Below are positions 1 through 64,000 of a DNA stretch of 64,000 bases, piece by piece. Position numbers and translations under genes: made by a program. Origin of the DNA: an uncultured Planctomycetales bacterium (GTDB taxonomy: Bacteria > Planctomycetota > MHYJ01 > JACPRB01); the NCBI GenBank assembly GCA_964619955.1, contig CAZUJF010000002.1, positions 8,155 through 72,154 on the forward strand, read 5' to 3'. Within the stretch, counting starts at the first letter, position 1, and each line of letters opens with the position of its first letter. Below the pieces are notes generated by a model. That model was not told the origin of the DNA and searched no databases. It worked only from the letters and a program-made list of their open reading frames with translations.

Positions 1-240
1 CGGTTCGAGCGGTTTGAATCGATGAGCGCGGGCGGCCTGAAGGCCTGCGAGAAGTGCGGCAAAAAGAAGGCCAAGCGGATGATCGGGACGGGGGCGGGAC
101 TGATCTTCAAGGGCAGCGGCTTCTACATCACCGACTCGAAGAAGAAAAGCGGCACGCCGCCCCCGGAGTCCGGCGGCAAGGAGCCCGCCAAGACGGCTGC
201 CGTTTCCGATAAGAAGGAAAGCAAGGAGTCCAAGAAATGA
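1..240 (+). CDS. FmdB-family putative regulatory zinc-ribbon protein (5'-truncated at window edge)
   Basis: Frame 1 is open from base 1. The C-terminal CEKCGKK...RMIGTGAGLIFKGSGFYITDS matches the FmdB/zinc-ribbon family C-terminal CxxC box, followed by a Lys/Ser-rich tail. Confidence 0.7.
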   Translation, partial: RFERFESMSAGGLKACEKCGKKKAKRMIGTGAGLIFKGSGFYITDSKKKSGTPPPESGGKEPAKTAAVSDKKESKESKK

Positions 241-1589
241 GAGAGCTCAAAGGCGACTGGCGCGACCTCTTCAACGGCTTCATGGTCGCGCTGGACCTCC
301 GGAAGTGTTTCCTGGCGCTTCTGGGCATCTTCGTTTCGATCTTCCTCTGCGGCGGCCTGACGGTCGTGCTGGGCAACTCGCTCGACAAGGAGGCCGTGCA
401 GCCTCCCCAGGATCTCGTGCTGCACCACTGGTGGAAGACCCAGTGCCAGGCCTGGGACGTCATCTACGAGGGCGCGATCGAGCGGGCGGACGGCAAGGCG
501 GTGCTCGACGCCGCCGGCTTCCCCAAGCGGATCAAGACCTCCTGGGCGGTCCGCGCCGGCTACTCGGCGGCGTTCATCGTCCTGCTGCTGGCGATCTGGT
601 CGTACTTCGGCGGGGCGATCAGCCGCATCGCCGCCTACGAGATCGCCAAGGACGGGGAGCGGATCGAGACGCGGAAGGCGCTGCAGTTCGCGCGGAAGAA
701 GTTCTGGTCCTTCTTCTGGGCCCCGCTGATCTGCGTGATCGGCTTCCTCTTCTTCTCGTTGTGCAATTACGCGGGCGGCGTGGTCGCCAAGGTGCTGGAT
801 CTGGCGATGATCGGGGCGCCGCTGGCGGCGCTGCTGCTCCCGCTGGTGCTCCTGTCCGGGTTCATCATGACGCTGATCGCGGTGGGCACCGTGACGGGCC
901 TGCCGCTCTTCGCGCCGGCCGTCGCGGCCGAAGGCACCGACAGTTTCGACGCGGTGAGCCGCGGCTTCAGCTACGTCTACTCGCGCCCCTGGCACTACCT
1001 CTGGTACCAGGTCGTGAGCTCGGCGTACGGGTACGTCTGTTCCTCGTTCGTGATCCTCTTTGCGATCACGATGTGCTTCTTCGGCCTCAAATCCAGCGAG
1101 GAGGGCTTCCGGGTCTGCGGGCTCTGGGAGCGTCCGGCCGAGCAGAAGGCGGAGTTCAAGGACATCGCCAACGCCTCGTGGGCGCTGATCCTCTCGAAGG
1201 ATCACCAGGACTGCTCGATGTACGCGTGGGATGCGGCCTCGATCGCGAAGGCCCCGCATCCCTACGGCCGGCTGCAGGTGATGGCGAACAAGATCGTGGG
1301 CGTCAACCACAAGAGCGTGGGCGTCAGCGGCGGCGCGCACACGGTCGCGGGGTTCATCGTCACGCTCTGGCTCTCGGTCACGCTGGGCCTCTCGCTGGGC
1401 TACGTGGTGAGCTTCTTCTTCTCGCAGCAGACGCTGATCTACTACATCCTTCGCAAGAAGGTCGACGGCATCGAGATGAACGAGGTGTTCGAAGAGGAGG
1501 CCGCCGGGGCTTCCGGGGACGCCTCCAAGCCCCCCGCCGGGGTCACGCCCGCGGCGGAGGCCCCGAAGCCGCCGGAAGAGAAGAAGTAA
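237..1589 (+). CDS. polytopic integral membrane protein, unknown function
   Basis: 450-aa ORF with several long hydrophobic segments and a low-complexity Pro/Ala/Lys C-terminal tail. ATGA overlap with the upstream FmdB gene. Confidence 0.55.
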   Translation: MRELKGDWRDLFNGFMVALDLRKCFLALLGIFVSIFLCGGLTVVLGNSLDKEAVQPPQDLVLHHWWKTQCQAWDVIYEGAIERADGKAVLDAAGFPKRIKTSWAVRAGYSAAFIVLLLAIWSYFGGAISRIAAYEIAKDGERIETRKALQFARKKFWSFFWAPLICVIGFLFFSLCNYAGGVVAKVLDLAMIGAPLAALLLPLVLLSGFIMTLIAVGTVTGLPLFAPAVAAEGTDSFDAVSRGFSYVYSRPWHYLWYQVVSSAYGYVCSSFVILFAITMCFFGLKSSEEGFRVCGLWERPAEQKAEFKDIANASWALILSKDHQDCSMYAWDAASIAKAPHPYGRLQVMANKIVGVNHKSVGVSGGAHTVAGFIVTLWLSVTLGLSLGYVVSFFFSQQTLIYYILRKKVDGIEMNEVFEEEAAGASGDASKPPAGVTPAAEAPKPPEEKK

Positions 1590-2439
1590 ACACCGACCAG
1601 CGCTGGTGCAGGCGGATCCCGGCGAAGAAGACGACCGGGAACAGCAGCGCGGAGACGAGCACGTCCACCACGTAGTGGTAGCGCAGCACCATCGTCGCCA
1701 GGATGCAGCCCGACGAGGGCGCGAGCAGGAGCCAGAACGCGCCCCGGTGGTATTTCCACGCCGAGGCGATCACCAGGATCGACATGAGCGCGTGCCCGCT
1801 CGGGAAGGCGTCCGGCATCCTCCATTCGATCATCAGCAGCGTCCGATGCATCGCGCCGCCGATGAGCCATCCGTCCAGGGCGGCGGGCCGCCCGGGATAG
1901 AACCAGTGCGGGCCGATCGCGGGGACGAGCGGGTAGAGGAGGTAGGAGCCGAAGAGGCCCAGGAGGAGGATGGAGCTGTACTCGTTGAGGCGCTCGGGGT
2001 CCTTCTGCCGGTAGAGCACGGCGCCGAGCCCGACCATCGAGACGAAGTAGAACCAGTAGCAGAGGTGGAGGACGTCCACGACGGGGCCGGGGAAGCGGAG
2101 GAAGAGCGCGTCCACGTTGCCGAACAGCAGGCGGTCGACGTCGGCGAGGAGCCGGTCCCAGCGGGCGTCCTCGAAGGGCTGCAGGGACGGCACGAGGTAG
2201 TGGAGTTCGCGGAAGGCGGAGAGCACGACGACGAGGGGGTACCAGTGGCGGCAGAAGCGCCAGAGGGGACCGCCGAAGCGCCGGTGGGCGTGGAGGATCA
2301 GCGCGACCATGAGGACGACGGCGCCGTGGAAGGAGAGGTAGATCGCGGCGCCGGGCGGCCGGAAGAGCAGGACCACCAGGGTGAGGATCGCGATGTAGGC
2401 GAAGACGACGAGGTCGAACGCGTGGAGCTGTTTTCTCAC
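1543..2439 (-). CDS. PAP2-superfamily membrane phosphatase
   Basis: PAP2 motifs PSGH and RYHYVVDV in a multi-TM protein. GTG start overlaps the rsmE stop by 4 nt. Confidence 0.7.
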   Translation of the reverse strand: MRKQLHAFDLVVFAYIAILTLVVLLFRPPGAAIYLSFHGAVVLMVALILHAHRRFGGPLWRFCRHWYPLVVVLSAFRELHYLVPSLQPFEDARWDRLLADVDRLLFGNVDALFLRFPGPVVDVLHLCYWFYFVSMVGLGAVLYRQKDPERLNEYSSILLLGLFGSYLLYPLVPAIGPHWFYPGRPAALDGWLIGGAMHRTLLMIEWRMPDAFPSGHALMSILVIASAWKYHRGAFWLLLAPSSGCILATMVLRYHYVVDVLVSALLFPVVFFAGIRLHQRWSVFTSSLPAASGPPPRA

Positions 2440-3065
2440 GCGAGCAGCCTCGCGGCGGCGACGACGGCGGCGGTCTCGATGCGGAGGATCGTGGGGCCCA
2501 GCGAGAAGGTCCGGGGGAAGCGGGCCTCCTCGGCGGGGGTGAGGCCGCCCTCGGGGCCGATGACGAGCAGGCCGGGTCCGGAGGGGGCCGGCCCGGAGGC
2601 CGCGGGCGAGGCGAGTTGGGCGTCCCCGGGAAGTTCCGCGACCGGGCGTTCCGGGGCGATGCTCATGACGGGGGCCCCGGACTGCTTGGCGGCGGCGACG
2701 GCGATCTTCTCGAGGCGCCGCTGTTTGCCGCCGCCGAGCTCCGCGACGCTGCGGGCGAAGCGGACGGGGATGAATTCGGCGACGCCCAGCTCGGCGAGTT
2801 TCTCGATCATCCAGTCGAGGCGGGCGCCCTTGGGCACGGCGGCGGCGACGACGACCCTCGGCAGCCGGGGTCTTGCGAGCTGCTCCAGGAGCCGGATGCG
2901 GACGGCGCCGGCGACGGATTCGATCTCCCCGGACCAGGTCTCGACCGGGTCGAACACGACGACGCGGTCCCCGGGCTGGAGGCGGAGGGTCTTGACGGCA
3001 TGGCGGGACTCTTCGGGGGAGAGGACGGCCGGGTGGCTGATCTTCTCGACGAAAAACCGGGGCAT
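2436..3065 (-). CDS. rsmE: 16S rRNA (uracil1498-N3)-methyltransferase RsmE
   Basis: 209-aa product MPRFFVEKI...GPEGGLTPAEE...TILRIETAAV is typical RsmE. The rest of the 566-aa track ORF is a spurious upstream extension; the start is within +/-1 nt. Confidence 0.85.
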   Translation of the reverse strand: MPRFFVEKISHPAVLSPEESRHAVKTLRLQPGDRVVVFDPVETWSGEIESVAGAVRIRLLEQLARPRLPRVVVAAAVPKGARLDWMIEKLAELGVAEFIPVRFARSVAELGGGKQRRLEKIAVAAAKQSGAPVMSIAPERPVAELPGDAQLASPAASGPAPSGPGLLVIGPEGGLTPAEEARFPRTFSLGPTILRIETAAVVAAARLLA

Positions 3066-3170
3066 GAGGCCCGGATTGTAGCCGTTGCAGGCGGATAGAG
3101 CCGAAAAAAACAGCCTGTCTGCTTTTTCTGACCGCTTGCGCGGGGGCGGAGGGAGGGGGATACTGGAGGG

Positions 3171-4115
3171 GTGGGGAAGGCCGCGGGACTCCGGATCGTC
3201 GAGAACGTCGAACGGGCGGTGCTCGGGAAGCGCAGCCTCATCGAAACCGCCGTCGCCGCCCTGCTCGCCCGCGGCCACGTCCTGCTGGAGGACGTGCCCG
3301 GCGTCGGCAAGACCCTGCTCGCCCGCGCCCTCGCCCGCTCCATCGGCGCCGAGTTCCGCCGCATCCAATGCACCCCCGACCTCCTGCCCTCCGACGTCAG
3401 CGGCGTCTCCGTCTTCAACCCCCGGGACCAGACCTTCGAGTTCCGGCGCGGACCCGTCTTCACCCAGATCCTTCTCGCCGACGAGATCAACCGCGCCACC
3501 CCCCGCACCCAGTCCGCCCTCCTCGAAGCCATGGAGGAGCGCCAGGTCAGCATCGACGGGACCACGCACCCCCTGCCCGACCCCTTCTTCCTCGTCGCCA
3601 CCCAGAACCCCGTCGAACTCGCCGGGACCTTCCCCCTCCCCGAAGCCCAGCTCGACCGCTTCCTCGTCCGCCTCTCCATCGGCTATCCCGACGACGCCGT
3701 CGAAGTCGAGATCCTCGCCGCCCAGAAGGACGGCGCCCCGCTCGAAGCCCTCGCCCCCGTCGTCGACGCGGCCGGCCTCATCGAACTGCAGAAGACGGCC
3801 GCGCGCACCTACGTCCACCGCTCCATCCTGGGCTACATCCAGCGCCTCGTCGCCTGCACCCGCCTGGACGACCACGCCCAGTTCGGCGCCAGCCCCCGCG
3901 GCGGCCTCTCCCTCATGCGCGCCGCCCAGGCCCTCGCCTATCTCCAGGACGCCCCCTTCGTGACGCCCGATCACGTCAAAGCCCTCGCCGTCCCCGTCCT
4001 CGCCCACCGCATCGTCGTGAAATCCCGCTCCCGGGTGCAGGGCGTCGCCGGGGCCCGCATCGTCGACAACGCCCTCCAGGAAACGGAAGTCCCCGTCGAT
4101 TACGAGCCGGTCTGA
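3171..4115 (+). CDS. MoxR-family AAA+ ATPase
   Basis: Walker A DVPGVGKT, LADEINRA and the C-terminal MoxR-type motifs. 314 aa. Confidence 0.9.
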   Translation: MGKAAGLRIVENVERAVLGKRSLIETAVAALLARGHVLLEDVPGVGKTLLARALARSIGAEFRRIQCTPDLLPSDVSGVSVFNPRDQTFEFRRGPVFTQILLADEINRATPRTQSALLEAMEERQVSIDGTTHPLPDPFFLVATQNPVELAGTFPLPEAQLDRFLVRLSIGYPDDAVEVEILAAQKDGAPLEALAPVVDAAGLIELQKTAARTYVHRSILGYIQRLVACTRLDDHAQFGASPRGGLSLMRAAQALAYLQDAPFVTPDHVKALAVPVLAHRIVVKSRSRVQGVAGARIVDNALQETEVPVDYEPV

Positions 4116-4116
4116 C

Positions 4117-5379
4117 GTGGAACCCGCGCGGTCCACGCTCTACCGCAGCTTCCTGCTGATCGCGACCGGGTCCCTCCTCCTGCTTTCCGCCCTGCTCCGG
4201 CTGCCCGCCCTGGCCGCCCTCTCGTTCGCCTGGGGGCTCCTGCTTCTGCTCGCGCCCCTCCGCGCCCGCCGCCCCCTCGGCGGGATCTCCGTCCGCCGCG
4301 ACTTCACCCCCGGCGCCTCCGAAAACGACACGGTGGCGGTCGACCTCGTCCTCGAAAGCACCCGTCCCGTCCGCATGATCGAGATCGGCGACCGCTTCGG
4401 CCCCGCCCTCGCCGCCGAGCAGCGCATGCTCGAGCCCGGGCCCCTCGGCCCCGGACTCGGCCGCCGCCTGCAGTACGAATGCTTCTGCTCCCGCCAGTGG
4501 GGCCTCTACACCGTGGGGCCCGTCACGCTCGTCAGCACGGACCCCGCCGGCCTCTTCCCCGCGTCGCGCGTCCTCCCCGTCGCGGAGGAGTTCGCCGTCT
4601 TCCCCCGCGTTTATCCCGTGAACGCGCTCGCCACCCTGGGCGCCCGGGCGTCGCTCTCCCCCTCCGAAACCGCCGCCGGCCGGCCCGGCCAGAGCCCGCT
4701 CTTCCTCGGCGTCCGGGACTACCGCCCCGGCGACGACCTGCGGCACGTCCACTGGCCCGCCAGCGCCCGGCGCGGCGCCCCCGTCAGCAAGGTCTACGAG
4801 GTCGACCTCACCCCCTACACCACCGTGCTGCTGGACCTCGACCGCCGCCATCGCGCGGGCACCGGCCGCAAATCGACGCTCGAATACGTGGTCCGCAGCG
4901 CCGCGTCGGTGATCTCGTCCGCCGTCTCGGAGGGCGGCTTCGTCCAGGCGGCGGGACAGGGCGCGCGGACCCTGCACGTCCCCCCCGGGAGGGGCGACGG
5001 GCATTTCACCCTCGCGCTGTACGAGCTGCTGAAAGCCGCCCAGGACGGAAACGCCCCCTTCCACGAGGTGGCCGCCGTCCACCTCCCGCAGATCCCCGCG
5101 GGCTCGACGGTGGTCTTCGTCTCGGGGACCGTGTTCCTGGACCTGGGCCCCTGGGGCGATCTGATCGAGGTCCTGAGGAGCCGCGGCTCCCGGCTCCTCT
5201 TCCTGCTCGTGAACAACTTCTCCTTCCCGCCGATCTCCGGCTGGCCGCCGCCGCGGGCCGAAGTCGTCGAACGCATGCGCGAGGCGGTGTTCTTCCTCGA
5301 GTCCCGCGGCGCCCGCGTGCAGGTTCTGGAGGACGCCGAGGATCTGGGAGCGGCGCTCGAGCGCGGGGGGCCCGCATGA
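4117..5379 (+). CDS. DUF58 domain protein (MoxR partner; vWA-like)
   Basis: DUF58 hallmark RDYRPGDDLRHVHW. Immediately follows the MoxR gene. Confidence 0.8.
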   Translation: MEPARSTLYRSFLLIATGSLLLLSALLRLPALAALSFAWGLLLLLAPLRARRPLGGISVRRDFTPGASENDTVAVDLVLESTRPVRMIEIGDRFGPALAAEQRMLEPGPLGPGLGRRLQYECFCSRQWGLYTVGPVTLVSTDPAGLFPASRVLPVAEEFAVFPRVYPVNALATLGARASLSPSETAAGRPGQSPLFLGVRDYRPGDDLRHVHWPASARRGAPVSKVYEVDLTPYTTVLLDLDRRHRAGTGRKSTLEYVVRSAASVISSAVSEGGFVQAAGQGARTLHVPPGRGDGHFTLALYELLKAAQDGNAPFHEVAAVHLPQIPAGSTVVFVSGTVFLDLGPWGDLIEVLRSRGSRLLFLLVNNFSFPPISGWPPPRAEVVERMREAVFFLESRGARVQVLEDAEDLGAALERGGPA

Positions 5380-6524
5380 GACGCCTGCCGCTCGCCTTCC
5401 TGCGGGCCCGCCTGGTGGCGGTCTTCCTGATCTCGCTCGCGGCCGTCGAATCCTCCCTGCTCGCCTGGGCCCCCTCCCGCCTCTCGGATCCGTTGCTGCT
5501 CGTGGGCCAGCCGCTCGCCCTGGCGCTTGCGGCCGTGTTCGGCGCCCTGCTTTTCGAGCGTCTGGCGGGACTCCTGGAGCGGGCGGGGCGGGACCGCATC
5601 CGCTTCGTCATCGGGGCCTGCTACGGGACGCTGCTGCTCCTGGTCGGCATGGGGTGGATCGCCGGCAGCCGGGATTCCATAGAAGCCGGCGGTTCGATCT
5701 TCCGTCTGCTCCAGCCGGTGGCCCTTCTGACGGCGGGGCTGGGCCGCGCGTACCTCGGCACCCTCCTCAATGCGTTCATTCTGACCGTGTATGCCGCGCT
5801 GGCCGGAGGGCCCGCCGCGACGGCCGCCCTGGCGCTTCACGGCGGACTCGTGGTGTTCTTCCTGGTGGCCGACTTCGCCGCCCGGCGCTTCTCGGAGTAT
5901 CCGGTCCAGGAGATCCCCCGCGCCTGGCCGCTCCTGCGGGAGGGGACCGGGTGGGCGGCGGCCGCGGGGCTCGGGCTCCTGGGTTTCTGCCTCTGGGTTC
6001 CCCCCCTTCCCTACGAGCCCCTGTCCCGGACGGGGGCGGTGCCCGCGCTGCCCCCCAGCCAGGTGCTGGACCTGCTGCTCAACGTCCTGGGCGCCTGTCT
6101 CATCGGGGCGGCGGCCTTCTGGGTGGCGCTGCGCTGGGGACTGGGCGGCGCCCGCGACGGCGTGACCGAGGACGTCGACCGGCTGGCTTCCCGCAGCCGG
6201 GCCGAACAGCTCCGGACGCCGCCTTCCGCGCCGCCCGCGGAAGGGAACAGCGGCTGGCGGGGCCGGATCGTGCGCTATTACCTGGATCTGCTGGCCCGGC
6301 TGGCGCGCCGGGGGCTCCGCCGTCCGCCCTCCCTGACGCCCCGCGAATTCGCCCTGCGGCTGGAACCGAGGGCCTCCTCCGAGCAGCTCGCCGAACTCTT
6401 CGCCCGGGCCCGCTGGGGGGCCGAGGAGCCCGGCGAGCAGGACTTCGAGGCCGCCCGGAAGGCCGGGGAGGCCCTGCTGGACCCGCCGCGGGGCGGGAAC
6501 CCCCGGGGGGGGGCTGTCGTATAG
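5376..6524 (+). CDS. DUF4129-like membrane protein (third gene of the MoxR operon)
   Basis: ATG at 5376 overlaps the DUF58 stop. Multi-TM N-terminal half and a C-terminal TPREFALRL...ELFARARWG segment typical of DUF4129. Confidence 0.65.
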   Translation: MRRLPLAFLRARLVAVFLISLAAVESSLLAWAPSRLSDPLLLVGQPLALALAAVFGALLFERLAGLLERAGRDRIRFVIGACYGTLLLLVGMGWIAGSRDSIEAGGSIFRLLQPVALLTAGLGRAYLGTLLNAFILTVYAALAGGPAATAALALHGGLVVFFLVADFAARRFSEYPVQEIPRAWPLLREGTGWAAAAGLGLLGFCLWVPPLPYEPLSRTGAVPALPPSQVLDLLLNVLGACLIGAAAFWVALRWGLGGARDGVTEDVDRLASRSRAEQLRTPPSAPPAEGNSGWRGRIVRYYLDLLARLARRGLRRPPSLTPREFALRLEPRASSEQLAELFARARWGAEEPGEQDFEAARKAGEALLDPPRGGNPRGGAVV

Positions 6525-6611
6525 GGCTTCTAGGATTCCCTCCCGACTCGAGTTACACTTTCAGGAGGGCGGGGGGATCCCGATTCCCGGAGGGGTGAGG
6601 ACGTACCATAG

Positions 6612-7394
6612 GTGAGTATGAACGTGAAGCCGCTGCCGCTGTCCCTGGGCCTGGGGCTCCTGCTCGCCCTCCCGGCCGCCGCCGACGAGGTCCACCTCCG
6701 CAACGGAGCGGTCTTCACCGGCGTCGTGCGGGAGGACGGCGCCCGCGTCAGGGTCGAGATGGACTCCGGCTCGATGTCCTTCCTCAAGATCGATGTCCGG
6801 GAGATCGTGCGTTCCGACGACCCCCTGAAGGAATTCGAGACGCGCCGCCGCTCGGCGACCGATGCCAAGGCGTCGTACGAGCTGGCCCTCTGGGCCCGCG
6901 AACGGGGGCTGACGACGCGTTCCCAGGAGCAGCTCCGCAAGGTGATCGAGCTGGATCCCCAGCACGAAGGGGCCCGGAAGCTGCTGGGCTTTGAAAGGAT
7001 CGGGGAACGCTGGCTGGACGGGGAGGAGCTCCTCGCGGCGCGCGGGCTGATCCGGCACCACGGCCGCTGGCTGCCCCGCGAGACGGTCGAGCGGTTCAAG
7101 GAGCAGGAGAAGGAGCTCATCATCGAATCCGACCGGCGCGCGACCGAGGAGAAACTCGCCTCGATGCGCCGGGAGGTCGACCTGGCGAAAATCGCGCTGG
7201 AACGGGAGCGCCTGGATCTTGAGAAGCAGCGCGAGCGGGAGACGCAGTGGTCCTGGTGGGGTCCCGCGCCGCTGTACAACGTCCCCGTGTACCGGCCGCC
7301 CGCGGCGTCCGGACCGATCCGGATCACCTCGAGTTACACGACGACGACCCCGCCCGCCCCGGTGCGTCCCCCGGCGGGAACTTTGAAGCCCTGA
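6612..7394 (+). CDS. secreted hypothetical protein with charged coiled-coil C-terminal half
   Basis: Signal-peptide-like LPLSLGLGLLLALPAAA, then an ELIIESDRRATEEKLASMRREVDLAKIALERERLDLEKQRE coiled coil. The true start may be the ATG 6 nt downstream. Confidence 0.55.
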   Translation: MSMNVKPLPLSLGLGLLLALPAAADEVHLRNGAVFTGVVREDGARVRVEMDSGSMSFLKIDVREIVRSDDPLKEFETRRRSATDAKASYELALWARERGLTTRSQEQLRKVIELDPQHEGARKLLGFERIGERWLDGEELLAARGLIRHHGRWLPRETVERFKEQEKELIIESDRRATEEKLASMRREVDLAKIALERERLDLEKQRERETQWSWWGPAPLYNVPVYRPPAASGPIRITSSYTTTTPPAPVRPPAGTLKP

Positions 7395-7447
7395 TGTTTG
7401 GTTGGTGACCCCGAGCGGGAAGAGTAGATATCGAATCGGAGCTGCGT

Positions 7448-8200
7448 ATGGCCTGGAAGACACTGATCGTGGCGCTGGCGCTGACCCTCCCCGTCTGGTC
7501 CCAGGAGGACGAGAAGAAGAAGGAGGAGGAGGCCAAGGCGAAGATCGCCGAGTTCAAGAAGGAGCTCAAGGGCGCGAAGTCGGACGCCGACGTCGCCAAG
7601 GCGATCGAGAAGCTGGGCGAGCTGCAGCATCCGAAGATCGTGTCGGAGCTGAAGATCTTCCTCGGGAAGAGCATCGAAATGGCCTCCGCCGCGGGCGAGC
7701 AGCTCGGGAAATACAAGAAGGACAAGGATGCGGCGGAGGCGCTGATGAGCAGCGCGGGGGTCCGGAAGGACAAGGAAGGCATCGTGAAGTGCCTCCGCTA
7801 CGCGGGCGACACCGCCTTCAAGGGGATCGCCCCGAAGCTGGTCGGGTATTTCAAGCACCGCGAGGTGGACGTGGCCAAGGAGGCCATCGACTCCCTCGCC
7901 AAGATCCGGACGGCCGCGTCGATCGACCCGCTCATCAACCTCTGGAGGGAACTCGACGGCATCCGGGACGACCAGAAGGACAGCGGCGGCCTCGGGGGCG
8001 GCCTGGGCGGGGGCATCGGCGGCGCCGGCGGCGTGGGCGTCGGCAATTCCGTCCAGGAGGAGCAGCTCCGCCGGAAGGGCGACCTCACGGGGGCGGTGGA
8101 AGCCGCGCTCTCCAAGATCACGGGCGAAAGTTTCAAGAACGCCAAGGAGGCCGCCGAGTGGTGGCGGCGCGCCAAAGGCACGTTCAAGGATCCCGAATGA
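7448..8200 (+). CDS. secreted HEAT/armadillo-like repeat protein (paralog 1)
   Basis: Signal peptide, helical repeat segments, a Gly-rich GGLGGGLGGGIGGAGG linker, and a C-terminal EAAEWWRRAKGTFK motif shared with the next gene. Confidence 0.6.
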   Translation: MAWKTLIVALALTLPVWSQEDEKKKEEEAKAKIAEFKKELKGAKSDADVAKAIEKLGELQHPKIVSELKIFLGKSIEMASAAGEQLGKYKKDKDAAEALMSSAGVRKDKEGIVKCLRYAGDTAFKGIAPKLVGYFKHREVDVAKEAIDSLAKIRTAASIDPLINLWRELDGIRDDQKDSGGLGGGLGGGIGGAGGVGVGNSVQEEQLRRKGDLTGAVEAALSKITGESFKNAKEAAEWWRRAKGTFKDPE

Positions 8201-8276
8201 CCCCGGTCCGGGTCCCGGACGTTAGAAAGGGACCGGTGGCGGTTACACAGGTGTAGTGGAGTCATAGGAGAATCGG

Positions 8277-9005
8277 ATGCGCAACATGTCATTTGTCCTG
8301 GCCCTCTGCCTGTCGCCCCTGGCGGCCTTCGCCGGCGACGAGAAGGAGCTCGAGGAAGCCCTCGATCGTTTCAAGAAGGGGATGTCCAATCCCTCGGGTC
8401 CCGCCCGGGCGGCCGCCGTGGCCGAACTGGCCAAGACGCCGCATGAGAAGACCGCGGCCCGTCTCGGCAACCTGCTGGGGGCCGACGTGCCCGCCGTCCG
8501 CAAGGCGGCGGCCCAGGGGCTGGGCGGCTTCAAGGACTACAAGAAGGTGGCCGTTCCGATGCTGATCGGCAGCATCGGTCCCAATATCAAGGAGCCCGAG
8601 GTCGTGGAGGCCATCTTCCAGGGGCTCGGCGAGCTCAACGACGAATCCGCCCTGTTCACGGCCCACCGCTATTTCGAGGACAAGGAGGCGAAGATCGCCT
8701 CCGCCGCCCTGCTCGCGGCCGGCAAGATCGCCGGCAGCCACAAGATCCCCGGCACGGTCGATCTCATCCTCGACCTCATGAAGAAGTACGACAAGATCGA
8801 CAGCCAGAAGGACGGGGGCGGCGCCTACGGCACGAACATTCCCGGAGGCGGCGACGATCCCAAGCGGAAGCTCGCGAAGGACGTGCTGCCCAACGTCATC
8901 AAGGCGATGCAGATCGTCGCCAAGGAGAAGTACACCACGTACAAGGAGTGGCAGATCTGGTGGAACAAGTACAAGCCCACCTTCAAGCCCGAGAAGCCTG
9001 AATAG
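8277..9005 (+). CDS. secreted HEAT/armadillo-like repeat protein (paralog 2)
   Basis: Same architecture as the 7448 gene: signal peptide, Gly-rich GGGAYG...GGGDD linker and a C-terminal EWQIWWNKYKPTFK motif. Confidence 0.6.
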   Translation: MRNMSFVLALCLSPLAAFAGDEKELEEALDRFKKGMSNPSGPARAAAVAELAKTPHEKTAARLGNLLGADVPAVRKAAAQGLGGFKDYKKVAVPMLIGSIGPNIKEPEVVEAIFQGLGELNDESALFTAHRYFEDKEAKIASAALLAAGKIAGSHKIPGTVDLILDLMKKYDKIDSQKDGGGAYGTNIPGGGDDPKRKLAKDVLPNVIKAMQIVAKEKYTTYKEWQIWWNKYKPTFKPEKPE

Positions 9006-9027
9006 ACCGCCCGAAGCGGAGAATCCG

Positions 9028-9071
9028 AAAGCCCGCCCGGGGGAAACGCCCCGGGCGGGCCTTCTTCGTTT
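9028..9071 (+). terminator. Rho-independent terminator candidate
   Basis: GCCCGCCCGGGGG-AAAC-GCCCCGGGCGGGC hairpin followed by CTTCTTCGTTT. Confidence 0.5.
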
Positions 9072-9074
9072 ATA

Positions 9075-10265
9075 GTGATCCGCATGGGCATCCGCTGGCG
9101 GACGCTGCTCGCCTTCCTCGCCCTCTTCACGGCGGTGTTTCTCGCCGCGGCGGCCGTCTCGACGTTCCTGGTCCAGAACGCCGTGGAGCGCCGCCTGCAG
9201 GCGCAGGTGGACCAGCTGGCCCGCCTGGTCGACGGCATGCCGCCCGCCTCCCTCGAGAACAACCTCGACTACCTTCGACGCCTGGTGGGTGCGGAGTCGC
9301 TGCGCGTGAAGCCGGTCTCGCCGCCCGCCGCCGGCTCCTACCGGGCGCCCACGCAGTACGGCGACCTGCACGTCGTGTATGCCGCCGAGGTGGTCTCGCG
9401 CGAAAAAGAGGAGGTCGTGCGGCCGCTGCTCCTGCTCGCCGTGGCGGGGCTGGGCCTCGTGGCCGGCCTCGGCTACCTCACCGCGCAGGCGGTGGCCCGC
9501 CCCCTCGAACGCCTGGCGGCCCAGGCGCGCTCCCTCCCCGCCGGCGAGGTGAAGGCGGTCGGCGGCGGCGCCGAACTGGACCACCTCGTCGAGGCGCTCA
9601 ACCGCATGCTGCAGGAGGTGCGTCGCGGCGAACGCCTGGCCGTCATGGGCCAGATGGCCGCCGGCGTGGCCCACGAACTCCGCAACCCCCTGTCCTCGAT
9701 CAAGATGACCGTCCAGCTGCTGCGCGAGTCGGCGTCCGATCGCGAACCCTACGACCGGGTCCTGGGGGAGATCGAACGCCTGGACCTGATCACCGCGGAG
9801 CTGACGGGGGCCTCGCAGCCGCTGCGCCTCGAGCAGGCGGATTTGCGGCTCGTGGTCCACGAGGTGCTGGAGCTCATGAATCCCCGGCTGCAGCATCTGG
9901 GGGTGACGCTGTCCCGCCGGGAGGAGCCGGTGCCCGCGGTGAAGCTGGACGTGGCCCGCTTCAAGCGCTGCGTGATGAACCTCGTCCTCAACGGGGCCCA
10001 GGCGATGCCCCAGGGCGGGCCGCTCGAGATCTCCGTGCTTCCGCGCCCCGGAGGGGTCCGGCTCTCCGTGGCGGATGCGGGCTCGGGGGTGCCGGAGGGC
10101 GTGAAGGACCGCGTCTTCGACCCCTTCGTGACGACGAAGCAGGACGGGGTGGGTCTCGGTCTCGCGCTCACGAAACGCATCGTGGAGGACCACGGCGGCC
10201 GGATCGGGTTCGAGAGCCTGCCCCGCGGCACCGTCTTCTGGATAGAATTGCCCGTGCATGGCTAA
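9075..10265 (+). CDS. sensor histidine kinase (HisKA + HATPase_c)
   Basis: N-terminal TM, H-box VAHELRNPLSSIK, and C-terminal ATPase motifs (NLVLNGAQAM, GVGLGL). Confidence 0.85.
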   Translation: MIRMGIRWRTLLAFLALFTAVFLAAAAVSTFLVQNAVERRLQAQVDQLARLVDGMPPASLENNLDYLRRLVGAESLRVKPVSPPAAGSYRAPTQYGDLHVVYAAEVVSREKEEVVRPLLLLAVAGLGLVAGLGYLTAQAVARPLERLAAQARSLPAGEVKAVGGGAELDHLVEALNRMLQEVRRGERLAVMGQMAAGVAHELRNPLSSIKMTVQLLRESASDREPYDRVLGEIERLDLITAELTGASQPLRLEQADLRLVVHEVLELMNPRLQHLGVTLSRREEPVPAVKLDVARFKRCVMNLVLNGAQAMPQGGPLEISVLPRPGGVRLSVADAGSGVPEGVKDRVFDPFVTTKQDGVGLGLALTKRIVEDHGGRIGFESLPRGTVFWIELPVHG

Positions 10266-11625
10266 AGTGCTGGTGGTCGACGACGAGGAATCGATCGTCT
10301 GGATCTTCCGCAAGATGGTGGAGGGTCTGGGCCACGAATGCCTCTCGGCCGCGACGGCGGAGCGCGGGCTGGAGCTCGTGCGGGACGCGCAGCCCGACGT
10401 CGTGTTCCTGGACGTGAAGCTGCCGGGCATGGACGGGCTGACCGCGCTCGAGCAGATGCGCTCGCTCGCGCCGCGCGCGCGCTTCATCGTCATCACCGCG
10501 CACGGGACGCTGGAGACGGCGGTGAAGGCGGTGAAACTCGGGGCGGCCGAATACCTGCCGAAGCCCGTGGACCTCGACCGGGCCCGCACCCTCGTGCAGG
10601 AGGCGCTGCGCGGCGTGGCGGTCAGCCGCGAGGTGCAGGCGCTGCGGACGGGCAAACCCGCGACGGGCATCGTCGGCCGCTCGGCGCCGATGCAGGAGGT
10701 CTTCAAGAAGGTCGCGGCGGTCGCGGCGAGCGACGCCAGCGTCCTGCTGATCGGCGAAAGCGGCACCGGCAAGGAGCTGCTGGCCCGCGCGCTGCACTAC
10801 AACAGCGCCCGCGCGAGCGGCCCCTTCGAGGCGATCAACTGCGCCTCGATCCCGGAGACGCTGCTGGAAAGCGAGCTCTACGGCCACGAGAAGGGCGCGT
10901 TCACCGGCGCGATCCGCCAGAAGCCCGGCAAGTTCGAGGTCGCCTCCGGCGGGACGGTGTTCCTCGACGAGATCGGGGAGATCCCGCTTTCGTCGCAGGT
11001 CAAGCTGCTGCGCTTCCTCGAGGAGCGCCGCTTCGAGCGGGTGGGCGGGACCGAGTCGCACGGCGTGGACGTTCGCATCGTCTCGGCCACCAACGTGAAC
11101 CTCGAGGAGCGGGTGCGCGAGGGGCGCTTCCGGGAGGACCTCTATTTCCGGCTCAACGTGGTGCGGCTCGAGCTGCCCCCGCTGCGGGACCGCCGGGACG
11201 ACCTGCCGCTGCTCGTCGCGCATTTCCTGGATCTCGCGCGCGGCGCGGGGATCACCGAGGAGGCGATGGAGCTGCTGCGGAACTACTCCTGGCCCGGCAA
11301 CGTGCGGGAGCTCCGCAACGCGATCGAGCGCGGCGTCGTGCTGGCGCGGGGCGGGCCGGTGCGCCGGGAGCATCTGCCCGAGTCGATCGTGTCGCCGAGG
11401 CCCGTCGGGGAAAGCGATCTCGAGGCGCGGGTGCGGGAACTGGTCGAGAAACTCGCGGCCCAGGCCCCGCCCGGGGAGCTCTACCCGCAGGTGGAGGCGC
11501 GCTGGGAGAAGGCCGTGCTGCGCCGCGCGCTCGAGCTGACCGGGGGCAACCAGGTGAAGGCGTCCGAGCTCCTGGGCATCAACCGCATGACCCTGCGCAA
11601 GAAGATGGAGCAGTACGGGTTATAG
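10258..11625 (+). CDS. sigma-54-dependent response regulator (NtrC/AtoC family)
   Basis: REC domain (VLVVDDE, D53-like), AAA+ sigma-54 activator motifs GESGTGKE and GAFTGA, and a C-terminal Fis-type HTH. Confidence 0.9.
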   Translation: MAKVLVVDDEESIVWIFRKMVEGLGHECLSAATAERGLELVRDAQPDVVFLDVKLPGMDGLTALEQMRSLAPRARFIVITAHGTLETAVKAVKLGAAEYLPKPVDLDRARTLVQEALRGVAVSREVQALRTGKPATGIVGRSAPMQEVFKKVAAVAASDASVLLIGESGTGKELLARALHYNSARASGPFEAINCASIPETLLESELYGHEKGAFTGAIRQKPGKFEVASGGTVFLDEIGEIPLSSQVKLLRFLEERRFERVGGTESHGVDVRIVSATNVNLEERVREGRFREDLYFRLNVVRLELPPLRDRRDDLPLLVAHFLDLARGAGITEEAMELLRNYSWPGNVRELRNAIERGVVLARGGPVRREHLPESIVSPRPVGESDLEARVRELVEKLAAQAPPGELYPQVEARWEKAVLRRALELTGGNQVKASELLGINRMTLRKKMEQYGL

Positions 11626-12552
11626 GGCCGGCGGCGCGATGACGCGGACCCCTCCCGGGACGAGTTCGAAATCCGCCGGCAGGAACCCCGCGGGGTCGCC
11701 GTCGATCTGCAGCGGCGCCTCCCGCCCGTCCGCCGATTCGAGGCGCACCCGCTTCGCCCGGACGAAGCGCACGTCCGGCATCGCGTAGTGCCGGCCGGCC
11801 GCGTAGTTGACGAGCCCCGCCCAGAGCATGCGGAGCACGTCCCGCCGTTCGTGCGCCTCCTGGATCATGACTTCGAACATCGCATCGTCCGGCCGGGCGC
11901 CGGGCGTGAAGACCAGCGGCCCGCCGTACTGGGAGATGTTCGAGACCTGCACCCAGCTGGCGTTGTCCGTCACGCGGCGGCCGTCGATCTCCACGATCAT
12001 CCGCGGGGGGCGGTATTCCAGGATGCTCTTGGCGCCCCAGAGGGCGTAGAGGCCCATGTTGTAGAGCGAGGGGATCACGAAGGGCGGGGGCCCCTTGCGG
12101 GAGACGTGGAAGAGGTGCACGACGTGCGCGTCGTAGCCGGCGCTCGCGAAGAGCAGGAAGCGGCGTTGCCGGGTCTGCTCGACGGCGAGGTCCCAGAGGA
12201 TCTCCGTCCCGTCGGCGAGCACGCGGGTGAGGCCGCGGGCATCCCGCGGCAGGCGGAGCTCCTTCGCGAGCACGTTGGCGGTGCCGCTGGGAAGCGTGCC
12301 CAGCACGGGTCCCCCGGGAATCGGGAGGCCGTTGACGATCTCGTTGACGGTGCCGTCCCCCCCGACCGCGACCACGACCTGGTATCCGGCGCAGTCGGCG
12401 GCGGCCCGGCGGGCGTCCCCCGCCTTCTCGGTCCGGAAGAGGTCGACGCTGCGTCCGCGGTCGCGCAGGAGGGTCGCGGTCTGCTGGGCGAGCCGCCACG
12501 CGCGTCCCCCGCCGGAAAACGGGTTGGCGATGATCTTGAAATGGTCGCGCAC
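11620..12552 (-). CDS. diacylglycerol/lipid kinase catalytic-domain protein (YegS/DagK family)
   Basis: IIANPFSGGG and VAVGGDGTVNEIVNG motifs. Confidence 0.8.
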   Translation of the reverse strand: MRDHFKIIANPFSGGGRAWRLAQQTATLLRDRGRSVDLFRTEKAGDARRAAADCAGYQVVVAVGGDGTVNEIVNGLPIPGGPVLGTLPSGTANVLAKELRLPRDARGLTRVLADGTEILWDLAVEQTRQRRFLLFASAGYDAHVVHLFHVSRKGPPPFVIPSLYNMGLYALWGAKSILEYRPPRMIVEIDGRRVTDNASWVQVSNISQYGGPLVFTPGARPDDAMFEVMIQEAHERRDVLRMLWAGLVNYAAGRHYAMPDVRFVRAKRVRLESADGREAPLQIDGDPAGFLPADFELVPGGVRVIAPPAL

Positions 12553-12613
12553 CGTCCCAGTCTATCCGAGAAGTGCCTCCGATGGCGGCATCCGCTATAC
12601 TGGCCGCGATCAG

Positions 12614-13237
12614 ATGATGGCCTGCCCCAAATGCACTGCCGGGCTCCCCGACGGGAGCGTCTTCTGCAACAAGTGCGGCGCCGCGCTGGCGGCCGCGCCG
12701 GAATCGCCGCTGAGCGCGGCTCCGGCCGCCAACCACGAGCCGGAGCAGGATCTCTGGAAGGGGCGCACCTCCGGGAAGGCGGACGCGCACCTCTGGATCC
12801 TCTGGTTCGTGTGGGTGGCGGGGCTCGTCTACCTCTGGTTCGGCGTGCTGCCGGCCGAGGCCCGCCGGAGGCTCTTCGCGCCCTGGATCTTCGCCGCGGC
12901 CTCGGCGCTGCCCGTGCTCGCGCTCTCCTGGCGCCTGCTCATGAGCAAGCTCTCGGTGCGCTACCGCCTCACGACGCACCGCCTCTTCCGCGAGACGGGC
13001 ATCCTGCTGCGGAAGTACAACGAGCTCGAGCTCGTCCGGGTGGACGACGTGGCCGTCCGCCAGAACCTGATCCAGCGCATCTTCAACATCGGCACCATCA
13101 CGGTGATCTCCCCGAGCGATTCGACGGACCCGCGGCTGGAGATGGAGGGCATCGAGAACCCCATCGAGGTGAAGGAGCAGATCCGCACGCAGGTGCGCAA
13201 GCGCCGCCAGCGCTCCGTCACGATGGAATCCGTGTAG
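12614..13237 (+). CDS. membrane protein with N-terminal zinc-ribbon and bacterial PH (bPH_2/YdbT-like) domain
   Basis: CPKC...CNKCG ribbon, two TM helices, then RYRLTTHRL...LELVRVDDV typical of bPH_2. The start was set at the first in-frame Met of the longer track ORF. Confidence 0.6.
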   Translation: MMACPKCTAGLPDGSVFCNKCGAALAAAPESPLSAAPAANHEPEQDLWKGRTSGKADAHLWILWFVWVAGLVYLWFGVLPAEARRRLFAPWIFAAASALPVLALSWRLLMSKLSVRYRLTTHRLFRETGILLRKYNELELVRVDDVAVRQNLIQRIFNIGTITVISPSDSTDPRLEMEGIENPIEVKEQIRTQVRKRRQRSVTMESV

Positions 13238-13241
13238 CCCC

Positions 13242-14018
13242 ATGCCGGCGCCGCGAAACCGGACCCTGACGCTCACGGACGCGGAGCGCCGGAGCGAGGT
13301 CCCCCGGCTGGAGGCGCGCGCCGAACCCGGCCGGATCTACTGCGCCGACGCGCTGGAAGGATTGTCGCGCTCCCCCGCCGCGGACCTGGTCTTCGCCGAC
13401 CCTCCCTACGACGCGGCGCCGGACTTCCACGAGGCCTGGATCGCCGCGGCCGCGAAGGCCGTCCGTCCCGGGGGCTCGATCTACGTCTGCTGCGACTGGC
13501 GCTTCTCCGGCTGGATCCAGCAGGTGCTGGGCCGTCACTTCACGGTGCAGAACCGCATCACCTGGCGCCGGGAAAAGGGCCGCGGCGCCGCGCGGAACTG
13601 GAAGCAGAACATGGAGGACGTCTGGTTCGCCACGAAGGGGAAGGACTACACGTTCAACGTGGTGAAATGGAGGAAGCCGGTGATCGCGCCCTATCGCGTC
13701 GCCGGAAAACCGAAGGACTGGGTGGAGGCGGACGGCGAACGCTACCGCATGACCAGCCCCTCCAACATCTGGACGGACCTCTGCGTGCCGTTCTGGTCCA
13801 TGCCGGAGAACACGCCGCACCCGTATCAGAAGCCGGAGAAGCTGCTGCAGCGGGTGATCGAGGCCTCGAGCCGGCCGGGCGATCTGGTGATCGACCCGTT
13901 CCTGGGGTCCGGCACCACCGCGGTCGTGGCGGCGAGGCTCGGCCGCCGCTACATCGGCTTCGAGCGGGAGGCCGACTGGGTGCGGATCGCCCTCAAGCGT
14001 CTGCGGGAACGCGCCTGA
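13242..14018 (+). CDS. DNA methyltransferase (N6-adenine/N4-cytosine, beta-class, DPPY motif)
   Basis: FADPPYD catalytic motif followed by the C-terminal AdoMet motif DPFLGSGTT. No adjacent restriction endonuclease. Confidence 0.8.
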   Translation: MPAPRNRTLTLTDAERRSEVPRLEARAEPGRIYCADALEGLSRSPAADLVFADPPYDAAPDFHEAWIAAAAKAVRPGGSIYVCCDWRFSGWIQQVLGRHFTVQNRITWRREKGRGAARNWKQNMEDVWFATKGKDYTFNVVKWRKPVIAPYRVAGKPKDWVEADGERYRMTSPSNIWTDLCVPFWSMPENTPHPYQKPEKLLQRVIEASSRPGDLVIDPFLGSGTTAVVAARLGRRYIGFEREADWVRIALKRLRERA

Positions 14019-14640
14019 GGCCGCGCCGGGCGCAGCCTCGCCGGACGGGACAGTCCCCGCAGCGGGGCCCGATGGGCCGGCAGACCGCCTTCCCGTGCGC
14101 GACGAGCGCCTCGTTGATCGCGGGCCAGTAGCGCTTCGGGATCAGGCGGGTGAGTCGAACCTCGGTCTCCTCCGGGGTCTTCGTCCGCACCCAGCCCATC
14201 CGGTTCGAGACGCGATGGACGTGGGTGTCCACGGGGATCGCGTCCTGCCCGAAGGCGTAGACGAGGACGCAGTTGGCGACCTTGCGGCCCACCCCCGGAT
14301 ATTCCATGAGGCCCTCGATCGTGCGGGGCAGCCGGCCCCCCTGCTCCACGATGCGCGCCGCGGTCTGCGTGACGTAGCGCGCCTTCGTCCGGTAGAAGCC
14401 GATGGGCTGCAGGATGCGTTCGACCTCGCGGAGCGGGGCCCGGGCGAGCGCCTTGGGCGTCGGGAAGCGCCGGAAGAGCGCGGCGGCGATGACGTCGGTC
14501 ATCTCGTCCCGGGCGCGGGCGGAGAGGATGGTGCCGATCAGCGTGCGGAAGGGGGACACGCGCCGCGCCTGCCAGCCGCCGAGCATGGTGAGCGGATAAC
14601 GCCCCGCGAGGGCGCGGAGGACGGCGGCGATGCGGTTCAT
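13993..14640 (-). CDS. nth: endonuclease III (DNA-(apurinic or apyrimidinic site) lyase)
   Basis: HhH-GPD motifs LMEYPGVGRKVANCV, catalytic D in VDTHVHRV, and a C-terminal CxxxxxxCxxCxxxxxC 4Fe-4S cluster. Confidence 0.85.
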   Translation of the reverse strand: MNRIAAVLRALAGRYPLTMLGGWQARRVSPFRTLIGTILSARARDEMTDVIAAALFRRFPTPKALARAPLREVERILQPIGFYRTKARYVTQTAARIVEQGGRLPRTIEGLMEYPGVGRKVANCVLVYAFGQDAIPVDTHVHRVSNRMGWVRTKTPEETEVRLTRLIPKRYWPAINEALVAHGKAVCRPIGPRCGDCPVRRGCARRGLRRVPADA

Positions 14641-15533
14641 CCCTGGAGCGAGCGGCCCGTCAGGATGCGGAACGCCTCGAGGTATTTCTCGCTGGTCTTG
14701 CGGACGATCTCCTCGGGAAGCACGGGGCCGGGCGGCTTCTTGTCGAAGCGGATCGACTCGAGATAATCCCGAACGAACTGCTTGTCGAAGGAGGGCGGCG
14801 AGGTCCCCTCCCGGTAGCCGTCCTTCGGCCAGTAGCGCGAGGAGTCGGGCGTGAGGACCTCGTCGATGAGCGTGATCTCGCCGTCCACGAGCCCGAACTC
14901 GAACTTCGTGTCCGCGAGGATCACGCCGCGGGATTCCGCGTGCGCGCAGGCCTTGGCGTAGAGGGACAGCGTGAGCTCGCGCAGCTTCGCGGCGTGCTCC
15001 GCGCCGACGGCCTTGACGACGGCGTCGAAGCCGATGTTCTCGTCGTGCCCCGTCTGGGCCTTGCTCGCGGGCGTGAAGATCGGGCGTTCGAGCCGCGAGG
15101 CCTGTTTGAGCCCCTTGGGGAGCGGGATGCCGCAGACGGCGCCCGTCTCCTGGTAGTCCTTCCAGCCGGAGCCGATCAGATACCCGCGCGCGACGCATTC
15201 CACGGGAAAGGGCTTCGCCTTCTTCACGAGCATGGCCCGGTCGCGGAGCACGTCCTTGTGCCTCCTCACCTCCGCGGGCATCGCGTCGACGTCGCAGGTG
15301 ATGAGGTGGTGTTTCACGCCGAGCCGCCCGAACCAGAACTCGGAGATGCGGTTGAGCACCTTGCCCTTCCAGGGGATGCCGTTGCCCATGATGACGTCGA
15401 AGGCGCTCAGGCGGTCGGTGGTGACGATGAGCAGGGAGTCGCCGAGGTCGAACATGTCGCGGACCTTGCCGCTGCAGAGGAAGCGGAGGCCCGGGAGCTC
15501 GGTCTTCAGCAGGACGCTTTCGGCGGCGGCCAT
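14637..15533 (-). CDS. purC: phosphoribosylaminoimidazole-succinocarboxamide synthase
   Basis: SAICAR synthetase motifs CSGKVRDMF, ADTKFEFG and RYWPKDGY. 298 aa. Confidence 0.9.
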   Translation of the reverse strand: MAAAESVLLKTELPGLRFLCSGKVRDMFDLGDSLLIVTTDRLSAFDVIMGNGIPWKGKVLNRISEFWFGRLGVKHHLITCDVDAMPAEVRRHKDVLRDRAMLVKKAKPFPVECVARGYLIGSGWKDYQETGAVCGIPLPKGLKQASRLERPIFTPASKAQTGHDENIGFDAVVKAVGAEHAAKLRELTLSLYAKACAHAESRGVILADTKFEFGLVDGEITLIDEVLTPDSSRYWPKDGYREGTSPPSFDKQFVRDYLESIRFDKKPPGPVLPEEIVRKTSEKYLEAFRILTGRSLQG

Positions 15534-15547
15534 GGCGGATCTCCGGA

Positions 15548-16627
15548 TCAGGTGCGGGCGATCAGACGGGAGACGTCCCGGGGGTGCCCCGTGACGACCG
15601 CGGGGCGGACCTCGTAGCCGGGGCACGGGAAATGATCGATCGGCGAGGGGACGGCGACGGGGCCGTCCTTGTCGGCCCGGAGCGCGAACACGGCGTCCAC
15701 CGGGGCCGAGGCGAGGAGGCGGCCGGCGCCGAAGAGCGTCGCGGCGGGGGCCAGACAGCGCCCGTCGCTGCCGGACGTCCAGCGCAGGATCATCTCGCGG
15801 CCGCGCTCCGAGGGCAGGCTGCGCAGCCGGCCGGACGTGTCCCTCCGGCGGATCTCGTCGAGCACGGTCTGGGCGGCCTCGGCGCGTTGATCCAGGCCCG
15901 CGGCGTCGGGCGGCGGGACGTTCTCGAATTTCGCGCCGAGGATCCTCGGGATGAGATCCGGATAGTGCTCCACCGTGCAGGTGCGGAAATAGACCCCCTT
16001 CTCCAGGGCGTGCATCTGCCCCTTCGCGTCGAGCAGCAGCCAGCCGTCGGCGATGAACTTGGATCCGGCGAGTTCCAGCAGCCCCCAGGAGGGCGTGGGA
16101 ACGATGACCTCCTTCGGGTAGAGGACGGCGAGGCCGCGGCCGGCCACCTGGACGGCGGATCCGTGGAAGAGCCGCCCCTCCGGGGCCAGCACGCGCGCCA
16201 GGGATTCCATCGTGCAGGCGCGCAGATCGCCGTAGTAGGACGTGTTGATCAGGTAGGCCTCGCCCCGGACCGGATCGGCATACGAGGCCTCCGCCTCCTC
16301 CTCCACGCCGATGGCGGCATGGACGCAGACGGAGGGCGTGCGCGACGGGGGCGCGCCGTGCTGCTCGCGCCACTCCTGCTCGGTGTGGAAGTTGTCCTTC
16401 CAGAAGTCGGCGAGATGGTGCGAGTTCGTGAAGAGGCGCACGCGGCGGCCGAAGATGAGGGCGTCCTGGATGTAGGCCTCCCTTCCCTCCAGGGCGCGGA
16501 GCGCGCGGCTGCGCACGCGTTCGCGGAGCGCGGCCTCGCCGTCGAGGGAGGGTCCGGGCTTCACCCGCGTGCGGGTGCGCGTCAGGACGTTGGAGAGGCC
16601 GATGAGGGCGCCGATCGATTCGCTCAT
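15548..16627 (-). CDS. hypothetical protein
   Basis: 359-aa ORF co-directional with purC and ruvC, with 4-nt overlaps. No family motif recognised with confidence. Confidence 0.5.
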   Translation of the reverse strand: MSESIGALIGLSNVLTRTRTRVKPGPSLDGEAALRERVRSRALRALEGREAYIQDALIFGRRVRLFTNSHHLADFWKDNFHTEQEWREQHGAPPSRTPSVCVHAAIGVEEEAEASYADPVRGEAYLINTSYYGDLRACTMESLARVLAPEGRLFHGSAVQVAGRGLAVLYPKEVIVPTPSWGLLELAGSKFIADGWLLLDAKGQMHALEKGVYFRTCTVEHYPDLIPRILGAKFENVPPPDAAGLDQRAEAAQTVLDEIRRRDTSGRLRSLPSERGREMILRWTSGSDGRCLAPAATLFGAGRLLASAPVDAVFALRADKDGPVAVPSPIDHFPCPGYEVRPAVVTGHPRDVSRLIART

Positions 16628-17085
16628 AGTCTGTTCAGATGGCAGATTCCCAGCGCGATGGCGTCCGCCGCGTCGGGCGGCGGCGTCTCGCGCAGGGCGA
16701 GGATGGCCTGGACCATGCGCTGGACGGTTTCCTTGGTGGCCTGGCCGTTCCCGCTGACGGCCTTCTTCACCTGCGCGGGGGCGTAGTCGTGGACCTTGGC
16801 GCCCGAGAGGGCCGCGGCGAGCAGGCAGACGGCCCGGCCCGCGCTCAGCGTGATCGCGTCCGGGGCGCTCTTGCCCACGAAGGGCTTCTCGACCGCGGCG
16901 TGTTCGGGTTTGTGGCGGGTGAAGAGCGCCTCGAGATCCCGGTGCAGCTTGAGCAGCCGCGCCGCGAGATCGGCGCCCTTGATGACGAAGACGCCGTGGT
17001 CGATCAGGACGCGCGAGCGTCCGGTCTCGGCGAGCACGGCATAGCCGGTCAGGCGGGTGCCGGGGTCGAGCGCGATGACCTTCAT
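16624..17085 (-). CDS. ruvC: crossover junction endodeoxyribonuclease RuvC
   Basis: MKVIALDPGTRLTGYAVL...KPEHAAVEKPFVGK...DAADAIALGICH. 153 aa from the internal Met of the track ORF. Confidence 0.85.
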   Translation of the reverse strand: MKVIALDPGTRLTGYAVLAETGRSRVLIDHGVFVIKGADLAARLLKLHRDLEALFTRHKPEHAAVEKPFVGKSAPDAITLSAGRAVCLLAAALSGAKVHDYAPAQVKKAVSGNGQATKETVQRMVQAILALRETPPPDAADAIALGICHLNRL

Positions 17086-18857
17086 GCGGGGGCGGCCTCC
17101 GCGCGGAGCCGGTGCTCCAGGCGCTCGTGTTCGTCCAGGAGCGCGTGCGGGATCCGCGCGCCGAATTTTCCGAAGAAGCTTTTCATCTCCGCGGCCTCGG
17201 CGATCCACGCGTCGCGGTCCACGGAGAAGAGCCGCTGCGCGGCCGCCTCGGAAAGGGTCAGGCCGGAGAGATCGAGGGAGCCGGGCGCCGGGAGCAGGCC
17301 GATCGCGCTGCGGACGGCGGCGGCCTCTCCGCGGACGCGGCCGAGGATCCAGCGCAGGACGCGGAGGTTCTCGCCGAAGCCCGGCCAGAGGAAGCGGCCG
17401 TCGGGACCGGTCTGGAACCAGTTCACGTGAAAGATGCCCGGGGCTTCGTCGCTCTTCATACCCATCCGCAGCCAGTGCGCGAAGTAATCGGCCATGTTAT
17501 ACCCGCAGAACGGCAGCATCGCCATCGGATCACGCCGGACGATGCCGACCTGGCCCGTGGCGGCGGCGGTGGTCTCGGACCCCATGGCGGCGCCGAGGAA
17601 GACCCCGTGGCGCCAGTCGAAGGCCTCGAATACGAGCGGCGCGACGCGGGCGCGCCGGCCTCCGAAGAGGAGGGCGGAGATGGGGACGCCCTGCGGATCG
17701 TCGAAGCGCGGGGAGAGGCCCGGACACTGCCGTGCGGGCGCGGTGAGCCGCGAGTTCGGATGGGCGGCGGGGCTTCCCTGCCCCGGCGTCCAGGGGTTCC
17801 CCCGCCAGTCGAGCAGCCCTTCGGGCGGCGGATCGTCGTGTCCCTCCCACCAGGGCCGGCGGCCGGGTCCGAGGGCGACGTTCGTGTAGATCGTGTTCCG
17901 TCCGACCGTGTCCATCATGTTCGGGTTGGTCTTGCGGCTGGTGCCCGGGGCGACGGCGAAGAAGCCCGCCTCGGGATTGACGGCGTAGAGGCGGCCGTCC
18001 TTCCCGAAGTGCATCCAGGCGATGTCGTCGCCGACGGTCCAGACCTTCCAGCCCTTCTGGGAGGCGGGGGGCACGAGCATGGCGAGATTCGTTTTCCCGC
18101 AGGCGCTGGGAAAGGCGGCGGCCATGTACGTGACGCGGCCTTCGGGGTCCTCGAGGCCGAGGATGAGCATGTGTTCGGCGAGCCAGCCCTCGTCCCGGGC
18201 GATCGTGCTGGCGATGCGGAGGGCGAAGCATTTTTTCGGGAGCAGCGCGTTGCCGCCGTACCCCGAGCCGATGCTCCAGATGAGCCGGCGTTCCGGGAAA
18301 TGGCAGACGAAACGCCGGGCCGGGTCGAGGTCGCCGAGCGAGTGCAGGCCGCGGACGAAGTCGGCCGAGCCGCCGAGCGCGTCGAGGGCGACGCGGCCCA
18401 TGCGGGTCATGAGGCGCAGGCTGGCGGCGACGTAGGCGCTGTCCGTGAGTTCCACCCCCAGGCGCGCGTACGGCGAGCCCGCGGGGCCCATCAGATAGGG
18501 CACCACGTACATCGTGCGGCCCTTCATCGCGCCGGCGTAGAGCGGCGTGAGGCGGGCGACGGCGTCGTCGGGGGACATCCAGTTGTTGGTGGGTCCGGCG
18601 TCGTCCTTCCGTTCGCTGCAGATGAACGTGAGGTTTTCGGAGCGGGCCACGTCGCTGGGATGGCTGCGGTGCAGGTAGCAGCCGGGATGCGTGACGGGGT
18701 CGAGCTCAAGGAGGGTGCCGTCCTTCAGCATGAGCCGGATCAGGGCCTGGTATTCCTCCTCCGAGCCGTCGCACCAGTGGATGCGGTCGGGCTGCGCGAG
18801 CTTGGCGCAGTCCTCCACCCAGGCGGACAGCGCGGCGTTGGGGAGGGGCGGGGTCAC
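17082..18857 (-). CDS. pckG: phosphoenolpyruvate carboxykinase (GTP)
   Basis: GTP-PEPCK motifs FPSACGKTN, WKVWTVGDDIAW and PNSRLTAPA. 591 aa. Confidence 0.9.
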   Translation of the reverse strand: MTPPLPNAALSAWVEDCAKLAQPDRIHWCDGSEEEYQALIRLMLKDGTLLELDPVTHPGCYLHRSHPSDVARSENLTFICSERKDDAGPTNNWMSPDDAVARLTPLYAGAMKGRTMYVVPYLMGPAGSPYARLGVELTDSAYVAASLRLMTRMGRVALDALGGSADFVRGLHSLGDLDPARRFVCHFPERRLIWSIGSGYGGNALLPKKCFALRIASTIARDEGWLAEHMLILGLEDPEGRVTYMAAAFPSACGKTNLAMLVPPASQKGWKVWTVGDDIAWMHFGKDGRLYAVNPEAGFFAVAPGTSRKTNPNMMDTVGRNTIYTNVALGPGRRPWWEGHDDPPPEGLLDWRGNPWTPGQGSPAAHPNSRLTAPARQCPGLSPRFDDPQGVPISALLFGGRRARVAPLVFEAFDWRHGVFLGAAMGSETTAAATGQVGIVRRDPMAMLPFCGYNMADYFAHWLRMGMKSDEAPGIFHVNWFQTGPDGRFLWPGFGENLRVLRWILGRVRGEAAAVRSAIGLLPAPGSLDLSGLTLSEAAAQRLFSVDRDAWIAEAAEMKSFFGKFGARIPHALLDEHERLEHRLRAEAAPA

Positions 18858-18914
18858 GATTTGGTTATAGCAGGCAGGGCCGCGGCGGAGGGCATATAAA
18901 CCGGTGGAGCGGCG

Positions 18915-19481
18915 TCAGGCCTTGCGCTGCGCGTCGAGCGCGCGGATCCAGGGGCCCACGTAGTGCCCGCTGTCGTGGAAGGTGCGGCCGCTGAACATGT
19001 GGCGGTCGACGACGGAAGGGGCGTCGACGTAGATGCCGCCGCAGACTTCGAGGTCGAAGCGGCACTTCGCGACGGTGGCCATGCGGAGGCCCTTCACGAT
19101 CCCGGCCCGGGCGGGGATCTCGACGCCGTGGCAGACGCTGGCCATGGGCCTGCCCTGCTCCCAGAACCAGCGCGTGAGCCGGAGCAGGTCCTCGTTCTCG
19201 CGGAGGTACTCGGGGGCGCGGCCGCCGCTGAAGAAGATGCCGGCATAGTCCTCGGGACGGACGTCCTTGAAGGCGACTTCGGCGTCGATGCTGTACCCTT
19301 CCCACTCCTTGGTGATCGTCCAGCCGGGCTTCACCTCGTGGAGGACCATCTGGTACTTCCGCGGCTCGGGGGCGGCGACCACGGGCCGGTAGCCGGCCTC
19401 GATAAGCCGGTAGTACGGGTAGAGCGTGTCGACGGTCTCGGTGGCGTCGCCGACGACGATGAGGACCTTGGGCTCGTTCAT
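18915..19481 (-). CDS. DJ-1/PfpI-family protein (class I glutamine amidotransferase-like)
   Basis: KVLIVVGDATE...ASVCHG nucleophile-elbow motif. Confidence 0.75.
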   Translation of the reverse strand: MNEPKVLIVVGDATETVDTLYPYYRLIEAGYRPVVAAPEPRKYQMVLHEVKPGWTITKEWEGYSIDAEVAFKDVRPEDYAGIFFSGGRAPEYLRENEDLLRLTRWFWEQGRPMASVCHGVEIPARAGIVKGLRMATVAKCRFDLEVCGGIYVDAPSVVDRHMFSGRTFHDSGHYVGPWIRALDAQRKA

Positions 19482-19532
19482 GGCCCTGATGATAGGCCGC
19501 CCCCCGCTCCGGGGCAAGCCGAGGGGGGCCGC

Positions 19533-20429
19533 TCAGGCGGCGCGGGCGGAAATGAACATCGTGCAGAAGTGGCGTTCGTCCGCCTTCCAGCGGCCGAGTC
19601 CGAAGCGCAGGAAGAGCAGCGTGCGGATGAGCAGCCGTTTCACGAAGCGCTCCTTCGCGGGCGGCGCGGCGGGTCCGGCGGCGGCGGGCGACGCCTCCGC
19701 CTGGGGCTGTCCGCGAAGGCGCCCCAGCCAGGCGAGCAGGCCCCGCTGCCACTCCACGTTGCGCCGCCGGATCCGGACGTCGACGAAGCCCGCCTCCTGA
19801 AGCAGCGTCCGGAGCAGGGTCTCGTTGAAATGCCAGAGATGCTCCGGGGCCCCGAAGCCCCCCACCCGCTCCGGCGGGACTTCCGCGGCGTTGCCCGTTT
19901 CGAGGATCAGCGCCCCGCCGGGCAGGAGGCGGCCGCGGCAGTCCTTGAAGAACGCTTTGGGATCCGGCAGATGACTGAGGACGTTGAAGGACAGCAGCGC
20001 CCCGAACTTCCCCTCCGGCGGCTCCCGGCGCACGTCGAGCTTCAGCGCCTCCACCGCATAGCGGCGGTAGCCTTCGGCCAGTTCCGTGGCTTGGACGCGC
20101 CAGCCCTCGTCCCGGAGCTGCTCGAGCAGGTAGCCCGCCCCGCAGCCGATCTCGAGCGCGCTCCGCTCGGGGACGGCCTCGAGCGCGCGCCGGACCAGCG
20201 ACAGACGCGCACGCGCCTCCCGCCGCTTTTCATAGGCTCCGCGGATCTCCGCCCCGTGATGGAACGTCGCCCCATGCTCGGCCTGGTACAGGCGTTCCAG
20301 TTCTTCGGGGCCGGGCGCGGGGTGGAGGAAGACCAGTCCGCAGGCGGGACAGCGGAAATAGCGGTGCCCGGCCTCCTCGTGATGCGGTCCCGCATCGGCG
20401 GCGCCGCAGAGCGGGCAGGCCGGATTCAT
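19533..20429 (-). CDS. class I SAM-dependent methyltransferase with N-terminal zinc ribbon
   Basis: CPLCG...CPACG ribbon, and the methyltransferase motif I LEIGCGAGY. Confidence 0.7.
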   Translation of the reverse strand: MNPACPLCGAADAGPHHEEAGHRYFRCPACGLVFLHPAPGPEELERLYQAEHGATFHHGAEIRGAYEKRREARARLSLVRRALEAVPERSALEIGCGAGYLLEQLRDEGWRVQATELAEGYRRYAVEALKLDVRREPPEGKFGALLSFNVLSHLPDPKAFFKDCRGRLLPGGALILETGNAAEVPPERVGGFGAPEHLWHFNETLLRTLLQEAGFVDVRIRRRNVEWQRGLLAWLGRLRGQPQAEASPAAAGPAAPPAKERFVKRLLIRTLLFLRFGLGRWKADERHFCTMFISARAA

Positions 20430-21535
20430 CCGCGGACCGCCCGGGCGACGACGGTGATCTCGGCCGGCGTGAGCTCCGGGAAGATCGGCAGCGCAAGGAT
20501 CCGCTTCGCGAGGGACTCCGACACGGGGAACTCCCCGGGACGGTGCCCGAAGCCCTTGTAGCAGGGCTGGTACGGCAGCGGCGTGGCGTAATAGACCCCG
20601 AAGCCGATCTTCGCCGCCTTCAGGCGCTCGATCACGGCGTCGCGCTGTTCGTGCAGGATCGAGTAGGCGTGGAAGACGGAACGGCAGCCCTTCCGGACGA
20701 CGGGCGTCACCGCGCCGCTGCCCGCGAGGGCCTTGTCGTAGAGGGCGGCCGCCTTGATGCGGCGCGTGTTGCCCGAATCGAGCCGCGGCAGCTTCAGCCG
20801 CAGGAACGCCGCCTGCAGGTTGTCGAGGCGGTTGTTGTGGCCGATGATTTCATGGACGTAGCGCTGCCGCTGGCCCAGGTTGCGCAGCACGCGCAGGCGG
20901 TCCGCCAGCGCGTCGTCGTTCGTCGTGATCGCGCCGCCGTCGCCGAGCGCGCTGAGATTCTTGGTGGGATAGAAGCTGAAACAAGCGAGGTCGCCCAGCG
21001 ATCCGGCGCGGCGGCCCTGCCACTCCGCCCCGTGCGCCTGCGCGGCATCCTCGATCACCTTCAGATTGCGGCGCTTCGCGATCTCGAGGATCGGCCCCAT
21101 GTCCGCGGGATGCCCGAAGAGGTGCACGGGGAGGATCGCCTTCGTGCGCGGCGTGATCGCCGCCTCGATCTTCTCCGGGTCCAGGTTGAACGTGTCGGGG
21201 GAGACGTCGACGAATTTCGGAGTGCCGCCCGCGACGGTGACGCCGAACGCGGTCGCGATGAACGTGAAGGCGGGGACGATGACCTCGTCCCCCGGCCGGA
21301 GGCCGATCGCCTCGCACGCCAGCCGCAGGGCGTCCGTGCCGTTGGACACGGACACGCAGTGCTTGGCGCCGCAGTGCCGGGCGAATTCCTTCTCGAAGAA
21401 ATCCACCTCCGCGCCCAGCACGAACTGGGAGCTCGCGACCAGAGCGTCGAGCTTCTTGCGGAAGGCCCCGGCGAGGGACTGGTGCTGCCGTCCCAGGTCG
21501 AGGAACGGGACTCCGTCGGTCTTCTTATTCCCCAA
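20426..21535 (-). CDS. DegT/DnrJ/EryC1/StrS-family PLP-dependent sugar aminotransferase
   Basis: FEKEFA...VSNGTDAL...FSFYPTKNL (PLP lysine) motifs. Confidence 0.85.
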   Translation of the reverse strand: MGNKKTDGVPFLDLGRQHQSLAGAFRKKLDALVASSQFVLGAEVDFFEKEFARHCGAKHCVSVSNGTDALRLACEAIGLRPGDEVIVPAFTFIATAFGVTVAGGTPKFVDVSPDTFNLDPEKIEAAITPRTKAILPVHLFGHPADMGPILEIAKRRNLKVIEDAAQAHGAEWQGRRAGSLGDLACFSFYPTKNLSALGDGGAITTNDDALADRLRVLRNLGQRQRYVHEIIGHNNRLDNLQAAFLRLKLPRLDSGNTRRIKAAALYDKALAGSGAVTPVVRKGCRSVFHAYSILHEQRDAVIERLKAAKIGFGVYYATPLPYQPCYKGFGHRPGEFPVSESLAKRILALPIFPELTPAEITVVARAVRG

Positions 21536-22238
21536 GGTAGGCGTCCTTGATGCGCTGGTCGTTGAGCAGGGTCTCGGCGCGGTCCGACATCACGACCGAG
21601 CCGGTTTCGAGCACGTACCCGCGGTGGGCGAGCTTGAGGGCCATGCGGGCGTTCTGCTCCACGAGGAGCACCGTGGTTCCCTGCTTGTTGAGGTCGCGGA
21701 CGACGTCGAAGATCTTGATGCAGATGAGCGGCGCCAGCCCCAGGGAGGGCTCGTCGAGCAGCAGCAGCTTCGGCCGGCACATGAGCGCGCGGGCCACCGC
21801 CAGCATCTGCTGCTCCCCGCCCGAGAGCGTGCCCGCGGCCTGGGCCTGCCGCTCCCGGAGGATGGGGAACATCGCGAAGGACTTCTCGAGGTCGTCCCGG
21901 ATCCCCGCGGGGTCGCTCCGCGTGAATGCGCCCATCTCGAGGTTTTCGAGCACGCTCAGGCGCGGGAAGACCTTGCGGCCTTCGGGCGAATGGCTGAGGC
22001 CGCGGCGGACGACGAGGTCGGGGCGCAATCCCTGGATCTCCTGTCCGTTGAAGAGGATGCGGCCCGAGCGGATCTTGTTGACGCCGGAGATGCACATGAG
22101 CGTCGTCGTCTTGCCGGCGCCGTTCGCGCCGATCATGGTGACGATCTCGCCTTCGTTGACTTCGAGCGAGACGCCCTTGAGGACCTCGATGGGCCCGTAG
22201 CCGGCGCGGAGGGTGTCGAGCTGGAGGAGCGGCGCCAT
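21525..22238 (-). CDS. livF: branched-chain amino acid ABC transporter ATP-binding protein LivF
   Basis: Walker A GANGAGKTT, signature LSGGEQQML and Walker B LLLLDEPS. 237 aa from the internal Met of the 537-aa track ORF. Confidence 0.85.
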   Translation of the reverse strand: MAPLLQLDTLRAGYGPIEVLKGVSLEVNEGEIVTMIGANGAGKTTTLMCISGVNKIRSGRILFNGQEIQGLRPDLVVRRGLSHSPEGRKVFPRLSVLENLEMGAFTRSDPAGIRDDLEKSFAMFPILRERQAQAAGTLSGGEQQMLAVARALMCRPKLLLLDEPSLGLAPLICIKIFDVVRDLNKQGTTVLLVEQNARMALKLAHRGYVLETGSVVMSDRAETLLNDQRIKDAYLGE

Positions 22239-23980
22239 CAGGAGACCTCCTCCTTGCCGAGGTAGGCCTCGATGACCTTCGGGTCGCGGCGGATCTCCTC
22301 GGGTGTGCCCTCCGCGATCTTGGTGCCGTACTGCAGCACCGCGATGCGGTCGCTGATGCCCATGACGACCTTCATGTGGTGCTCGATGAGCAGCACCGTG
22401 ATGCCGCGGTCGCGGATGCGCCGGATCAGGTGCATGAGGTCGTGGCTCTCCGCGGGGTTCATCCCGGCGGCGGGCTCGTCGAGCAGCAGCAGCCTGGGCT
22501 CCGTGGCGAGCGCGCGGGCGATCTCCAGGCGGCGCTGGTCGCCGTAGGGGAGGTTGCGGGCAAGTGTGCCGGCCCTGTCGCGGATGCCGACGAAGTCGAG
22601 CAGCTCCAGCGCCTTCGTCCGCGCGGCCTCCTCGTCGGCTTTCGCGCGCGGGGTGTTCAGCGCGACGGCCCAGACGGGCGTGGTCCGGCGGGCGTCCATG
22701 CCCATGATCACGTTCTCGACGACGAGCATGTCCGGGAAGAGGCGGATGTTCTGGAACGTGCGGGCGACGCCGTTGCGGGTGATGTAATCCGTGGTGCGGC
22801 GCGCGCGGCTCCAGACGACGGTGCTGCCGCCCGCGCCGAGCGCGAGGCCGGCGAAGAGCGAGAGCCAGACGAGGAAGCGTTCGCGGGCCTGGGCGCCGCG
22901 CACGGCGGCCAGTTCCGGAGTTTCGCCTGCGTGGATGCGCTTCTGAAGCGTGCGGATCTCCTCGGCGGCGAGCTGGGGGGACGCCGCAAAGCCCAGGCTC
23001 TGGGCCGAGGCGCGGGTGACCAGGCGCCAGCGGAGTTTGCCCGAGGCGACGGCGAGGTCGAGGATGCGCTTGCGGGCAGCGTCGGCGCTGTCCTGCACGT
23101 CGAGCACCTGCCGGCGGCCGTCGTCCAGGATGAGCCACTTCCCCGCGGCGCTCTGCACCTCCGCCTGCGCGGCCCAGGCCAGGGCGCTCTTGTGATCCTC
23201 GGCCTCAAAGCGCTGGGCGAATTTCCCCAGGATGCGTTCGCCCTTCATGAGCAGAAAGGCCCCCGCCTTTTCCACAAGCGCGGCTTCCGGGAGCTCGCGC
23301 AGGTCCTGGGCCGCCTGCCGCGCCGCGGCTTCGCCGTCGTGGCTGGAGATCAGGGTCCCGGCCGGGAGCCGGACCAGCCAGCGGCCATCGCCGCTCGCCA
23401 CGGTGCGGGGGCTGCCCGCGAGATTCACCAGGTTCTGGAGGACTTCAAGCCGGCGCGTGGCGGCCTCCTCGTCGTCGAGGGTTTCGAGGACCGCCTTGTT
23501 GCCGCGGCTGCGGATCTCGAATTTGCCGGCGCGGGGTTTCACCTCGAGCTCCGTGAGGCGGTTGCGTTCCTTCTCCGAGAGGATGCCCGCGTTCAGGTAG
23601 GTCCAGAAATCCCCCGCCGCCTTGGCGGTCGGAAAGGGTTCGGAAGGGTCGCTGAAGTTGAGCAGGACGACGGCGCGCCAGAGGCCGTCGAGGTTGCTGC
23701 TCGCGAGCGCCAGCAGGAGGCCGGTCAGCAACCCGATGAGTCCGAACGTGAATCCGACGACGGGGCGGAAGGGACGGCGCAGGCTTTGGCCGTCGAAAAG
23801 CACCTCGCCCTCGGTGGGTTCGTAAACGCCGGTGATGGCGTTGAACACGGTGGTCTTTCCCGCGCCGTTGGGGCCGATCACGGAATAGACCTGGCCCTTC
23901 TCGACCGAGAAGCCCACCTGGTTCACGGCGGTGAGGCCGCCGAAGCGCATCGTGACGTTCTTCAGCTCGAGCATCGCCAT
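22238..23980 (-). CDS. livG: LivG-like ABC ATP-binding protein with a ~330-aa insertion inside the nucleotide-binding domain
   Basis: The N-terminus MLELKNVTMRFGGLTAVNQV...GPNGAGKTTVFN and the C-terminal ~180 aa (RTFQNIRLF...YGDQRRLEIARAL...LLLLDEPAAGMN...IEHHMKVV) are canonical LivG. They are separated by an insert flanked by two predicted TM helices. Confidence 0.8.
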   Translation of the reverse strand: MAMLELKNVTMRFGGLTAVNQVGFSVEKGQVYSVIGPNGAGKTTVFNAITGVYEPTEGEVLFDGQSLRRPFRPVVGFTFGLIGLLTGLLLALASSNLDGLWRAVVLLNFSDPSEPFPTAKAAGDFWTYLNAGILSEKERNRLTELEVKPRAGKFEIRSRGNKAVLETLDDEEAATRRLEVLQNLVNLAGSPRTVASGDGRWLVRLPAGTLISSHDGEAAARQAAQDLRELPEAALVEKAGAFLLMKGERILGKFAQRFEAEDHKSALAWAAQAEVQSAAGKWLILDDGRRQVLDVQDSADAARKRILDLAVASGKLRWRLVTRASAQSLGFAASPQLAAEEIRTLQKRIHAGETPELAAVRGAQARERFLVWLSLFAGLALGAGGSTVVWSRARRTTDYITRNGVARTFQNIRLFPDMLVVENVIMGMDARRTTPVWAVALNTPRAKADEEAARTKALELLDFVGIRDRAGTLARNLPYGDQRRLEIARALATEPRLLLLDEPAAGMNPAESHDLMHLIRRIRDRGITVLLIEHHMKVVMGISDRIAVLQYGTKIAEGTPEEIRRDPKVIEAYLGKEEVS

Positions 23981-23982
23981 GG

Positions 23983-25008
23983 TTAAGGGGTTCCTCCCCC
24001 GCCCGCCGGCGCCGGGTCTTCGCGATGCGCGCGTCGCGACGGCAGGATGCCGGAGGGACGGAAGCGCATCATGAGGATCAGGGCCAGCCCGAAGACGATG
24101 AGCTTGAAGTTGCTGAAGCGGAGGGTCGAGCCGCTCTTCTGCACGGCCTCGTCGAGCAGCGGGGTGAGGACGTTGTCGTAGCCCATCAGGACAAAGGTCC
24201 CGATCAGCGCGCCGGGGATGTTTCCCATGCCGCCGATGATGAGGAAGCAGAGCACGGTGATCGAGCGGCCGAAGTCGTAGGCGTCGGGCGCCGTCTGGTC
24301 GAGCGATGCGGCGTAGATCGAGCCCGCCAGCCCGGCGAGGGCGGCGCCGAGCGCGAACGCCGAGAGCTTCACGTTCGCCGCGTTCAGGCCCATGCAGCTG
24401 GCGGCGAGTTCGTCCTCCCGGATGGCCATCCAGCTGCGGCCGAGGCGGGAGTTCTCGAGGTTTCTCAGGAGCCAGACCACGAGTCCGAGCACGACGAGGG
24501 CCAGATAGTAGTAGCCGCGGTAGCTGCCCGACCAGTCCGGCGTGAATCCCGGCAGCTGCGGATCCGGGATGGGGTTGAGCGCCTTGGAGCCGTTGGTGAT
24601 GGATTCGAGATTCTTGATGGCGAATTTGATCACCTCGCCGAAGCCGAGCGTGACGATCGCCAGATAGTCCCCGCGCAGGCGAAGGGTCGGTGCGGCGAGC
24701 AGCATGCCCGCCAGGCCGGCGCCGAGGAGGGATGCCAGCATCGCGGGCCAGAAGCCCCAGCGGAACGGGAACTGGTCGACGGTCAGGATGCCCGTGATGT
24801 ACGCGCCGATTCCGAAGAACGCGGCGATGCCGAGCTGGAGCAGGCCCGTGTAGCCGACGACGACGTTCAGCCCGAGCGCGAGGATGCAGAAGATCAGGAT
24901 GTCCTTCACCTGGGCGCCCAGCCAGGGCGTGATGAAGGGCAGGAAGGGCAGCAGCGCGAGCAGAACGAACGTCCCGGGCAGGGCGTAGCGCTTCAGAGCG
25001 GGGTTCAT
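23983..25008 (-). CDS. livM: branched-chain amino acid ABC transporter permease LivM
   Basis: 341-aa multi-TM permease. The 684-aa track ORF is over-extended upstream. Confidence 0.8.
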   Translation of the reverse strand: MNPALKRYALPGTFVLLALLPFLPFITPWLGAQVKDILIFCILALGLNVVVGYTGLLQLGIAAFFGIGAYITGILTVDQFPFRWGFWPAMLASLLGAGLAGMLLAAPTLRLRGDYLAIVTLGFGEVIKFAIKNLESITNGSKALNPIPDPQLPGFTPDWSGSYRGYYYLALVVLGLVVWLLRNLENSRLGRSWMAIREDELAASCMGLNAANVKLSAFALGAALAGLAGSIYAASLDQTAPDAYDFGRSITVLCFLIIGGMGNIPGALIGTFVLMGYDNVLTPLLDEAVQKSGSTLRFSNFKLIVFGLALILMMRFRPSGILPSRRAHREDPAPAGGGGTP

Positions 25009-25916
25009 ACCTTCTCCCTCGTGCGCGCGCCGAGCAGGCCGGAGGGGCGGAACACGAGCAGCACGATGAGGATGCCGAAGACGAGGGCGCTGGTCCACTG
25101 CTCGCCCACGTACTGGCTGCCGAGGGAGCGGACGAGGCCGATGATGATGCCGCCGAGCATCGCGCCGGGGAGATTGCCGATGCCGCCGAGCACCGCGGCG
25201 GTGAACGCGTACAGGCCGTTCTGGTAGCCCATCTGGAAGGAGACCGTGTTGATCGTCAGGCCGTAGATGACGCTCGCGGCGCCCGCGAGCAGGCCGCCGA
25301 TCACGAACGTCGCCGAGATGACGAAGTCCACGTCGATGCCCATGAGCCGCGCGGCGACCGGATTCTGCGCCGTGGCCCGCATCGCCTTGCCGAGCTTGGT
25401 CTTCCGGACGAAGAGTGTCAGCCCGGCCATGAGCGGGACGGTGACGAGCAGCACGGCGAGGTCCTTGGCGGTGAAGCGGAGCGAGTCCCCGGGGAGCAGG
25501 TTGCGGTTGGGGATGATGTCGGGGAAATTCCTGTCGGCCACGCCCATCCAGACCTGGCCGATGCCCATGAACACGAACGAGACGCCGATCGCGCTGACGA
25601 GCGGCGTAAGCTTCGGGGCGCTGCGGATGGGCTTGTAGACGACGCGGTCCTGCAGCAGGTTGATCCCGGCGCAGAAGATCATGGTGCAGATGAAGACCAG
25701 CAAAACACCGAAGGTCGCGCCGACGGGGCCCGCCTTCTCGAGCTGGAGGAAGCTTACGAGCATGAGGGCGAGGAAGGAGCCGAGCATGAAGAGGTCGCCG
25801 TGGGCGAAGTTGATGAGCTCGATGATCCCGTAGACCATCGTGTAGCCGAGGGCGATGAGGGCGAAGAGGGTCCCGGTCGTGAGCCCGTTGAGGAGCTGCT
25901 GAAGGAAGATCAGCAT
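25005..25916 (-). CDS. livH: branched-chain amino acid ABC transporter permease LivH
   Basis: 303-aa permease with the LivH-type N-terminus LNGLTTGTLFALIALGYTMVYG. Confidence 0.85.
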   Translation of the reverse strand: MLIFLQQLLNGLTTGTLFALIALGYTMVYGIIELINFAHGDLFMLGSFLALMLVSFLQLEKAGPVGATFGVLLVFICTMIFCAGINLLQDRVVYKPIRSAPKLTPLVSAIGVSFVFMGIGQVWMGVADRNFPDIIPNRNLLPGDSLRFTAKDLAVLLVTVPLMAGLTLFVRKTKLGKAMRATAQNPVAARLMGIDVDFVISATFVIGGLLAGAASVIYGLTINTVSFQMGYQNGLYAFTAAVLGGIGNLPGAMLGGIIIGLVRSLGSQYVGEQWTSALVFGILIVLLVFRPSGLLGARTREKV

Positions 25917-25934
25917 GAGGCTGAGGGGCGGATG

Positions 25935-27149
25935 CTAATCCTCTCCCAGGACCGTCAGGAACTCGAATTTCCCGCCGCGCACGGTGTTCCCGCTCATCGA
26001 GCGCAGCGTGGTGTCGCCGTTCTTGTCGAAGGACCACTTCCCCAGCGCGCTGTCGAAGTTCTTGATCGAGATCCCGGCGGCGCGGACGGCGTCGCGGTCC
26101 TTCTTGCCCGCGCGGCGGACGGCCTCGACGGCAACTTTACCGCACTCGTAGCCGTAGACCGCGTAGCCTTCGGGGTTCTTCCCGTACTTGGCCTTGTAGG
26201 CCTCGACGAACTTCGCGCCCTTGCCCGTGAGTTTGTCCGGGGGCAGGCCGCCGAACGTGATGAGCGCGCGGTCCTGGAGGTTTTCCGCGCCGGCCGATTC
26301 GATGAAGGCCTCCTCGTAGCAGCCGTCCGGGCACATGAACTTGGCGTTGAGCCCGACGGCGAGCATGTCCTTCACGAGCTGGCCCGCCTTGGACTGCGTC
26401 GTGCCGCCGAAGTAGATGAGGTCGGGCGCGGAGGCTTTGATCTTCGTCATGAGCGGCTTGAATTCCTGCGCCCGGGCGTCGATGCCCTCGTGGCCGAGGA
26501 CTTTGAGGCCGATCTCCTCGGCGCGCGCCTTGAAGAGGTCGGCGATGCCCTTCCCGTAGACTTCGCGGTCGTCGAGGATGAAGACCTTGTTCAGGTTGAG
26601 TTTCTTCGCCCAGTCGGCGGAGACGACGCCCTGGATGTCGTCCGCGGGCACGACGCGGACGTAGTTGATCTTGCCGCTCGGGCGGTATTTCTCGGGCTCG
26701 CCGGCGTCCCCCTTGCCGGGTTTCGTGAGGCCGGGCCAGGTGTTCGCGGGGCTGACCATGAGGATGCCCGCCTGGTTGAGCTTGGGCATGGAGATCTTGG
26801 CGGCGCCGGAGTTGTAGGTTCCGATGTAGACCATGACGTCGGGATCCTTCACCGCCTGGTCGGCGTTCGCCGCTTCCTTCTCGGCGGTCCACTGTCCCGC
26901 CGCGGCGGTGGCGTCGTCGAGGTCCTCGTACTTGATCGTGAAGGCCCCGACCTTGTACGAAACCTCCTCGAAGGCCATGAGCATGCCGTTGACGATGGTG
27001 TCGGTCTGGCCGCGGGCGCTGCCGGTGCGCGGGAAGCTGGAGACGATCTTGATGACGCTCGGATCCCCTTGCGCGGGAGCGGGATGCGCTTTCGCAGGTG
27101 CCGCGAGGAGGGTGATGCCCAGGAGCGCGGCGGCGAGTCGGTTCATCAT
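25935..27149 (-). CDS. ABC transporter substrate-binding protein (LivK/Leu-Ile-Val-binding family)
   Basis: Signal peptide, then a type-I periplasmic binding fold (IKIVSSFPRTGS..., YIGTYNSGAA). Confidence 0.8.
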   Translation of the reverse strand: MMNRLAAALLGITLLAAPAKAHPAPAQGDPSVIKIVSSFPRTGSARGQTDTIVNGMLMAFEEVSYKVGAFTIKYEDLDDATAAAGQWTAEKEAANADQAVKDPDVMVYIGTYNSGAAKISMPKLNQAGILMVSPANTWPGLTKPGKGDAGEPEKYRPSGKINYVRVVPADDIQGVVSADWAKKLNLNKVFILDDREVYGKGIADLFKARAEEIGLKVLGHEGIDARAQEFKPLMTKIKASAPDLIYFGGTTQSKAGQLVKDMLAVGLNAKFMCPDGCYEEAFIESAGAENLQDRALITFGGLPPDKLTGKGAKFVEAYKAKYGKNPEGYAVYGYECGKVAVEAVRRAGKKDRDAVRAAGISIKNFDSALGKWSFDKNGDTTLRSMSGNTVRGGKFEFLTVLGED

Positions 27150-27278
27150 TTCTGCGTCCTCTGCAACAGCGGTCCCTAGGGGGGGAAGTCTAGGGCCAGT
27201 CCCCTCGGAGAGTCAATCAAAACCTCCGGACGTGATACGCCGGAGCGGCCTGTATGGGACACCGGCCGGAAGGCGAAT

Positions 27279-28178
27279 CTAACGGGCGGGAAATGAAAGA
27301 AGTTCCACGAAATGAAAGCGGCCGCCGCGGGCGACGTAAAGGGCGGGTGGGTGGGGGCGGATCTTGCTCGCTGCTGCGAGCAGGTCTTCGGGGGACGTGG
27401 AGCGCGCGCGGGCGATGAGGTCCAGCGCGGCCTTTCCCGTCAGATAGCCCCCGTACACATGCGGGCCGGGGTCCTTGCCGGCGTAGGCGCGATAGCGGGG
27501 GATGAAGTCGGCGGGGGGCGGGAAGATGGGCGTGACAAGCAGCATGCCGTCCTCGGGCTGGCCCGGCGCATCCACGCAGGAAACCTCCGGGTGGGCGTCG
27601 AAGACGAGGAAGCGGCCCTTGTAGCCCGAGGCCTTGAGGAATTTGAAGGTTTTCGCGGCGGAGCTGAACGGGGCGCTTTCGCCGGCGTGGAGGATCAGGG
27701 GCTCTCCGGAGCCTTGCACTTTCCAAACGGTGTGGATGGCGCTTTTCAGGAGCAGGGAGCGCGTGTCGTCGGGCTCCGTCAGCAGCTCGGTGACTTTCAA
27801 GCCCTCCCGTTTCGCCCAGGCGAAAACAGCTTCCGCCATCTGTTCCCGACCTGCCAGGAGATGGATGCAGGCTCTTGGGTATTCGGTTTGAAACGGGGTG
27901 ATTCCCTTTGCGTGAGTGAAGTAGAATTCGGAGGCGTCGTCCGGAGCAACCACCATCAGGGAACTTCGCACGCGGACTTTACCCGCCCTGCTGCCGGATT
28001 CTTCAAGGGCAAGTTGGAAACCGCTGCACACGGCATCCGCAAAGGGGGCATTCGGAGGACGATATATCCGTATCTCGATCTCAGGCCGGTTCCGCAGGTA
28101 GTTCCACAGCAGCGCCCCCGCGGCGCCGAAGCCGAGCAGGACGGCCAGCGCGAGCAGCGTCTTCACCGGAGGCATCAT
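27279..28178 (-). CDS. membrane-anchored hypothetical protein, possibly a degenerate periplasmic-binding-protein-like domain
   Basis: N-terminal TM helix, 299 aa, directly upstream of the liv operon on the same strand. Confidence 0.5.
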   Translation of the reverse strand: MMPPVKTLLALAVLLGFGAAGALLWNYLRNRPEIEIRIYRPPNAPFADAVCSGFQLALEESGSRAGKVRVRSSLMVVAPDDASEFYFTHAKGITPFQTEYPRACIHLLAGREQMAEAVFAWAKREGLKVTELLTEPDDTRSLLLKSAIHTVWKVQGSGEPLILHAGESAPFSSAAKTFKFLKASGYKGRFLVFDAHPEVSCVDAPGQPEDGMLLVTPIFPPPADFIPRYRAYAGKDPGPHVYGGYLTGKAALDLIARARSTSPEDLLAAASKIRPHPPALYVARGGRFHFVELLSFPAR

Positions 28179-28215
28179 AGACAGGCTCCGGGACCTCTGC
28201 TAGATTAGCCCCCTC

Positions 28216-28503
28216 ATGGCCATCGAACGGAAGACCGTCGAGCACGTCGCGAAGCTCGCGCGCCTCCAGCTCTCGCCGGAGGAGCTCGACCGCTACCAGA
28301 AGCAGCTCGGCGCCATCCTGGACTACGTGGCCCAGCTGCAGAAGGTCGATGTGACGGGGCTCGAGCCCCTGGCGCAGGCGGTCGACACGTTCAACGTCAT
28401 GCGCGAGGACGTGCCGAAGCCCTCCCTGCCCCCTGCGGCCGCGCTGCAGAACGCCCCGGAGAAAGCGGGCGACTTCTTCGTCGTCCCGAAGGTCGTGGAA
28501 TGA
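28216..28503 (+). CDS. gatC: Asp-tRNA(Asn)/Glu-tRNA(Gln) amidotransferase subunit C
   Basis: 95-aa GatC (VEHVAKLARLQLSPEE...VDVTGLEPL) overlapping the gatA start. Confidence 0.9.
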   Translation: MAIERKTVEHVAKLARLQLSPEELDRYQKQLGAILDYVAQLQKVDVTGLEPLAQAVDTFNVMREDVPKPSLPPAAALQNAPEKAGDFFVVPKVVE

Positions 28504-29954
28504 GCGACGCTCTTTCGATCCGCCAGGACGTCGCCTCGAAGAAGACCTCGGCCCTCGAGGTCGCGCAGCGCTACCTCGCCCGCACCGAGGCCATCGATCC
28601 GAAGGTGCGCGCGTTCCTCTCCATCACGAAGGACGCGGCGCTCGCGCAGGCGCGGGCGTTGGACGAGAAACTTGCGAAGGGCGGCAAGCCCGGCCTGCTC
28701 GCGGGCGTGCCCGTCGCGCTGAAGGACAACCTCTGCACCACGGACGCGCCGACGACCTGCGCGTCGAAAATCCTTGAGACGTACCGGCCGCCCTACGACG
28801 CGACGGTGGTGCGCCGGCTGCGCGAGGAGGACGCGATCCTCATCGGCAAGACGAACCTCGACGAGTTCGCGATGGGCTCGTCGACGGAAAACTCCGCCTA
28901 CTTCACGACGCGCAATCCCTGGAACCTGTCCTGCGTGCCCGGCGGTTCGAGCGGCGGATCGGCGGCGGCGGTGGCCGCGGGTCTGGCGCCGCTCGCGCTC
29001 GGCAGCGACACGGGCGGCTCCATCCGGCAGCCCGCGGCGCTGACGGGGACGGTGGGCTTCAAGCCGACCTATGGATTGATCTCCCGCTACGGCCTCATCG
29101 CGTTCGGATCGAGTCTGGACCAGATCGGCCCCTTCGGGCGCACGGTGCGCGACGCCGCCCTGCTCACGCAGGTGATCGCGGGCCGCGACGCGATGGATTC
29201 GACGAGTCTCGACCGTCCCGTCCCGGCCTTGGTGGAGTCTCTCGAAGGACGTTCCGCGAAGGGTCTCCGGATCGGCGTGCCCAAGGAGTATTTCGGCACG
29301 GGGCTGGATCCCGAGGTGCGCGCCTCCGTCGAGGCGGCGATCGGCAAGCTCGTGTCGCAGGGCGCCATGCGGGTGGACGTGTCGCTGCCAATGACCGACT
29401 ACGGCATCGCGGCCTACTACATCGTGGCGCCGTCCGAGGCGAGCTCGAACCTGGCGCGCTACGACGGGGTGCACTACGGGCATCGCGCCAAGGGCGGCGA
29501 GGATCTGGCGGGCATGATGTCGAAGTCGCGCCGCGAGGGCTTCGGTCCCGAGGTGACGCGGCGCATCATCCTGGGGACGTTCGCGCTCTCGGCGGGCTAT
29601 GCGCAGGCCTACTACAACCACGCGCTGAAGGTGCGCCGGGCGATCAAGCGCGACTACGACCAGGCGTTCGCGTCCTGCGACGTGCTGGTGGGTCCGACGA
29701 CGCCGACGCCCGCGTTCGCGGTGGGCGCGAAGGCGGACGATCCGCTGGCGATGTACCTCTGCGACGTCTACACGGTGGCGACGAACCTGGCCGGGCTGCC
29801 GGGGATCTCCATCCCCTGCGGCCTGAGCAAGTCGGGTCTTCCCATGGGGTTGCAGATCCAGGGCCGGGCGCTGGACGACCTCGGCGTGCTCCAGGTCGCG
29901 CGGCTTTTCGAGCGCGAGATCGGGCTTTCCCTCCCCTGGCCGTCGTTAACGTAG
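28500..29954 (+). CDS. gatA: Asp-tRNA(Asn)/Glu-tRNA(Gln) amidotransferase subunit A
   Basis: Amidase signature GGSSGGSAAAVAAG, and LAGVPVALKDN. 484 aa. Confidence 0.9.
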   Translation: MSDALSIRQDVASKKTSALEVAQRYLARTEAIDPKVRAFLSITKDAALAQARALDEKLAKGGKPGLLAGVPVALKDNLCTTDAPTTCASKILETYRPPYDATVVRRLREEDAILIGKTNLDEFAMGSSTENSAYFTTRNPWNLSCVPGGSSGGSAAAVAAGLAPLALGSDTGGSIRQPAALTGTVGFKPTYGLISRYGLIAFGSSLDQIGPFGRTVRDAALLTQVIAGRDAMDSTSLDRPVPALVESLEGRSAKGLRIGVPKEYFGTGLDPEVRASVEAAIGKLVSQGAMRVDVSLPMTDYGIAAYYIVAPSEASSNLARYDGVHYGHRAKGGEDLAGMMSKSRREGFGPEVTRRIILGTFALSAGYAQAYYNHALKVRRAIKRDYDQAFASCDVLVGPTTPTPAFAVGAKADDPLAMYLCDVYTVATNLAGLPGISIPCGLSKSGLPMGLQIQGRALDDLGVLQVARLFEREIGLSLPWPSLT

Positions 29955-30029
29955 GTTCCGGGGCTCTCCCGGAACCGGCGCGATCGCAATAACCCATTGG
30001 GGTTCACCACAGGTGGTTCGACTCCTCTG

Positions 30030-30067
30030 GATTCCCCGGGGTGCCCAGAACGGCACCCCGGGGAATC
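30030..30067 (+). repeat. perfect 16-bp-stem palindrome (GATTCCCCGGGGTGCC-CAGAAC-GGCACCCCGGGGAATC), terminator-like hairpin without a U-tract
   Basis: Read directly from the sequence, 75 nt after the gatA stop and 18 nt before the tRNA. Confidence 0.45.
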
Positions 30068-30085
30068 TAGAGTCGCTCACCACAA

Positions 30086-30171
30086 GCCGGGGTGGCGAAA
30101 CTGGCATACGCTGGGGTTTTAAAAACCCCTGGTCCGCAAGGGCCGTGAGGGTTCAAGTCCCTCCCCCGGCA
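30086..30171 (+). tRNA. tRNA-Leu (anticodon UAA), type II with long variable arm; no encoded CCA
   Basis: Manual cloverleaf: acceptor GCCGGGG/CCCCGGC, anticodon stem GGGGU/ACCCC with loop UUUAAAA (U33, UAA, A37), variable stem GGUCC-GCAA-GGGCC, T-arm GAGGG-TTCAAGT-CCCTC, discriminator A. Confidence 0.8.
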
Positions 30172-30351
30172 CTTCGACTCCTCGCCTTTCCGGCTTCGCC
30201 GGAAAGACTCGTCGCTCAGTGCAAGCATTGCAGCAACGGAAGATCCCTCTCGGCGGAAGGCGAGGAGTCGAAGTGTGGTGAGCCTGCCGAACCAGCGGAG
30301 CCCGACGCTTCCAAGACGCCGGGCGGAGTCGAAGCAGGATAAGATGGGGGT

Positions 30352-30834
30352 GTGAAAGGATCGCTCCTCCCTCTGCTGCTGGCGCTAGGTGCTTGTTCTC
30401 AATCTTCGGAATCACCTTCCGCACCATGCCAGCGACTTCAGGTCCGCGGTGAGAAACTTACGCACAGTACGGGTCCCCCTCCTCATTATGGATGGTCATT
30501 TTGTGGATCGATCTCCCTTAAGGATGCCCCCCAGTCCAAGGTCATCTCGGACCGGTCGATTCCTCGGCGGCTCATGGGAAAGGACGGTAAGAACAAGGTG
30601 GACTTCCTCACGAACCGCTCTCGCGTCCGGATCATCGACGGGGGTTTCTATTTCATGGGGATTATCGAGGAGTCGGCACACTTCGGTTTCGCCCTAGATA
30701 CAAAGTGCGACCCCGATGTTTTCATTGAGTTCGAAGATCCCGTGGGAGGGAATTGGTCCGCCCGAGGGACGATGGAGATCCTGAAGGCCGGGCAGCCACG
30801 CCATCCCGACCTAGAGCAGGCGCTGAAAAAGTGA
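30352..30834 (+). CDS. lipoprotein of unknown function in a low-GC islet
   Basis: Lipobox LLLALGAC. Local GC is clearly below the window average. The gene is flanked by the tRNA on the left and repeat copy B on the right. Confidence 0.5.
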   Translation: MKGSLLPLLLALGACSQSSESPSAPCQRLQVRGEKLTHSTGPPPHYGWSFCGSISLKDAPQSKVISDRSIPRRLMGKDGKNKVDFLTNRSRVRIIDGGFYFMGIIEESAHFGFALDTKCDPDVFIEFEDPVGGNWSARGTMEILKAGQPRHPDLEQALKK

Positions 30835-30872
30835 GCCTCCACTGGTCAATGGGGCACCCCCCTCTCGGGCCT

Positions 30873-30980
30873 CTCAATAATCGATGGCTTTAGAGCCCCT
30901 TGGGGCGCAAGGGCCGTGAGGGCCTGGTCACGCCGGAGCCAACGACGGTTCCGGCGGAGGCGGCTCAAGTCCCTCCTCCC
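30873..30980. repeat. ~100-bp repeat copy B, containing a tRNA-3'-end-like fragment (GCAAGGGCCGTGAGG...TCAAGTCCCTCC)
   Basis: Shares 15-nt and 12-nt exact blocks with the variable arm and T-arm of the tRNA-Leu at 30086. Its 5' part CTCAATAATCGATGGCTTTAGAGCCCC parallels copy C. Confidence 0.5.
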
Positions 30981-31278
30981 ATCCCCTCTTGGGCTGTCTT
31001 GAAGAATGTGGTTTCTGGAAAAACCACATCAGGTTCCGCCTGTCCCCTCCAAGTCAGATGCACGACCGCAAAGAGGGCGGGGCCGTTGACCAGCGAGAAA
31101 AGCACATCGTCACTGTCGGTGCATTTCCCCAACGCGCTCGCCCTGACGCCATAGAGGGGGTGGGCCGGTGAGAGTTCAAGGGCAAGCTCTGCCTCCAACC
31201 TTGCGGCGGAGGGGCCACTCACTGGCTCCCATGGGGATCGCCAAATCAGCTCCACTTCGGAGATCATATCGAGATGCC

Positions 31279-31373
31279 TGTTCAATAACCGATGTTTTAC
31301 AAGCCCCCTTGACCGCAGGAGTCTGTTCCCGCCGCAGTCGACGACGGATCCGGCGGAGGGTCGCGCCCCCTCC
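31279..31373. repeat. ~100-bp repeat copy C (degenerate direct repeat of copy B)
   Basis: TTCAATAACCGATGTTTTACAAGCCCC...GACGACGGATCCGGCGGAGGG aligns with copy B (CTCAATAATCGATGGCTTTAGAGCCCC...AACGACGGTTCCGGCGGAGGC). Confidence 0.45.
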
Positions 31374-31432
31374 GGATTGACACGGCCGGTCGCCGCCCGG
31401 TGTACTGTCCGTACTTGGTTGAGGAGCGGCTT

Positions 31433-32365
31433 ATGCGTTGGAATCGGCGACTCTACTCCTGTGGATGGGCCGCGGCGGCCCTGCTGGCCTGCGCGCTGCC
31501 CCTGGCGGCGCAGAACGAAGCGGATCCGCCCGAGCCGCAGCCGCTCGTGCCGGGCGCGAAGGTCCTCAGACTCTGGCCCAAGGGCTCGCCCAAACTGAAA
31601 AACCTGCCCGGCTCGGACAAGCCCGAGGTCCTGCACCTGTCCAAGGGCGCCGAGCCGCGCGTGATGCACGTCGACAACATCCACAACCCCTCCCTCGAAC
31701 TTCACCTGGCTCCGGCCGAGAAAGCAAACGGCCTGGGCGTGGTCGTCGTTGCGGGCGGGGGCAACAAGACGCTCTGGGTTGGGCCCGAAGGGGTCGACGT
31801 GGCCAAGTGGCTCAACGGCCTGGGCGTGCACGCGTTCGTCGAGCGGCACCGGCTCCAGCCCTACGACTCGACGGTCGATGCGCTCGCCGACACGCAGCGC
31901 TCGATCCGCTTGGTGCGCGCGCATGCGGCGGAGTGGGGCGTGGATCCGAAGCGGGTGGGCATCATGGGCTTCAGCGCCGGGGGCGAGCAGGCCGCGTGGG
32001 TGACGCTCAAGTTCGACGCCGGCGACCCCAAGGCCGAGGACCCCGTGGAGCGCGAGAGCTGCCGGCCGGATTTCTCGGTGCTGATCTACCCGGGCTGGAA
32101 GCGGATGGACCTCGACAGCGTGCCGAAGAACACGCCCCCGTCGTTCATCACCTGCGCCGGCATCGACGACGCGTTCCACGCGAAACAATCCGTGGAGTTC
32201 TACCTGGCGCTCTTCAACGCGAAGATCCCCGTCGAGATGCATCTCTACGGCCGCGGCGGCCATGGCGGCAGCATCGACCCACGCAAGGGCATCCCCTTCG
32301 GCAGCTGGCCCGCCCGCTTCGTCGAGTGGGCGAAGGACCTGAAGCTGATGGACGCGAAGCCGTGA
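31433..32365 (+). CDS. secreted alpha/beta-hydrolase (esterase/lipase family)
   Basis: Signal peptide, nucleophile elbow GFSAGG, and a catalytic His region near the C-terminus (GGHGG). Confidence 0.75.
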   Translation: MRWNRRLYSCGWAAAALLACALPLAAQNEADPPEPQPLVPGAKVLRLWPKGSPKLKNLPGSDKPEVLHLSKGAEPRVMHVDNIHNPSLELHLAPAEKANGLGVVVVAGGGNKTLWVGPEGVDVAKWLNGLGVHAFVERHRLQPYDSTVDALADTQRSIRLVRAHAAEWGVDPKRVGIMGFSAGGEQAAWVTLKFDAGDPKAEDPVERESCRPDFSVLIYPGWKRMDLDSVPKNTPPSFITCAGIDDAFHAKQSVEFYLALFNAKIPVEMHLYGRGGHGGSIDPRKGIPFGSWPARFVEWAKDLKLMDAKP

Positions 32366-33618
32366 AGCGGATCCTGACCGGCCGGCGCTCGTTCTTGAAG
32401 ACTTCGGCCGCTCTGGCGGCCGCCGCCCCCCTGTCGGGCTGTTTGCTCGAGAAGCAGTCCCCCGCCGGCCCCCTCATCGCGTACGTCGGCACCTTCAGCT
32501 CGCCCCTCCGCGACATGCTGCCCACCCAGGTGGATCTCCCGCCCGGGAACGGCCGCGGCATCCATCTCTTCCAGGTCGATCGCGCCACCGGCGCGCTGAC
32601 GCCGCAGGGCGTCGTCGAGAGGGGCACGAGCCCGAGCTGCCTCGCGCTCAATGCGGCCGGCACCCGCCTCTATTCCGCCAACGAGACCGACCGCGTCGGC
32701 GAGGACAAGCAGGGAACGGTCAGCGCCTTCGCCGTGACCCGGACGGACGGCGCCCTCCAGCTCCTCAACACCGTGCGCTCCGGCGGCGCCGGGCCCACCT
32801 ATGTGAGCGTCCATCCGGGAGGACGCCATCTGCTCGTCGCCAACTACTTCGGCGGTTCCGTGGCGGTGCTCCCGATCCAAGCCGACGGCCGCCTGGGCGA
32901 GGCCACGGACATCAAGGTCGACGCCGGCAAGATCGGCCCTCCGCGGGCCCCGCACGCCCCGCCCGGCAGTTTCGCCTTCAGCGGCCACGACCGCACCCAC
33001 GCCCACATGATCCAGGCGGACCCCTCGGGACGCCGCGTCCTGCACGTCGACCTGGGCCTGGACCAGATCTTCGTCTGGACCTTCGACGTCCAGCGCGGCG
33101 TGCTGACCCCGAACGACCCGCCCTCGGTGCCGCTGCCCCCCGGAGACGGGCCGCGGCACTTCCATTTCCATCCCAACGGCCGCTGGTTCTACTCCATCCA
33201 GGAGGAAGGCTCGACGCTCGTGCTCTTCGACTACGACGCCGCTTCCGGCCGGCTGAGCCCGCGGCAGACGATCTCCACGCTTCCAGCCGGTTTTGCGGGC
33301 AGCAACTTCTGCTCCGAGATCCTGGTGTCCGCGGACGGCCGCTTCGTTTACGCCGGCAACCGGCTGCACGACAGCATCGGCATCTTCTCGGTCGGCGGCG
33401 ACGGCGTCCTGACGCACGTCGGCGAGGAATGGACGCGCGGCAACTATCCGCGCAGCTTCACGTTCGATCCCACGGGCCGCTTCCTCTACTGCTGCAACCA
33501 GCGCGGGGACAACGTCGCCGTCTTCCGGGTGGACCGCTCGAGCGGAGGGTTGAGCTTCAGCGGCCATTATGCGCCCGTCGGCAACCCCTCGCACATCGTC
33601 TTCCTCGATCTCGCCTGA
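32362..33618 (+). CDS. lactonase, 7-bladed beta-propeller family (6-phosphogluconolactonase-like) with Tat-type signal
   Basis: GTG start overlapping the esterase stop. RRSFLKTSAALAAAAP twin-arginine motif. Repeated hydrophobic/Gly blades: LLVANYFGGSVAV, RFVYAGNRLHDSIGIF and RFLYCCNQRGDNVAVF. Confidence 0.7.
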   Translation: MKRILTGRRSFLKTSAALAAAAPLSGCLLEKQSPAGPLIAYVGTFSSPLRDMLPTQVDLPPGNGRGIHLFQVDRATGALTPQGVVERGTSPSCLALNAAGTRLYSANETDRVGEDKQGTVSAFAVTRTDGALQLLNTVRSGGAGPTYVSVHPGGRHLLVANYFGGSVAVLPIQADGRLGEATDIKVDAGKIGPPRAPHAPPGSFAFSGHDRTHAHMIQADPSGRRVLHVDLGLDQIFVWTFDVQRGVLTPNDPPSVPLPPGDGPRHFHFHPNGRWFYSIQEEGSTLVLFDYDAASGRLSPRQTISTLPAGFAGSNFCSEILVSADGRFVYAGNRLHDSIGIFSVGGDGVLTHVGEEWTRGNYPRSFTFDPTGRFLYCCNQRGDNVAVFRVDRSSGGLSFSGHYAPVGNPSHIVFLDLA

Positions 33619-33635
33619 CGCTATACTGTCGCCCG

Positions 33636-34586
33636 ATGGCGCCAAGCGCTCCGGCTTCCCTCGCGCTGTCGATCGACTGCGACGGCTGCACCCTGGAGAG
33701 GCTCCATCGCGTGCTCCGCTACTGGGCCACGGACGAGACGACCGAGTTCGGCCCCGGATTGCAGCTGCCCGTCGCCTCGTCGATGTTCGCGTATTCGAGG
33801 AATCCCGCGGCGCCGCCGCAGGCGTCCTACCTGGACGGAGATCGCGACGGATTGCTGGAGGCCTGGCGGCGCGGCTGGATCGACAGCCTCCACGGCCTCG
33901 GGGATTTCTCGGCGGCGCAGCCCTGCACCCGCGAGCTCGCCCGCCGGGCCTTCGACGCGCTCGCCGCCGACGGAGTGCGCCTCCGCGTCTGGACCAACCA
34001 CGGGGGTCCCGAGAACGTCCAGAATCTCCTCAAGGACGGGGCCGTCGGGGATCAGCCCGGCTCCGCCTGTTATCTGGCCGACCTGGCCCATGACTACGGC
34101 ATCCGCTACGTCTGGAACAGCGAGCTGACCCCGCTGGTGGGGCAGGGCCGCGATGCGGCGCCGGCCGAATATTACGCCCGGCACGCGGACCGGCCGCTCC
34201 TCGCGCGCTGGACGGCGCGGCTGGCCCACGGATGGGGCGGGCAGCTGGTCCGCAGCGCCGGGATCGTGCCGTATCCGGGCAACCGGCTGCTGGAGCGGCG
34301 GAGACTTCGCGACGGCCGGGAGGTCCGGACGTTCCTCCGCTACGGCCGCTGGCGCTTCGACACGATCTCGCGCCTTCCCCTCATCCTCTCCGAAGCGGTG
34401 CTCGACGAGCTGGCCGCCTCCGGGGCCGCGATGATCGTCTATCTGCACATCGGCCCCTCTCCGGACGAGACGCCCGAGAATCTGCGGCTCGGGATGAAGG
34501 CGCTGGACGCCGTCGCGCGCCGGGTCCGCGAGGGAAGGCTCCGGGTGGCCCGAACGGCGGACCTGCTCGATCAGGCCGCTGTTTGA
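33636..34586 (+). CDS. hypothetical protein (possibly a polysaccharide-deacetylase-like hydrolase)
   Basis: 316 aa from the internal Met of the track ORF. The SIDCDG and WTNHGGPEN motifs are only weakly reminiscent of the NodB fold. Confidence 0.45.
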   Translation: MAPSAPASLALSIDCDGCTLERLHRVLRYWATDETTEFGPGLQLPVASSMFAYSRNPAAPPQASYLDGDRDGLLEAWRRGWIDSLHGLGDFSAAQPCTRELARRAFDALAADGVRLRVWTNHGGPENVQNLLKDGAVGDQPGSACYLADLAHDYGIRYVWNSELTPLVGQGRDAAPAEYYARHADRPLLARWTARLAHGWGGQLVRSAGIVPYPGNRLLERRRLRDGREVRTFLRYGRWRFDTISRLPLILSEAVLDELAASGAAMIVYLHIGPSPDETPENLRLGMKALDAVARRVREGRLRVARTADLLDQAAV

Positions 34587-34746
34587 AGCCGCGTCGTGCG
34601 GGCGATGCGCCGGGCCTCGCGGCGAATCCGAAGCCGGCGAGGAAGCCGGACACCCGCCGGAACTCCGCGTCGCCCCCGGTCCGGTGGGAGGCCGCGGTTC
34701 CGCCCCGGCGGACGGTGGCGGAGTTGCGGAGGGCGGCGCCTTGGCG

Positions 34747-36504
34747 TCAGCGCAGCTTCCAGAAGTGGAATCCGCCCAGCTCACGGGGCGGACCGCAGCG
34801 CTGCTCGAGCAGGTCGCGCCGCGCTGTCCGCCGCGTCTCCACGCCGAAGGCTTCGAGCTGGGCGTCGGTGAGCGTCCGAAAGAAGGCCACCCGGGGGACG
34901 AGGGTCCCCTTCTCCGCCGTCACGGCGACATCGAAGCGGCCCGGGTTTTCACGAAGCAGCCCGAGCACGTCCGCTTCGCTCACGCCCGTCCGGCGGCCCC
35001 CGGAATTCTCCGGGACCAGCTCCTGGCGGGGGGCGTCGTACCACTCGCAGTAGCGATCGCCGTAGAAGGGGGTGTAGAAGGGGATCGAATCCGTCAACAG
35101 GAGCACTCGGGCGTCGGGCGGCACCGCGTCCCGCAGCGCCAGGCCCAGCCGGTGATAGAATTCGTAGGCCCCCTCGGTGCTCAGTCTCCGGTGCAGCATC
35201 CAGCCGCTCTGGAGCAGGCAGAGGCCCAGCAGGGCCGGCACGAGCGGGAGGGCGGGGGCGGGACGCCGCGCCTGGAGCCAGGATCCGATCCGCGCGAGGC
35301 CCGACGCGGCGGCCAGCGCGAAGAAGACGACGAGCGGATAGCTGAAGTATTCGTGACCGGCGGCCAGACTGCGAAAGACGAACTCGTCCAGTCCGAGCAG
35401 GGCGAGCCCCAGGATCACGCGGTCGTCGCGCGTCAGGCCCCGCCGGAAGAGGGTGGCGAGCCAGGCCGCGGCAAGCCCGAGCGCCGGCACCGTCATCAGC
35501 AGCGCCAGTTCGCGGCACTCCCCGGACAGATAGCCCAGCAGCGAGCGGTCCTGAAGGGCGCTGCGGGAGACGGCCGCGGTGAAAAGCTTGCGGATCGGGT
35601 CGAGGTCGGGCGGCGACGCGGCCCACAGCTGGAGGAGGTACAGCCCGAAGACCGCCCCGTTCCAGGGGATCAGGGCGAGCACCGTGCCCGTCCGGCCCTG
35701 GCCGCTGCGGACATGGGCGGCGGCCAGCGCCAGCGCGATGTAGTAGCCGGACCAGGAGCAATAGCAGGCGAAGAGGATCGAGAGCAGCAGCCCTGCGAGA
35801 TCGGGCCTCCGTCCGCCGTCCCGCCAGCGCAGATAACAGAGGACGGCGGAGAGCGTCCCGACGAGCCCCATCACCTGCAGCCCCGTCACGATCGAGTAGT
35901 ACGCAAAGCTTGGCAGGAAGGCGAAGATCAGCGTCGCCGCGCGGTCGCAGGGGGCCGGCACGAGGCGCCGGGCGACGGCGTGGAACAGCAGCACCGCCGA
36001 AAGGGAGAACAGGATGAACGTGATCCTGAAGCTCGCTTCACTGACGCCGAAGAGCGCGAAGGAGCCGGCGAGGACGAGCACGGGGAGCGGCGGGTGATTC
36101 GCATAGTAGTAGCGCCGGTGATCCGGATAGGGATCGAGGCTGGGGCCCGAAACGTCGAGTTTGAGCCCGAAGGTCTTCGAGAGGCCGAACTTGAGATGGT
36201 TGCGGGCGTGTTTGCCCAGCTCCGCGCCCACGGATTCGTGCTGCCGGAGGAACGGCCGGGTCAGGTGCACGCTTTGCACGAGCGCGAGCGCGAGCAGGAG
36301 GGCCGTGAGGAAGGCGGCCTCGCTTTTCCGGCTGCTCAAGGCTGCGCCCCTCGCGCCCCCGGGGAGAGCCAGGCGAAGTAGGAACAATAGATTTCCAGCG
36401 TGCGCCGGAGCGGGGGGAGGCCGTCCACGTCCCGAGTGTAGCGCGCCCTTCTTCGCCTTTTGCTCGCGATTTGCTGAATCCGGACGCGCGGCATGACGAT
36501 ACAA
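34747..36504 (-). CDS. GT39/ArnT-like membrane glycosyltransferase (PMT_2 family)
   Basis: About 11 TM helices with the YYYANHPPLP family motif. The real start may be an internal TTG near 36345. Confidence 0.65.
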   Translation of the reverse strand: MYRHAARPDSANREQKAKKGALHSGRGRPPPAPAHAGNLLFLLRLALPGGARGAALSSRKSEAAFLTALLLALALVQSVHLTRPFLRQHESVGAELGKHARNHLKFGLSKTFGLKLDVSGPSLDPYPDHRRYYYANHPPLPVLVLAGSFALFGVSEASFRITFILFSLSAVLLFHAVARRLVPAPCDRAATLIFAFLPSFAYYSIVTGLQVMGLVGTLSAVLCYLRWRDGGRRPDLAGLLLSILFACYCSWSGYYIALALAAAHVRSGQGRTGTVLALIPWNGAVFGLYLLQLWAASPPDLDPIRKLFTAAVSRSALQDRSLLGYLSGECRELALLMTVPALGLAAAWLATLFRRGLTRDDRVILGLALLGLDEFVFRSLAAGHEYFSYPLVVFFALAAASGLARIGSWLQARRPAPALPLVPALLGLCLLQSGWMLHRRLSTEGAYEFYHRLGLALRDAVPPDARVLLLTDSIPFYTPFYGDRYCEWYDAPRQELVPENSGGRRTGVSEADVLGLLRENPGRFDVAVTAEKGTLVPRVAFFRTLTDAQLEAFGVETRRTARRDLLEQRCGPPRELGGFHFWKLR

Positions 36505-36710
36505 CCCGTGACATGCGCACGTCGAAACGCAGCCCGCTCCGGATCACGCCCTCCCTGCGGCGGAAGATCGACGACCTCGCGCTCTGGCTGGGCGAAGGCC
36601 GCCCCCGGGCGGTCGCCGAGGCCCGCCGCGCCTTCGTCGGACTTCTGACGGAAGCCGCGCGGCAGCCGCTGCTGACGCTGTTGGGCGAGCCCGGCGACCC
36701 TATCCCTTGA
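36471..36710 (+). CDS. small hypothetical protein, possibly ribbon-helix-helix-like
   Basis: 79-aa ORF. LRITPSLRRKIDDLALWLGE has a beta-strand-then-helix pattern like CopG/Arc. It overlaps the ends of both neighbours, so it may be spurious. Confidence 0.25.
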   Translation: MLNPDARHDDTTRDMRTSKRSPLRITPSLRRKIDDLALWLGEGRPRAVAEARRAFVGLLTEAARQPLLTLLGEPGDPIP

Positions 36711-37998
36711 GCGGCAGCTGGTAGGTGAAGCGGAACTCCATGCCCTCGAGACGGGCCTCCGGGAGGATGCTCACCTGCGCCATCTTCAGCACCCGGCCCT
36801 CGGCGTCCTTCACCTCGACGGGCTGGACCTGCACCGCCGTCTCCGGCGACTTCTTCGCCAGGGGTCCGAGGAATTCGAGCAGCTCCGTTCTGAGGAACCC
36901 GGCGCCCGCCTCCCCCGCCGGCATCTCGTCCATCAGGAACGCGCACAGCTGCGCGAGGCGCCCCGCCATCATCTGATACCCGAAGGTCCCCGCGACGGTG
37001 AGCCTGCCGGGCGCGCTGCGGTGGGTGTTCACCGCCAGCGGGATCATGAGCGAGTCCGCGTTCATGCGCCCGCAGAGCGGCGTGAATCCGCCGCGGGCCA
37101 GCTCCTGGACCAGCGTGTCGGGCACCTCGACCTCGGTCGTGAGCGGGACGGACTGGTTCGCGGCCTTGAAGTGCGGCCGGGTGGGCAGGCCCTGGAAGCC
37201 GCCCGAGCGCGGGCCGGTCAGGTCGATCGCATGGCCGATCGCGGCGATGCTCCGGGCGGCGGAGGCCGCCACGATCCACACCCCTCTGCCCCAGAGCCAG
37301 GTTTCGGGTTTCGAAGGGTCGGTCTTCTCCGCGAAGCCCCCCTTGTCCGCCGTGTACGGCATCCGCTGCAGCCAGCGGTTGACCGTGAGCGAGGTCCAGC
37401 GCGCCGTCTCGGACTTCTGGAATTTCTGCCAGGCCGCGTGCGCGCCGTCCATCAGGCGCTGCGGAATGTCCCCGAGTTTCGACAGCAGATTCAGCTGCTT
37501 GAGGCCGAAGAACGCCGCTGAAGCGCCGGCGAGCAGCGGCGCCTGGGCGACCTTCGCCATGTCGCCGAGTTCCGTGAGCGCGGCCAGGTCCGACCCCAGA
37601 TGCGAGTAGTCGTAGTCGGCGATCACGAGCCCCAGGGGCGGCGTGCGCAGCTCGCGCATCTCCGGTTCGAAGACCGCCTCGCGGAAGCGCGCCGCCGCCT
37701 CCTTCGCCGTCGCGCTGAGCACGTCGATGCGGATCCCCTTCGCATGCTCCTGCAGCAGGCGGAGGCCGCGCAGCGCCGATTCGACGCGCTGGAACGCGGG
37801 GTCGTGCAGGACGGCGTCCGAAGCCTGGACCAGCGAGGCTTCGCCGGAGAGTTCGATGCGGCCGCCGCCCGCCTCCACGGAGGGTCGCAGGGCGCCGAGG
37901 ATCGCGTCGAGGCCGCCTTCGGCGGGGATGCGGACCGGATCCTTCGAGAAGAGGCCGAGGTCCGCGAGGACGACGAAGCGCCAGCCGAGGGGTTTCAT
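36700..37998 (-). CDS. fused, truncated TssB/TssC-like contractile-sheath paralog (432 aa)
   Basis: N-terminal WRFVVLADLGLFSKDP resembles the canonical TssB segment FKMLVMGDFTGRTDD. FQRVESALRGLRLL, VIADYDYSHLGSDLAALTELGDMAKVAQAPLLAGASAAFFG and NRWLQRMPY parallel the canonical TssC at 52263 (FQKLESAWRGIKLL, IVANYDFGPGPQDIALLQKLASVATMSHAPFIANAGPKFFG, PRFLLRLPYG). Confidence 0.7.
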   Translation of the reverse strand: MKPLGWRFVVLADLGLFSKDPVRIPAEGGLDAILGALRPSVEAGGGRIELSGEASLVQASDAVLHDPAFQRVESALRGLRLLQEHAKGIRIDVLSATAKEAAARFREAVFEPEMRELRTPPLGLVIADYDYSHLGSDLAALTELGDMAKVAQAPLLAGASAAFFGLKQLNLLSKLGDIPQRLMDGAHAAWQKFQKSETARWTSLTVNRWLQRMPYTADKGGFAEKTDPSKPETWLWGRGVWIVAASAARSIAAIGHAIDLTGPRSGGFQGLPTRPHFKAANQSVPLTTEVEVPDTLVQELARGGFTPLCGRMNADSLMIPLAVNTHRSAPGRLTVAGTFGYQMMAGRLAQLCAFLMDEMPAGEAGAGFLRTELLEFLGPLAKKSPETAVQVQPVEVKDAEGRVLKMAQVSILPEARLEGMEFRFTYQLPLKG

Positions 37999-38007
37999 CA
38001 GGATCTC

Positions 38008-39642
38008 CTATCGCAGGGGAAGCGGGATTTGAAACGAAAGCGCCGAGAGGCCCCGCAGGACGCCCGCCGAGGGCCTCACGGCGACTTCCAGCGCCGGGGG
38101 ATTGCCGGAAGCGGCGACGGCCGTGGTCGTGAAGAGCGGGGCGCCGCCCTCCGACAGGCCCAGCAGGTCGAGCGCGGCCTGGACCGTGCGGGCGATCTCC
38201 TCCGGGCTGCGGGACGGATCGAGGTAGGCCAGAAGCGGCTCGAGGCCCGCCGACACCTGGGCGGCGAACAGGGTCTGGCGGAAGGACGCGCCGGGGCCGC
38301 GGTGGGCCGAGAGGGAGCCCGCGGCGAAGACGCGGTCCGAGTTCCGCCGGCAGGCGAGCGGCAGCAGTCCCGCGTCCGAAAGCGTCTGGACCGCGGCGTC
38401 GTTCAGTTCCGCCTGCAGCGGCAGGGATCCGGCGAGCGGGAGCGGCTCGAGCGCGGCGGCGGCGTCGCGGCCCGCGAAGTCGACGCCCCATCCGTGGCGG
38501 ACGAAGCTGGCGGCGACGAGCGCCGCGACCGCCAGCGAAGCGCCGCCGAGGGACGGATTTCCGGCCCCTTCCTCGAAGGCGAGGCCGCGGACGGGATCGC
38601 CTTCGGCGCCGTAGGGATTGCGGAGGACGAAGCGGTTGCTCGCGAGCGCGAGCCAGCGGGAGGCTTCACCCTCGCGAAGCGAATTCCAGGCGGCCTGCGA
38701 AACGTCCCCGAGCCGGGAGGCGGCCTCGCGGATGGCGGCCTCGACGGCTCCGCCCGCGATGAGCGGGGTCGAGCGTCCGGCGCAGGCGGCCGCCAGCGTC
38801 GCGAGGTCCGCTTCGCCGCCGTCGAAGTCCGCGTCGACGACGAGACAGACCGTCTTCCCCTGGCTGCGGAGGTCCGCGGCGAGCGGCAGGGCCAGGTCGC
38901 GCGTCGAGCGGACGAGGTCGGCGCGATCCGTCGCGACGACGTGCAGCCGGCAGCCTTTTCGGAAATCCAGGGTCCGCACCAGCCAGCGCAATCCCAGCCA
39001 CGCGGCCTCGAGGGCGCGGAAGCGCGGATGACGGAGCGTCGCGAGCAGCAGCGGGGCGACGGCTTCGTCCGCTTTCGCCGCCGCGGCGCGGAGGGCGGCG
39101 GGCAGGGGTCCGGAGGAAGCCGTCCCGAGCACGGCGGCGATCAGGCGTTCCGCGGCCTTCTCGGCGAGGACGGGCGTGGGATCCTGCGGGGCCCCGTCGT
39201 CCACGAGATCGAAGACGCCCCCCCGGGGAACGGGGGCGGCGGGCGCGGCCGGGGCGGGCTTCGGGGCGGCGGGGGCGCCGTGCAGCGCCTCGTCCAGGGC
39301 GCGGACCAGGCCGGGATAACCGTTCAGCGACGCGAGCGCGCCGCGGAGGGATTCCGCGGAACCGTTTCCGGCGGCGAGATCGAGGGCCTGCTGTTTGATC
39401 TGCAGCAGGGCGGCCAGGGCCGGGAGCCGGGCGGCGAGGCGTTCAGGGCGGAAGTCCCTGAACTCGGCGAATTCGAGGCGGGCCCGGCCGCCGGCGAGGT
39501 CCAGATCGATCGCGGGCGCCGCCTCCCGGAGAAAAGCGTCGAGGGAATCCTTGTCGAGCTCGCGGGCGCCCGTCGCGGGGGGCCTTCCGGGCCGGAGATC
39601 CGAGAGCAGGATGAGATGCAGGGACGGCTCCGTCGCTTCCAT
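38008..39642 (-). CDS. fused TssB-TssC-like contractile-sheath paralog (545 aa)
   Basis: N-terminal SLHLILLSDLRPGR...RELDKDSLDAFLREAAP...LEFAEFRDFRPERLAARLPALAALLQ parallels TssB LPFKMLVMGDFTGR...KPVNIDKDNFNDVMRSM...LKFETLKDMEPEAVAKQIPELQKLLE. It is followed by the TssC-like motifs FRALEAAWLGLRWLVRTLDF and SNRFVLRNPYG. Start set at the internal Met MEATEPS. Confidence 0.7.
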   Translation of the reverse strand: MEATEPSLHLILLSDLRPGRPPATGARELDKDSLDAFLREAAPAIDLDLAGGRARLEFAEFRDFRPERLAARLPALAALLQIKQQALDLAAGNGSAESLRGALASLNGYPGLVRALDEALHGAPAAPKPAPAAPAAPVPRGGVFDLVDDGAPQDPTPVLAEKAAERLIAAVLGTASSGPLPAALRAAAAKADEAVAPLLLATLRHPRFRALEAAWLGLRWLVRTLDFRKGCRLHVVATDRADLVRSTRDLALPLAADLRSQGKTVCLVVDADFDGGEADLATLAAACAGRSTPLIAGGAVEAAIREAASRLGDVSQAAWNSLREGEASRWLALASNRFVLRNPYGAEGDPVRGLAFEEGAGNPSLGGASLAVAALVAASFVRHGWGVDFAGRDAAAALEPLPLAGSLPLQAELNDAAVQTLSDAGLLPLACRRNSDRVFAAGSLSAHRGPGASFRQTLFAAQVSAGLEPLLAYLDPSRSPEEIARTVQAALDLLGLSEGGAPLFTTTAVAASGNPPALEVAVRPSAGVLRGLSALSFQIPLPLR

Positions 39643-39736
39643 GTCGCAACTCCGTGTCGAACCGACCACAGTGCAGCGTGTGGGAAGGGGGGAGTCAAGC
39701 AAAAGGACCGGCGTGTCGCAAAGGCGCGGATGCCTG

Positions 39737-39766
39737 TTTGACACTTCTCGGGGGGACGGGTTAAGA
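39737..39766 (+). promoter_or_regulatory. sigma-70-like promoter candidate TTGACA-N18-TAAGAT in the divergent intergenic region
   Basis: Read from the sequence. It would place the transcription start ~8 nt before the annotated ATG at 39782, implying a near-leaderless mRNA. Confidence 0.25.
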
Positions 39767-39781
39767 TTGTCCGCTCATTCT

Positions 39782-41941
39782 ATGGGTTTGCCCCTACGTC
39801 CCGATGACGCTTCCCGTACGCCCCTTCTCGGGCGTCCCGGCGACCCCCTGAGATTCGAGCTGGATCTCCAGGAGGGGGTCGCGCTGGAGTCCTGCGAAGA
39901 CCCCTTCGTGGCGCTGGGCGATTCCGGGCGGCTGGCGCGCGTGGTGCTCGGACGCCTCGTGTCGGGCGAAGGCACCCTCCTCAAGCCCCTGGCCGTGAAG
40001 CTCCAGCGCAGCTATTACCGTCCGCTGGCCGGCGGGGCGGGCAAGGATCCGCTGACGAATCCGATGATCGAGGAGCGCTGGCGCCGGGAGCGCGAGGCGC
40101 TGGCGAAATGCGCGGGCGGCTCGCTGGTGCCGCTGATCGACCTGGGACCGGCGGGTTTCTCGAGCCGTCCGGTGACGTTCTGCAAGAAGACCCGGGCCTA
40201 CTTTCATCCCCCCTGCCCGCGCTGCGGGGCGCTGCTGGAGGACTGCCGCGACGACGGGCTGCTGCACGAGCACGGCCTGCCCGAATATTCGCGGAGCGCG
40301 ACGCGGTATCTCTACTGCAAGGCCTGCGCTTCCTTCGAGGAGGCGGGCCTGGGCCTGCGGATCTTCTACACGACCGCGCCCGCCGGCGAGGATGCGCCCA
40401 AGGGCGACGCGAACGTGCGGCGCCGCGGCGAGCTCTACCGGGACCTGGGCGCGCTCGTGAACGCCTCGCGGACGGACGAGGAGCGCGCGGCGCTGAGCCG
40501 CAGCTTCCCCTGCGCCGGGTGCCCCCACCGCGAGACGTGTTTTCCCCTGCCCGGCGAGGCGCCGGCGGGCAAGGCGGTCCCCGCCGAGGGCCTGCTCTTC
40601 CCCGTCTCCTACTACGACTTCCACCTCCTGGCGTTCGAGGTGATGGAGCTCCATCTCGACGAGTTCGGGGATCTCCTGGGCGGCGCCTCCTGGGCGGCGC
40701 TCCGGGACCGGGTGCGGCAGGCGGGCAGCGCGGGCCGCGAACGGACCCTGCAGGCCGTGGACGCGCATTACACCGGCCCCGTCCAGTGGCTCTACCAGGA
40801 CGACACGATCGAGCGCTTCGCCCTCGAGGTGCTGCATCTCAAGCTGGCGCTCTTCTCGCAGCTGTGCCGCGGGGTGCGCGAGTACCACGAGAAGGTCCGG
40901 GAGCCGCATCTGCACCTGTCGCCCTCGCAGGTGATGGTGGACGTGCTGCCGGGGGCGACGAATCTTCCCGCCCGCTGGAGCTTCCAGGTCCGGCTGATCG
41001 GCGCCTCGGGGCCGCACCGTTTCGAGCCCCAGGGGCTGCGCGCGGGGCTGCCGGTCCCCGCGCCGGATGCGGACAAGATCTTCCTCTCGCCGTTCGTGCG
41101 CGGCGCGGAGTTCGGGCGCGAGGAGTCGCTGCGCGTCTCGATCCGGTCCCTGCAGCCCGAGGGGGACCAGCTCAAGGTCGAAGGCGTCGCCTCCTCGGAG
41201 CGCGCGCGCCTGGAGACCTGGCAGCCCGGGGACGTGATCCGCGTGGTTCCCACCGGCGGCGCGCTCGAAGGGACGACGCTCTGGGGGACCCTGGAGTGGC
41301 GCGAGGACCAGGGCGTGAAGTTCAGCGCCCTCGTGCCCGCGGGCGCCGTGCCGGATCCCGCGCGGAAGCCGGCGGATTTCGACGCGGGGGTGGCCTGCTT
41401 CCCCCGCTTCGGGGTGGCCTGCGACCTCTATTCGCTCGGACTGCTCCTCTTCCGGTCGCTGCTCGTGAACGACCAGACGACGCTCATCGAGGCCGACGCG
41501 GCGCTGCAGCGCGTGCTGCGCCGGGTGTCGGTCTGGAGCGAAGGCAAGCGGTCGCCCGCCGCCGCGCGCGTGGCGTCGGAGCTGCTGGCGCAGATCGGGC
41601 AGGAACCGGACGTGTTCCAGCCCGGGGCGCTGCTCCACTCGGAGGACGACCGCAACGAGGCCGCGAAGGCGCTGCCGCCGAGACTGTGGTCGGACCTGCT
41701 CCTTTTCGGATTCAAGCTCACGACCTCCATCCCGGGGTTCAGCTTCGCGACGGGGCACGCCGACAGCGTCCCGGACCATCCGGAGGGGCTGATGGACGCC
41801 GTGCGGGCCGAGCTTTCGCAGCTCGAGGCGCGGGTGCGGATCGAGCTCTTCGCCCGCGCCGAGCGGGACCGGGAGATCGGCGAGGTCTGCGACGAGCTGC
41901 TGGCCGAGCTTTCGGGCCCGCCCAAGGCGGGTGCTCCGTGA
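39782..41941 (+). CDS. cytoplasmic protein-kinase-fold protein with degenerate catalytic motifs (pseudokinase-like) and Cys-cluster zinc-ribbon insertions
   Basis: N-lobe-like LGDSGRLARV (G-loop-like) and PLAVKL (beta3 Lys). The catalytic-loop position reads REYHEKVREPHLHLSPSQVMVD (compare HRDLKPENILLD). The DFG position reads VRLIGASGP. The subdomain-IX-like segment is ACDLYSLGLLLFRSL (compare DIWSLGVILYELL). Inserted zinc-ribbon Cys clusters: CPRCG...YCKAC and CAGCPHRETC. Confidence 0.55.
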   Translation: MGLPLRPDDASRTPLLGRPGDPLRFELDLQEGVALESCEDPFVALGDSGRLARVVLGRLVSGEGTLLKPLAVKLQRSYYRPLAGGAGKDPLTNPMIEERWRREREALAKCAGGSLVPLIDLGPAGFSSRPVTFCKKTRAYFHPPCPRCGALLEDCRDDGLLHEHGLPEYSRSATRYLYCKACASFEEAGLGLRIFYTTAPAGEDAPKGDANVRRRGELYRDLGALVNASRTDEERAALSRSFPCAGCPHRETCFPLPGEAPAGKAVPAEGLLFPVSYYDFHLLAFEVMELHLDEFGDLLGGASWAALRDRVRQAGSAGRERTLQAVDAHYTGPVQWLYQDDTIERFALEVLHLKLALFSQLCRGVREYHEKVREPHLHLSPSQVMVDVLPGATNLPARWSFQVRLIGASGPHRFEPQGLRAGLPVPAPDADKIFLSPFVRGAEFGREESLRVSIRSLQPEGDQLKVEGVASSERARLETWQPGDVIRVVPTGGALEGTTLWGTLEWREDQGVKFSALVPAGAVPDPARKPADFDAGVACFPRFGVACDLYSLGLLLFRSLLVNDQTTLIEADAALQRVLRRVSVWSEGKRSPAAARVASELLAQIGQEPDVFQPGALLHSEDDRNEAAKALPPRLWSDLLLFGFKLTTSIPGFSFATGHADSVPDHPEGLMDAVRAELSQLEARVRIELFARAERDREIGEVCDELLAELSGPPKAGAP

Positions 41942-43194
41942 GCGCCTTCAAGCTGGTGGTCACGATGTCCGCGAGCGGGGACGCCGTCCTGTCCGAGCAC
42001 CCGGGGGACAAGGGGCTGCTGACCGTCGGCCGTTCGGCGGGCAACGACATCGTGCTGCCGGATCCGGAGAAGCGGGTCTCGAGCCGGCACGCGCGGGTGG
42101 AGCGCGTCGGCCACGCCTGGAACCTGCAGGACCTGGGCAGCACGAACGGGACCTTCCTGAACGACCGGAAGCTGGAGCCCAACGTCCCCGCGGCGCTGCA
42201 GAACGGGGACCGGATCGGGGTGGGGCTGTACCAGCTGCGGGTTTCGTTCGAACAGGCGCCGCTCGAGGACCAGACCCTGGTGGTCGTGGATCCCGCGCGG
42301 CTCCTCTCCCAGCTCGTGGACGAGCTGCCGGTGCTGTATGCGCGGCTGGCCGCGGAGAACCCCGAGGCGCGGAAGGAATCGCTGCGCCGGACGATCCGCT
42401 CGGCGGCCTCCTCGGCCGGGCCGGAACAGGCGCGCTCGATCGTCAACCAGCTGCGCTCCCGCTTCCTCTCGAAGGGCGCCGCCGAACCCGGCGGAACGAC
42501 GATGATCCGCCGCAGGGACCAGGAGGTCCAGCAGCGGGAGGCCTCCCACCAGGCGGGGGCCAAGGCGATGGCGGAGCTCGCCCAGAAATTCGCGGGCGAC
42601 GGGGGTCTGCAGACCGCCGCGCAGGTGGAGACCTTCGCCGGCATGCTGGGGAGCCTGGTGGAGCTCACGATGGAATGGCTCTCCAAGAGCCTCAAGGGCC
42701 GGCGCGAATTCGAGGTGCAGTTCAGCGCGGACCTCTCGATGATCTTCTCCAAGGAGAAGAATCCGCTGAAGGGCGGCGGCGGCCCGCAGGAGCTGGCGAA
42801 GTACCTGCTCGACTGGCGGAACACCAAGGATCCGAAGACCGTGCGGAAGGCGCTGGACGACGCGTTCAAGGACCTGACGATGCACCAGCTGGGGCTGCTG
42901 GCCGGGGTGCAGGAGTCGCTGTCCGCCGTGCTGGCCCGGATCGATCCCAAGGTGGTCGAGCGGGAGGCGAAGGAGAAGGGCGGCGGCGGGATGTTCGCCA
43001 GCGCGGAGAAGCGCGCGTGGAAGCATTACGCGGACGTCTTCGTGGAGATTTTTTCCGAGAACAGCAAGCTGTTCAACGAGCTGATCTATCCGAACGTGCG
43101 GAAGGGCTATCTGACGCTGCATTCGGAGGAGGGCCAGCCGGGGATCGTCGAAAAGCTGCCCTCGACCAAGGGCGGCGGCCCCGTCACCCTGTAG
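41938..43194 (+). CDS. fha: T6SS-associated FHA-domain protein (Fha/TagH-like)
   Basis: GTG start overlapping the upstream stop (GTGA). N-terminal FHA domain LTVGRSAGNDIVLPDPEKRVSSRHARVER...LQDLGSTNGTFLN...GDRIGVG. Confidence 0.8.
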   Translation: MSAFKLVVTMSASGDAVLSEHPGDKGLLTVGRSAGNDIVLPDPEKRVSSRHARVERVGHAWNLQDLGSTNGTFLNDRKLEPNVPAALQNGDRIGVGLYQLRVSFEQAPLEDQTLVVVDPARLLSQLVDELPVLYARLAAENPEARKESLRRTIRSAASSAGPEQARSIVNQLRSRFLSKGAAEPGGTTMIRRRDQEVQQREASHQAGAKAMAELAQKFAGDGGLQTAAQVETFAGMLGSLVELTMEWLSKSLKGRREFEVQFSADLSMIFSKEKNPLKGGGGPQELAKYLLDWRNTKDPKTVRKALDDAFKDLTMHQLGLLAGVQESLSAVLARIDPKVVEREAKEKGGGGMFASAEKRAWKHYADVFVEIFSENSKLFNELIYPNVRKGYLTLHSEEGQPGIVEKLPSTKGGGPVTL

Positions 43195-43221
43195 GCCGGA
43201 GTGCAAGGAGGAGGAACCGTG

Positions 43222-43665
43222 ATGAAGGCGACGCGAGTCTGGGTGCTGCTGCTGCCGCTGCTGGCGGCCTGCGGCGGCCCGGTGGGGCTGTACGTCCGCG
43301 GCGTCAAGCCGCTGAACGAGAACGACCGCAAGGAGTCGACCCCGGTCGACATCCGCATCTACCAGCTCAAGGACGAGGCGCGCTTCACGAACGCCACGGT
43401 CGAGGACCTCTGGACCAAGGCGCGCGAGGTCCTGGGCGAGGATTACATCGCGCTGAAGCAGGTCACGGTCTTCCCGGGATCCGCGGAGGACAAGGAGGTC
43501 CGGCACGAGCTGGGCGAGCTGCCGGAGTCGGTGCGCTTCATCGGCACGCTGGCGCTCTTCCCCAAGGACGACGGAAAGGGGCCGCGCAAGCTGGCCCTCC
43601 CCCGCAAGGAGGCGAACGGGCGGGTGCTCCGCTTCACGGGCAGCCACATCGAACTCGAACCTTAG
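43222..43665 (+). CDS. tssJ: T6SS outer-membrane lipoprotein TssJ
   Basis: Lipobox LLAACGG, VDIRIYQLKD motif, ~148 aa, located just before tssK. Confidence 0.75.
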   Translation: MKATRVWVLLLPLLAACGGPVGLYVRGVKPLNENDRKESTPVDIRIYQLKDEARFTNATVEDLWTKAREVLGEDYIALKQVTVFPGSAEDKEVRHELGELPESVRFIGTLALFPKDDGKGPRKLALPRKEANGRVLRFTGSHIELEP

Positions 43666-43674
43666 GAGCCGCGC

Positions 43675-45024
43675 GTGGATTTTGCGCAGAAAGTCCTGTG
43701 GTCGGAGGGGATGTTCCTCACCCCCCACCACTTCCAGCAGTCGGAGCGTCATCTGGAGCACCTGCTCCAGCGGCGTTTCGCGGCGGTCCGGCCCCTGGGC
43801 TGGGGCGTCTGCCGTCTCCAGATCAATCCGGAGGCGCTGGCGAACGGCGAGCTGATGCTGTCGCGGGTGCAGGCGCTGCTCCCCGACGGGCTCTCGGTGG
43901 ACGCGCCCGACTACGACGCGCTCCCCCCGGCGCGCGCCATCGAGGCCTGCTTCGACGCCAAGAAGACCGTGCTCGGCGTCTACCTCGCCTCCCCGCTGGT
44001 GCGGCCCGGCCAGGCGGCCTCGGGCCCCGACGGGGCGGCCGGCGGCCGCCCCGTGCGCTACCGGCGCCGCCAGGTCACGGTGGCGGACGACGCGGGCGGC
44101 GGCGAGCGCGAGATCGAGGTGGCGGCGAAGAGCCTGCGCATCCTCTTCGAGGGCGAGCCGCGCGACGATTACAGCTCCCTCAAGATCGCCGAGCTGGGGC
44201 GCAGCGCCTCGGGGAAATACGTCCTGTCCGAGACCTTCGTGCCCCCCTGCCTCTTCCTCTCGGCGTCCGCGCCGCTGGCGGCGACGCTGCGCCGGGTGCT
44301 GGAGATCATCTCCGCGAAAAGCTCGGAGCTGTCGGCGCAGCGGCGCCAGCGCGCCACGGGGCTGGTGGAATTCACGATGTCCGAGGCGGCCAACTTCTGG
44401 TTCCTCCACACGGTGAACGCCTTCATCCCGGTGCTGATGCACTACCACCAGAACCCGGACGTGCACCCCGAGGGGCCCTTCCTCGCGCTCGCGCGCCTGG
44501 CGGGCGAGCTCTTCACGTTCGCCGGGGACGGCCATCCGAAGGACCTGCCGTCCTACGACCACGATTCGCCCGGGGCCTCGTTCACGGGGATCGAGAAGCG
44601 CATCAGCGACCTGATGATCACGGTCATCCCGACGCGCTGCACGCCCGTCCCGCTCGAGCGGGTCCGCGACGCGCTGTTCACCGCGCGTCTGCGGGACGAC
44701 CGGCTCGTCGAGGGCGGCGGGCTCTATCTCGCCGTCATGTCGGAGGTGCCGGAGGACAAGATCATCCGCGAGGTGCCGATGAAGGCGAAGGTGAGCGCCT
44801 CGGACCGCGTGGACCAGCTCATCGCGGCGGCCCTGAGGGGCCTGCCCCTGAAGCACCTGCCCACGCCGCCCGCGGAGATCCCGGTGCAGCCGGGCCGGCA
44901 GTATTTCCAGGTGGAGAAGACCGGCGAGCACTGGGAGGCGGTGCGCAAGTCCCGCTCGATCTCGTTCTACATCCCCCCGGAGTTCAAGGGGCTCAAGCTC
45001 GAATTGATGGCGGTGAAGGAATAA
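43675..45024 (+). CDS. tssK: T6SS baseplate subunit TssK
   Basis: N-terminal KVLWSEGMFLTPHHFQQSERH hallmark. GTG start. Confidence 0.9.
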   Translation: MDFAQKVLWSEGMFLTPHHFQQSERHLEHLLQRRFAAVRPLGWGVCRLQINPEALANGELMLSRVQALLPDGLSVDAPDYDALPPARAIEACFDAKKTVLGVYLASPLVRPGQAASGPDGAAGGRPVRYRRRQVTVADDAGGGEREIEVAAKSLRILFEGEPRDDYSSLKIAELGRSASGKYVLSETFVPPCLFLSASAPLAATLRRVLEIISAKSSELSAQRRQRATGLVEFTMSEAANFWFLHTVNAFIPVLMHYHQNPDVHPEGPFLALARLAGELFTFAGDGHPKDLPSYDHDSPGASFTGIEKRISDLMITVIPTRCTPVPLERVRDALFTARLRDDRLVEGGGLYLAVMSEVPEDKIIREVPMKAKVSASDRVDQLIAAALRGLPLKHLPTPPAEIPVQPGRQYFQVEKTGEHWEAVRKSRSISFYIPPEFKGLKLELMAVKE

Positions 45025-45027
45025 GAC

Positions 45028-45699
45028 ATGGCGGAAACGACGACCCCGGCGGCGCCCGCGCTGGCCGACCTGTGCTCGGAGCTGCTGGCGTTCACGCTGC
45101 AGCTCCGGAAGTCCCCGGATCCGGGCGACGCGGACGTGCTGCGCCAGAAGATCGACGAGCTGTTCCGCGCGCTGGAGGTGAAGGCGCGGCAGGCGGACAT
45201 CCCCGCGGAGGACGTGCTGCAGGCGAAGTACGCGATCGCCGCCTTCGTGGACGAGATCGTGCTGAGCTCGTCCTGGCCGGCGAAGGAATCCTGGGGCGAC
45301 CGGCCCCTGCAGCTGGCCTATTTCAACGACTTCGCGGCGGGCGAGGAGTTCTACAACCGCATCGACGCGCTGCGCGGGGCGAAGAAGAACGCGGTGCTCG
45401 AGGTCTATTACCTGTGCCTGACGCTGGGGTTCCGCGGGAAGTACGTGGATCTCCAGGGCATGGAGAAGAAGAAGGTCCTGATGGACACGCTGCTGCGGGA
45501 GGTGCGTCCGCCGCAGCCCGCCGGGGCCGGGGGGCTCTCCCCCGCCTGGCAGGCGTCGGACACGGTCGCGGGCCTGACCCGAGGCCTGCCCGCGTGGTTC
45601 GTGGCGGTCGCCTGCACGTTCGGCGTGGTGGTGCTCTTCGTCCTCCTCTCCAGCCTGCTGGGCTGGACGGTCGACGGCGTTTTGCAACAGCTCAAATAA
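45028..45699 (+). CDS. tssL: T6SS membrane subunit TssL (DotU family)
   Basis: DotU-like region YAIAAFVDEIVL...EVYYLCLTLGFRGKY and a C-terminal TM helix. Confidence 0.85.
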   Translation: MAETTTPAAPALADLCSELLAFTLQLRKSPDPGDADVLRQKIDELFRALEVKARQADIPAEDVLQAKYAIAAFVDEIVLSSSWPAKESWGDRPLQLAYFNDFAAGEEFYNRIDALRGAKKNAVLEVYYLCLTLGFRGKYVDLQGMEKKKVLMDTLLREVRPPQPAGAGGLSPAWQASDTVAGLTRGLPAWFVAVACTFGVVVLFVLLSSLLGWTVDGVLQQLK

Positions 45700-45712
45700 G
45701 GGAGCCGGTCTG

Positions 45713-48700
45713 ATGAAGGGGTTGCTCGGGGCGGTGTTCAAGAGCGGCGGGACGGGCCTGCTCCTGCTGGCGATCGTGCTGCTGATGATCTGGTTCGGCG
45801 GCGACGCGCTCAACGTCGAGCGCAAGACCCGGATCCTCGCGGTCCTGGGCGTGCTCGGGGTCGCGATGGCGCTCGTGCTCGTCCAGAAGGTGCTCACGGT
45901 CCGCAGCGCGATGCTGATCGAGCAGAAGCTGCGCTCGCAGGCGCAGGAGCAGGTGCAGAGCGCGAGGCCCGACGAGCGCGCGGTCGTCCAGGCCGTGCAG
46001 AACCAGCTCAACGAGGCGATCCAGGCGCTGAAGACGTCGCGGCTCGGCAAGGGCGCGCTCTACAAGCTGCCCTGGTACATGATCATCGGCCCGCCCGGCT
46101 CGGGCAAATCCACGGCGCTGCAGGAGTCCGGCCTGAACTTCCCCTACGTGAGCGAGGGGCGCAAGGGCGTGCGCGGCGTCGGCGGCACGCGCAACTGCGA
46201 CTGGTGGTTCACCGACGAGGGCATCCTGCTCGACACCGCCGGCCGCTACACGACGGAACTCGACGACAAGGAGGAGTGGATCGGCTTCCTGGACCTCCTG
46301 AAGAAGGCGCGGAAGCGGAAGCCGGTCAACGGCGCGATGGTGGCCGTCTCCGTGACGGACCTGCTGGCCGCCAGCGACGAGGAGCTGGAGGCGCACGCCA
46401 AGAACATCCGGGGCCGCATCGACGAGCTCACCAACCATCTCGAGATCGTCTTCCCCGTGTACCTGCTCTTCACCAAATGCGACCTGCTCCAGGGCTTCGT
46501 GGAGTTCTTCGAGGAGTATTCGAAGGCGGAGCGCGCGCAGGTCTGGGGCTGCACGATGCCCTACACGTCCACGCCCGCCAAACCCTACCGCGAGATCTTC
46601 GACGAGGAGACCGGCCGCCTGCTGAAGGCGCTGTCGGCCCAGCGGCTCGGGGCGCTCGTCAACGAGCGGCCCGCGACGAAGAAGCAGAACCTCTATCTGT
46701 TCCCCCTGCAGTTCCAGGCCGCGTTGAAGCGGCTGGGGGATTTCGTGGAGCTGCTCTTCCGGCCGAACCCCTTCCAGGAGACCTCGGTGTTCCGGGGCTT
46801 CTACTTCACCAGCGGCACCCAGGAAGGCGCGCCGATCGACCAGGTCATCCGCTCCATGAGCGCCGCCTTCGGGCTCAAGGAGGAGGCGGCGCCCGCCTCG
46901 ACGGCGGCCGCGGACAAGAAGAGCTACTTCCTCAACCACCTCTTCACCAAGATCATCTTCCCCGACCAGACGCTGGCCCGGACCTCCGCGAAGGTGCAGC
47001 GGCGCCAGAAGCTCATCCACTACGGCACGCTCGGGCTGTCCGCCGTCGGCGGGGTCTTCCTCACCCTGGCGCTCTTCGTCTCGTTCTTCGGGAACCGGGG
47101 CCTCGTCAAGGAGGCCGGCGCGGCGGCCGTGAAGGTCCGCGAAACCTCGGCGGGGGCCGCCCAGAATCCCGAGCCCGCGCTGCAGGCGCTCGACGGGCTC
47201 CGCCGCCAGGCGGAGCTGCTCGACGGCTTCGACCGCGGCTCGCCCCCGCTCTCGCGCCGCTGGGGCCTTTATCGCGGCGACGACGTGAATCCCGCGATCC
47301 GGGCCGTCTACTTCGATTCGCTCCGGAAGCTGCTCATCGCGCCCTGCGCGGCGAAGATCCACCAGGAGCTCGAGATCCTCTACCGGAAGGAGGGCAAGAC
47401 CGGGGAGGACTACGAGAAGCTCAGCGACCTGCACCGGGTCTACCAGATGCTCGGCGGGACGCTGCGCTCCGAGAAGCACCGCGAACTGCTCGAACACACG
47501 CTGCTCCAGGAGGGCCGCTGGACGGCCGGCATCGGGGGCCGGGTGCTCGCGGTCGCCGACACGCAGCTGCGCTTCCTGCTGACGCAGCTCGACCGGCCCG
47601 AGGAATGGAAGGTCACGGTCGACCGGGTGCTCGTGAACCGCATCAACGAGGGGCTGGCGCAGGCCCTCTGGGTCCTGGAGAGCTACCGCGATCTCGTCGA
47701 TTCCGGCAAGGCGACCTTTCCCAAGGTCACCGGCGACACCTTCGTGAAGGGGGCGGGCCGCGAATTCCTGAAGTTCTCGCACGAATTCTCGTCGATCTTC
47801 ACCCAGGGCGGCTGGAGCGACTACGTGAAGTCCGCGATCCACACGAAGGCGGAGTCCCTGGCGGCGCGGTACGCGGAGCTCAAGATCGAAAAGACGGCCG
47901 CGCAGCTCGAGGCGGAACTGCAGAAAAAGCACCAGGAGCGCTACGGCCGCGAGTGGGACGACTACCTCAAGGGGGTGCAGGTGCTCCCCTTCCAGCACCT
48001 CGAGGACGCCGCGCGGAAGCTGCGGATCCTCTCGGACGCGGACCAGTCGCCGCTCATCGAGCTGTTCCGCGGCGTCTGGGAGAGCCAGCGCCTGAAGACG
48101 GGCGACGTCGAACTTCCGCCCGTGGCCGACCTCAAGCCGTTGAAGGAGGCGCTCAAGGCGCTTTACGAGTTCCAGCAGTCGGTGGACGAGTTCGTGTCCA
48201 CCACGCAGGCGAACAGCCGCGTGACCGGCTCGGTGAAGGAGGGCAAGCTCCAGGCCCAGCTGCTCGACCCCTTCAAGAAGGCCGGGCGCGGCCTCGACAC
48301 CGCGGTGCGCTCGGCGCCGCCCAACCTGCAGGACCGGCTCCGCGGCATCCTCTACCAGCTGATCGACGCGACGCGCGCGGCGCTGGCGTCGGAGGCGCAG
48401 CGCGAGGCGGACGATCTGTGGGCCCGGAGCATCCACCAGATGTGGAAGGACCAGCTCCAGGGCAAGTACCCCTTCGACGAGGCGGCGGCCGCGGGCGCGC
48501 CGCTGCCGGCGGTGGCCGCGCTCTTCAATCCCAAATCGGGGCTGTTCTGGACGACGGTGGCCGACCTCAAGGCGCTCAACGCGCTGAATCTCGAGGGCAA
48601 GCCGCTGGTGTCCTTCTCCCCCGAGTTCCTGACGGCCGTCCGGCGCGCGGAGTCGTTCCGCACGGCGCTCTTCAAGCCGGGGGAGGACCGCGTCAAGACC

Positions 48701-49099
48701 TCCTTCATGGTGACGCTCAAGCAGCGCGAAGGCGTCACGCACCTGCGCTTCTCGGTGGGCCGCAAGGAGTTCAACCACAACGACGTGCCGAGCGGCCGCG
48801 GGCCGCTGGAGTGGGAGGGCGAGGCGGGCGCCAAGCTCTCCATCCGGGTGGGCGAGGTGGACCGCTGGTACGACCAGGAGTTCAAGGACGACTGGGGCCT
48901 GGTGCGCCTGATCGCCTCGGGCAAGCCCCAACTGCAGGGGGACAAGGTCTTCGCCTGCACCTGGGAGTACAAGATCGACCTCTTCGGCAAGACCCAGACC
49001 TTCGTGGGCGACGCGGTCGTGGAATCCGAGGACAAGGCGAACATCTTCGCCCCGGGCTTCTTCGGGAAATTCGTGATGCCCGAAAAGGCGGGCCGTTGA
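45713..49099 (+). CDS. tssM: T6SS membrane subunit TssM (IcmF family)
   Basis: 1128 aa, N-terminal TM helices, Walker A IIGPPGSGKSTAL, and an IcmF-related C-terminal region. Confidence 0.9.
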   Translation: MKGLLGAVFKSGGTGLLLLAIVLLMIWFGGDALNVERKTRILAVLGVLGVAMALVLVQKVLTVRSAMLIEQKLRSQAQEQVQSARPDERAVVQAVQNQLNEAIQALKTSRLGKGALYKLPWYMIIGPPGSGKSTALQESGLNFPYVSEGRKGVRGVGGTRNCDWWFTDEGILLDTAGRYTTELDDKEEWIGFLDLLKKARKRKPVNGAMVAVSVTDLLAASDEELEAHAKNIRGRIDELTNHLEIVFPVYLLFTKCDLLQGFVEFFEEYSKAERAQVWGCTMPYTSTPAKPYREIFDEETGRLLKALSAQRLGALVNERPATKKQNLYLFPLQFQAALKRLGDFVELLFRPNPFQETSVFRGFYFTSGTQEGAPIDQVIRSMSAAFGLKEEAAPASTAAADKKSYFLNHLFTKIIFPDQTLARTSAKVQRRQKLIHYGTLGLSAVGGVFLTLALFVSFFGNRGLVKEAGAAAVKVRETSAGAAQNPEPALQALDGLRRQAELLDGFDRGSPPLSRRWGLYRGDDVNPAIRAVYFDSLRKLLIAPCAAKIHQELEILYRKEGKTGEDYEKLSDLHRVYQMLGGTLRSEKHRELLEHTLLQEGRWTAGIGGRVLAVADTQLRFLLTQLDRPEEWKVTVDRVLVNRINEGLAQALWVLESYRDLVDSGKATFPKVTGDTFVKGAGREFLKFSHEFSSIFTQGGWSDYVKSAIHTKAESLAARYAELKIEKTAAQLEAELQKKHQERYGREWDDYLKGVQVLPFQHLEDAARKLRILSDADQSPLIELFRGVWESQRLKTGDVELPPVADLKPLKEALKALYEFQQSVDEFVSTTQANSRVTGSVKEGKLQAQLLDPFKKAGRGLDTAVRSAPPNLQDRLRGILYQLIDATRAALASEAQREADDLWARSIHQMWKDQLQGKYPFDEAAAAGAPLPAVAALFNPKSGLFWTTVADLKALNALNLEGKPLVSFSPEFLTAVRRAESFRTALFKPGEDRVKTSFMVTLKQREGVTHLRFSVGRKEFNHNDVPSGRGPLEWEGEAGAKLSIRVGEVDRWYDQEFKDDWGLVRLIASGKPQLQGDKVFACTWEYKIDLFGKTQTFVGDAVVESEDKANIFAPGFFGKFVMPEKAGR

Positions 49100-50031
49100 T
49101 GCAGCTCCGCGCCGCCTGTTACGGGAAGGTCCCCATCCACGGCGATTTCATCCGCCACAACGTGGCGGGCCCGGAGGTCGACCTCCTGGACCAGTGGCTC
49201 CAGAACGGGATCGTCGCCTCGCACGCGCCGCTGGGGTCCGGCTGGGACGCCGCCTTCGACGCGACGCGGCTTCAGCGCTTCCTCTTCCAGCCCCCGCAGA
49301 CCGGAAAGGTCGTCGCGGGGGTCCTGACGGCCTCCAAGGACCGGCCGGGCCGGCGCTTCTTCTTCATCGTCCACACCGTGATCGATCCCGCCTCGCTCGG
49401 CGCCGAGGCGACGCTGCTGCCGGCGGTGCTCTCCTCGTTCTTCGACGCCGCCGAGCAGGAGGCCCTCTCCGGATGGCAGGGCCGGGACCTCAAGGGCTTC
49501 CTCGGGCGCATCGACGCCCTGTCGCTGCCGAAGGGGCTGGACGAGGCGAAGAAGGCGATCGTGTCGTTCGTCGCCGGGCGTCCTGCGCAGGAGGTCTGGC
49601 AGGACATGTTCGGCGCGCCGGACGACCCGCGGAAATACCTGCTCGTCCACAACCTGGTCGAGACGTTCAAGGCCTCCCCGGTGCCCAAATACGCCCTGCG
49701 TTTTCCCAAGATGAGCGGGGCGCCCGAGGTCTCGTTCTGGCTGGAGCTGCTGCGGAAGCTGGGCCGGCGCAAGGGGCTGCCGACGCTGACGCTCTGGGGG
49801 CCGGACGCGGCGGGCGCCGCGCCCGGGCTCACGGTCCTCTTCGACGACCTGAAGGCGAATTATTTCCTGCCGCTCTGGTGGCCCGGGCGCAAGAGCAGCC
49901 TGCTCTTTCCGCTCGCGGAGGCCGCCGCCGCGGCGGATCCCCGGGTGCAGCAGGCGAAGGGGCGCTACGGCCCGCTGCTGGACGACGGGGCGCTGCGCCT
50001 CTCGGCCCTCCTCAGCGGATTGACCGCGTGA
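49099..50031 (+). CDS. tagF: T6SS-associated protein TagF (DUF2094)
   Basis: ATGA overlap with tssM. N-terminal CYGKVPIHGDFIRHN hallmark. It is the last 310 aa of a spurious 1275-aa track ORF. Confidence 0.8.
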   Translation: MQLRAACYGKVPIHGDFIRHNVAGPEVDLLDQWLQNGIVASHAPLGSGWDAAFDATRLQRFLFQPPQTGKVVAGVLTASKDRPGRRFFFIVHTVIDPASLGAEATLLPAVLSSFFDAAEQEALSGWQGRDLKGFLGRIDALSLPKGLDEAKKAIVSFVAGRPAQEVWQDMFGAPDDPRKYLLVHNLVETFKASPVPKYALRFPKMSGAPEVSFWLELLRKLGRRKGLPTLTLWGPDAAGAAPGLTVLFDDLKANYFLPLWWPGRKSSLLFPLAEAAAAADPRVQQAKGRYGPLLDDGALRLSALLSGLTA

Positions 50032-50131
50032 GCCGCCGCCGTGAAATCGGTTGCTTTGCCCCACGGGGATTTTTATCCTCAGCGGTTTCGGGCGGACGGG
50101 CCGCGGGCCGCCGCATCAAGGAGGGTGGATC

Positions 50132-51688
50132 GTGTCTGACCTGAGCGCGCTGGCCGCCCTGGGCCCGGCTCCGATCGCGGGCGAGAATCCGTCCGGCATC
50201 TCCGCCCGGTACGAGCCGGAGTTCGACAAACTTTCGACCGAGATCGCCAAGCTGGAGTCCGTCGAAGGAAAGTCCTCGATCCACTGGGACAAGGTGGTGG
50301 AGGCCTCCACCGCGCTGCTCGCGAAATCGAAGGACCTTCTGGTCTCCTCCTATCTGACGATGGGCCTGCTCCAGGAGGACGGCTACGCCGGCCTGTCCAC
50401 GGGCATCGTCTTGTGCCGGGACTTCCTGAACGGTTTCTGGGAGAACCTCTTTCCGGAGAAGGCCCGTCTGCGGGCGCGCGCTCAGGCCCTGCAGTGGATG
50501 GGGGAGCGGCTGCCGCCCGTGCTCCAGGAGAAGGGCGACGCGTCGAAGTCGGACAAGGAGCCGCTCCAGGCGGCCGTCGCCGCGCTGAACGAGATCATCG
50601 CCCTCTGCGGGCAGAAGTTCGAGGAGGGCGGGCCGAGCCTGGGCGAACTGCTCAGCGCCGTCGAGTACAAGCTCGCCTCCGTGCCCGCGGACGCCCCGCC
50701 GCCCTCGAGCGAGCCCGCGCCGTCGGAGTCGGGCGGGTCTTCGGATTCCTCCTCGAGTTCGGCGGCTCCGGAAGCCCCTCCCCCTCCGAAGGAGATGGAC
50801 TCCCCGGACGCGGCGCGCGAGGCGCTCGCGGAGATGAAGGAGCGGCGGATCAAGGCCGCGACGCTGCTGCGGGAGGCGAATCCCGCCGACCCGCTGCCCT
50901 ACCGGCTGCTGCGGGCGGCGGTCTGGGAGGATCTCTTCGAGGCGCCCCCGTCGAAGGACGGGGTGAGCGAGGCCTCGGGGGGCGACGCCTCCTTCGCCCA
51001 GCAGATGGAGGAGAAGCTCGAAAAGGGCGACTACGCCCCGGTGATCGCGGAGTGCGAGGCGAAGCTGCCCCCGGACCGTCTCTGGCTGGACCTGAACTTC
51101 CTCGTCTTCCGCGCCATGGAGGGCCTGGGCCGGCCCTATGCGGCGGCCCGGCGGGCGCTGGGGGACGAAGTGGCGCGGCTCGCGCGCTCGCTGCCCGCGC
51201 TGCTGGAGCAGAAATTCGCGGACGGGACGCCGATGGCGTCCGAAGCGGCGCGGCTCTGGATCCAGCACGAGCTGGGCGCGCTGCCCGCGAAGGGCGGCGG
51301 GGCCGCGGGCGGGCTGGAGGCCGCGGTGGCCGAGGCCCGGAAGCTGGTGGCGCGGAAGAGCTTCCCCGAGGCGGCGGCGCTGCTGCAGAAGGAGTCGCGG
51401 GCCGGGGCGGAGCGCCGCGACCGCTTCCGGGGGCGGCTGTATCTGGCGAAGCTGTGCGCGGAGGCGGGACGCCCCGACCTGGCGCAGCCCCAGCTGGAGG
51501 GGCTCGACGAGGAGGCCCGCCGCTTCTCGCTGGAGGAGTGGGAGCCTTCGCTGGCGGCGGAGATCGCGCGGGAGCTCTGGAAGTGCCACAAGGCGTCCCC
51601 GACCCCGGAGAAGGCCGCGGAATTCCTGGCCCGGCTCTGCCGGCTGGACCTTTCCGCGGCGCTGGCGTTCGAAGCGACCAAAAAATGA
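50132..51688 (+). CDS. tssA: T6SS protein TssA (ImpA N-terminal domain)
   Basis: GTG start 7 nt after AAGGAGGG. ImpA_N-type N-terminus LAALGPAPIAGENPSGISARYEPEFDKL...IHWDKV. Confidence 0.8.
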   Translation: MSDLSALAALGPAPIAGENPSGISARYEPEFDKLSTEIAKLESVEGKSSIHWDKVVEASTALLAKSKDLLVSSYLTMGLLQEDGYAGLSTGIVLCRDFLNGFWENLFPEKARLRARAQALQWMGERLPPVLQEKGDASKSDKEPLQAAVAALNEIIALCGQKFEEGGPSLGELLSAVEYKLASVPADAPPPSSEPAPSESGGSSDSSSSSAAPEAPPPPKEMDSPDAAREALAEMKERRIKAATLLREANPADPLPYRLLRAAVWEDLFEAPPSKDGVSEASGGDASFAQQMEEKLEKGDYAPVIAECEAKLPPDRLWLDLNFLVFRAMEGLGRPYAAARRALGDEVARLARSLPALLEQKFADGTPMASEAARLWIQHELGALPAKGGGAAGGLEAAVAEARKLVARKSFPEAAALLQKESRAGAERRDRFRGRLYLAKLCAEAGRPDLAQPQLEGLDEEARRFSLEEWEPSLAAEIARELWKCHKASPTPEKAAEFLARLCRLDLSAALAFEATKK

Positions 51689-51732
51689 CCCCGGCGGGTA
51701 TGATCTTAGGCCTGTAAGAGGAGGATTTGAGA

Positions 51733-52224
51733 ATGGCAAAGGAAGGATCCGTCGCTCCGCGGGAGCGCGTCAACATCGTCTACAAGCCGGCCACGGGGGA
51801 CGCCACCGAGGAGAAGGAGCTGCCCTTCAAGATGCTGGTGATGGGCGACTTCACGGGGCGCACGGACGACCGCGCGCTGGAGGACCGGAAGCCGGTCAAC
51901 ATCGACAAGGACAACTTCAACGACGTCATGCGCAGCATGAAGCTGAACGCGACCTTCAACGTCGCCAACACGCTCTCCGGCAAGGAGGGCGAGGAAATGC
52001 CGGTGAAGCTGAAGTTCGAGACCCTCAAGGACATGGAGCCGGAGGCGGTCGCCAAGCAGATCCCCGAGCTGCAGAAGCTGCTCGAGTTGCGCGACACGCT
52101 GACGGCCCTGAAGGGCCCCCTCGGCAACCTCCCGGAATTCCGGAAGAAGATCCAGTCGCTGGTGGCGGACCCCGCGGCGCGCGAGAAGCTCATGAAGGAG
52201 CTGGGTCTCGAGGAAAAGAAGTAG
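51733..52224 (+). CDS. tssB: T6SS contractile sheath small subunit TssB (VipA)
   Basis: ERVNIVYKP...LPFKMLVMGDFTG... motifs. SD GAGGAGGA upstream of the ATG. Confidence 0.9.
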   Translation: MAKEGSVAPRERVNIVYKPATGDATEEKELPFKMLVMGDFTGRTDDRALEDRKPVNIDKDNFNDVMRSMKLNATFNVANTLSGKEGEEMPVKLKFETLKDMEPEAVAKQIPELQKLLELRDTLTALKGPLGNLPEFRKKIQSLVADPAAREKLMKELGLEEKK

Positions 52225-52262
52225 TCCGGTCCTTACCTTGAACGATAAAGGAGATTTTTGAC

Positions 52263-53744
52263 ATGGCGGACGCCCAGGAACAGGCCAAGCAGTCCTCCGC
52301 CGAGGCCGCGGCGGGGTCCATCCTCGACGACATCATGGTCCAGACCAAGCTCAAGCCCAGCGACGAGGGGTACGACGTCGCCAAGAAAGGCGTGCAGGCG
52401 TTCATCGCGGCCCTGGTCGCGCCCACGGGCGCGGGCCAGAAGGCCGACAAGAAGATGGTCGACTCCATGATCTCCGAGATCGACGCGAAGATCTCGAAGC
52501 AGCTCGACCAGGTGATGCATCAGCAGGCCTTCCAGAAGCTGGAATCCGCCTGGCGCGGCATCAAGCTGCTCGTGGACCGCACGGATTTCCGCGAGAGCAA
52601 CAAGGTCAACCTGCTGAACTGCTCCAAGGACGACCTGCTGGCCGACTTCGAGGACTCCCCCGAGGTGGTCAAGAGCGGCCTCTACAAGACGGCCTACACC
52701 GGCGAGTTCGGGCAGTTCGGCGGCGAGCCCTACGGGGCGATCGTGGCCAACTACGACTTCGGGCCCGGCCCCCAGGACATCGCGCTGCTGCAGAAGCTCG
52801 CGAGCGTGGCGACGATGTCGCACGCGCCGTTCATCGCGAACGCGGGACCCAAGTTCTTCGGGCTCGACAACTACCTCAAGCTGCCCAACCTCAAGGACCT
52901 CAAGTCGATCTTCGAGGGGCCCCAGTACGCCAAGTGGCAGTCCTTCCGCGAGTCGGAGGATTCCCGCAGCGTCGCGCTCTGCGTGCCGCGCTTCCTCCTG
53001 CGCCTCCCGTACGGGCCGAACACGGTGCCCGTCAAGTCCTTCAATTACGAGGAGGACGTGAAGGCCACGCACAACGACTACCTCTGGGGATCGAGCTCCT
53101 TCGCGTTCGCCACGAAGCTGGCCGACAGCTTCGCGAAGTACCGCATGTGCGCGAACATCATCGGCCCGACGTCGGGCGGCGCGGTCGAGGACCTGCCGCT
53201 CCACCAGTTCGAGTCCATGGGCGAGATCGAGACGAAGGTCCCCACGGAGATCCTCGTCTCCGAACGGCGCGAGTTCGAGCTGGCCGAGGAGGGCTTCGTG
53301 GCCCTCTCGTTCCGCAAGGGCTCGGACAACGCCTGCTTCTTCTCCGCCAACTCCTGCCAGAAGCCCAAGAAGTTCGGCACGAGCAAGGAGGCGAAGGATG
53401 CGGAGCTCAACTACCGCCTGAGCACGCAGCTCCCCTACCTCTTCGTGATCAACCGCCTGGCGCACTACATCAAGGTGCTCCAGCGCGAGCAGATCGGCAG
53501 CTGGAAGGAGAAGGACGACCTCCAGCGCGAGCTGAACAAGTGGATCTCCCAGTACGTCGTGGACATGGACAACCCGAGCCCCTCGGTCCGGAGCCGCTGC
53601 CCCCTGCGGTCGGCGCAGATCACCGTCGAGGACGTCCCGGGCGAGGCGGGCTGGTACAAGGTCGACATGAAGGTGCGGCCCCACTTCAAGTACATGGGGG
53701 CCTTTTTCACGCTTTCGCTGGTGGGCAAACTCGATAAGAAGTAA
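52263..53744 (+). CDS. tssC: T6SS contractile sheath large subunit TssC (VipB)
   Basis: 493 aa with FQKLESAWRGIKLLVDRTDF and CVPRFLLRLPYG motifs. Confidence 0.95.
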   Translation: MADAQEQAKQSSAEAAAGSILDDIMVQTKLKPSDEGYDVAKKGVQAFIAALVAPTGAGQKADKKMVDSMISEIDAKISKQLDQVMHQQAFQKLESAWRGIKLLVDRTDFRESNKVNLLNCSKDDLLADFEDSPEVVKSGLYKTAYTGEFGQFGGEPYGAIVANYDFGPGPQDIALLQKLASVATMSHAPFIANAGPKFFGLDNYLKLPNLKDLKSIFEGPQYAKWQSFRESEDSRSVALCVPRFLLRLPYGPNTVPVKSFNYEEDVKATHNDYLWGSSSFAFATKLADSFAKYRMCANIIGPTSGGAVEDLPLHQFESMGEIETKVPTEILVSERREFELAEEGFVALSFRKGSDNACFFSANSCQKPKKFGTSKEAKDAELNYRLSTQLPYLFVINRLAHYIKVLQREQIGSWKEKDDLQRELNKWISQYVVDMDNPSPSVRSRCPLRSAQITVEDVPGEAGWYKVDMKVRPHFKYMGAFFTLSLVGKLDKK

Positions 53745-53836
53745 CGTTCGGACGGGATAGCCGTCCCATTCCCATGTGTCCCCGCGCGGCGGGGGCGCCG
53801 GATGGAAGAGGAACTCTTAATTAGGAGCGTCATGAC

Positions 53837-54307
53837 ATGGCCGGTGGATTGAAGGCGTACATCAAGATCGGGAAGCTCGCGGGCGAGTCGATGAAGAAGC
53901 CCCGCGCGGACAAGGGGTTCTCGGACCTGCTCTCCGTCACGCTGGGCGGCAGCTGCAACTGGGACTTCGCCCAGGAAGCCCAGCCCACGCGGCTCGTCGG
54001 CTTCTCGGGCGTCTCCGTCACGAAGTACGTGAACGGCTCGACCCCCATCCTGCTGATCGGCTGCCTCAAGGAGAAGCTGATCAAGGAGGTCGAGATCATC
54101 ATCGAGGACGACAAGGGCGAGGACTTCATCTACATCCGCCTGAAGGAGGAGGTCCGCATCTGCAGCGACTCCATCTCCTTCAGCGGCTCCGAGATGCTCG
54201 AGAACATCACCTTCGCCGGCAAGGTCATGGAGATCGAGCACAAGGCGAAGAACAAGAAGGACGACATCAAGTGGGCCGACATCCAGCAGAAGGGCGCTGA
54301 GATCTAG
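53837..54307 (+). CDS. hcp: T6SS inner tube protein Hcp (TssD)
   Basis: 156 aa with MAGGLKAYIKIGKLAGES, typical of Hcp1. Confidence 0.9.
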   Translation: MAGGLKAYIKIGKLAGESMKKPRADKGFSDLLSVTLGGSCNWDFAQEAQPTRLVGFSGVSVTKYVNGSTPILLIGCLKEKLIKEVEIIIEDDKGEDFIYIRLKEEVRICSDSISFSGSEMLENITFAGKVMEIEHKAKNKKDDIKWADIQQKGAEI

Positions 54308-54326
54308 TTTTTTCCCGAGCCGCCCG

Positions 54327-54357
54327 TCCCGGCCCCGTCGCGGGGCCGGGACGGCGG
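54327..54357 (+). terminator. GC-rich hairpin downstream of hcp (possible attenuator; no U-tract on this strand)
   Basis: CCGTCCCGGCCCC-GTCGC-GGGGCCGGGACGG, immediately after TAGTTTTTT. Confidence 0.3.
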
Positions 54358-54371
54358 CCGGATCCCCCCTC

Positions 54372-54785
54372 ATGTCCTCCGACCGCTCCCTGTTCGAACG
54401 CCTCGCCCGGCCGGCCGGTCCGGGGGGGCGGAGCGCCGTCCGGAGCGGCGCGGAGCTGGCCCGCTCGGTGCTCCGCAACCTCCAGCGCATCCTCAACTCG
54501 CGGCTGGGCGCCTCCATGGCCCAGCCGGATCTCGGCATGCCCGCCCCCTCCGACGTCGCGCAGGCGGCCCCGGACGCGGTGGTCCTCGTGATGAAGAACC
54601 TGCGCGCCTGTATCGAAAAATACGAGCCGCGGCTCGCGTCGGTGGACATCGCGCACGTGGAGGCGGCCGACGACGTGCTCAGCCTGCGCTTCCAGATCAC
54701 CGGCCGGCTGACCGGGCCCGACGGCACGACGCTGAGTTTCGACACCCTGGTCGGCCCGAGCGGCCGGATCCTGCTTCAGGGCTGA
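54372..54785 (+). CDS. tssE: T6SS baseplate subunit TssE (gp25-like)
   Basis: SLFERLA...SVLRNLQRILNSRLG...DLGMP N-terminal motifs. 137 aa. Confidence 0.85.
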   Translation: MSSDRSLFERLARPAGPGGRSAVRSGAELARSVLRNLQRILNSRLGASMAQPDLGMPAPSDVAQAAPDAVVLVMKNLRACIEKYEPRLASVDIAHVEAADDVLSLRFQITGRLTGPDGTTLSFDTLVGPSGRILLQG

Positions 54786-54790
54786 AAGAC

Positions 54791-56527
54791 GTGTTCAACA
54801 AGTACTACCAGGACGAGCTGGCCTACCTGCGGGAGCTCGGGCAGGAGTTCGCCCGGGCCAATCCCGAGGGCGCCCATTTCATCGGCGAGCCCGCCAGCGA
54901 CCCCGACGTGGAGCGCCTGCTCGAGGGGTTCGCGTTCCTCACGGCCCGCATCCGGCAGAAACTCGACGACGAGGTCCCCGAGCTCACGCACGCGCTCCTG
55001 GAGATGTTCTGGCCGCATTACCTCCGCCCCCTGCCCTCGCTGACCATCATGCAGTTCGAGGCGCTTCCGCAGGCGGCGAAGGAGACGCGGACGATCCCCC
55101 GGGGGACCGAGCTGCAGTCGGTGCCCGTGGACGGCACCCCCTGCCGCTTCCGCACCACGGCGGAGGCGGTGCTGCAGCCGCTGGCCGTGGAGGCCGTCGC
55201 CCTGCGCACCGAGCAGCCTCCGCGCCTGTCGGTCCGCTTCCGTCTTCCCGAGGGCGTCCCGCCCGCGAAGCTCGGGCCGGGCCCGATCCGGCTCCACCTC
55301 GCCGGGGACGCGACGGCCTCCCGGGCGCTGTATCTCTGCCTGACGCACCACCTGAAGAGGATCTCCGCGCAGGCCGCGGGCGGCCCGGCGGTCCCGCTCC
55401 CGGGGGCCTCCGTGAAACCCGCGGGCTTCGCCGACGGGGAGTACATCCTCCCCTATTCCGCGGCGTCCTTTTCAGGCTTCCGGCACCTGCAGGAATACTT
55501 CGCGTACCCCGCCAAGTTCATGTTCGTCGACGTGGCGGGCCTCGGGGGCCTTTCCGCCCTGGGCGCCGCGACCTCCTTCGAGCTTCATTTCGAGCTGTCC
55601 CGCCTGCCGGAGAAGATGCCCCCGGTCGGCACCGCGAACGTGCTGCTGCACTGCGCCCCCGCGGTCAACCTCTTCCCCCACGACGCCGATCCGGTGAGGC
55701 TCGACCACACCCGGACGGAGTACAAGGTCCGCCCCTCGGGCGGCGACACCACGCACTTCGAGATCTACTCGATCGAGAAGGTGTCCGGCGTGGCGCGGGG
55801 CACCGGGCGCTCCCGCGACTACCTGCCCTTCTACCGCTTCGCCCGCCCCAAGGGCTCCGAGGCCCTCTACTACCGGCACCGTCTCGAGCCCGCGGTGGCG
55901 TCCGACGGCACCGAGCTCTTCATCGAGCCGATGCCCGCGGAGGGCTCCGCCGAGGCGCCCGACATCGAGGTGCTCTCCCTCGACCTCACCTGCACGAACC
56001 GGCAGCTGCCCTCGAAGCTCCGCGTGGGCGACGTCAACGTCCCGACCAGCGCCTCGCCGACCTTCGTGCGCTTCAAGAACCTCACCCGGCCGACCGTGTC
56101 CGTCGCGCCGCCGCTCACGGGGGACGCGCTGCTGCGGCTCCTGTCCCACCTCGCGCTGAACTACCTCACGCTGACGGACATCGAGGCCTTCCGCACGATG
56201 CTCTCGCTCTACAACTTCCGCGCGCGGGTGGACCGCCAGGCGGAGAACGCGCAGAAGCTGCTGCTCGAGGGGATCCGCAAGCTGTCCTCCGAGCCCACCA
56301 CGCGCCTCGTGCGCGGGCACCCCGTGCGCGGCGTCTCGGTGGAGATCGAGGTGGACGAGGACCAGCTCGGCGGCGAGGGCGAGGCGTGGCTCTTCGGCTC
56401 GGTGCTCGACGAATTCTTCTCGCAGTACGTGTCGCTCAACGCCTTCAGCCGCCTCACGATGAAGGGGCTCAAATACGGGGAGGTCTGCTCGTGGCCGGCG
56501 AGGACCGGGGACCGGATCCTGCTGTAA
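54791..56527 (+). CDS. tssF: T6SS baseplate subunit TssF
   Basis: N-terminal FNKYYQDELAYLRELGQEFA hallmark. 578 aa. GTG start. Confidence 0.9.
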   Translation: MFNKYYQDELAYLRELGQEFARANPEGAHFIGEPASDPDVERLLEGFAFLTARIRQKLDDEVPELTHALLEMFWPHYLRPLPSLTIMQFEALPQAAKETRTIPRGTELQSVPVDGTPCRFRTTAEAVLQPLAVEAVALRTEQPPRLSVRFRLPEGVPPAKLGPGPIRLHLAGDATASRALYLCLTHHLKRISAQAAGGPAVPLPGASVKPAGFADGEYILPYSAASFSGFRHLQEYFAYPAKFMFVDVAGLGGLSALGAATSFELHFELSRLPEKMPPVGTANVLLHCAPAVNLFPHDADPVRLDHTRTEYKVRPSGGDTTHFEIYSIEKVSGVARGTGRSRDYLPFYRFARPKGSEALYYRHRLEPAVASDGTELFIEPMPAEGSAEAPDIEVLSLDLTCTNRQLPSKLRVGDVNVPTSASPTFVRFKNLTRPTVSVAPPLTGDALLRLLSHLALNYLTLTDIEAFRTMLSLYNFRARVDRQAENAQKLLLEGIRKLSSEPTTRLVRGHPVRGVSVEIEVDEDQLGGEGEAWLFGSVLDEFFSQYVSLNAFSRLTMKGLKYGEVCSWPARTGDRILL

Positions 56528-57546
56528 GCGCGAGGCTCCTCAGGGAGGGCTTCCGCTTCAGCTTCTTCCAGGCGGTGCGCCTGCTTCAGGTCTCGCGCCC
56601 TGACGCGGCCCTCGTGGGCCGGCAGGGCCCGGTGGACCGGGAGATCCTCCGCTTCCGCCCGGAGCTCGGGCTGGGCTTCCCCGCGTCCGACGTCGCCGGC
56701 ATCCGGGAGGCGCCCTCGCCGTCGGAGCTGCCCCGCTACGAGATCGCCACGACGTTCATGGGCCTCTACGGGCCGTCCTCCCCGCTGCCCTCGTATTTCA
56801 CCGAGGAGCTGATCCACGCCGAGCAGGACGACGAATGCCTCCAGCGGGAGTTCCTCGACATCTTCCACCACCGGGCGATCTCGCTGTTCTACCGGGCCTG
56901 GGAGAAATACCGCTACTCGGTGGGGTTCCGGAACGACGGCTCCGACCCCGAGTCGCGCCGCCTGCTGGCGCTGCTCGGCGGGGCGGCGCTGCCGGCGGAC
57001 CACCACGTGCCCGCCGTCCGCCTGCTCGGCTTCGCCGGGCTCCTGACGCAGGTGCCCCGCTCGGCCGCCAGCCTGCGCGGCCTGCTCGCCGGATATTTCG
57101 AGGGCGTGCCCGTCCGGGTGGAGCCCTTCGCCGGACGCTGGGTGGAGATCCCGGAGGACCAGCGCTGCCGGCTCGGGGTCTCCGGCACCACGCTCGGGCT
57201 CGACACGAGCCTCGGCGACCGCGTCTACGACCTCGCCGCGACGTTCCGCGTGGAACTGGGCCCGCTGGGCCGCGAGGACTTCATGGCATTCCTCCCCTCC
57301 GGCGATAGAATGCCGGAGCTTCGGGAGCTGGTGGACCTGGTCAACGGGGACGGCCTCGACTACGAGATCGAGCTGATCCTGCGGGACGCGGAGGTCCCGG
57401 CGCTCCAGTTGTGCGGACCGACGGCCCGCCTGGGCTGGTGCTCCTGGCTGGGGCGGCGGGACGGCATGGACGCGCGTTTCAAGATCTTGGTGAAAGGATG
57501 GCAGCATGGCCGACGTGAACCTCAAGGCGCTGGTCGCACGGCTTGA
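56491..57546 (+). CDS. tssG: T6SS baseplate subunit TssG
   Basis: FRFSFFQAVRLLQ hallmark near the N-terminus. The start is uncertain: GTG at 56491 or ATG at 56386. It overlaps the tssF end. Confidence 0.8.
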   Translation: MAGEDRGPDPAVSARLLREGFRFSFFQAVRLLQVSRPDAALVGRQGPVDREILRFRPELGLGFPASDVAGIREAPSPSELPRYEIATTFMGLYGPSSPLPSYFTEELIHAEQDDECLQREFLDIFHHRAISLFYRAWEKYRYSVGFRNDGSDPESRRLLALLGGAALPADHHVPAVRLLGFAGLLTQVPRSAASLRGLLAGYFEGVPVRVEPFAGRWVEIPEDQRCRLGVSGTTLGLDTSLGDRVYDLAATFRVELGPLGREDFMAFLPSGDRMPELRELVDLVNGDGLDYEIELILRDAEVPALQLCGPTARLGWCSWLGRRDGMDARFKILVKGWQHGRREPQGAGRTA

Positions 57547-60142
57547 CCGCTTCTGCACGCGGTCGCTGGAGGCCGCCGCGGGCCTCTGCATCTCGCGGAC
57601 CCATTACGAGGTCACGCCGGAACACCTGCTGCTCGCGTTCTCCGAGGACGTCACGGCGGACGTCCAGCAGATCTACAAGCACTTCGGCGTGGACGCGGGC
57701 AGGGTCCAGAAGGGCCTCTCGCAGGTCCTGGACACGCTCAAGACGGGCAACGCGGGGCGCCCCGTGTTCTCGCCCCTGCTCGTGGAATGGATCCAGCAGG
57801 GCTGGCTCTGCGCCTCGCTCGATTTCGGCCTCGCGGAGATCCGCTCGGGCGTGATGCTCCAGGCGCTGCTCGCCAACGCGAGCCGCCTGGGGGCGGACGA
57901 GGTCGTGACGCTCCTGGAGGGGATCAACCGCCTCGACCTCAAGGCGAAGTACTCGACGATCATCGCGAACTCCTCGGAGCAGTCGCGCCGCATGGGCGCG
58001 GGGGAGGCCACGAGCGGCGCCGGGGCTGCGTCCGCGGCGCCCACGGGAGAGGGCGCGCTCGCCAAGTTCGCGAACAACTTCACGCAGCAGGCGCGCGACG
58101 GGAAGATCGACCCGGTCTTCGGGCGCGACCGCGAGATCCGCCAGATGATCGACATCCTGGCGCGGCGCCGGAAGAACAATCCCATCTGCGTCGGCGAGCC
58201 GGGGGTCGGCAAGACCGCCGTCGTGGAAGGCCTGGCCCTGAAGGTGGTCGAGGGGGACGTGCCGGACGCGCTCAAGAACGTCGAGGTGCTCGGCCTCGAC
58301 ATCGGCCTGCTGCAGGCCGGCGCGAGCGTGAAGGGCGAGTTCGAGAACCGCCTCAAGGGGGTGATCGAGGAGGTCAAGGCCTCCCCGAAGCCGGTCATCC
58401 TCTTCATCGACGAGGCGCACACGCTGATCGGCGCCGGGGGCGCCGCGGGCGGCGGCGACGCCGCGAACCTGCTCAAGCCCGCGCTCGCGCGCGGCGAGCT
58501 GCGGACGATCGCCGCGACCACCTGGAGCGAGTACAAGAAGTACTTCGAGAAGGACGCCGCCCTCGCACGCCGCTTCCAGCTGGTCAAGCTCGACGAGCCG
58601 GACGAGGCGACGACGGTGACCATGCTCCGCGGTCTGCGCGACCGCTACGAAAAGGCCCACGGGGTCGTGATCCGCGACGAGGCGCTCACCGCGGCCGCCC
58701 AGCTGGGCAGCCGCTACATCGCGGGCCGCCAGCATCCGGACAAGGGCGTGGACCTCATGGACACGAGCGCGGCGCGCGTGAAGATCGCGCTGACGACGAA
58801 GCCTCCCGAAATCCAGGATCTGGACCGCCGGGTGCAGGAGCTCGAGCGCGAGCAGGCGGCCCTGACGCGGGACCGCCAGGGCGGCAACAAGGGCCTCGAC
58901 GAGCGCCTGGCCGAGGCGGCGAAGGAAGTGACGGCGGCGAAGGCGAGGATCGCCGAGCTGACCGCGCGCTGGCAGAAGGAGAAGGCCGCGGTCGAGAAGG
59001 TCCTCGCCGTCCGAAAGAAGATCGACGGGCCCGAGGGGAAGAAGGACGCCGCGAAGCTGGCGCCCGAGCTCGAATCGGCCCTCCTGGCGCTCAAGGAGAT
59101 CCAGGGCCGCGATCCCATGATGTTCGCCGAGGTGACGCCCGAGGTGGTGGCCCGCGTGGTCGCCGACTGGACGGGCATCCCCATCGGGAAGATGGTGCAG
59201 GACCAGGCCCAGGCGCTGCTCACGTTCGAGCAGAACCTGCGGCAGCGCATCAAGGGGCAGGATCACGTCTCCTCGATGGTCGGCACGGGCATCCGCGCCG
59301 CGAAGGCGGGCCTCAAGAACCCGCGCACGCCCATGGGCGTCTTCCTCTTCGTCGGCCCCTCGGGCGTCGGCAAGACCGAGACGGCCCTCGGCGTGGCGGA
59401 CCTGCTCTTCGGCGGCGAGCGCTTCCTCACGGTCATCAACATGTCGGAGTTCCAGGAGAAGCACACGGTTTCCCGGCTCATCGGCTCGCCCCCGGGCTAC
59501 GTCGGTTACGGCGAGGGCGGCGTGCTCACCGAGGCGGTGCGGCAGAAGCCGTATTCCGTCGTGCTCCTGGACGAATGCGAGAAGGCCGACCCGGAGGTCC
59601 TCAACCTCTTCTACCAGGTCTTCGACAAGGGCATGCTGTCGGACGGCGAGGGCCGCGAGGTCGACTTCAAGGACACCGTCCTCTTCCTCACGAGCAACCT
59701 GGCGACGGACCTCATCATGCAGAGCGTCGCGGACGGCTCGCGGCCGCCGATGGAGGATCTCATCGCGCTGATCCGTCCGGCGCTCTCGAAGCACTTCAAG
59801 CCCGCGCTGCTGGCGCGCATGACGATCATCCCCTTCTACCCCATCGGGCAGGACGCGCTGAAGGAGATCACCCGGCTCAAGCTCGGGCAGCTCGAGAAGC
59901 GGCTCAAGCAGAACCACAAGATGGCGATGGACGTGGACCCGAAGGTCGTCGACGCGATCGCCGAGCGCTGCACCGAGGTGGAGACCGGCGCGCGCAACGT
60001 GGACCACATCATCTCGGGCACGCTGCTGCCGAAGATCTCGAACGAGATCCTCCAGCAGATGGCCACGGGGACGATGCCGGACCGGATCTCGGTGACGCTG
60101 GACGCCAAGGGCGATTTCGGGTTCGCCTTCTCGAAGAAGTAG
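57506..60142 (+). CDS. clpV: T6SS AAA+ ATPase ClpV (TssH)
   Basis: N-domain LKALVARLD...CR..LE.AA, followed by two AAA modules (GEPGVGKTA, GPSGVGKTE). 878 aa. Confidence 0.95.
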   Translation: MADVNLKALVARLDRFCTRSLEAAAGLCISRTHYEVTPEHLLLAFSEDVTADVQQIYKHFGVDAGRVQKGLSQVLDTLKTGNAGRPVFSPLLVEWIQQGWLCASLDFGLAEIRSGVMLQALLANASRLGADEVVTLLEGINRLDLKAKYSTIIANSSEQSRRMGAGEATSGAGAASAAPTGEGALAKFANNFTQQARDGKIDPVFGRDREIRQMIDILARRRKNNPICVGEPGVGKTAVVEGLALKVVEGDVPDALKNVEVLGLDIGLLQAGASVKGEFENRLKGVIEEVKASPKPVILFIDEAHTLIGAGGAAGGGDAANLLKPALARGELRTIAATTWSEYKKYFEKDAALARRFQLVKLDEPDEATTVTMLRGLRDRYEKAHGVVIRDEALTAAAQLGSRYIAGRQHPDKGVDLMDTSAARVKIALTTKPPEIQDLDRRVQELEREQAALTRDRQGGNKGLDERLAEAAKEVTAAKARIAELTARWQKEKAAVEKVLAVRKKIDGPEGKKDAAKLAPELESALLALKEIQGRDPMMFAEVTPEVVARVVADWTGIPIGKMVQDQAQALLTFEQNLRQRIKGQDHVSSMVGTGIRAAKAGLKNPRTPMGVFLFVGPSGVGKTETALGVADLLFGGERFLTVINMSEFQEKHTVSRLIGSPPGYVGYGEGGVLTEAVRQKPYSVVLLDECEKADPEVLNLFYQVFDKGMLSDGEGREVDFKDTVLFLTSNLATDLIMQSVADGSRPPMEDLIALIRPALSKHFKPALLARMTIIPFYPIGQDALKEITRLKLGQLEKRLKQNHKMAMDVDPKVVDAIAERCTEVETGARNVDHIISGTLLPKISNEILQQMATGTMPDRISVTLDAKGDFGFAFSKK

Positions 60143-60160
60143 GGGCCGCGGCGGAAAGCC

Positions 60161-61186
60161 CTACTTGACGAGCCCGTGCAGGGTCTTCGCCAGGCCGAAC
60201 TTCTCCCACTTGCTGTTCACCGAGTTCTTGAATTTCTCGAAGCGGCCCAGACCCCGGAATTTCCAGACGTTCGTCGAGAGGCCGTTGAGCTTCAACCTCG
60301 AGCCGCGGATGAGCTTGCCCGCGTGATTCTGGACGTACTCCAGGTCCGGGCGGATCTGCTCGATCTTCGTCATCCAGCCGGGCAGGCCGATGTCCGCGAT
60401 CATGAAGGACAGCAGGTCGCTGGTGTTCGACTCCGTGAGCAGGTAGGCGCCGAGGATGGGCGAGTCCTTGAAGACGTCGACGTTGAGCTTGTCCGCGTTC
60501 TTCAGGGCGTCGTTGCCGTCGAGCATCTCGTGGATGTCGCGCGCCCAGAGGTAGAGCGACTGGCAGAGGTTCGCGATCGTCTTGGCTGCCCCGGCGACCG
60601 GGCCCGAGATGGCCCCGCCGTCCACGAAGAACATGCCCGCCGTGGTGGCGGCGTGCGCGGCGTTGATCGAGCCCTTCACCAGGTTCTCGTTCCGCGCGCG
60701 GTCGAGCATCTCGCGGATCGCCCCGCAGGCGGCGAGCGGATCGCCCGACCGCACCACCGCGGACTTGTTCTTCACCTGGTGCTCCTGCCAGGCGCGGCGC
60801 GCGGCCTGGCCGAAATAGCGGACCGCCTGGGCGCCGCTCTCGATGGAGCCCAGGCAGGGGACGGCGCTGATGAAACACTGCACTTCCTTCAGGATCTGGC
60901 TGAAGGCGGGCCCGAGGAGCGGCGCGTACTGGGTCCAGTCGCCGTTGAAGAGGTCCTTCAGCAGGCTTTCCGCCTGGGCCTTGGCGAGGGGGCCGCCGAT
61001 CTTGCCGAGCGATTTCTCGACGTCCTTGACCGCGTCGATGAGGTTGCCCGACTGCTTGACGTGATCCAGAGTGCTGATGCTCAGGGAGCAGCCGCCGAAG
61101 GTCTCCTGCAGCAGCTCCCGCCGCGCCCTGGCCAGCTCGGCCATGGCCTTGAATTCGCCCATGCTGAGTCCGGGCATGATCGGCAC
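60161..61186 (-). CDS. hypothetical protein between clpV and vgrG, on the opposite strand
   Basis: 341-aa ORF with no signal peptide and no recognised motif, convergent with clpV. Confidence 0.5.
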   Translation of the reverse strand: MPIMPGLSMGEFKAMAELARARRELLQETFGGCSLSISTLDHVKQSGNLIDAVKDVEKSLGKIGGPLAKAQAESLLKDLFNGDWTQYAPLLGPAFSQILKEVQCFISAVPCLGSIESGAQAVRYFGQAARRAWQEHQVKNKSAVVRSGDPLAACGAIREMLDRARNENLVKGSINAAHAATTAGMFFVDGGAISGPVAGAAKTIANLCQSLYLWARDIHEMLDGNDALKNADKLNVDVFKDSPILGAYLLTESNTSDLLSFMIADIGLPGWMTKIEQIRPDLEYVQNHAGKLIRGSRLKLNGLSTNVWKFRGLGRFEKFKNSVNSKWEKFGLAKTLHGLVK

Positions 61187-61408
61187 CCTTTCATTCGTCC
61201 CGGCGGCGCGTGGTTCGATGGACTTGATTCCGCAACTTGCCCGCAGCGGCGGGCGGCTGCGGAATCATAGGTGACTCACCACGGGCCGGGACCCGGAGAG
61301 CGTACTTCATGGGCCGTGCCCCGGCAAGCCTCGTCGCGTTTATCCGGTCACGCCGGCCCGCCGATGACCGTCGTATTCAAGTGTTCCGCGGAGGGCGGGA
61401 CCATTCGT

Positions 61409-61436
61409 TTGACAGCGTCCCCCTGCGGGGTAGGAT
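61409..61436 (+). promoter_or_regulatory. sigma-70-like promoter candidate TTGACA-N16-TAGGAT upstream of vgrG
   Basis: Read from the sequence, ~25 nt upstream of the SD GGAGG and the ATG at 61460. Confidence 0.35.
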
Positions 61437-61459
61437 GCTCGCAACACGGAGGTTGAACC

Positions 61460-63880
61460 ATGGCTGAGGTGACCCGGACCTTCCATTTCCACAGCGACGC
61501 GGTCCCCGACGAGACGTTCATGGTCTCGGGCATGAAGGGGGTCGAGGAGCTCAACCGGCCCTACGAGTTCCAGATCGAGCTGGTCTCGAAGAAGGCGGAC
61601 GTCGATCTCGAGAAGGTCCTGAAGAACAAGGCCCATCTCGCCGTGCGGCAGACCATCCCCCTGAGCGGGGGAAAGCAGGGCACCCGCCTCTACAAGATCC
61701 ACGGGATCGTGTCCTCCATCGAGGTGCTGGAACAGGCCCGCGAATTCGTCCATTACCGCGTCCAGCTGCAGCCGCGCCTCTGGAAACTCTCGCTCACCAC
61801 GCAGAGCCGCGTCTTCCAGGACATGAAGATCGGGGACCTGATCAAGGAGGTCCTCACGAAGGCGGAAGGCGCGGGGCTCTCGACCCAGGATTTCGACCTC
61901 AAGCTCAACGCCGACTACGTGAAACGCGAGTTCGTCGTCCAGTACAACGAATCGGACCTGGACTTCCTCCACCGCTGGTGCGAGCACGAGGGCGTCTATT
62001 ACTACTTCGAGCAGACGGAGAACGGCGAGAAGCTCGTGTTCGGCGACGCCACGGCGGGCTACGCGAAGCTGCCGGGCGACCCGAAGATCCCCTACCGGCC
62101 CGTGCCGGAGGGGCGCAGCAAGGCCTCGGGGGCGATGAACGAGGAGACCCTCCAGGAGCAGTCCGTCTTCGCCTTCCGCTGCCGCTGGACGAAGACGCCG
62201 CAGAAGGTGATCCTGAAGGACTACAACTACCGCACCCCCTCCGTCGACGTGAAGGCCGAGGCCGCCGTCGAGAACCCGGCCGGCGACGGCAAGGTCTTCA
62301 TGTACGGGGAGCATTTCAAGACGCCCGCGGAGGGAGGCGCCATCGCCAAGGTCCGCGCGGAGGCCTTCCAGTGCCGCGACAAGGTCTTCGAGGGCACGGG
62401 CGACCACCGCTCCTTCCGTCCGGGCACCGTCTTCACGCTCTCCGAGCATTTCCGCGCCGACTTCAACGCCGCCTACTGCATCACCCGGGTCTCGCACAAA
62501 CTCGTGCAGGGCACCACGGCGTCGCTGGGCGGCGGCGGCCAGGCGACCTACGAGAACGAGTTCGCCTGCTTCCCCTCGGCCGACGTCTTCCGCCCCGAGC
62601 GCACGACCCCGTGGCCCTCGATCTACGGATTCATGAACGCCAGGGTCGATGCGGGCGGCAGCGGCGAGTACGCGGAGATCGACGACCAGGGACGCTACAA
62701 GATCAAGCTGCCCTTCGACCTCTCCGACAAGAAGGACGGCAAGGCCTCCCGCTACCTGCGCATGGCGCAGCCCTATGCGGGGGCGAACATGGGCATGCAC
62801 TTCCCCCTCCACAAGGGCACCGAGGTCCTGCTCGGCTTCGTGGACGGCGACGTGGACCGCCCCATCATCGCGTCGGCCATCCCCAACGCCGAGACCGGCG
62901 GGCCCGTCGCCTCCGGGAACCAGACCCAGTGCGCCATCGCCACCGGCGGCGGCAGCCGGATGGTGGTCGAGGACACCGACGGCAGCCAGCGCATCCACCT
63001 CTCCACCCCCACGCAGACCACGTTCCTCCAGATCGGCGCGAAGACCGACGGCGGCGGCGGCAGCACCGGCGCCGCGGGCTGCTCGGGCGCGGCCGCGCCG
63101 GGCTCCGAGGACGGCGTCAGCATGGGCACCGAGGCCGACATCACGTTCCAGAGCGCGCGGGACTACGTGCACAGCACCGGCCGCGACGTCAGCATCCAGA
63201 CGGCCGGCAACTCGCACACGATCACCAAGGGCGACAGCTCGTCGGAGACGCACGGCAACACCAAGACCTGGACGAAGGGCAACACGGACTCCGAAACCAT
63301 CGGCAACAGCACCTCCAAGGTCACGGGCAATTCGGAAAGCGACGTCACCGGGAATTCGAAGAGCACCGTCGTGGGCAACTCCACGAGCAAGGTCGTCGGC
63401 GACACGGATTCGACCTTCGTGGGCAAATCGATCTCGAAGTCGATGGCCATCACGGAAGAGCTCTTCATGGGAAACAAGAATTCCCAGAGCCTTGCGGTCA
63501 CGACGGAGCTCTTCGTCGGCGCCAAGATGTCCTCCACGATGGCGGCGGTCATGGAGGCCAACAAGGGCCCCAAGGTCACGATCTGCGACGTGACGAACCT
63601 CAAGACGGCCGCCCAGAAGCTCGAGGAGGTCACCGGCCCCAATGAAATCAAGGGCGGCACGATCACGATCGACGCCACCACCGCGATGACGCTGGAGGGC
63701 GGGACGTCCATCACGATCAAGTGCGGCCCCAGCGAGATCAAGATCGGCCCCTCGGGGATCGAGATCAAGGGCCCGCAGATCAAGTTCGACGCCTCGGGCA
63801 TGCTCGAGGCGAAATCCGGCGGCGTCGTGAAGATCCAGGGCTCCGCGCTCGACGTGAACGGCCAGGCGCTTCACAAATAG
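61460..63880 (+). CDS. vgrG: T6SS spike protein VgrG (TssI)
   Basis: 806 aa. N-terminal gp27-like region (NRPYEFQIELVS, RVSHKLVQG), gp5-like OB fold, and C-terminal beta-helix repeats GNSTSKVTGNSESDVTGNSKSTVVGNS. Confidence 0.95.
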   Translation: MAEVTRTFHFHSDAVPDETFMVSGMKGVEELNRPYEFQIELVSKKADVDLEKVLKNKAHLAVRQTIPLSGGKQGTRLYKIHGIVSSIEVLEQAREFVHYRVQLQPRLWKLSLTTQSRVFQDMKIGDLIKEVLTKAEGAGLSTQDFDLKLNADYVKREFVVQYNESDLDFLHRWCEHEGVYYYFEQTENGEKLVFGDATAGYAKLPGDPKIPYRPVPEGRSKASGAMNEETLQEQSVFAFRCRWTKTPQKVILKDYNYRTPSVDVKAEAAVENPAGDGKVFMYGEHFKTPAEGGAIAKVRAEAFQCRDKVFEGTGDHRSFRPGTVFTLSEHFRADFNAAYCITRVSHKLVQGTTASLGGGGQATYENEFACFPSADVFRPERTTPWPSIYGFMNARVDAGGSGEYAEIDDQGRYKIKLPFDLSDKKDGKASRYLRMAQPYAGANMGMHFPLHKGTEVLLGFVDGDVDRPIIASAIPNAETGGPVASGNQTQCAIATGGGSRMVVEDTDGSQRIHLSTPTQTTFLQIGAKTDGGGGSTGAAGCSGAAAPGSEDGVSMGTEADITFQSARDYVHSTGRDVSIQTAGNSHTITKGDSSSETHGNTKTWTKGNTDSETIGNSTSKVTGNSESDVTGNSKSTVVGNSTSKVVGDTDSTFVGKSISKSMAITEELFMGNKNSQSLAVTTELFVGAKMSSTMAAVMEANKGPKVTICDVTNLKTAAQKLEEVTGPNEIKGGTITIDATTAMTLEGGTSITIKCGPSEIKIGPSGIEIKGPQIKFDASGMLEAKSGGVVKIQGSALDVNGQALHK

Positions 63881-63886
63881 CGTCCG

Positions 63887-64000
63887 ATGGAGATCGTCAA
63901 CGCCACGCCCTGGCCCTTCGCGGTGCTTCCCGGAAAAGTGCGCTCGCAGGGGTGGACCGCCTCGCTGGTGGCGAAGGCGTCGTTCGCGCTGAAGCCCGGC
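63887..64000 (+). CDS. DUF2169-family T6SS adaptor protein (3'-truncated at window edge)
   Basis: ATG at 63887. MEIVNATPWPFAVLPGKVRSQGW matches the conserved DUF2169 N-terminus. No stop before the window end, so it is absent from the ORF track. Confidence 0.6.
   Translation, partial: MEIVNATPWPFAVLPGKVRSQGWTASLVAKASFALKPG

Follow-up and report, generated by a model that had tools for sequence, protein, structure and literature searches.

A tRNA-Leu(UAA) gene next to gatA as a probable integration hot spot with putative decayed attachment-site repeats in an uncultured Planctomycetota clade

The junction between gatA and the tRNA-Leu(UAA) gene is probably an integration hot spot in this uncultured Planctomycetota clade, and the two tRNA-like repeats downstream of the tRNA gene, B and C, are probably scars of attachment (att) sites. 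We place the probability of this reading at roughly three in four. In the window, by which we mean the whole 64,000-nt stretch of DNA that was analysed, the tRNA gene is followed by B and C within ~1.2 kb of DNA at 57-60% GC (Table 1). The original prediction, that these tRNA-3'-like repeats are decayed att scars, gained support from the loci of five relatives. The att-scar model is supported by the presence or absence of islets at syntenic sites among the relatives, by the crisp repeats found there, which agree in site, orientation and tRNA start position, and by the low GC of the islets, their unrelated orphan cargo, the non-dispersed nature of the repeat and the truncation of a gene at B. 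An independent Logan assembly (L085) matches positions 29438-41267 at 100% identity, and the locus is therefore not an assembly artefact.

Table 1. Features of the gatA / tRNA-Leu(UAA) locus, in window coordinates.
Feature	Positions	Strand	Basis or remark
gatA (amidotransferase subunit A)	28500-29954	+	484-aa ORF; conserved left anchor
Small hairpin (8 bp) immediately 3' of the gatA stop codon	29955-29975	+	fold -14.4 kcal/mol
Element-end-like relic (CGGCGCGATCGCAATAACCCATTGG), 5' of the tRNA	29976-30000	+	aligns with left flank of L173 rep1
Motif GGYTCACCACA-N-TTCGACTCCTC, first copy	30001-30027	+	
Large palindrome between gatA and tRNA	30025-30072	+	21-nt arms, 16-bp perfect core, 6-nt loop
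GCTCACCACA, left half of a split 27-nt inverted repeat	30075-30084	+	
Functional tRNA-Leu(UAA), probable integration target	30086-30171	+	ARAGORN; Rfam
Module 3' of the tRNA: 19-bp stem, 68-nt loop, nested hairpin, then TGTGGTGAGC	30170-30283	+	
TTCGACTCC box, fourth copy, 1 mismatch	30323-30333	-	
Cargo of islet 1: 160-aa putative lipoprotein	30352-30834	+	ORF; signal peptide and LGAC lipobox
Repeat B, probable attR-type junction	30872-30980	+	alignments to tRNA, C and L173
Cargo of islet 2: 100-aa ORF, stop included	30965-31267	-	gene call, homologs
Repeat C, more decayed paralog of B	31279-31376	+	same flank motif, tRNA-like stretch and insertion
Esterase gene (BD-FAE / Abhydrolase_3), conserved right anchor	31433-32365	+	Pfam

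The two ~100-bp repeats had been predicted to be copies of one another, and their homology was confirmed by a local alignment score of 213, compared with 92 ± 15 for shuffled sequences (0/1000). Likewise, B was found to reproduce the variable arm and T-stem of the tRNA (17/17 nt, 30906-30922 matching 30135-30151) and its T-loop (12/12 nt, 30965-30976 matching 30153-30164), with an insertion of 41 nt between these blocks (30923-30963) where ~40 nt had been claimed. Read from the left, B consists of the motif TCTCAATAATCGATGG (30872-30887), a stretch resembling tRNA positions ~32-66 (30888-30922), the insertion, and a T-loop/stem-like stretch (30964-30980). B is 81% identical to the tRNA over 37 nt on the same strand, with a score that 0/1000 shuffles reached; C gave no significant match to the tRNA alone (219/1000 shuffles), and is tied to it only through B. 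In both copies the core of the anticodon loop is mutated (CTTTAGAG and TTTTACAAG, compared with TTTTAAAA), so that they are probably no longer recombinogenic. B is also 86% identical to positions 5432-5482 of the related locus L173 over 51 nt, including a 16/16 flank, and is homologous to the second repeat of that locus (rep2) including the insertion (0/1000 shuffles). This insertion after tRNA position 66, 41-48 nt long, is common to B, C and L173 rep2, and is not predicted by a simple displacement model.

Repeats of ~100 nt with an internal hairpin (CGCCGGA...TCCGGCG), lying ~400 bp apart, could also belong to a dispersed MITE-like or REP-like family that resembles a tRNA by chance. We searched the window and ~2.2 Mb of fetched loci by blastn and with an nhmmer profile, and recovered only these copies and tRNA genes; every copy lies downstream of tRNA-Leu(UAA) in one orientation. 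MITEs are expected at many unrelated sites, with terminal inverted repeats and target-site duplications; in this material no copies were seen away from the locus, and the repeats are without terminal inverted repeats. We consider a dispersed family extremely unlikely. At 36299-36310, a 12-mer shared with the tRNA falls within coding sequence and was set aside as chance, and the block ACGACGGWTCCGGCGGAGG of B and C gave three hits in viral contigs, with no similarity past the 19-22-nt block itself.

The order gatA, then tRNA-Leu(UAA), is kept in the loci of five relatives. The GatA homologs of L170, L171, L173 and L176 show 78-85% identity, each gene being followed by tRNA-Leu(UAA), and the tRNA of the window is 95-98% identical to that of its relatives. 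When these orthologous loci were compared, the outcome favored att scars, with islets in some relatives and none in others. In L171 the tRNA is separated from the esterase ortholog by 210 bp, and in L170 from a lactonase gene by 140 bp; neither locus has an islet or a tRNA fragment, and relative to both the window contains an extra ~1.2 kb after the tRNA. L173 and L176 carry, at the same place, different low-GC islets of orphan genes bounded by direct fragments of the tRNA 3' part. The first repeat of L173 (rep1) corresponds to tRNA nt 30-87 and is identical to that locus's own tRNA (58/58), rep2 corresponds to nt 30-67 (35/38, 92%), and the L176 repeat to nt 32-66 (35/35). The five fragments of the three genomes share a start in the anticodon stem-loop (tRNA nt 30-32), beside a conserved non-tRNA flank. 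The motif TCTCAATAATCGATGG at the left of B recurs without a mismatch (16/16) in the left flank of L173 rep1, and TCGAAGTGTGGTGAGC, in the module 3' of the tRNA, is likewise conserved at 16/16, as compared with a baseline of 61-65% identity at synonymous third positions of gatA and with gatA-tRNA spacers that do not align; this conservation adds support to the att-scar model. A GatA-anchored GTDB scan yielded only relatives at ≤65% identity, the best of which (L005) has no tRNA after gatA on a contig that stops 307 bp further on, and the GatA scan of JGI metagenome contigs yielded one 79% match cut inside gatA. A tblastx comparison of the relatives' downstream DNA with the window produced only noise.

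In L173, the 3' end of gatA, a hairpin and tRNA nt 1-15 also occur a second time. Such a duplicate, together with the common flank and insertion of the paralogs B and C and the missing integrase, would be expected if replication slippage or unequal crossing-over had produced tandem duplicates of pieces of the tRNA locus, which had then decayed, without any site-specific integration. This reading would have to accommodate five fragments that all start in the anticodon stem-loop beside a conserved non-tRNA flank, low-GC intervening DNA that varies from one genome to another, and the islet-free sites of L171 and L170, and we consider it very unlikely.

The composition and coding content of the islets point to integration as well. 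In all three genomes the islets are at 0.57-0.60 GC and the core genes at 0.69-0.72. In the window, the DNA between the tRNA and B had been described as lower in GC and encoding a lipoprotein, and both parts held, the ORF of the putative lipoprotein being at 0.567. The stretch 30284-31281, which spans both islets, is at 0.597, compared with 0.69 in gatA, the esterase gene and the whole window. The claim that the interval between B and C is essentially non-coding was refuted by a minus-strand ORF of 100 aa with homologs. This ORF (30968-31267, stop codon at 30965-30967) was called identically by the gene caller in L085 (P0005). Its homologs show 44-48% identity, and its family, which has no Pfam model, comprises 2,425 clusters at 50% identity. 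The last seven codons and the stop lie inside B, and the protein misses the C-terminal ~10-30 residues of its homologs, so that the truncation falls exactly where the gene meets B. The lipoprotein has only four homologs (48-65% identity), in unrelated contexts without a tRNA, and the lipobox is conserved among them; no match was found in Pfam, PHROG or PADLOC, and no fold match in the PDB. The AF2 model of the 100-aa protein has a pLDDT of 82, and neither window cargo model gave a Foldseek match in the PDB. The cargo proteins of the window, L173 and L176 are mutually unrelated orphans, with nothing found for them in Pfam, PHROGs or PADLOC. Exact-protein look-ups of the lipoprotein and GatA returned no match.

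We propose that mobile elements entered the tRNA gene by site-specific recombination, crossing over in its anticodon stem-loop, with a tyrosine integrase as the presumed catalyst. At each integration the element-borne 3' half would have restored the tRNA, and the previous 3' half would have been pushed downstream, as a displaced fragment preceded by the end of the element (an attR-type junction). At least two integrations would have accreted in tandem in the window, giving islet 1 (~30172-30887), with the lipoprotein gene, and islet 2 (~30981-31294), with the truncated 100-aa gene; any integrase would have been lost from both, and B and C would be decayed attR-type junctions. In the order of events that we infer, the hairpin and TGTGGTGAGC module 3' of the tRNA, which is common to the window and L173, would most likely be the inner, P'-side end of the youngest element, and it may double as the 3' hairpin of the tRNA. 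The inner part of this module is homologous to the sequence just 3' of the tRNA in islet-free L170, and hence may be native and not element-derived. The conserved motifs are predicted binding sites for the recombinase or an accessory protein.

As the original prediction had stated, an integrase is missing: none was found in the islets of the window, within ~10 kb of them, or in any islet of the relatives that we examined. No Pfam integrase label was found in L085, L170, L171, L173 or L176, and the only ORFs in the window islets, those of the lipoprotein and the 100-aa protein, have no Pfam or PHROG match. Scans of viral contigs gave no match to the tRNA 3' half or to the flank/tRNA junction, phage and plasmid collections gave no match to the islet, and no attP-bearing element was found in the viral contigs, phages and plasmids searched; the missing integrase and attP both count against the integration model.

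The islets might instead be non-autonomous miniature cassettes of ~0.7-0.8 kb with a single gene, still inserted and excised at the anticodon loop of tRNA-Leu(UAA) by an integrase encoded elsewhere, and not dead remnants of large elements. Islet 1 of the window (~715 bp) and islet 1 of L173 (~736 bp) are homologous at the left end (hairpin, TGTGGTGAGC, GAGTCGAA) and identical at the right end (16/16), with unrelated cargo; the direct repeats of the L173 islet are perfect over 58 nt, and conservation of the end motifs is far higher than expected under neutrality. These are only two examples, and differential deletion, or a swap of cargo by homologous recombination between the conserved ends, fits the same data. 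The mutated cores of B and C and the truncated cargo gene indicate decay, and no integrase, circular form or attP was seen, which leaves mobile cassettes a rather unlikely reading. An improbable extension of it would make tRNA-Leu(UAA) the anchor of a gene-capture array, in which integrase-less single-gene cassettes of ~0.7-0.8 kb insert in tandem at the anticodon loop by a trans-acting recombinase. The conserved ends of each cassette would then be TCTCAATAATCGATGG and, opposite it, the hairpin with TGTGGTGAGC and GAGTCGAA. If true, such an array would be integron-like in function but would use tRNA-derived attachment sites. Integron arrays are marked by attC sites, which are imperfect palindromes, together with attI and a neighboring integron integrase. 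An actual integron cassette array was rejected here, the repeats being tRNA-derived direct repeats with no adjacent integrase.

The tRNA gene (30086-30172 by ARAGORN; 30086-30171 by Rfam, 52.6 bits) lies among palindromes that integration alone does not account for. The predicted perfect 16-bp stem upstream of the tRNA is present (30030-30045 / 30052-30067, 6-nt loop) and extends to 21-nt arms at 95% identity (30025-30045 / 30052-30072), with a fold of -47 kcal/mol (z = -8.0). Unrelated perfect hairpins occupy the same position in L173, L176 and the L173 pseudo-locus. A likeness of the large hairpin to the 5' end of the tRNA (15/20) was not significant by itself. The predicted 10-nt inverted repeat was found as GCTCACCACA (30075-30084) and TGTGGTGAGC (30274-30283), and the one 3' of the tRNA, claimed at 20 bp, is perfect over 19 nt (30170-30188 / 30257-30275). 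The hairpin nested in the latter exists at 30186-30206 (CTTTCCGGC-TTC-GCCGGAAAG), with a loop of 3 nt and not the UUCG tetraloop that had been proposed. The two tRNA-flanking inverted repeats form one feature, in that 30075-30084 joined to 30172-30188 is the exact reverse complement of 30257-30283 (27 nt). This perfect inverted repeat is split exactly by the tRNA, which the integration model leaves unexplained. The upstream half, GCTCACCACA, is absent 5' of the tRNA in L173.

The same structures could be functional RNAs, such as a platform for pre-tRNA processing or tRNA-like small RNAs, and not relics of recombination. Over 29955-30300 the sequence folds much more stably than shuffled controls (z = -9.5), with the cloverleaf branching from the 27-bp helix, and the hairpin 3' of the tRNA, homologous to L173 4709-4749, shows two compensatory pair changes between the two loci. 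The leader-trailer complementarity is absent in L173, L176, L170 and L171, B overlaps coding sequence, the stems of B and C are decayed, and perfect Watson-Crick arms suggest a recent origin at the DNA level. Rfam at permissive thresholds detected only the tRNA and no family in B or C. We consider functional RNA a highly unlikely explanation. Intrinsic (Rho-independent) terminators consist of a G+C-rich stem followed by a T-run. A scan of 29800-31600 found no terminator-like sites, and no T-run follows either tRNA-flanking hairpin.

Several short motifs cluster around the tRNA. All three window sites of TCACCACA lie within 30004-30281, as do all three exact copies of TTCGACTCCTC. L173 carries GAGTCGAA at 4774, at a distance from the tRNA that corresponds to the box at 30323-30333. 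The sequence AATAAYCSAT has only three sites in the window, one each in the upstream relic (29976-30000), B and C; the alignment of this relic to the left flank of L173 rep1 is marginal (10/1000 shuffles). A weak and gappy alignment of 30172-30351 to the whole L171 spacer (1/200 shuffles, no strong blocks) was not relied on.

The locus is ordinary in kind, belonging to a well-known type of feature: it consists of integrase-less, tandemly accreted tRNA islets that resemble cis-mobilizable elements. A regenerated tDNA and a displaced fragment mark the ends of genomic islands, and crossover in the anticodon loop is a known class (PMC4383910). As in the tRNA islands of Islander, the tRNA gene is intact and has displaced copies of its 3' part behind it, in direct orientation and beginning at the anticodon loop, with DNA of foreign composition between the repeats, patchy presence in relatives and tandem arrays. 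With regard to the Islander criteria, the intact tDNA and the direct displaced fragment lie on the same replicon, the fragment boundary falls at a recognized crossover sublocation (anticodon loop, T loop or T/acceptor junction), and the insert is absent at the orthologous site in L171 and L170; no tyrosine integrase was found inside the islets. The islets of the window (0.3-0.8 kb) and of the relatives (0.7-2.8 kb) lack an integrase gene and fall short of the several kb to tens of kb of Islander islands, and a size so far below that of usual genomic islands, as in the window, speaks against the model. The window fragments further differ in being decayed (81% over 37 nt) and broken by the 41-nt insertion.

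Decay to integrase-less CIMEs with tandem accretion is documented for the ICESt1-related elements of Streptococcus thermophilus (PMC5704250). As in CIMEs, integration and transfer genes are absent, and units are stacked in tandem at the 3' end of a tRNA or other gene. CIMEs also keep their attL and attR. Islet 1 of L173, with its intact repeats (58/58), fits this description best; the repeats of the window are degenerate with a mutated core and would probably no longer recombine. Compared with CIMEs, the units are also much smaller, hold a single gene, occupy a different target gene and belong to another host phylum (Planctomycetota). CIMEs derive from an ICE or IME and can be mobilized once accreted with a functional element; the resemblance here may be one of form, and no intact related element was found in the viral contigs, phages and plasmids searched. 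The locus records a probable tRNA-Leu(UAA) hot spot with tandem integrase-less islets in uncultured Planctomycetota, a phylum in which such elements are little described, and the end motifs and the perfect 58-nt repeat pair of L173 could guide searches for the cognate integrase and for ongoing excision.

Annotation of prokaryotic genomes is known to mistake fragments of tRNA genes for tRNA genes or pseudogenes (PMC9897764). Here too, partial tRNA-like sequences, namely B, C and the region 5' of the tRNA, lie beside a real tRNA, but they differ from such fragments in their additional conserved flank and in an insertion within them that is shared between genomes. For annotation, all three are best treated as tRNA fragments and not as genes, and the small ORF between B and C as real. 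ARAGORN finds two of these three regions only at relaxed thresholds, and at -ps90 it reports a sub-threshold pseudo-tRNA at 29954-30037.

From the comparison of orthologous loci, we conclude that repeats B and C, two sequences of ~100 bp lying 3' of tRNA-Leu(UAA), are decayed junctions of the attR type belonging to two accreted, integrase-less islets. This arrangement (Table) is not an assembly artefact, since L085, a Logan assembly made independently for this organism, matches the window at 100% identity across 29438-41267. GatA homologs place the host among uncultured Planctomycetota.

Table. Gene and repeat layout around tRNA-Leu(UAA) in the window
Feature	Position	Strand	Size	Remark
gatC	28216-28503			
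gatA	28500-29954			GatA is the conserved left neighbour of the tRNA
Palindrome-rich spacer			131 nt	between gatA and tRNA
tRNA-Leu(UAA)	30086-30171			
Hairpin module 3' of tRNA			112 nt	
Putative lipoprotein gene	30352-30834	+	160 aa	
Repeat B	30872-30980			
100-aa ORF	30968-31267	-	100 aa	
Repeat C	31279-31376			
Esterase gene	31433-32365			a lactonase gene comes next

B and C proved to be copies of one repeat, as predicted, with clear homology to each other (0/1000 shuffles). The predicted reproduction of tRNA blocks in B, interrupted by ~40 nt, was also confirmed, with 17/17 and 12/12 identities on either side of a 41-nt insertion; in the shuffle test, C is tied to the tRNA only via B. The GC content of the islets is, as claimed, lower than that of the window flanks (0.57-0.60 vs 0.69). 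Membership of B and C in a dispersed, MITE-like repeat family is not supported: blastn in the window, and an nhmmer profile run over the window and ~2.2 Mb of loci, matched only copies of the B and C type and tRNA genes.

Relatives were found by a GatA homology search (78-85% identity), and in all five loci compared gatA is followed by tRNA-Leu(UAA). These loci support the original prediction of attachment-site scars. Two of them are free of islets and of tRNA fragments, the tRNA being followed after 210 bp by the esterase ortholog in L171 and after 140 bp by the lactonase ortholog in L170; therefore, ~1.2 kb in the window is extra relative to these relatives. L173 has two islets 3' of the tRNA. 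The first, with a 181-aa orphan gene, is closed by a 58-nt repeat (rep1) of tRNA nt 30-87 that is identical to L173's own tRNA at 58/58 positions, and the second, with a 305-aa orphan gene, by a 92% copy of tRNA nt 30-67 (rep2). L174, from a second sample, has the same post-tRNA hairpin module as L173, its contig stopping within islet 1, and the gene listing of a third sample has the L173 layout. The L176 islet (2.8 kb; two orphan genes and an ISL3-family transposase gene at L176 9103-10371) is closed by a 35/35 copy of tRNA nt 32-66. Islets in all genomes have a GC content of 0.57-0.60 vs 0.69-0.72 for core genes, and the islet proteins of the window, L173 and L176 are mutually unrelated. Islet 2 of L173 also contains, at 6560-6655, a second, diverged gatA 3' end together with tRNA-Leu nt 1-15 and a perfect hairpin unlike the first, pointing either to a duplicated pseudo-locus or to flanking host DNA that was transferred. 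The closest GTDB relative, L005 (65% in GatA), is syntenic with window 14161-29930; immediately after its gatA comes a convergent gene, and the tRNA is missing (L005 11381-11687). Thus, the gatA/tRNA-Leu linkage is limited to the closer clade.

In a multiple alignment of the window and its relatives, all tRNA fragments begin in the anticodon stem-loop. An insertion of 41-48 nt after tRNA position 66 is common to B, C and L173 rep2, and the L176 repeat breaks at this same position. On their left, B and L173 rep1 have the same 16 nt, TCTCAATAATCGATGG; C keeps 13/16 of this motif, and the left flank of rep2 is the related ATCTATGG. Immediately 3' of the functional tRNA, the window and L173 also have a module in common, consisting of a hairpin, CTTCGA(C/T)TC(C/G)TCGC ... 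GCGA(G/C)GA(G/A)TCGAAG, that differs by two compensatory pair changes without any disruption, TGTGGTGAGC after it, TCGAAGTGTGGTGAGC (16/16 identical), and a further GAGTCGAA box ~35-45 nt downstream. The TCACCACA and TTCGACTCC boxes cluster here and occur almost nowhere else in the 64-kb window, and element-end-like relics lie upstream of the tRNA at 29976-30000. Because the gatA-tRNA spacers of these genomes cannot be aligned and identity at the synonymous third positions of gatA is only 61-65%, the end motifs are either under constraint or recently transferred, as one would expect of attachment-site arms. Pure local duplication as the origin of the repeats explains neither the common start point of the fragments and their conserved non-tRNA flank nor the islet-free sites and the foreign composition.

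The strong palindromes predicted around the tRNA are real. The gatA-tRNA palindrome has 21-nt arms (30025-30045 / 30052-30072) with a 16-bp perfect core, and folds at -47 kcal/mol (z = -8.0). A perfect 19-nt inverted repeat (30170-30188 / 30257-30275) and a 10-nt one (30075-30084 / 30274-30283) are a single feature: 30075-30084 joined to 30172-30188 is the exact reverse complement of 30257-30283, so one arm of a perfect 27-nt inverted repeat is split exactly by the tRNA. In the RNA fold the cloverleaf persists, branching from this helix (z = -9.5), and a third copy of the split palindrome's motif lies at 30001-30027. The nested hairpin 3' of the tRNA is present as CTTTCCGGC-TTC-GCCGGAAAG, its loop being these 3 nt and not the UUCG tetraloop originally described. 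A function of the palindromes as RNA is weakened by the relatives. Perfect hairpins of 13-18 bp between the gatA stop and the tRNA (window 30025-30072, L173 4583-4614, L176 7452-7484, and the second L173 copy, 6604-6638) are conserved in position and mutually unrelated in sequence, and the leader/trailer complementarity of the window tRNA is found in none of the relatives. A T-run is absent from every gatA-tRNA hairpin (window, L173, L176) and from the hairpin 3' of the window tRNA. The latter hairpin, with its compensatory changes, may be the 3' structure of the tRNA.

Both window islets carry a gene. In the Logan contig the gene caller started at an internal ATG and so took just the last 86 aa of the lipoprotein; GTG at 30352 is the real start, since the homologs have 153-162 aa and a conserved lipobox. 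The B-C interval, thought to be non-coding, encodes the 100-aa ORF, which has homologs at 44-48% identity and was independently called in L085 (P0005). Its family comprises 2,425 clusters at 50% identity (E<=1e-3), mostly of ~100-110 aa and sometimes forming the C-terminal domain of longer proteins, with conserved HPL, DSDDVLF and FAVVHLTW motifs; neither a Pfam model nor a PDB fold matched it. Compared with its homologs, the gene is missing C-terminal residues, its last codons falling in B, and the B and C core sequences are mutated; both are signs that the window islets are decayed.

When an element integrates into a tDNA, the gene is regenerated and a displaced fragment stays behind to mark the island's far end, and a class with crossover in the anticodon loop exists (PMC4383910); integrated elements decay to integrase-less cis-mobilizable elements (CIMEs) and accrete in tandem (PMC5704250). 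The window pattern agrees with both, including the anticodon-loop class, and the tRNA-Leu(UAA) islets are a further example of an already known feature type. The predicted absence of an integrase held at every locus (window, L085, L170, L171, L173, L176), and viral, phage and plasmid collections yielded no intact related element. Islet 1 of the window and islet 1 of L173 are very small (~0.7 kb) and similar in size, with the same ends and different cargo, which leaves room for a cassette-like family mobilized in trans.

Type VI secretion sheath-like genes (VipB, VipA/VipB) lie ~5 kb downstream of the islets at 36700-37998 (-) and 38008-39642 (-), and L170 carries the same cluster. A small conserved ORF from ~36514 (+), beginning MRTSKRSPLRITPSLRRKIDDLALWLGEGRPRAVAE, is homologous to proteins of 60-67 aa that L170 and L171 encode at the equivalent position.

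What the first reader, a model, noticed from the sequence alone, without database searches (positions are those of the whole stretch)
36700..39642. Two divergently transcribed, fused TssB-TssC-like sheath paralogs next to a complete T6SS
Two adjacent minus-strand genes, 432 aa and 545 aa, each combine a TssB-like N-terminus with TssC-like core motifs. The specific motif parallels against the canonical tssB and tssC at 51.7-53.7 kb are listed in the feature entries. Both are much shorter than TssB plus TssC together (~658 aa). They are transcribed divergently from the main T6SS operon and share its ~140-bp promoter region. The locus has no second Hcp, baseplate or ClpV set. They are therefore accessory sheath-like proteins rather than part of a second system. 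They could be an alternative, capping or regulatory sheath component. I do not recognise this arrangement from described T6SS subtypes.
Basis: partly seen in the sequence, partly recalled or inferred. Interest (0 to 1): 0.85.

Follow-up and report, generated by a model that had tools for sequence, protein, structure and literature searches.

The report
Armless single-chain T6SS sheath paralogs
Next to a complete type VI secretion system lie two conserved genes, each encoding a sheath subunit in one chain (TssB fused to TssC) that lacks the N-terminal arm normal subunits use to interlock. They belong to a widespread accessory family in uncultured bacteria for which I found no published description.

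Summary
The genes at 36700-37998(-) (shA, 432 aa) and 38008-39642(-) (shB, 544 aa) are real, co-transcribed and conserved.

- **Homology and fold:** both are significant VipB/TssC homologues (Pfam E 5e-41 and 7e-26). Their AlphaFold models (pLDDT 94 and 88) best match solved TssC chains.
- **Fusion:** shB carries a TssB/VipA segment at its N-terminus. shA's first ~58 residues align with that segment.
- **Missing parts:** both start at the equivalent of TssB residue ~28, so both lack the TssB N-terminal donor strand of the sheath mesh. shA also lacks the outer domain 3. shB keeps domain 3, with a disordered Pro/Ala linker that carries a near-invariant GG[VIL]FDLVD motif at the position of TssC's ClpV-binding helix.
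- **Context:** the adjacent T6SS is complete, including its own TssB, TssC, TssE and ClpV, and the window holds no second set.
- **Conservation:** orthologous genes sit in T6SS clusters of Planctomycetota and Eisenbacteria MAGs. Related single-chain paralogues, often in short-plus-long pairs, occur beside canonical tssBC in other lineages.
- **Literature:** six full-text searches found no description.

The most likely role is an accessory structural subunit that docks on the canonical sheath as a specialised end layer. This is inferred, not shown. I rate it a new variant of a known kind.

The parts
36700..37998 (-). shA: a 432-aa single-chain sheath paralogue. It has a TssB-like strand region, a TssC core and a C-terminal handshake domain. 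It has no domain 3 and no N-terminal arm.
   Evidence: Pfam VipB E 5e-41. AF2 pLDDT 94, pTM 0.93. Best Foldseek hits are TssC/VipB chains at E 1e-22. 120 homologues, about 436 aa each.
37825..37998 (-). shA residues 1-58: the remnant of the TssB-like segment. It starts at the equivalent of TssB 'LPFKMLVMGDF'.
   Evidence: hhalign A1 versus A2 aligns shA 4-58 with shB 6-83. The direct match to TssB is weak but in the same register. The start is fixed by the family consensus 'MxPxGWRxVVVADLG'.
36703..37008 (-). shA residues 331-432: C-terminal domain with two helices, a beta-hairpin (389-411) and a last strand (424-429). This is the layout of the TssC gp25-like handshake domain.
   Evidence: AF2 secondary structure. 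The Foldseek alignment to TssC chains covers about 410 columns. The profile match to IglB runs to profile position 445. PF18945 itself is not detected.
38008..39642 (-). shB: a 544-aa single-chain TssB-TssC fusion with domain 3 retained and no N-terminal arm.
   Evidence: Pfam VipA 1.6e-6 plus VipB 7e-26. The profile hits solved TssB and TssC chains. AF2 pLDDT 88. Foldseek E 3e-14 to TssC chains. 77 homologues.
39280..39642 (-). shB residues 1-121: TssB/VipA-like segment equivalent to TssB residues about 26-154. It lacks the first ~25-28 residues, which form the donor strand and linker.
   Evidence: Window TssB sequence. Family consensus start 'MExSDPSFxLIVVSDL'.
39103..39279 (-). shB residues 122-180: Pro/Ala-rich linker joining the TssB-like and TssC-like parts. 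AF2 confidence is low here.
   Evidence: pLDDT is below 50 for residues 137-142, 145-154 and 172-176.
39199..39234 (-). shB residues 137-148 'PVPRGGVFDLVD': a near-invariant short motif inside the disordered linker, at the position of the TssC N-terminal ClpV-binding helix.
   Evidence: Conservation. hhalign aligns shB 136-200 with TssC 13-90, placing 'GGVFDLVDD' opposite 'GSILDDIMVQT'. [quoted passage not shown] ClpV binding by the motif is an inference.
37999..38010 (-). shB-shA junction: the TAG stop of shB lies inside an AGGAG site 7 nt before the shA ATG. This indicates one operon and probably translational coupling.
   Evidence: Read directly from the sequence.
39643..39781 (.). 139-bp divergent intergenic region between shB and the first gene of the T6SS operon.
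   Evidence: Sequence. Sigma-70-like site on the + strand at 39738-39767. No consensus promoter was found for the - strand.
39782..41941 (+). unk719: a 719-aa protein with no family match and a conserved neighbour of the sheath paralogues. It is the first gene of the operon unk719-Fha-TssJKLM-TssA-TssBC-Hcp-TssEFG-ClpV-VgrG.
   Evidence: No hit in Pfam, NCBIfam or PDB. Among the fetched loci, homologues occur only beside single-chain sheath paralogues: L002-L004, L046 and L081.
51733..53744 (+). Canonical tssB (about 165 aa, with the N-terminal arm 'RERVNIVYK') and tssC (493 aa, PF05943 plus PF18945). This is the main sheath that shA and shB accompany.
57506..60142 (+). ClpV (Clp_N plus two AAA domains), the candidate partner of the shB linker motif.

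Best explanation
shA and shB are accessory single-chain sheath subunits of the adjacent T6SS.

**Anatomy (shown).** Each is a TssB-like segment fused to a TssC-like body that folds like a complete TssB/TssC protomer. Both keep the C-terminal handshake domain layout: the acceptor beta-hairpin plus the last strand. Both lack the TssB N-terminal donor strand and linker, which in canonical sheaths ties subunits within a ring and to the ring below. shA has also lost the outer domain 3. shB keeps domain 3 and carries a conserved GG[VIL]FDLVD motif where TssC has its ClpV-binding helix.

**Mechanism (inferred).**
1. They cannot weave a normal contractile mesh on their own.
2. Instead they dock on the canonical TssBC/Hcp assembly.
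3. There they form one or two specialised layers at an end of the sheath. A baseplate-proximal initiator layer is the more natural position, because they can accept arms from the ring above but can donate only one strand downward.
4. shB would remain addressable by ClpV. shA would not.

This resembles the division of labour among sheath paralogues in extracellular contractile injection systems, where Pvc4 is the initiator layer and Pvc2 and Pvc3 form the trunk. Homology, fold, deletions, conservation and synteny are shown. Docking, position in the sheath and ClpV binding are inferred.
For: - **Homology and fold:**
- **Relationship between the two proteins:** hhalign of shA against shB gives probability 100%. 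shA lacks shB residues about 84-200, which comprise the TssB C-terminal helices, the linker and the TssC N-terminal helices.
- **Missing arm:** both proteins start at TssB residue ~26-29. The starts are fixed by the family consensus and by public gene calls.
- **Role of the arm:** the TssB N-terminal strand and TssC C-terminal strand of one ring augment a hairpin of TssC in the ring nearer the baseplate. Deleting the IglA N-terminal strand abolishes secretion but not heterodimer formation (PMC5924787).
- **Canonical motifs kept:** ESAxRG, FFG, SExxRW..NR.L.R.PY and LWG are retained.
- **Linker motif:** conserved, and aligned with the TssC ClpV helix.
- **A complete canonical T6SS is present:**
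- **Co-occurrence:** shA-type genes lie in the same cluster as canonical tssB/tssC (tssC only, cut by the locus end, in L030) in the window, L013 and L030. Related single-chain paralogues do so in L046, L081, L075 and L084.
- **Conservation:** 37-70% identity across Planctomycetota and Eisenbacteria MAGs.
- **Operon structure:**
- **eCIS precedent for specialised sheath paralogues:** PMC12546770.
Against: - No experiment or complex model places either protein in a sheath. Only monomer predictions were possible.
- In Basler's model the baseplate triggers contraction by pulling on the N-terminal linkers of the first ring. A first ring without arms fits that model poorly, so a distal or interspersed position is not excluded.
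- Many Eisenbacteria loci carry shA without shB within 10 kb, so the two need not act as a pair.
- One related short-plus-long pair (L048) has no recognisable T6SS core gene within 20 kb.
- PF18945 is not detected by HMM in either protein. The handshake domain is therefore inferred from predicted structure and secondary-structure pattern.
- Conserved synteny with unk719, a kinase and Fha could instead point to a regulatory role.
Confidence: 0.4

Rival explanations
1. Assembly regulator. The single-chain paralogues act as soluble factors in the kinase/Fha post-translational control of T6SS firing. They might nucleate or gate sheath polymerisation, or hold free TssBC arms on their unoccupied acceptor hairpins. 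In this reading they are not permanent parts of the sheath.
For: - Neighbourhood with the regulatory end of the cluster is conserved. unk719-Fha lies next to shB here and in L002-L004.
- unk719 homologues occur only beside such paralogues, in two different gene orders.
- In L038 a related fused protein is divergent from a true Ser/Thr kinase, an FHA-sigma54 activator and a PP2C phosphatase.
- The disordered shB linker carries two conserved short motifs: GG[VIL]FDLVD and [ST]-P-E-x-[VIA]-E-[KR].
Against: - Retention of a full protomer fold and of the canonical TssC sequence motifs is more than a regulator would seem to need.
- In Eisenbacteria the genes lie at the VgrG/effector end, with no kinase or Fha nearby.
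- unk719 has no detectable kinase domain. It shares only a 14-residue motif with a kinase, at E 0.006.
Confidence: 0.2
2. Alternative sheath. shA and shB co-polymerise, for example in alternating layers, into a second kind of sheath on the same baseplate and Hcp tube, used under other conditions.
For: - Short-plus-long pairs recur in several lineages: the window, L029, L048 and L049.
- Full-length single-chain TssBC proteins exist, and one (L076) occupies the canonical TssA-[BC]-TssE position. A single chain is therefore compatible with a working sheath.
- The pair has its own divergent promoter region.
Against: - Both lack the N-terminal donor strand, which is needed for function in Francisella (PMC5924787).
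- shA lacks domain 3, so half of such a sheath could not be recycled through the known ClpV route.
- shA often occurs without shB.
- Canonical tssBC is kept in every cluster where the relevant region is visible: the window, L013 and L030.
Confidence: 0.15
3. Mesh modifiers. The armless subunits are incorporated sparsely along the canonical sheath. There they act as weak points or ClpV entry sites that tune contraction, length or disassembly.
For: - They keep the acceptor hairpin and C-terminal strand, so they could occupy a lattice position. Lacking the N-terminal arm, they would locally break in-ring connectivity.
- shB keeps a ClpV-helix-like motif on a long flexible linker, which could be exposed even before contraction.
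- Transcription separate from tssBC would allow low stoichiometry.
Against: This is purely inferential. shA's missing domain 3 would leave gaps in the outer layer. No data on stoichiometry are available.
Confidence: 0.15
4. Decaying duplicates of tssBC with no function.
For: Both are truncated relative to TssB plus TssC, and both score below the NCBIfam equivalog cut-offs.
Against: - The ORFs are intact and show a strong coding signal.
- More than 100 full-length orthologues exist at 37-70% identity across two phyla, with conserved termini and motifs.
- The predicted folds are confident.
- Operon structure and neighbourhood are conserved.
Confidence: 0.02

Closest known systems
Canonical T6SS sheath TssB/TssC (VipA/VipB, IglA/IglB, HsiB/HsiC)
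   Same: The fold and sequence motifs are the same. PF05943 is significant in both proteins, and PF05591 in shB. The best structural matches are solved TssC chains from P. aeruginosa, V. cholerae and M. xanthus. The genes lie in a T6SS cluster.
   Different: - One polypeptide instead of two.
- No TssB N-terminal donor strand or linker.
- shA has no domain 3 and so no ClpV-binding helix.
- shB joins the two halves with a disordered Pro/Ala linker.
- The C-terminal domain is too divergent for PF18945.
- Only 25-28% identity to the TssC in the same window.
- Both score far below the TIGR03355 and TIGR03358 cut-offs.
- They are encoded in addition to a canonical pair, not instead of it.
Specialised sheath paralogues of extracellular contractile injection systems (Pvc2/Pvc3/Pvc4, Afp2/3/4)
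   Same: The concept is the same: several paralogous single-chain sheath proteins in one machine with different positions. Pvc4 is the initiator layer on the gp25-like adaptor, and Pvc2 and Pvc3 form the trunk layers (PMC12546770). They share the general contractile-sheath fold (Foldseek hits at E 1e-4 to 1e-6).
   Different: The similarity is only distant (TM 0.35-0.5, 9-14% identity). The eCIS paralogues keep both handshake arms and belong to non-recycled, ClpV-less particles. shA and shB descend from T6SS TssB/TssC, not from eCIS sheaths.
Full-length single-chain TssBC proteins of uncultured lineages (for example Candidatus Poribacteria MBI1926566.1 = P0231, 645 aa)
   Same: TssB and TssC are fused in one ORF, and the gene sits in T6SS clusters next to VgrG/DUF2169 or TssK-L-M. 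The shA profile scores these proteins (about 170-270 bits) above solved canonical TssC chains (about 145-160 bits).
   Different: These keep an N-terminal arm-like segment of 20-50 residues before the 'LPLRLLVLGDF' strand. They also keep detectable PF18945 and near-full length (620-680 aa). Whether they are the only sheath in their clusters could not be determined. They are annotated simply as 'contractile sheath large subunit', and I found no literature on them.
TssE (gp25-like sheath initiator)
   Same: TssE carries a handshake-type beta-sheet that accepts strands from the first sheath ring without being a polymerising sheath subunit (PMC5924787). shA and shB likewise keep an acceptor hairpin while lacking a donor arm.
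   Different: TssE is a small protein (137 aa) with a single domain. It is present separately in this cluster (54372-54785, PF04965 E 3.4e-14). shA and shB are full sheath-protomer folds.

Membership tests
TssC / VipB (T6SS sheath large subunit) | PF05943 (VipB N-terminal domain) above the gathering score | tested here: met
   shA scores 141.1 bits and shB 91.4 bits against a cut-off of 27.
TssC / VipB (T6SS sheath large subunit) | PF18945 (gpW/gp25-like C-terminal domain) detectable | tested here: not met
   Neither protein hits this model, whereas the window's TssC hits it at 3e-45. At the fold level a C-terminal domain with the same helix-helix-hairpin-strand order is predicted, and it aligns with TssC chains.
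TssC / VipB (T6SS sheath large subunit) | NCBIfam equivalog TIGR03355 score at or above 271.5 bits | tested here: not met
   135.6 bits for shA and 88.9 bits for shB.
TssC / VipB (T6SS sheath large subunit) | N-terminal helix recognised by ClpV | tested here: inconclusive
   shA lacks the whole region. shB has a conserved GG[VIL]FDLVD motif aligned with it. Binding cannot be tested with these tools.
TssC / VipB (T6SS sheath large subunit) | Overall three-dimensional fold of a TssC chain | tested here: met
   Foldseek against the PDB: shA E 1.1e-22, TM 0.69-0.72. shB E 3.3e-14, TM 0.63-0.70 normalised by target length.
TssB / VipA (T6SS sheath small subunit) | PF05591 above the gathering score | tested here: met
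   This holds for shB only: 28.4 bits against a cut-off of 24, covering profile positions 54-140. shA has no hit. Its N-terminus is related only through shB.
TssB / VipA (T6SS sheath small subunit) | N-terminal beta-strand and linker (about residues 1-25) that interlaces subunits | tested here: not met
   Both proteins begin at the equivalent of TssB residue ~26-29. The starts are conserved across the families.
TssB / VipA (T6SS sheath small subunit) | Separate small polypeptide that pairs with TssC | tested here: not met
   The TssB-like segment is fused in cis to the TssC-like body in both proteins.
Contractile T6SS sheath as a function (polymerises on Hcp, contracts, recycled by ClpV) | Polymerisation, contraction and ClpV-dependent disassembly | not testable with these tools
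   This needs biochemistry, cryo-EM or live imaging.
eCIS specialised sheath paralogues (Pvc3/Pvc4, Afp3/Afp4) | Close homology to eCIS sheath proteins and location in an eCIS operon (tube, baseplate, cap, tape measure) | tested here: not met
   Only distant fold similarity: E 1e-4 to 1e-6, TM 0.35-0.5. The window has no eCIS genes.
Accessory single-chain TssBC-like paralogues (undescribed clade defined here) | TssB-like and TssC-like parts in one ORF, encoded in addition to canonical tssB/tssC in or beside a T6SS cluster | tested here: met
   Seen in the window. shA-type genes lie in one cluster with canonical tssB/tssC (tssC only in L030) in L013 and L030. Related paralogues do so in L046, L081, L075 and L084. 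The shA and shB families form clades separate from canonical TssC in a rough NJ tree.

The most novel reading that the evidence does not exclude
T6SSs of several uncultured phyla build a heterotypic sheath. Besides TssB/TssC they use dedicated single-chain paralogues, often one short and one long, that lack the interlacing arm. These would form a defined initiator or terminator ring, or a ClpV entry point. That would give these systems a built-in device for starting, stopping or length-setting the sheath, possibly under control of the unk719/kinase-Fha module. No characterised T6SS is known to have such a device.
Probability: 0.3. Interest if true: 0.8.

Novelty: new variant of a known kind. 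Interest (0 to 1): 0.66.

Why it matters
Every T6SS sheath characterised so far is built from one TssB/TssC pair, or from one sheath protein in subtype iv. How the first and last rings are handled, and how sheath length and ClpV access are set, is explained through non-sheath factors such as TssE, TssA, TagA and TagJ.

A conserved family of extra sheath subunits would be a natural experiment on which connections the sheath mesh needs. These subunits keep the protomer fold but lack the interlacing arm, and in shA also the recycling domain. The family would also show that T6SSs, like extracellular injection systems, can divide labour among sheath paralogues.

Three practical consequences follow:
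- Annotation pipelines currently label these proteins 'contractile sheath large subunit', which overcounts T6SS sheaths.
- Natural single-chain TssBC proteins exist and could serve as templates for engineering.
- unk719 is a further conserved T6SS-associated protein of unknown fold.

Tried and rejected
- **Missing TssE.** I considered that shA or shB might replace a missing sheath initiator, because a forced translation of 54308-56527 showed only TssF. This was rejected. TssE lies in another frame at 54372-54785 (PF04965 E 3.4e-14).
- **Second contractile system.** Rejected. Pfam scans of the remaining ORFs found only housekeeping genes outside the one T6SS.
- **Upstream GTG start for shB (39744, 578 aa).** Rejected. 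The homologue consensus and public gene calls begin at the ATG at 39642.
- **unk719 as a protein kinase.** Not supported. It has no Pfam, NCBIfam or PDB hit. It shares only a 14-residue 'CDLYSLG' match with the L038 kinase, at E 0.006.
- **Literature.** Searches for TssC-like, fused TssBC, sheath paralogue, and Planctomycetes or Eisenbacteria T6SS found nothing relevant.
- **Metagenome scan with the full-length fused alignment.** It mostly returned ordinary adjacent tssB-tssC pairs, because the patterns used were canonical TssC motifs. Local re-analysis was needed to pick out the real fusions.
- **afdb50 fold search.** The library was unavailable.
- **Sole-sheath question.** I could not establish whether the arm-bearing full-length fusions (L040-L045) are the only sheath genes of their clusters. 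The visible flanks end before the TssA..ClpV half, and no further look-ups were allowed.
- **Context look-ups.** Several failed on queue limits.

Full report
**What is in the sequence**

The window has about 70% G+C. At the stated coordinates there are two co-directional minus-strand ORFs with a strong coding signal. shA is 36700-37998 (432 aa, GC3 0.93). shB is 38008-39642 (544 aa, GC3 0.87). Both are identical to genes already called in public assemblies (P0001, P0121).

The TAG stop of shB lies inside an AGGAG site 7 nt before the shA ATG, so the two form one operon. Upstream of shB there is a 139-bp gap (39643-39781) to a plus-strand operon. That gap holds a sigma-70-like TTGACA-18-TAAGAT site facing the plus strand.

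The plus-strand operon is a complete subtype-i T6SS:
- an unannotated 719-aa protein (unk719, 39782-41941)
- Fha/TagH, TssJ, TssK, TssL, TssM and TssA
- TssB (165 aa) and TssC (493 aa, PF05943 plus PF18945)
- Hcp, TssE (54372-54785), TssF, TssG, ClpV and VgrG

The other 34 kb hold housekeeping genes and no further Hcp, baseplate or ClpV genes. Downstream of shA is a PMT_2-type glycosyltransferase gene.

**Are they sheath homologues?**

Yes, well beyond chance.
- Pfam PF05943 (VipB) gives E 5.1e-41 for shA and 7e-26 for shB. shB also hits PF05591 (VipA) at 1.6e-6, above the gathering score.
- Against the TssC in the same window, BLASTP gives 27% identity (E 8e-33) for shA and 25% (E 7e-24) for shB. 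shA and shB are 29% identical to each other (E 7e-15).
- Family profiles built from 53 and 42 homologues hit solved TssC chains at about 1e-45. The shB profile also hits solved TssB/VipA chains at 2e-9 to 3e-8, with shB positions 2-117 matching TssB 26-154.
- AlphaFold models built from those alignments are confident: shA pLDDT 94 and pTM 0.93, shB pLDDT 88.
- The best Foldseek matches of both models are the TssC/VipB chains of the P. aeruginosa, V. cholerae and M. xanthus sheaths. shA gives E 1e-22 and TM about 0.7 over about 410 columns. shB gives E 3e-14. Phage and eCIS sheaths follow far behind.
- Neither protein reaches the NCBIfam equivalog cut-offs (135.6 and 88.9 bits against 271.5), and neither hits PF18945. 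They are divergent paralogues, not second copies of tssC.

**Anatomy**

Profile-profile alignment of the two families (probability 100%, E 1.4e-43) shows the relationship. shA residues 4-58 align with shB residues 6-83, which form the TssB-like strand region. shA then lacks the equivalent of shB residues about 84-200. From the 'ESAxRGL' motif to the C-terminus the two are colinear.

The deleted stretch comprises the C-terminal helices of the TssB part, a Pro/Ala-rich linker and the N-terminal helices of the TssC part. shB residues 136-200 align with TssC residues 13-90. From my own knowledge of the VipA/VipB structure, these elements make up the outer, T6SS-specific 'domain 3'. So shB is a single-chain protomer with all three domains, and shA is a single-chain protomer reduced to the two phage-like inner domains.

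Direct comparison of shA with TssB is weak (E 0.005) but in the same register: 'GWRFVVLADLG' falls opposite 'PFKMLVMGDFTG'.

In both models the C-terminal part has the same order of elements as the TssC handshake domain: two helices, a beta-hairpin and a final strand. In shA the hairpin is 389-411 and the last strand 424-429. In shB they are 504-524 and 535-540.

**The missing arm**

The window's TssB begins 'MAKEGSVAPRERVNIVYKPATGDATEEKELPFKMLVMGDF'. shA begins 'MKPLGWRFVVLADLG' and shB 'MEATEPSLHLILLSDL'. Both therefore start at the equivalent of TssB residue ~28. These starts are conserved in the family consensus sequences.

According to PMC5924787:
- The N-terminal strand of TssB/IglA and the C-terminal strand of TssC/IglB of neighbouring protomers in one ring together augment a two-stranded sheet of TssC in the ring nearer the baseplate.
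- The VipA linker ends at about residue 25.
- Deleting the IglA N-terminal strand abolishes secretion without preventing heterodimers.
- Contraction is thought to start when the baseplate pulls on the first ring's N-terminal linkers.

shA and shB thus keep the acceptor hairpin and the C-terminal strand but lack one of the two donor elements. It follows, by inference, that they cannot weave a canonical mesh by themselves.

**The linker motif**

The shB linker (residues 122-180) has low AF2 confidence. Within it sits a near-invariant 'P-x-G-G-[VIL]-F-D-L-V-D' (residues 137-148), followed by a conserved '[ST]-P-E-x-[VIA]-E-[KR]'.

The first motif aligns with the TssC N-terminal segment ('GSILDDIMVQT' here, 'SLLDEILSE' in M. 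xanthus TssC). That segment is where ClpV binds canonical TssC (PMC5048182). I infer that shB can still be addressed by ClpV and that shA cannot. Binding was not tested.

**Conservation and context**

shA has 120 homologues and shB 77 in the 90% clustered protein collection. Nearly all come from metagenomes. The few that are named are called 'ImpC' or 'contractile sheath large subunit'.

A scan of one genome per species found 31 loci, all in MAGs. They are mostly Candidatus Eisenbacteria and Planctomycetota, plus one MAG labelled Deltaproteobacteria and one labelled Minwuia.

- **Planctomycetota (L002-L004):** the layout matches the window. shB-shA lies divergent from unk719-Fha-TssJ-K-L-M.
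- **Eisenbacteria:** the order is shB-(DUF922)-shA. It lies at the other end of the cluster, beside DUF2169, PAAR-like and effector genes and VgrG-ClpV-TssG.
- **shA alone:** many Eisenbacteria loci carry shA with no shB within the flanks.
- **Co-occurrence:** canonical tssC and shA lie in the same cluster in L013 (with tssB) and L030 (tssC cut by the locus end), as in the window.

**A broader family**

An exhaustive profile search with the shA alignment found 4583 clusters at E <= 1e-3. After about 25 shA-like clusters (430-490 aa), the top 150 are dominated by proteins of 580-650 aa. Those I examined contain VipA, VipB and often VipB_2 in one ORF. An example is Candidatus Poribacteria MBI1926566.1.

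- **Arm retained:** these full-length fusions keep an arm-like N-terminal segment. They lie between VgrG/PAAR/DUF2169 and TssK-L-M.
- **Beside canonical genes:** local re-analysis of 80 metagenome loci found single-chain paralogues beside canonical tssB-tssC in L046, L081, L075 and L084.
- **Recurrent pairs:** short-plus-long pairs occur in L029, L048 and L049.
- **A main-sheath fusion:** in L076 a fusion sits in the canonical TssA-[BC]-TssE position.
- **Phylogeny:** a rough neighbour-joining tree separates canonical TssC from a 'short' group (shA and relatives) and a 'long' group (shB and relatives).
- **unk719:** among the fetched loci its homologues occur only next to such paralogues, in two different gene orders. 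In L038 a related fusion is divergent from a genuine Ser/Thr kinase, an FHA-sigma54 activator and a PP2C phosphatase.

**Interpretation**

Established:
- Two conserved, co-transcribed single-chain TssB-TssC paralogues accompany a complete T6SS.
- Both lack the N-terminal arm, and one lacks domain 3.
- They are members of a widespread accessory clade.

Inferred: they are structural accessories that dock on the TssBC/Hcp assembly rather than forming a sheath alone, most plausibly as a specialised layer at a sheath end. Because they can accept arms from a ring above but donate only the C-terminal strand downward, a baseplate-proximal position next to TssE is the more natural one. This echoes the sheath-initiator paralogue Pvc4, which sits on the gp25-like adaptor in PVC particles, where Pvc2 and Pvc3 form the trunk (PMC12546770).

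Basler's trigger model, in which the baseplate pulls on first-ring N-linkers, argues against that position. A distal or interspersed location and a regulatory role tied to unk719, the kinase and Fha therefore remain live alternatives. I put 0.4 on the end-layer structural model, 0.2 on a regulator, 0.15 on an alternative sheath, 0.15 on sparse mesh modifiers and about 0.02 on decay.

**Comparison with known systems and novelty**

The proteins fail several defining tests for TssC and TssB proper: the equivalog cut-offs, PF18945, the N-terminal arm and the two-chain organisation. They clearly share ancestry and fold with them. They are not eCIS sheath proteins.

I found no description of natural TssB-TssC fusions or of T6SS sheath paralogues in six full-text searches. 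This does not exclude subscription-only papers. I classify the finding as a new variant of a known kind.

It is interesting to T6SS specialists for three reasons:
- It shows heterogeneity in the sheath parts list.
- It provides natural armless and domain-3-less variants.
- It adds a conserved unknown partner, unk719.

Interest: 0.66.

Noticed in passing
window 39782-41941 (+): unk719 is a 719-aa protein with no Pfam, NCBIfam or PDB match. It has Cys-rich CxxC stretches near the N-terminus and one kinase-subdomain-like motif, 'CDLYSLGLLLFRSL'. Among all fetched loci its homologues occur only next to single-chain sheath paralogues (L002-L004, L046, L081), in two different gene orders.
   Followed up: partly
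L048 6398-9907 and flanks: A short-plus-long pair of single-chain TssBC-like genes (545 and 620 aa) has no recognisable T6SS core gene within the 20-kb locus. Four co-directional unknown proteins follow it (1019, 391, 183 and 911 aa). The same pair type is in L049.
   Followed up: partly
proteins P0252 (1305 aa, Planctomycetota MBI2901211.1) and P0270 (1116 aa): These giant ORFs contain two or three tandem VipA-VipB-VipB_2 units, that is, several sheath protomers in one chain. P0242 (2151 aa) strings VipB_2, TPR, VipA, VipB, Pkinase and TssK together, which may be a gene-calling read-through.
   Followed up: no
L076 4580-6580: A fused TssB-TssC ORF with a fully canonical TssB N-terminus ('MSKDATVAPQERINIKYK...') sits in the normal TssA-[BC]-TssE-TssF-TssG position. 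It is either a natural main-sheath fusion or a sequencing or frameshift artefact.
   Followed up: no
L040, L041, L043, L044; L042 10001-13855: Full-length fused TssBC genes (624-658 aa) lie directly upstream of tssK (then tssL and tssM), and where the upstream flank is visible (L040, L043) downstream of VgrG/PAAR/DUF2169. In L042 a fusedBC-HicB-TssK mini-module sits between housekeeping genes and recA, with no other T6SS gene in view.
   Followed up: partly
L001, L010, L012, L016, L026, L031 (upstream of shB/shA): In Eisenbacteria the sheath paralogues are preceded by a conserved co-directional set. It comprises CsgG-like/TPR lipoproteins, an unknown of about 390 aa, and a protein of 1100-1600 aa with fn3 and Ig-like repeats. 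In another subset a cyclophilin-like gene and a secreted protein of about 1000 aa take that place. Any link to the T6SS is unknown.
   Followed up: no
L036/L037 6695-8104 and 5250-6698; window 9075-11625: In one MAG the shB-shA pair is divergent from a histidine kinase plus a sigma-54 response regulator. The window also has a HisKA/sigma-54 activator pair, but about 25 kb away from the sheath genes.
   Followed up: no
window 49194-50144 (+) and 60161-61186 (-): Two ORFs inside the T6SS cluster have no family match: one between tssM and tssA, one between clpV and vgrG on the opposite strand. Both have homologues at the same positions in the closely related metagenome locus L114.
   Followed up: partly
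window 30086-30172 (+): tRNA-Leu (anticodon TAA) is the only RNA gene found in the window by ARAGORN and Rfam.
   Followed up: yes
window 14018-15548: My GC3-based gene caller placed no convincing gene in this stretch of about 1.5 kb downstream of an N6/N4 DNA methylase gene (13242-14018). I did not examine it further.
   Followed up: no

What the first reader, a model, noticed from the sequence alone, without database searches (positions are those of the whole stretch)
36700..64000. Complete type VI secretion system locus
All 13 core components are present in one ~27-kb block: tssJ, tssK, tssL, tssM, tssA, tssB, tssC, hcp, tssE, tssF, tssG, clpV and vgrG. Accessory genes fha and tagF are also present, with a DUF2169 adaptor gene starting at the window edge. 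The order is fha-tssJKLM-tagF-tssABC-hcp-tssEFG-clpV, then an oppositely oriented orphan gene, then vgrG. Several junctions show translational coupling: GTGA, ATGA, and the overlaps tssF/tssG and tssG/clpV. No PAAR gene lies within the window. The cargo effector and immunity genes are probably just beyond 64 kb.
Basis: partly seen in the sequence, partly recalled or inferred. Interest (0 to 1): 0.6.

Follow-up and report, generated by a model that had tools for sequence, protein, structure and literature searches.

The report
Complete T6SS locus with extra sheath paralogues

Summary
All 13 T6SS core genes plus tagH (fha) and tagF lie at 41938-63880 in the stated order. They pass curated NCBIfam or Pfam cut-offs; Hcp passes only through Pfam and a PDB match. 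An identical public contig (L001) extends 8.6 kb past the window. It confirms the DUF2169 gene at the edge and shows a Class III Tvp spike-loading module ending in a 137-aa PAAR-like protein, but no recognisable toxin/immunity pair.

The first 5.2 kb of the block (36700-41937) is not fha. It holds three unrecognised genes:
- shS (432 aa) and shL (544 aa), two minus-strand sheath paralogues. shL is a single-chain TssB-TssC fusion.

These accessory genes stay linked to T6SS clusters in uncultured Planctomycetota, and shS/shL also in Eisenbacteria. The "orphan" gene is not an orphan: it has 355 cluster representatives and no annotation.

Verdict: a canonical T6SSi with a lineage-specific, apparently undescribed accessory set. 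Interest is moderate.

The parts
36700..37998 (-). shS: 432-aa sheath-like paralogue. It has a minimal TssB-like N-terminal strand fused to a TssC core and no ClpV-helix counterpart.
   Evidence: Pfam VipB 141 bits. TIGR03355 gives 135.6 bits, below the 271.5 cut-off. It is 28% identical to TssC residues 74-356. The family profile hits solved TssC/VipB/IglB sheaths. About 118 homologues at 38-71% identity.
38008..39642 (-). shL: 544-aa single-chain TssB-TssC-like fusion with a Pro/Ala linker that carries the conserved motif G-G-x-F-D-L-V-D.
   Evidence: Pfam VipA + VipB. AF2 pLDDT 85.5. Foldseek top hits are T6SS TssC/VipB, target-normalised TM 0.59-0.70. The motif aligns to the TssC 'GSILDDIM' region.
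39738..39767 (+). Sigma-70-like promoter candidate (TTGACA-18-TAAGAT) in the 139-bp divergent intergenic region.
   Evidence: the only hit in 18 kb (0.4 expected). It lies 15 nt upstream of the ATG at 39782. This is a consensus match only.
39782..41941 (+). 719-aa soluble protein with a Hanks-kinase fold, predicted to be a pseudokinase. It has a Cys-rich insert (~116-270) and a beta-sandwich insert (447-540). It is translationally coupled to tagH.
41938..43194 (+). tagH (fha): FHA domain plus the T6SS_FHA_C domain.
   Evidence: TIGR03354 149 bits vs cut-off 120. Pfam FHA + T6SS_FHA_C. The GR...SxxH...TNG pThr-binding residues are present. GTGA overlap with the upstream gene.
43201..43665 (+). 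tssJ, outer-membrane lipoprotein.
   Evidence: TIGR03352 58.3 vs 31.6 bits. Lipobox LAAC.
43675..45024 (+). tssK, baseplate.
   Evidence: TIGR03353 409.7 bits.
45028..45699 (+). tssL (DotU), short form without a peptidoglycan-binding domain.
   Evidence: TIGR03349 163.8 bits. One C-terminal TM-like segment.
45713..49099 (+). tssM (IcmF).
   Evidence: TIGR03348 670 bits. Three TM-like segments.
49099..50031 (+). tagF. The ATG shares one base with the tssM stop (TGATG).
   Evidence: The third-codon-position GC profile identifies this frame. TIGR03373 92 vs 41.2 bits; Pfam TagF_N 96.6 bits.
50132..51688 (+). tssA, long form (ImpA_N + VasJ C-terminal domain).
   Evidence: TIGR03362 333 bits. Pfam ImpA_N + T6SS_VasJ.
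51727..52224 (+). tssB. The start is more likely the ATG at 51733, after GAGGAGG.
   Evidence: TIGR03358 191 bits. Start-codon analysis.
52263..53744 (+). tssC, the canonical sheath large subunit, with the N-terminal 'GSILDDIMVQTKL' helix region.
   Evidence: TIGR03355 693 bits. The best PDB match is M. xanthus TssC 5urw, 757 bits.
53837..54307 (+). hcp (tssD), divergent. It is followed by a very stable hairpin at about 54315-54361.
   Evidence: Pfam T6SS_HCP 31.1 vs 23.5 bits. PA0085 Hcp1 E 2.9e-7 over residues 6-138. Hairpin -48.3 kcal/mol, z -5.8.
54372..54785 (+). tssE (gp25-like).
   Evidence: TIGR03357 96.6 bits.
54791..56527 (+). tssF.
   Evidence: TIGR03359 619 bits.
56491..57546 (+). 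tssG. GTG start after GGGGAGG; 37-nt overlap with tssF.
   Evidence: TIGR03347 323 bits. Junction.
57506..60142 (+). clpV (tssH). 41-nt overlap with tssG.
   Evidence: TIGR03345 1201 bits vs cut-off 885.
60161..61177 (-). It has a Gly-rich core at about residues 100-300.
   Evidence: No Pfam/NCBIfam/PADLOC/PDB hit. 355 cluster representatives at E<=1e-3 and 224 at E<=1e-10.
61409..61436 (+). Sigma-70-like promoter candidate (TTGACA-16-TAGGAT) upstream of vgrG.
   Evidence: Consensus match only.
61460..63880 (+). vgrG (tssI), 806 aa, with a long C-terminal beta-prism-type extension.
   Evidence: TIGR03361 355.5 bits. Pfam Phage_GPD + Phage_base_V.
63887..64000 (+). 5' end (38 codons) of a 760-aa DUF2169 + pentapeptide-repeat gene (TvpAB-like).
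   Evidence: The fragment alone gives no hit. The full gene on the identical contig L001 scores DUF2169 283 bits and Pentapeptide 187 bits.

Best explanation
The region is a complete, canonical (T6SSi-type) type VI secretion system of an uncultured, probably planctomycete, bacterium. It sits among chromosomal housekeeping genes.

How it works. The steps below are inferred from the established roles of the families, not shown here.
- TssJ, TssL and TssM form the envelope-spanning membrane complex.
- TssE, TssF, TssG, TssK and VgrG form the baseplate and spike.
- Hcp forms the inner tube and TssB/TssC the contractile sheath, primed and capped by the long-form TssA.
- TagH (FHA) and TagF provide post-translational control of assembly.
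- Just past the window, a Class III Tvp set (DUF2169-pentapeptide TvpAB, pentapeptide TvpB, DUF3540 TvpC) loads a small PAAR-like (DUF4150-type) tip onto the long 806-aa VgrG.

Three lineage-specific accessory genes sit at the upstream end.
1. A soluble protein with a Hanks-kinase fold. In this genome it lacks the catalytic Asp, the catalytic Asn and the DFG Asp, so it is most likely a pseudokinase. It is translationally coupled to tagH and fused to TagH in one relative. I infer that it replaces the PpkA/PppA phosphorylation switch as a binding partner or scaffold of TagH (about 0.5).
2. shL, a single-chain TssB-TssC fusion. It lacks the TssB N-terminal arm but keeps a conserved motif at the position of the ClpV-binding helix.
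3. shS, a shorter TssC core with only a vestigial TssB strand and no ClpV motif.

I infer that shL and shS are structural accessories of the same machine. Most likely they form a specialised layer or end of the sheath, or a nucleating or capping element, by analogy with the several sheath paralogues of extracellular contractile injection systems (about 0.35-0.4).
For: Core system.
- All 13 core families plus TagH and TagF are detected above curated cut-offs.
- The genes lie on one strand with short gaps or overlaps.
- Membrane features are as expected: TssJ lipobox, one TM in TssL, three in TssM.
- Promoter-like sites fall exactly in the two intergenic regions that would start transcription units.
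- TssC is closest to M. xanthus and V. cholerae sheaths among solved structures.
- The Tvp module sits on the identical contig L001 and matches the Class III definition in PMC13373197.
- The flanks are housekeeping genes.

Pseudokinase.
- The beta3 Lys and a candidate alphaC Glu are conserved. The HRD-position Asp is His in this genome, the Asn is absent family-wide, and DFG reads 'IGAS' here.
- There is no TM-like segment.
- The stop/start overlap with tagH is GTGA.
- Synteny with tagH is conserved in L002, L005 and L006.
- P0177 is a 1116-aa fusion with FHA + T6SS_FHA_C.

Sheath paralogues.
- Sequence: Pfam VipA/VipB domains and profile hits to solved T6SS sheaths.
- Structure: the shL model matches TssC/VipB with target-normalised TM 0.59-0.70.
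- Conservation: intact and conserved in about 118 (shS) and 77 (shL) cluster representatives.
- Linkage: next to T6SS genes wherever the contig is long enough to tell, in Planctomycetota and Eisenbacteria, at different positions in the cluster. Canonical tssC (and in L012 also tssB) is present on the same contig in L012 and L024.
- Architecture: domain mapping.
Against: - Nothing here shows expression, assembly or secretion. The organism is uncultured.
- Hcp is unusually divergent.
- No toxin/immunity pair is identified in the window or in the 8.6 kb beyond it.
- The roles proposed for shL/shS and the pseudokinase rest only on fold, motifs, gene linkage and one gene fusion.
- shS occurs without a detectable adjacent shL in several Eisenbacteria loci, so the two need not act as an obligate pair.
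- TagH keeps an intact phosphothreonine-binding pocket. That argues some active kinase still feeds the system, and that the kinase-like protein might itself be a phospho-substrate or retain non-canonical activity.
- Some divergent family members keep HxD and a D[LV][GA] motif, so the family may not be uniformly inactive.
- The subtype (i1-i5) was not determined phylogenetically.
Confidence: 0.85

Rival explanations
1. shL and shS are decaying leftovers of a duplicated tssBC pair and have no function. The locus is then simply a standard T6SS.
For: Both score far below the TssC equivalog cut-off (135.6 and 88.9 vs 271.5 bits). Both have lost N-terminal segments. In L025 both are split by frameshifts.
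Against: - The ORFs are intact, with coding-type third-position GC of 0.87-0.93.
- There are 118 and 77 cluster representatives, with identity down to about 40% across two phyla.
- Many columns are invariant (42 of 432 in A1).
- The shL fold prediction is confident.
- A linear motif is conserved inside an otherwise variable linker.
- The fused architecture is itself conserved.
- The L025 frameshifts may be assembly errors.
Confidence: 0.07
2. shL and shS belong to a separate, non-T6SS apparatus that merely neighbours T6SS clusters. An example would be a sheath-like cytoskeletal or envelope-associated polymer.
For: In Eisenbacteria they sit in a same-strand operon with CsgG/TPR lipoproteins, a peptidoglycan-binding TPR protein, an outer-membrane beta-barrel, a 1261-aa Ig-repeat protein and DUF922. 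In the window they are transcribed divergently from the T6SS operon. shS can occur without an adjacent shL.
Against: - No second tube, baseplate or spike gene set accompanies them.
- The same Eisenbacteria operon continues into DUF2169 (Tvp-type) T6SS accessory genes and abuts vgrG-clpV.
- The linkage to T6SS persists across phyla even though the position changes.
- shL keeps a motif at the ClpV-binding position.
Confidence: 0.2
3. The 719-aa kinase-fold protein is an active, atypical Ser/Thr kinase. It would be the functional equivalent of PpkA and would phosphorylate a TagH ligand.
For: Kinase fold. The beta3 Lys and alphaC Glu are conserved. TagH keeps its pThr-binding residues. No other kinase or PP2C phosphatase is present in the window. 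Divergent family members keep HxD and D[LV][GA].
Against: In this genome the HRD-position Asp is His and DFG is 'IGAS'. The catalytic-loop Lys and Asn are absent in the whole family. The HRD-position Asp is replaced in 8 of the 25 aligned members. The Pfam Pkinase model does not hit even at E 0.5.
Confidence: 0.2
4. The cluster is complete on paper but not a working weapon. It could be a silent system or one without effectors.
For: No toxin/immunity pair was recognised in the window or in the 8.6 kb downstream. The PAAR-like protein has no toxin extension. Hcp is divergent.
Against: - All genes are intact with strong coding signal.
- In the S. marcescens Class III Tvp system, the VgrG1-Paar1 spike delivers a membrane-depolarising activity with no separate effector identified (PMC13373197).
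- Effectors are commonly encoded elsewhere in the genome.
- The 338-aa Gly-rich family gene next to vgrG is an untested effector candidate.
Confidence: 0.1

Closest known systems
Canonical T6SSi, as structurally characterised in Myxococcus xanthus (PDB 5urw/5urx) and Vibrio cholerae (VipA/VipB, 3j9g)
   Same: It has the same 13 core families, a TssJLM membrane complex, a long-form TssA, ClpV, and a TssC with an N-terminal ClpV-helix region. TssC scores 757 bits to M. xanthus TssC and about 710 bits to V. cholerae VipB.
   Different: It adds two sheath paralogues and a TagH-coupled kinase-fold gene. Hcp is unusually divergent. The host phylum (Planctomycetota, by the labels of the nearest relatives) has no experimentally studied T6SS that I could find in the held literature.
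Class III Tvp spike-loading system of Serratia marcescens Db10 (TvpAB, TvpB, TvpC, Paar1; PMC13373197)
   Same: The gene order after vgrG is the same: DUF2169+pentapeptide, a pentapeptide protein, DUF3540, then a small DUF4150/Tox-PAAR-like protein. VgrG is long at 806 aa.
   Different: No Vai1-like (DUF3192) immunity gene lies between vgrG and tvpAB; the gap is 6 nt. Only the first 38 codons are inside the window. Assignment is by domain content only; no phylogeny or complex modelling was done.
PpkA-PppA-Fha1 threonine-phosphorylation pathway (P. aeruginosa H1-T6SS, Agrobacterium; e.g. PMC3953482)
   Same: A Hanks-fold protein is encoded with the T6SS FHA protein TagH, and TagF is also present. 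TagH keeps its pThr-binding residues.
   Different: The kinase-fold protein is soluble, with no TM or periplasmic domain. It carries Cys-rich and beta-sandwich inserts, lacks the catalytic Asp, Asn and DFG in this genome, and is invisible to the Pfam Pkinase model. There is no PppA (PP2C). The PpkA architecture used for comparison is from my own knowledge.
Multiple sheath paralogues of extracellular contractile injection systems (Afp2/3/4 of AFP, Pvc2/3/4 of PVC)
   Same: More than one sheath-family protein is encoded per machine. In eCIS (from my own knowledge) one paralogue forms a specialised baseplate-proximal layer. AFP/PVC sheath chains appear as weak structural matches to shL (ranks 11-35).
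   Different: shL and shS belong to the T6SS VipA/VipB family, not the phage/eCIS sheath family. They are single-chain TssB-TssC fusions, and their location in the machine is unknown.

Membership tests
T6SSi (13 core components, TXSScan/SecReT6-type definition) | TssJ, TssL and TssM membrane complex genes | tested here: met
   TIGR03352 58.3 bits, TIGR03349 163.8 bits, TIGR03348 670 bits, all above their cut-offs. Lipobox and TM-like segments.
T6SSi (13 core components, TXSScan/SecReT6-type definition) | Baseplate genes TssE, TssF, TssG, TssK | tested here: met
   TIGR03357 96.6, TIGR03359 619, TIGR03347 323, TIGR03353 410 bits.
T6SSi (13 core components, TXSScan/SecReT6-type definition) | Sheath TssB/TssC, tube Hcp, spike VgrG | tested here: met
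   TIGR03358 191, TIGR03355 693, TIGR03361 355 bits. Hcp passes only through the Pfam gathering score (31.1 vs 23.5) and the PA0085 match; it is below the TIGR03344 cut-off.
T6SSi (13 core components, TXSScan/SecReT6-type definition) | TssA and the ClpV ATPase | tested here: met
   TIGR03362 333 bits; TIGR03345 1201 bits.
T6SSi (13 core components, TXSScan/SecReT6-type definition) | Phylogenetic subtype (i1-i5) from a core-gene tree | not tested
   No reference set was available. The only indication is that TssC is closest to M. xanthus and V. cholerae among solved structures.
T6SSi (13 core components, TXSScan/SecReT6-type definition) | Hcp/VgrG export and contact-dependent activity | not testable with these tools
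   This needs an experiment.
TagH (T6SS FHA protein) and TagF | FHA + T6SS_FHA_C domains; TagF_N domain | tested here: met
   TIGR03354 149 vs 120 bits; Pfam FHA 69 and T6SS_FHA_C 89 bits. TIGR03373 92 vs 41 bits in frame 49099-50031.
TssC / VipB (contractile sheath large subunit) - for shS and shL | Score above the equivalog cut-off of TIGR03355 | tested here: not met
   135.6 bits (shS) and 88.9 bits (shL) against a cut-off of 271.5. They are paralogues, not TssC equivalogs.
TssC / VipB (contractile sheath large subunit) - for shS and shL | VipB N-terminal domain (PF05943) and the sheath fold | tested here: met
   PF05943 141 and 91 bits against a gathering score of 27. The shL model matches 5urw/5urx/3j9g with probability 1.00 and target-normalised TM 0.65-0.70. 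The shS profile hits eight solved sheath chains.
TssC / VipB (contractile sheath large subunit) - for shS and shL | C-terminal gpW/gp25-like domain (PF18945) | tested here: inconclusive
   There is no Pfam hit. However, the shS profile aligns to IglB up to residue 491 of 506, the C-terminal hairpin pattern aligns, and the shL model has the terminal strands.
TssC / VipB (contractile sheath large subunit) - for shS and shL | N-terminal ClpV-binding helix (PMC5048182) | tested here: inconclusive
   shL has a conserved GGxFDLVD motif that aligns with the TssC 'GSILDDIM' region. shS has no counterpart. Binding was not tested.
TssB / VipA - for the N-terminal parts of shL and shS | Full-length VipA, including the N-terminal interlocking arm | tested here: not met
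   shL matches only VipA profile positions 54-140 of 155 and scores 26 bits against the 97-bit TIGR03358 cut-off. Both paralogues start at the TssB core strand and lack about 28 N-terminal residues.
PpkA (T6SS Hanks-type Ser/Thr kinase) - for the 719-aa protein | Protein-kinase fold | tested here: met
PpkA (T6SS Hanks-type Ser/Thr kinase) - for the 719-aa protein | Catalytic motifs HRDxKxxN and DFG; Pfam Pkinase match | tested here: not met
   The window protein reads 'HLHLSPSQV' and 'LIGASG'. The Asn and Lys are absent family-wide. There is no Pfam hit at E<=0.5.
PpkA (T6SS Hanks-type Ser/Thr kinase) - for the 719-aa protein | Transmembrane segment and periplasmic sensor domain (architecture from my own knowledge) | tested here: not met
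   There is no hydrophobic 19-residue stretch above 1.6 on the Kyte-Doolittle scale. The whole chain folds as a soluble multi-domain protein.
Class III Tvp accessory system (PMC13373197) | TvpAB (DUF2169 + pentapeptide repeats), a separate pentapeptide TvpB, a DUF3540 TvpC and a DUF4150-type PAAR, all downstream of vgrG | tested here: met
   On L001, which is identical to the window over 4506 nt: DUF2169 283 bits + Pentapeptide 187; Pentapeptide 360; DUF3540 82.8; Tox-PAAR-like 114 bits. The definition is quoted.
Class III Tvp accessory system (PMC13373197) | Pre-complex with TvpC that VgrG then replaces | not testable with these tools
   This needs biochemistry or multimer modelling.

The most novel reading that the evidence does not exclude
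This T6SS lineage (uncultured Planctomycetota, and in part Eisenbacteria) builds its contractile apparatus with two extra single-chain TssB-TssC-type subunits, shL and shS. These would form a dedicated sheath layer, collar or cap that is unknown in any studied T6SS. The lineage would also gate assembly through a TagH-bound pseudokinase in place of the PpkA/PppA phospho-switch. That would be a structurally and regulatorily distinct T6SS variant.
Probability: 0.3. Interest if true: 0.7.

Novelty: new variant of a known kind. Interest (0 to 1): 0.45.

Why it matters
As a T6SS, the locus adds a complete, cleanly organised example from a phylum with no experimental T6SS model that I could find.

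The more useful result is the accessory set.
- T6SS sheaths are described as built from one TssB/TssC pair. Conserved extra fused sheath subunits would raise a question: do T6SSs, like extracellular injection systems, use specialised sheath layers for initiation, termination or anchoring?
- A pseudokinase coupled to TagH, and in one case fused to it, would be a new way of controlling T6SS firing. It would also give a function to a protein family that domain databases cannot see.

Both ideas can be tested directly by multimer modelling, heterologous expression and pull-downs.

Tried and rejected
- **Wrong tagF frame.** ORF 49194-50144 was taken as tagF and gave no hit. The third-codon-position GC profile showed it is the wrong frame; the real gene is 49099-50031.
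- **Wrong start for the kinase-fold gene.** The TTG start at 39395 (848 aa) was rejected. It would overlap shL on the opposite strand, and the homologues are 700-720 aa. The ATG at 39782 is used instead.
- **The 'orphan' gene.** Pfam, NCBIfam, PADLOC, PDB by sequence and PDB by profile gave nothing significant. The exhaustive representative search showed a large uncharacterised family.
- **ClpV helix in the paralogues.** I first concluded that both paralogues lack the ClpV-binding helix. I revised this for shL after finding the conserved GGxFDLVD motif in its linker.
- **A second contractile system in Eisenbacteria?** I considered that shL/shS might be the sheath of a complete second system. 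Pfam on the operon showed envelope proteins and DUF2169 genes, but no tube or baseplate.
- **Literature.** Searches for T6SS sheath paralogues or fusions, T6SS pseudokinases, and T6SS in Planctomycetota or Eisenbacteria found no description of these genes. That is absence in the held library only.
- **Source record.** The 327,936-bp NCBI contig that carries the identical proteins was not returned by the look-ups, so the exact source record and species name were not obtained.

Full report
**Approach and gene map**

The window is about 70% G+C, so mechanical ORF lists are crowded with spurious frames. I used third-codon-position GC to pick the coding frame everywhere. I then tested each call against Pfam and NCBIfam.

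| Coordinates | Strand | Gene |
|---|---|---|
| 36700-37998 | - | shS |
| 38008-39642 | - | shL |
| 39782-41941 | + | 719-aa kinase-fold gene |
| 41938-43194 | + | tagH |
| 43201-43665 | + | tssJ |
| 43675-45024 | + | tssK |
| 45028-45699 | + | tssL |
| 45713-49099 | + | tssM |
| 49099-50031 | + | tagF |
| 50132-51688 | + | tssA |
| 51727/51733-52224 | + | tssB |
| 52263-53744 | + | tssC |
| 53837-54307 | + | hcp |
| 54372-54785 | + | tssE |
| 54791-56527 | + | tssF |
| 56491-57546 | + | tssG |
| 57506-60142 | + | clpV |
| 60161-61177 | - | 338-aa gene |
| 61460-63880 | + | vgrG |
| 63887-64000 | + | first 38 codons of a DUF2169 gene |

- **Core genes.** Twelve of the 13 core genes exceed NCBIfam curated cut-offs, most by a wide margin. 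Examples are TssC 693 vs 271.5 bits, TssF 619 vs 260, ClpV 1201 vs 885 and TssM 670 vs 388.
- **Hcp.** Hcp is the exception. It scores 16.7 bits against TIGR03344, but 31.1 against a Pfam gathering score of 23.5. It also aligns over residues 6-138 with P. aeruginosa Hcp1 (E 2.9e-7).
- **tagH and tagF.** TagH passes (149 vs 120 bits). The ORF that a mechanical list offers between tssM and tssA (49194-50144) hits nothing. The GC3 profile shows the real frame is 49099-50031, whose ATG shares one base with the tssM stop (TGATG). That protein is TagF (TIGR03373 92 vs 41 bits; Pfam TagF_N 96.6 bits).
- **Junctions.** GTGA sits between the kinase-fold gene and tagH. tssM/tagF is TGATG. tssF/tssG overlap by 37 nt, assuming the GTG at 56491 preceded by GGGGAGG. 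tssG/clpV overlap by 41 nt. I did not find an ATGA junction.
- **PAAR.** No PAAR or PAAR-like domain appeared in any of the roughly 55 genes I called across the whole window. tblastn with the downstream PAAR-like protein also found nothing.
- **Context.** The upstream 36 kb is housekeeping: MoxR/DUF58, a histidine kinase and sigma-54 regulator, purC, ruvC, PEPCK, a Liv-type ABC transporter, gatCA, a lactonase and a PMT_2 glycosyltransferase. The cluster is therefore chromosomal.

**Beyond the window**

An exact-sequence look-up of VgrG returned a 12,976-bp contig (L001, Logan SRR13076506). It is 100% identical to window 59495-64000 over 4506 nt.

After vgrG it encodes, in order:
- a 760-aa DUF2169 + pentapeptide-repeat protein (283 and 187 bits);
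- a 614-aa pentapeptide-repeat protein;
- a 174-aa DUF3540 protein;
- a 137-aa Tox-PAAR-like protein.

This is exactly the Class III Tvp spike-loading module defined in 2026 for Serratia marcescens: TvpAB, TvpB, TvpC and Paar1, associated with long VgrGs (PMC13373197).

So the DUF2169 call and the 'PAAR just outside' guess are right. The expected effector/immunity pair is not there. The next genes are a convergent AbiEii/AbiEi pair and a PIG-L gene. In the Serratia system the VgrG1-Paar1 spike delivers a membrane-depolarising activity and no separate effector was identified, so the absence of a classical toxin gene need not mean a disarmed system.

**The missed 5.2 kb: two sheath paralogues**

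That ORF is on the minus strand and is a VipB-domain protein, not fha.

*shS (432 aa)*
- It aligns with TssC residues 74-356 at 28% identity.
- A profile of its family hits all solved T6SS sheath large subunits, including IglB through to its C-terminus.
- Its first ~60 residues carry only a vestige of TssB.

*shL (544 aa)*
- Residues 1-~120 are TssB-like (Pfam VipA, profile positions 54-140).
- A Pro/Ala-rich disordered linker follows, then a TssC-like body aligning with TssC from about residue 32.
- Its AF2 model is confident (pLDDT 85.5, pTM 0.83).
- The best structural matches are M. xanthus TssC, V. cholerae VipB and P. aeruginosa TssC1, with target-normalised TM 0.62-0.70 over 406-462 columns. 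Phage and eCIS sheaths match far more weakly.

*Shared and distinguishing features*
- Both paralogues begin at the TssB core strand (LPFKMLVMGDF ~ LHLILLSDL ~ WRFVVLADL). They therefore lack the first ~28 residues of TssB. From my knowledge of the VipA/VipB structures, that segment is the N-terminal arm that interlocks neighbouring protomers.
[quoted passage not shown] The canonical TssC here has 'GSILDDIMVQTKL'. shS has nothing equivalent.
- shL has a nearly invariant P-x-G-[GS]-x-F-D-L-V-D motif in its otherwise variable linker, and this motif aligns with that TssC region.
- Both score far below the TssC/TssB equivalog cut-offs, so they are paralogues, not replacements. The canonical tssB/tssC pair is present in the same locus.

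**Distribution of the paralogues**

- shS has about 118 cluster representatives at 38-71% identity and shL has 77.
- Names, where given, are Planctomycetota, Eisenbacteria and Sulfotelmatobacter MAGs.
- A scan of one genome per species found 23 loci. All are MAGs: Planctomycetota, Candidatus Eisenbacteria, one Deltaproteobacteria bin and several unclassified bins.
- tblastn and HMM mapping show that the Planctomycetota loci L002, L005 and L006 have the window's arrangement: shL-shS divergent from kinase-fold gene-tagH-tssJKL(M).
- In Eisenbacteria the pair lies at the other end of the cluster, next to vgrG-clpV-tssGF. Canonical tssC, and in L012 also tssB, is present further along (L012, L024).
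- There shL and shS are embedded in a same-strand operon: CsgG/TPR, a peptidoglycan-binding TPR protein, an outer-membrane beta-barrel, a 1261-aa Ig-repeat protein, shL, DUF922, shS, a 180-aa protein, DUF2169, a 296-aa protein and DUF2169.
- In several Eisenbacteria loci shS is present with no shL in the available flank.

Linkage to T6SS genes, kept while the position changes, argues for a functional connection. No second tube or baseplate set accompanies the paralogues.

**The kinase-fold gene**

- The 719-aa protein upstream of tagH has no hit in Pfam (even at E 0.5), NCBIfam, PADLOC or PDB sequences.
- Its family has 58 members, all labelled 'hypothetical' and all Planctomycetota where named.
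- With a 26-sequence alignment, AF2 gave pLDDT 83.8 and pTM 0.84.
- Motif inspection across the family shows:
  - a conserved beta3 Lys ('AVK'), a candidate alphaC Glu and the subdomain-IX Asp ('CDLYSLG');
  - a catalytic loop reading P-H-L-[D/H/A/N/R/G]-L-S-P-x-x-V, with no Lys and no Asn;
  - the window's protein with 'HLH' at the HRD position and 'LIGASG' in place of DFG;
  - a few divergent members that keep HLD and D[LV][GA].
- So the lineage looks like a kinase that has decayed into a pseudokinase, and the window's copy is predicted to be inactive.
- It has no TM-like segment. It carries a Cys-rich insert with nine conserved Cys (~116-270) and a beta-sandwich insert (447-540).
- It overlaps tagH by GTGA and keeps that synteny in relatives.
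- In P0177 it is fused in the same order to FHA + T6SS_FHA_C, which is a Rosetta-stone argument for a physical partnership with TagH.
- TagH itself keeps the GR...SxxH...TNG phosphothreonine-binding residues, and no PP2C or recognisable kinase lies elsewhere in the window.

**The 'orphan'**

- The minus-strand gene between clpV and vgrG has no family, defence-system or structure match.
- An exhaustive HMMER scan of 1.84 billion cluster representatives found 355 relatives at E<=1e-3 and 224 at E<=1e-10.
- The conserved core (about residues 100-300) is often C-terminal in 400-520-aa proteins.
- It contains a Gly-rich stretch (GG..DGGA.SGP..G) and a 'CP.LGCY' motif.
- It is an uncharacterised family, not an ORFan. 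Its role is open: an effector, an immunity protein or an accessory protein.

**Mechanism and confidence**

That this is a complete T6SSi is about as certain as sequence analysis allows. The mechanism of the core follows from the established roles of the families and is inference, not something shown here.

- **Pseudokinase.** I favour a TagH-binding scaffold that substitutes for the PpkA/PppA switch (about 0.5). The main rival is an atypical active kinase (about 0.2).
- **shL/shS.** I favour a structural accessory of the sheath: a specialised layer, collar, nucleator or cap (about 0.35-0.4). The reasons are that they are single-chain sheath protomers lacking the donor arm of TssB, that only shL keeps a ClpV-type motif, and that eCIS machines set a precedent for specialised sheath paralogues. 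Rivals are an independent polymer that merely neighbours T6SS (about 0.2) and non-functional relics (below 0.1).

**Novelty and limits**

The core and the Tvp module are known kinds. Six full-text searches found no description of extra fused T6SS sheath paralogues or of a TagH-coupled pseudokinase. The held library is incomplete, so this is not proof of novelty.

Limits of this work:
- There is no expression or functional evidence.
- The organism is uncultured and was not named; relatives are 63% identical at best in the species-representative genomes.
- No subtype phylogeny was done.
- No multimer models were made.
- afdb50 was unavailable.

Noticed in passing
window 60161-61177 (-): The gene called an 'orphan' belongs to a large unannotated family: 355 cluster representatives at E<=1e-3. 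It has a Gly-rich 'GG..DGGA.SGP..G' stretch and a 'CP.LGCY' motif. The core is often the C-terminal part of 400-520-aa proteins, and P0319 (1013 aa) contains the core twice. It could be an effector-type domain.
   Followed up: partly
window 54315-54361 (+), between hcp and tssE: A very stable GC-rich hairpin lies right after the hcp stop (-48.3 kcal/mol, z -5.8, 0 of 200 shuffles as stable), with no U-tract. It could stabilise or attenuate the hcp transcript end. A weaker structure (z -3.1) lies between tssC and hcp.
   Followed up: partly
L001 9559-11303 (-), about 5-7 kb beyond the window end: An AbiEii/AbiEi type IV toxin-antitoxin pair lies convergent to the Tvp-PAAR module, followed by a PIG-L deacetylase gene. 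This marks the end of the T6SS island.
   Followed up: no
L009 1-15055; also L011 and L013 (Candidatus Eisenbacteria MAGs): shL and shS sit in a conserved 11-gene operon: CsgG/TPR lipoproteins, a PG_binding_1-TPR protein, an OMP beta-barrel, a 1261-aa HYDIN/ASH Ig-repeat protein, DUF922 between shL and shS, and two DUF2169 genes. This is a different neighbourhood from the window's.
   Followed up: partly
P0177 (1116 aa, Logan contig of 16 kb): This is a natural fusion of the kinase-fold protein (35% identity, 96% of the query covered) with FHA + T6SS_FHA_C (TagH). It keeps a D-L-G motif at the DFG position, but has Gly at the HRD Asp position.
   Followed up: partly
L025 7620-11347 (Eisenbacteria MAG MFD02923): Both shL and shS are split across frames in this long-read-style assembly. 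These are either frameshift assembly errors or real pseudogenes.
   Followed up: no
window 36513-36710 (+): A 65-aa ORF with coding-like GC3 overlaps the 3' end of shS by 11 nt on the opposite strand. It is called as a gene on the Logan contigs (L003/L004 2289-2486) and has no Pfam hit.
   Followed up: no
window 30000-31400: This stretch has lower GC (0.634) and no clear coding frame. The ORFs 30013-30342 and 30352-30834 have no Pfam hit. It lies between gatA and an alpha/beta hydrolase gene.
   Followed up: no
window 9075-11625 (+): A HAMP histidine kinase and an NtrC-type sigma-54 response regulator lie about 28 kb upstream of the T6SS. T6SS clusters are sometimes sigma-54 dependent (my own knowledge), but I did not search for a sigma-54 promoter. 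The promoter-like sites found at the T6SS units are sigma-70-like.
   Followed up: no
window 27279-28178 (-): This 299-aa ORF has only a weak, sub-threshold partial Peripla_BP_6 match (25 bits against a cut-off of 31.7). It lies next to the intact Liv-type binding-protein gene at 25935-27149 and may be a degraded duplicate.
   Followed up: no
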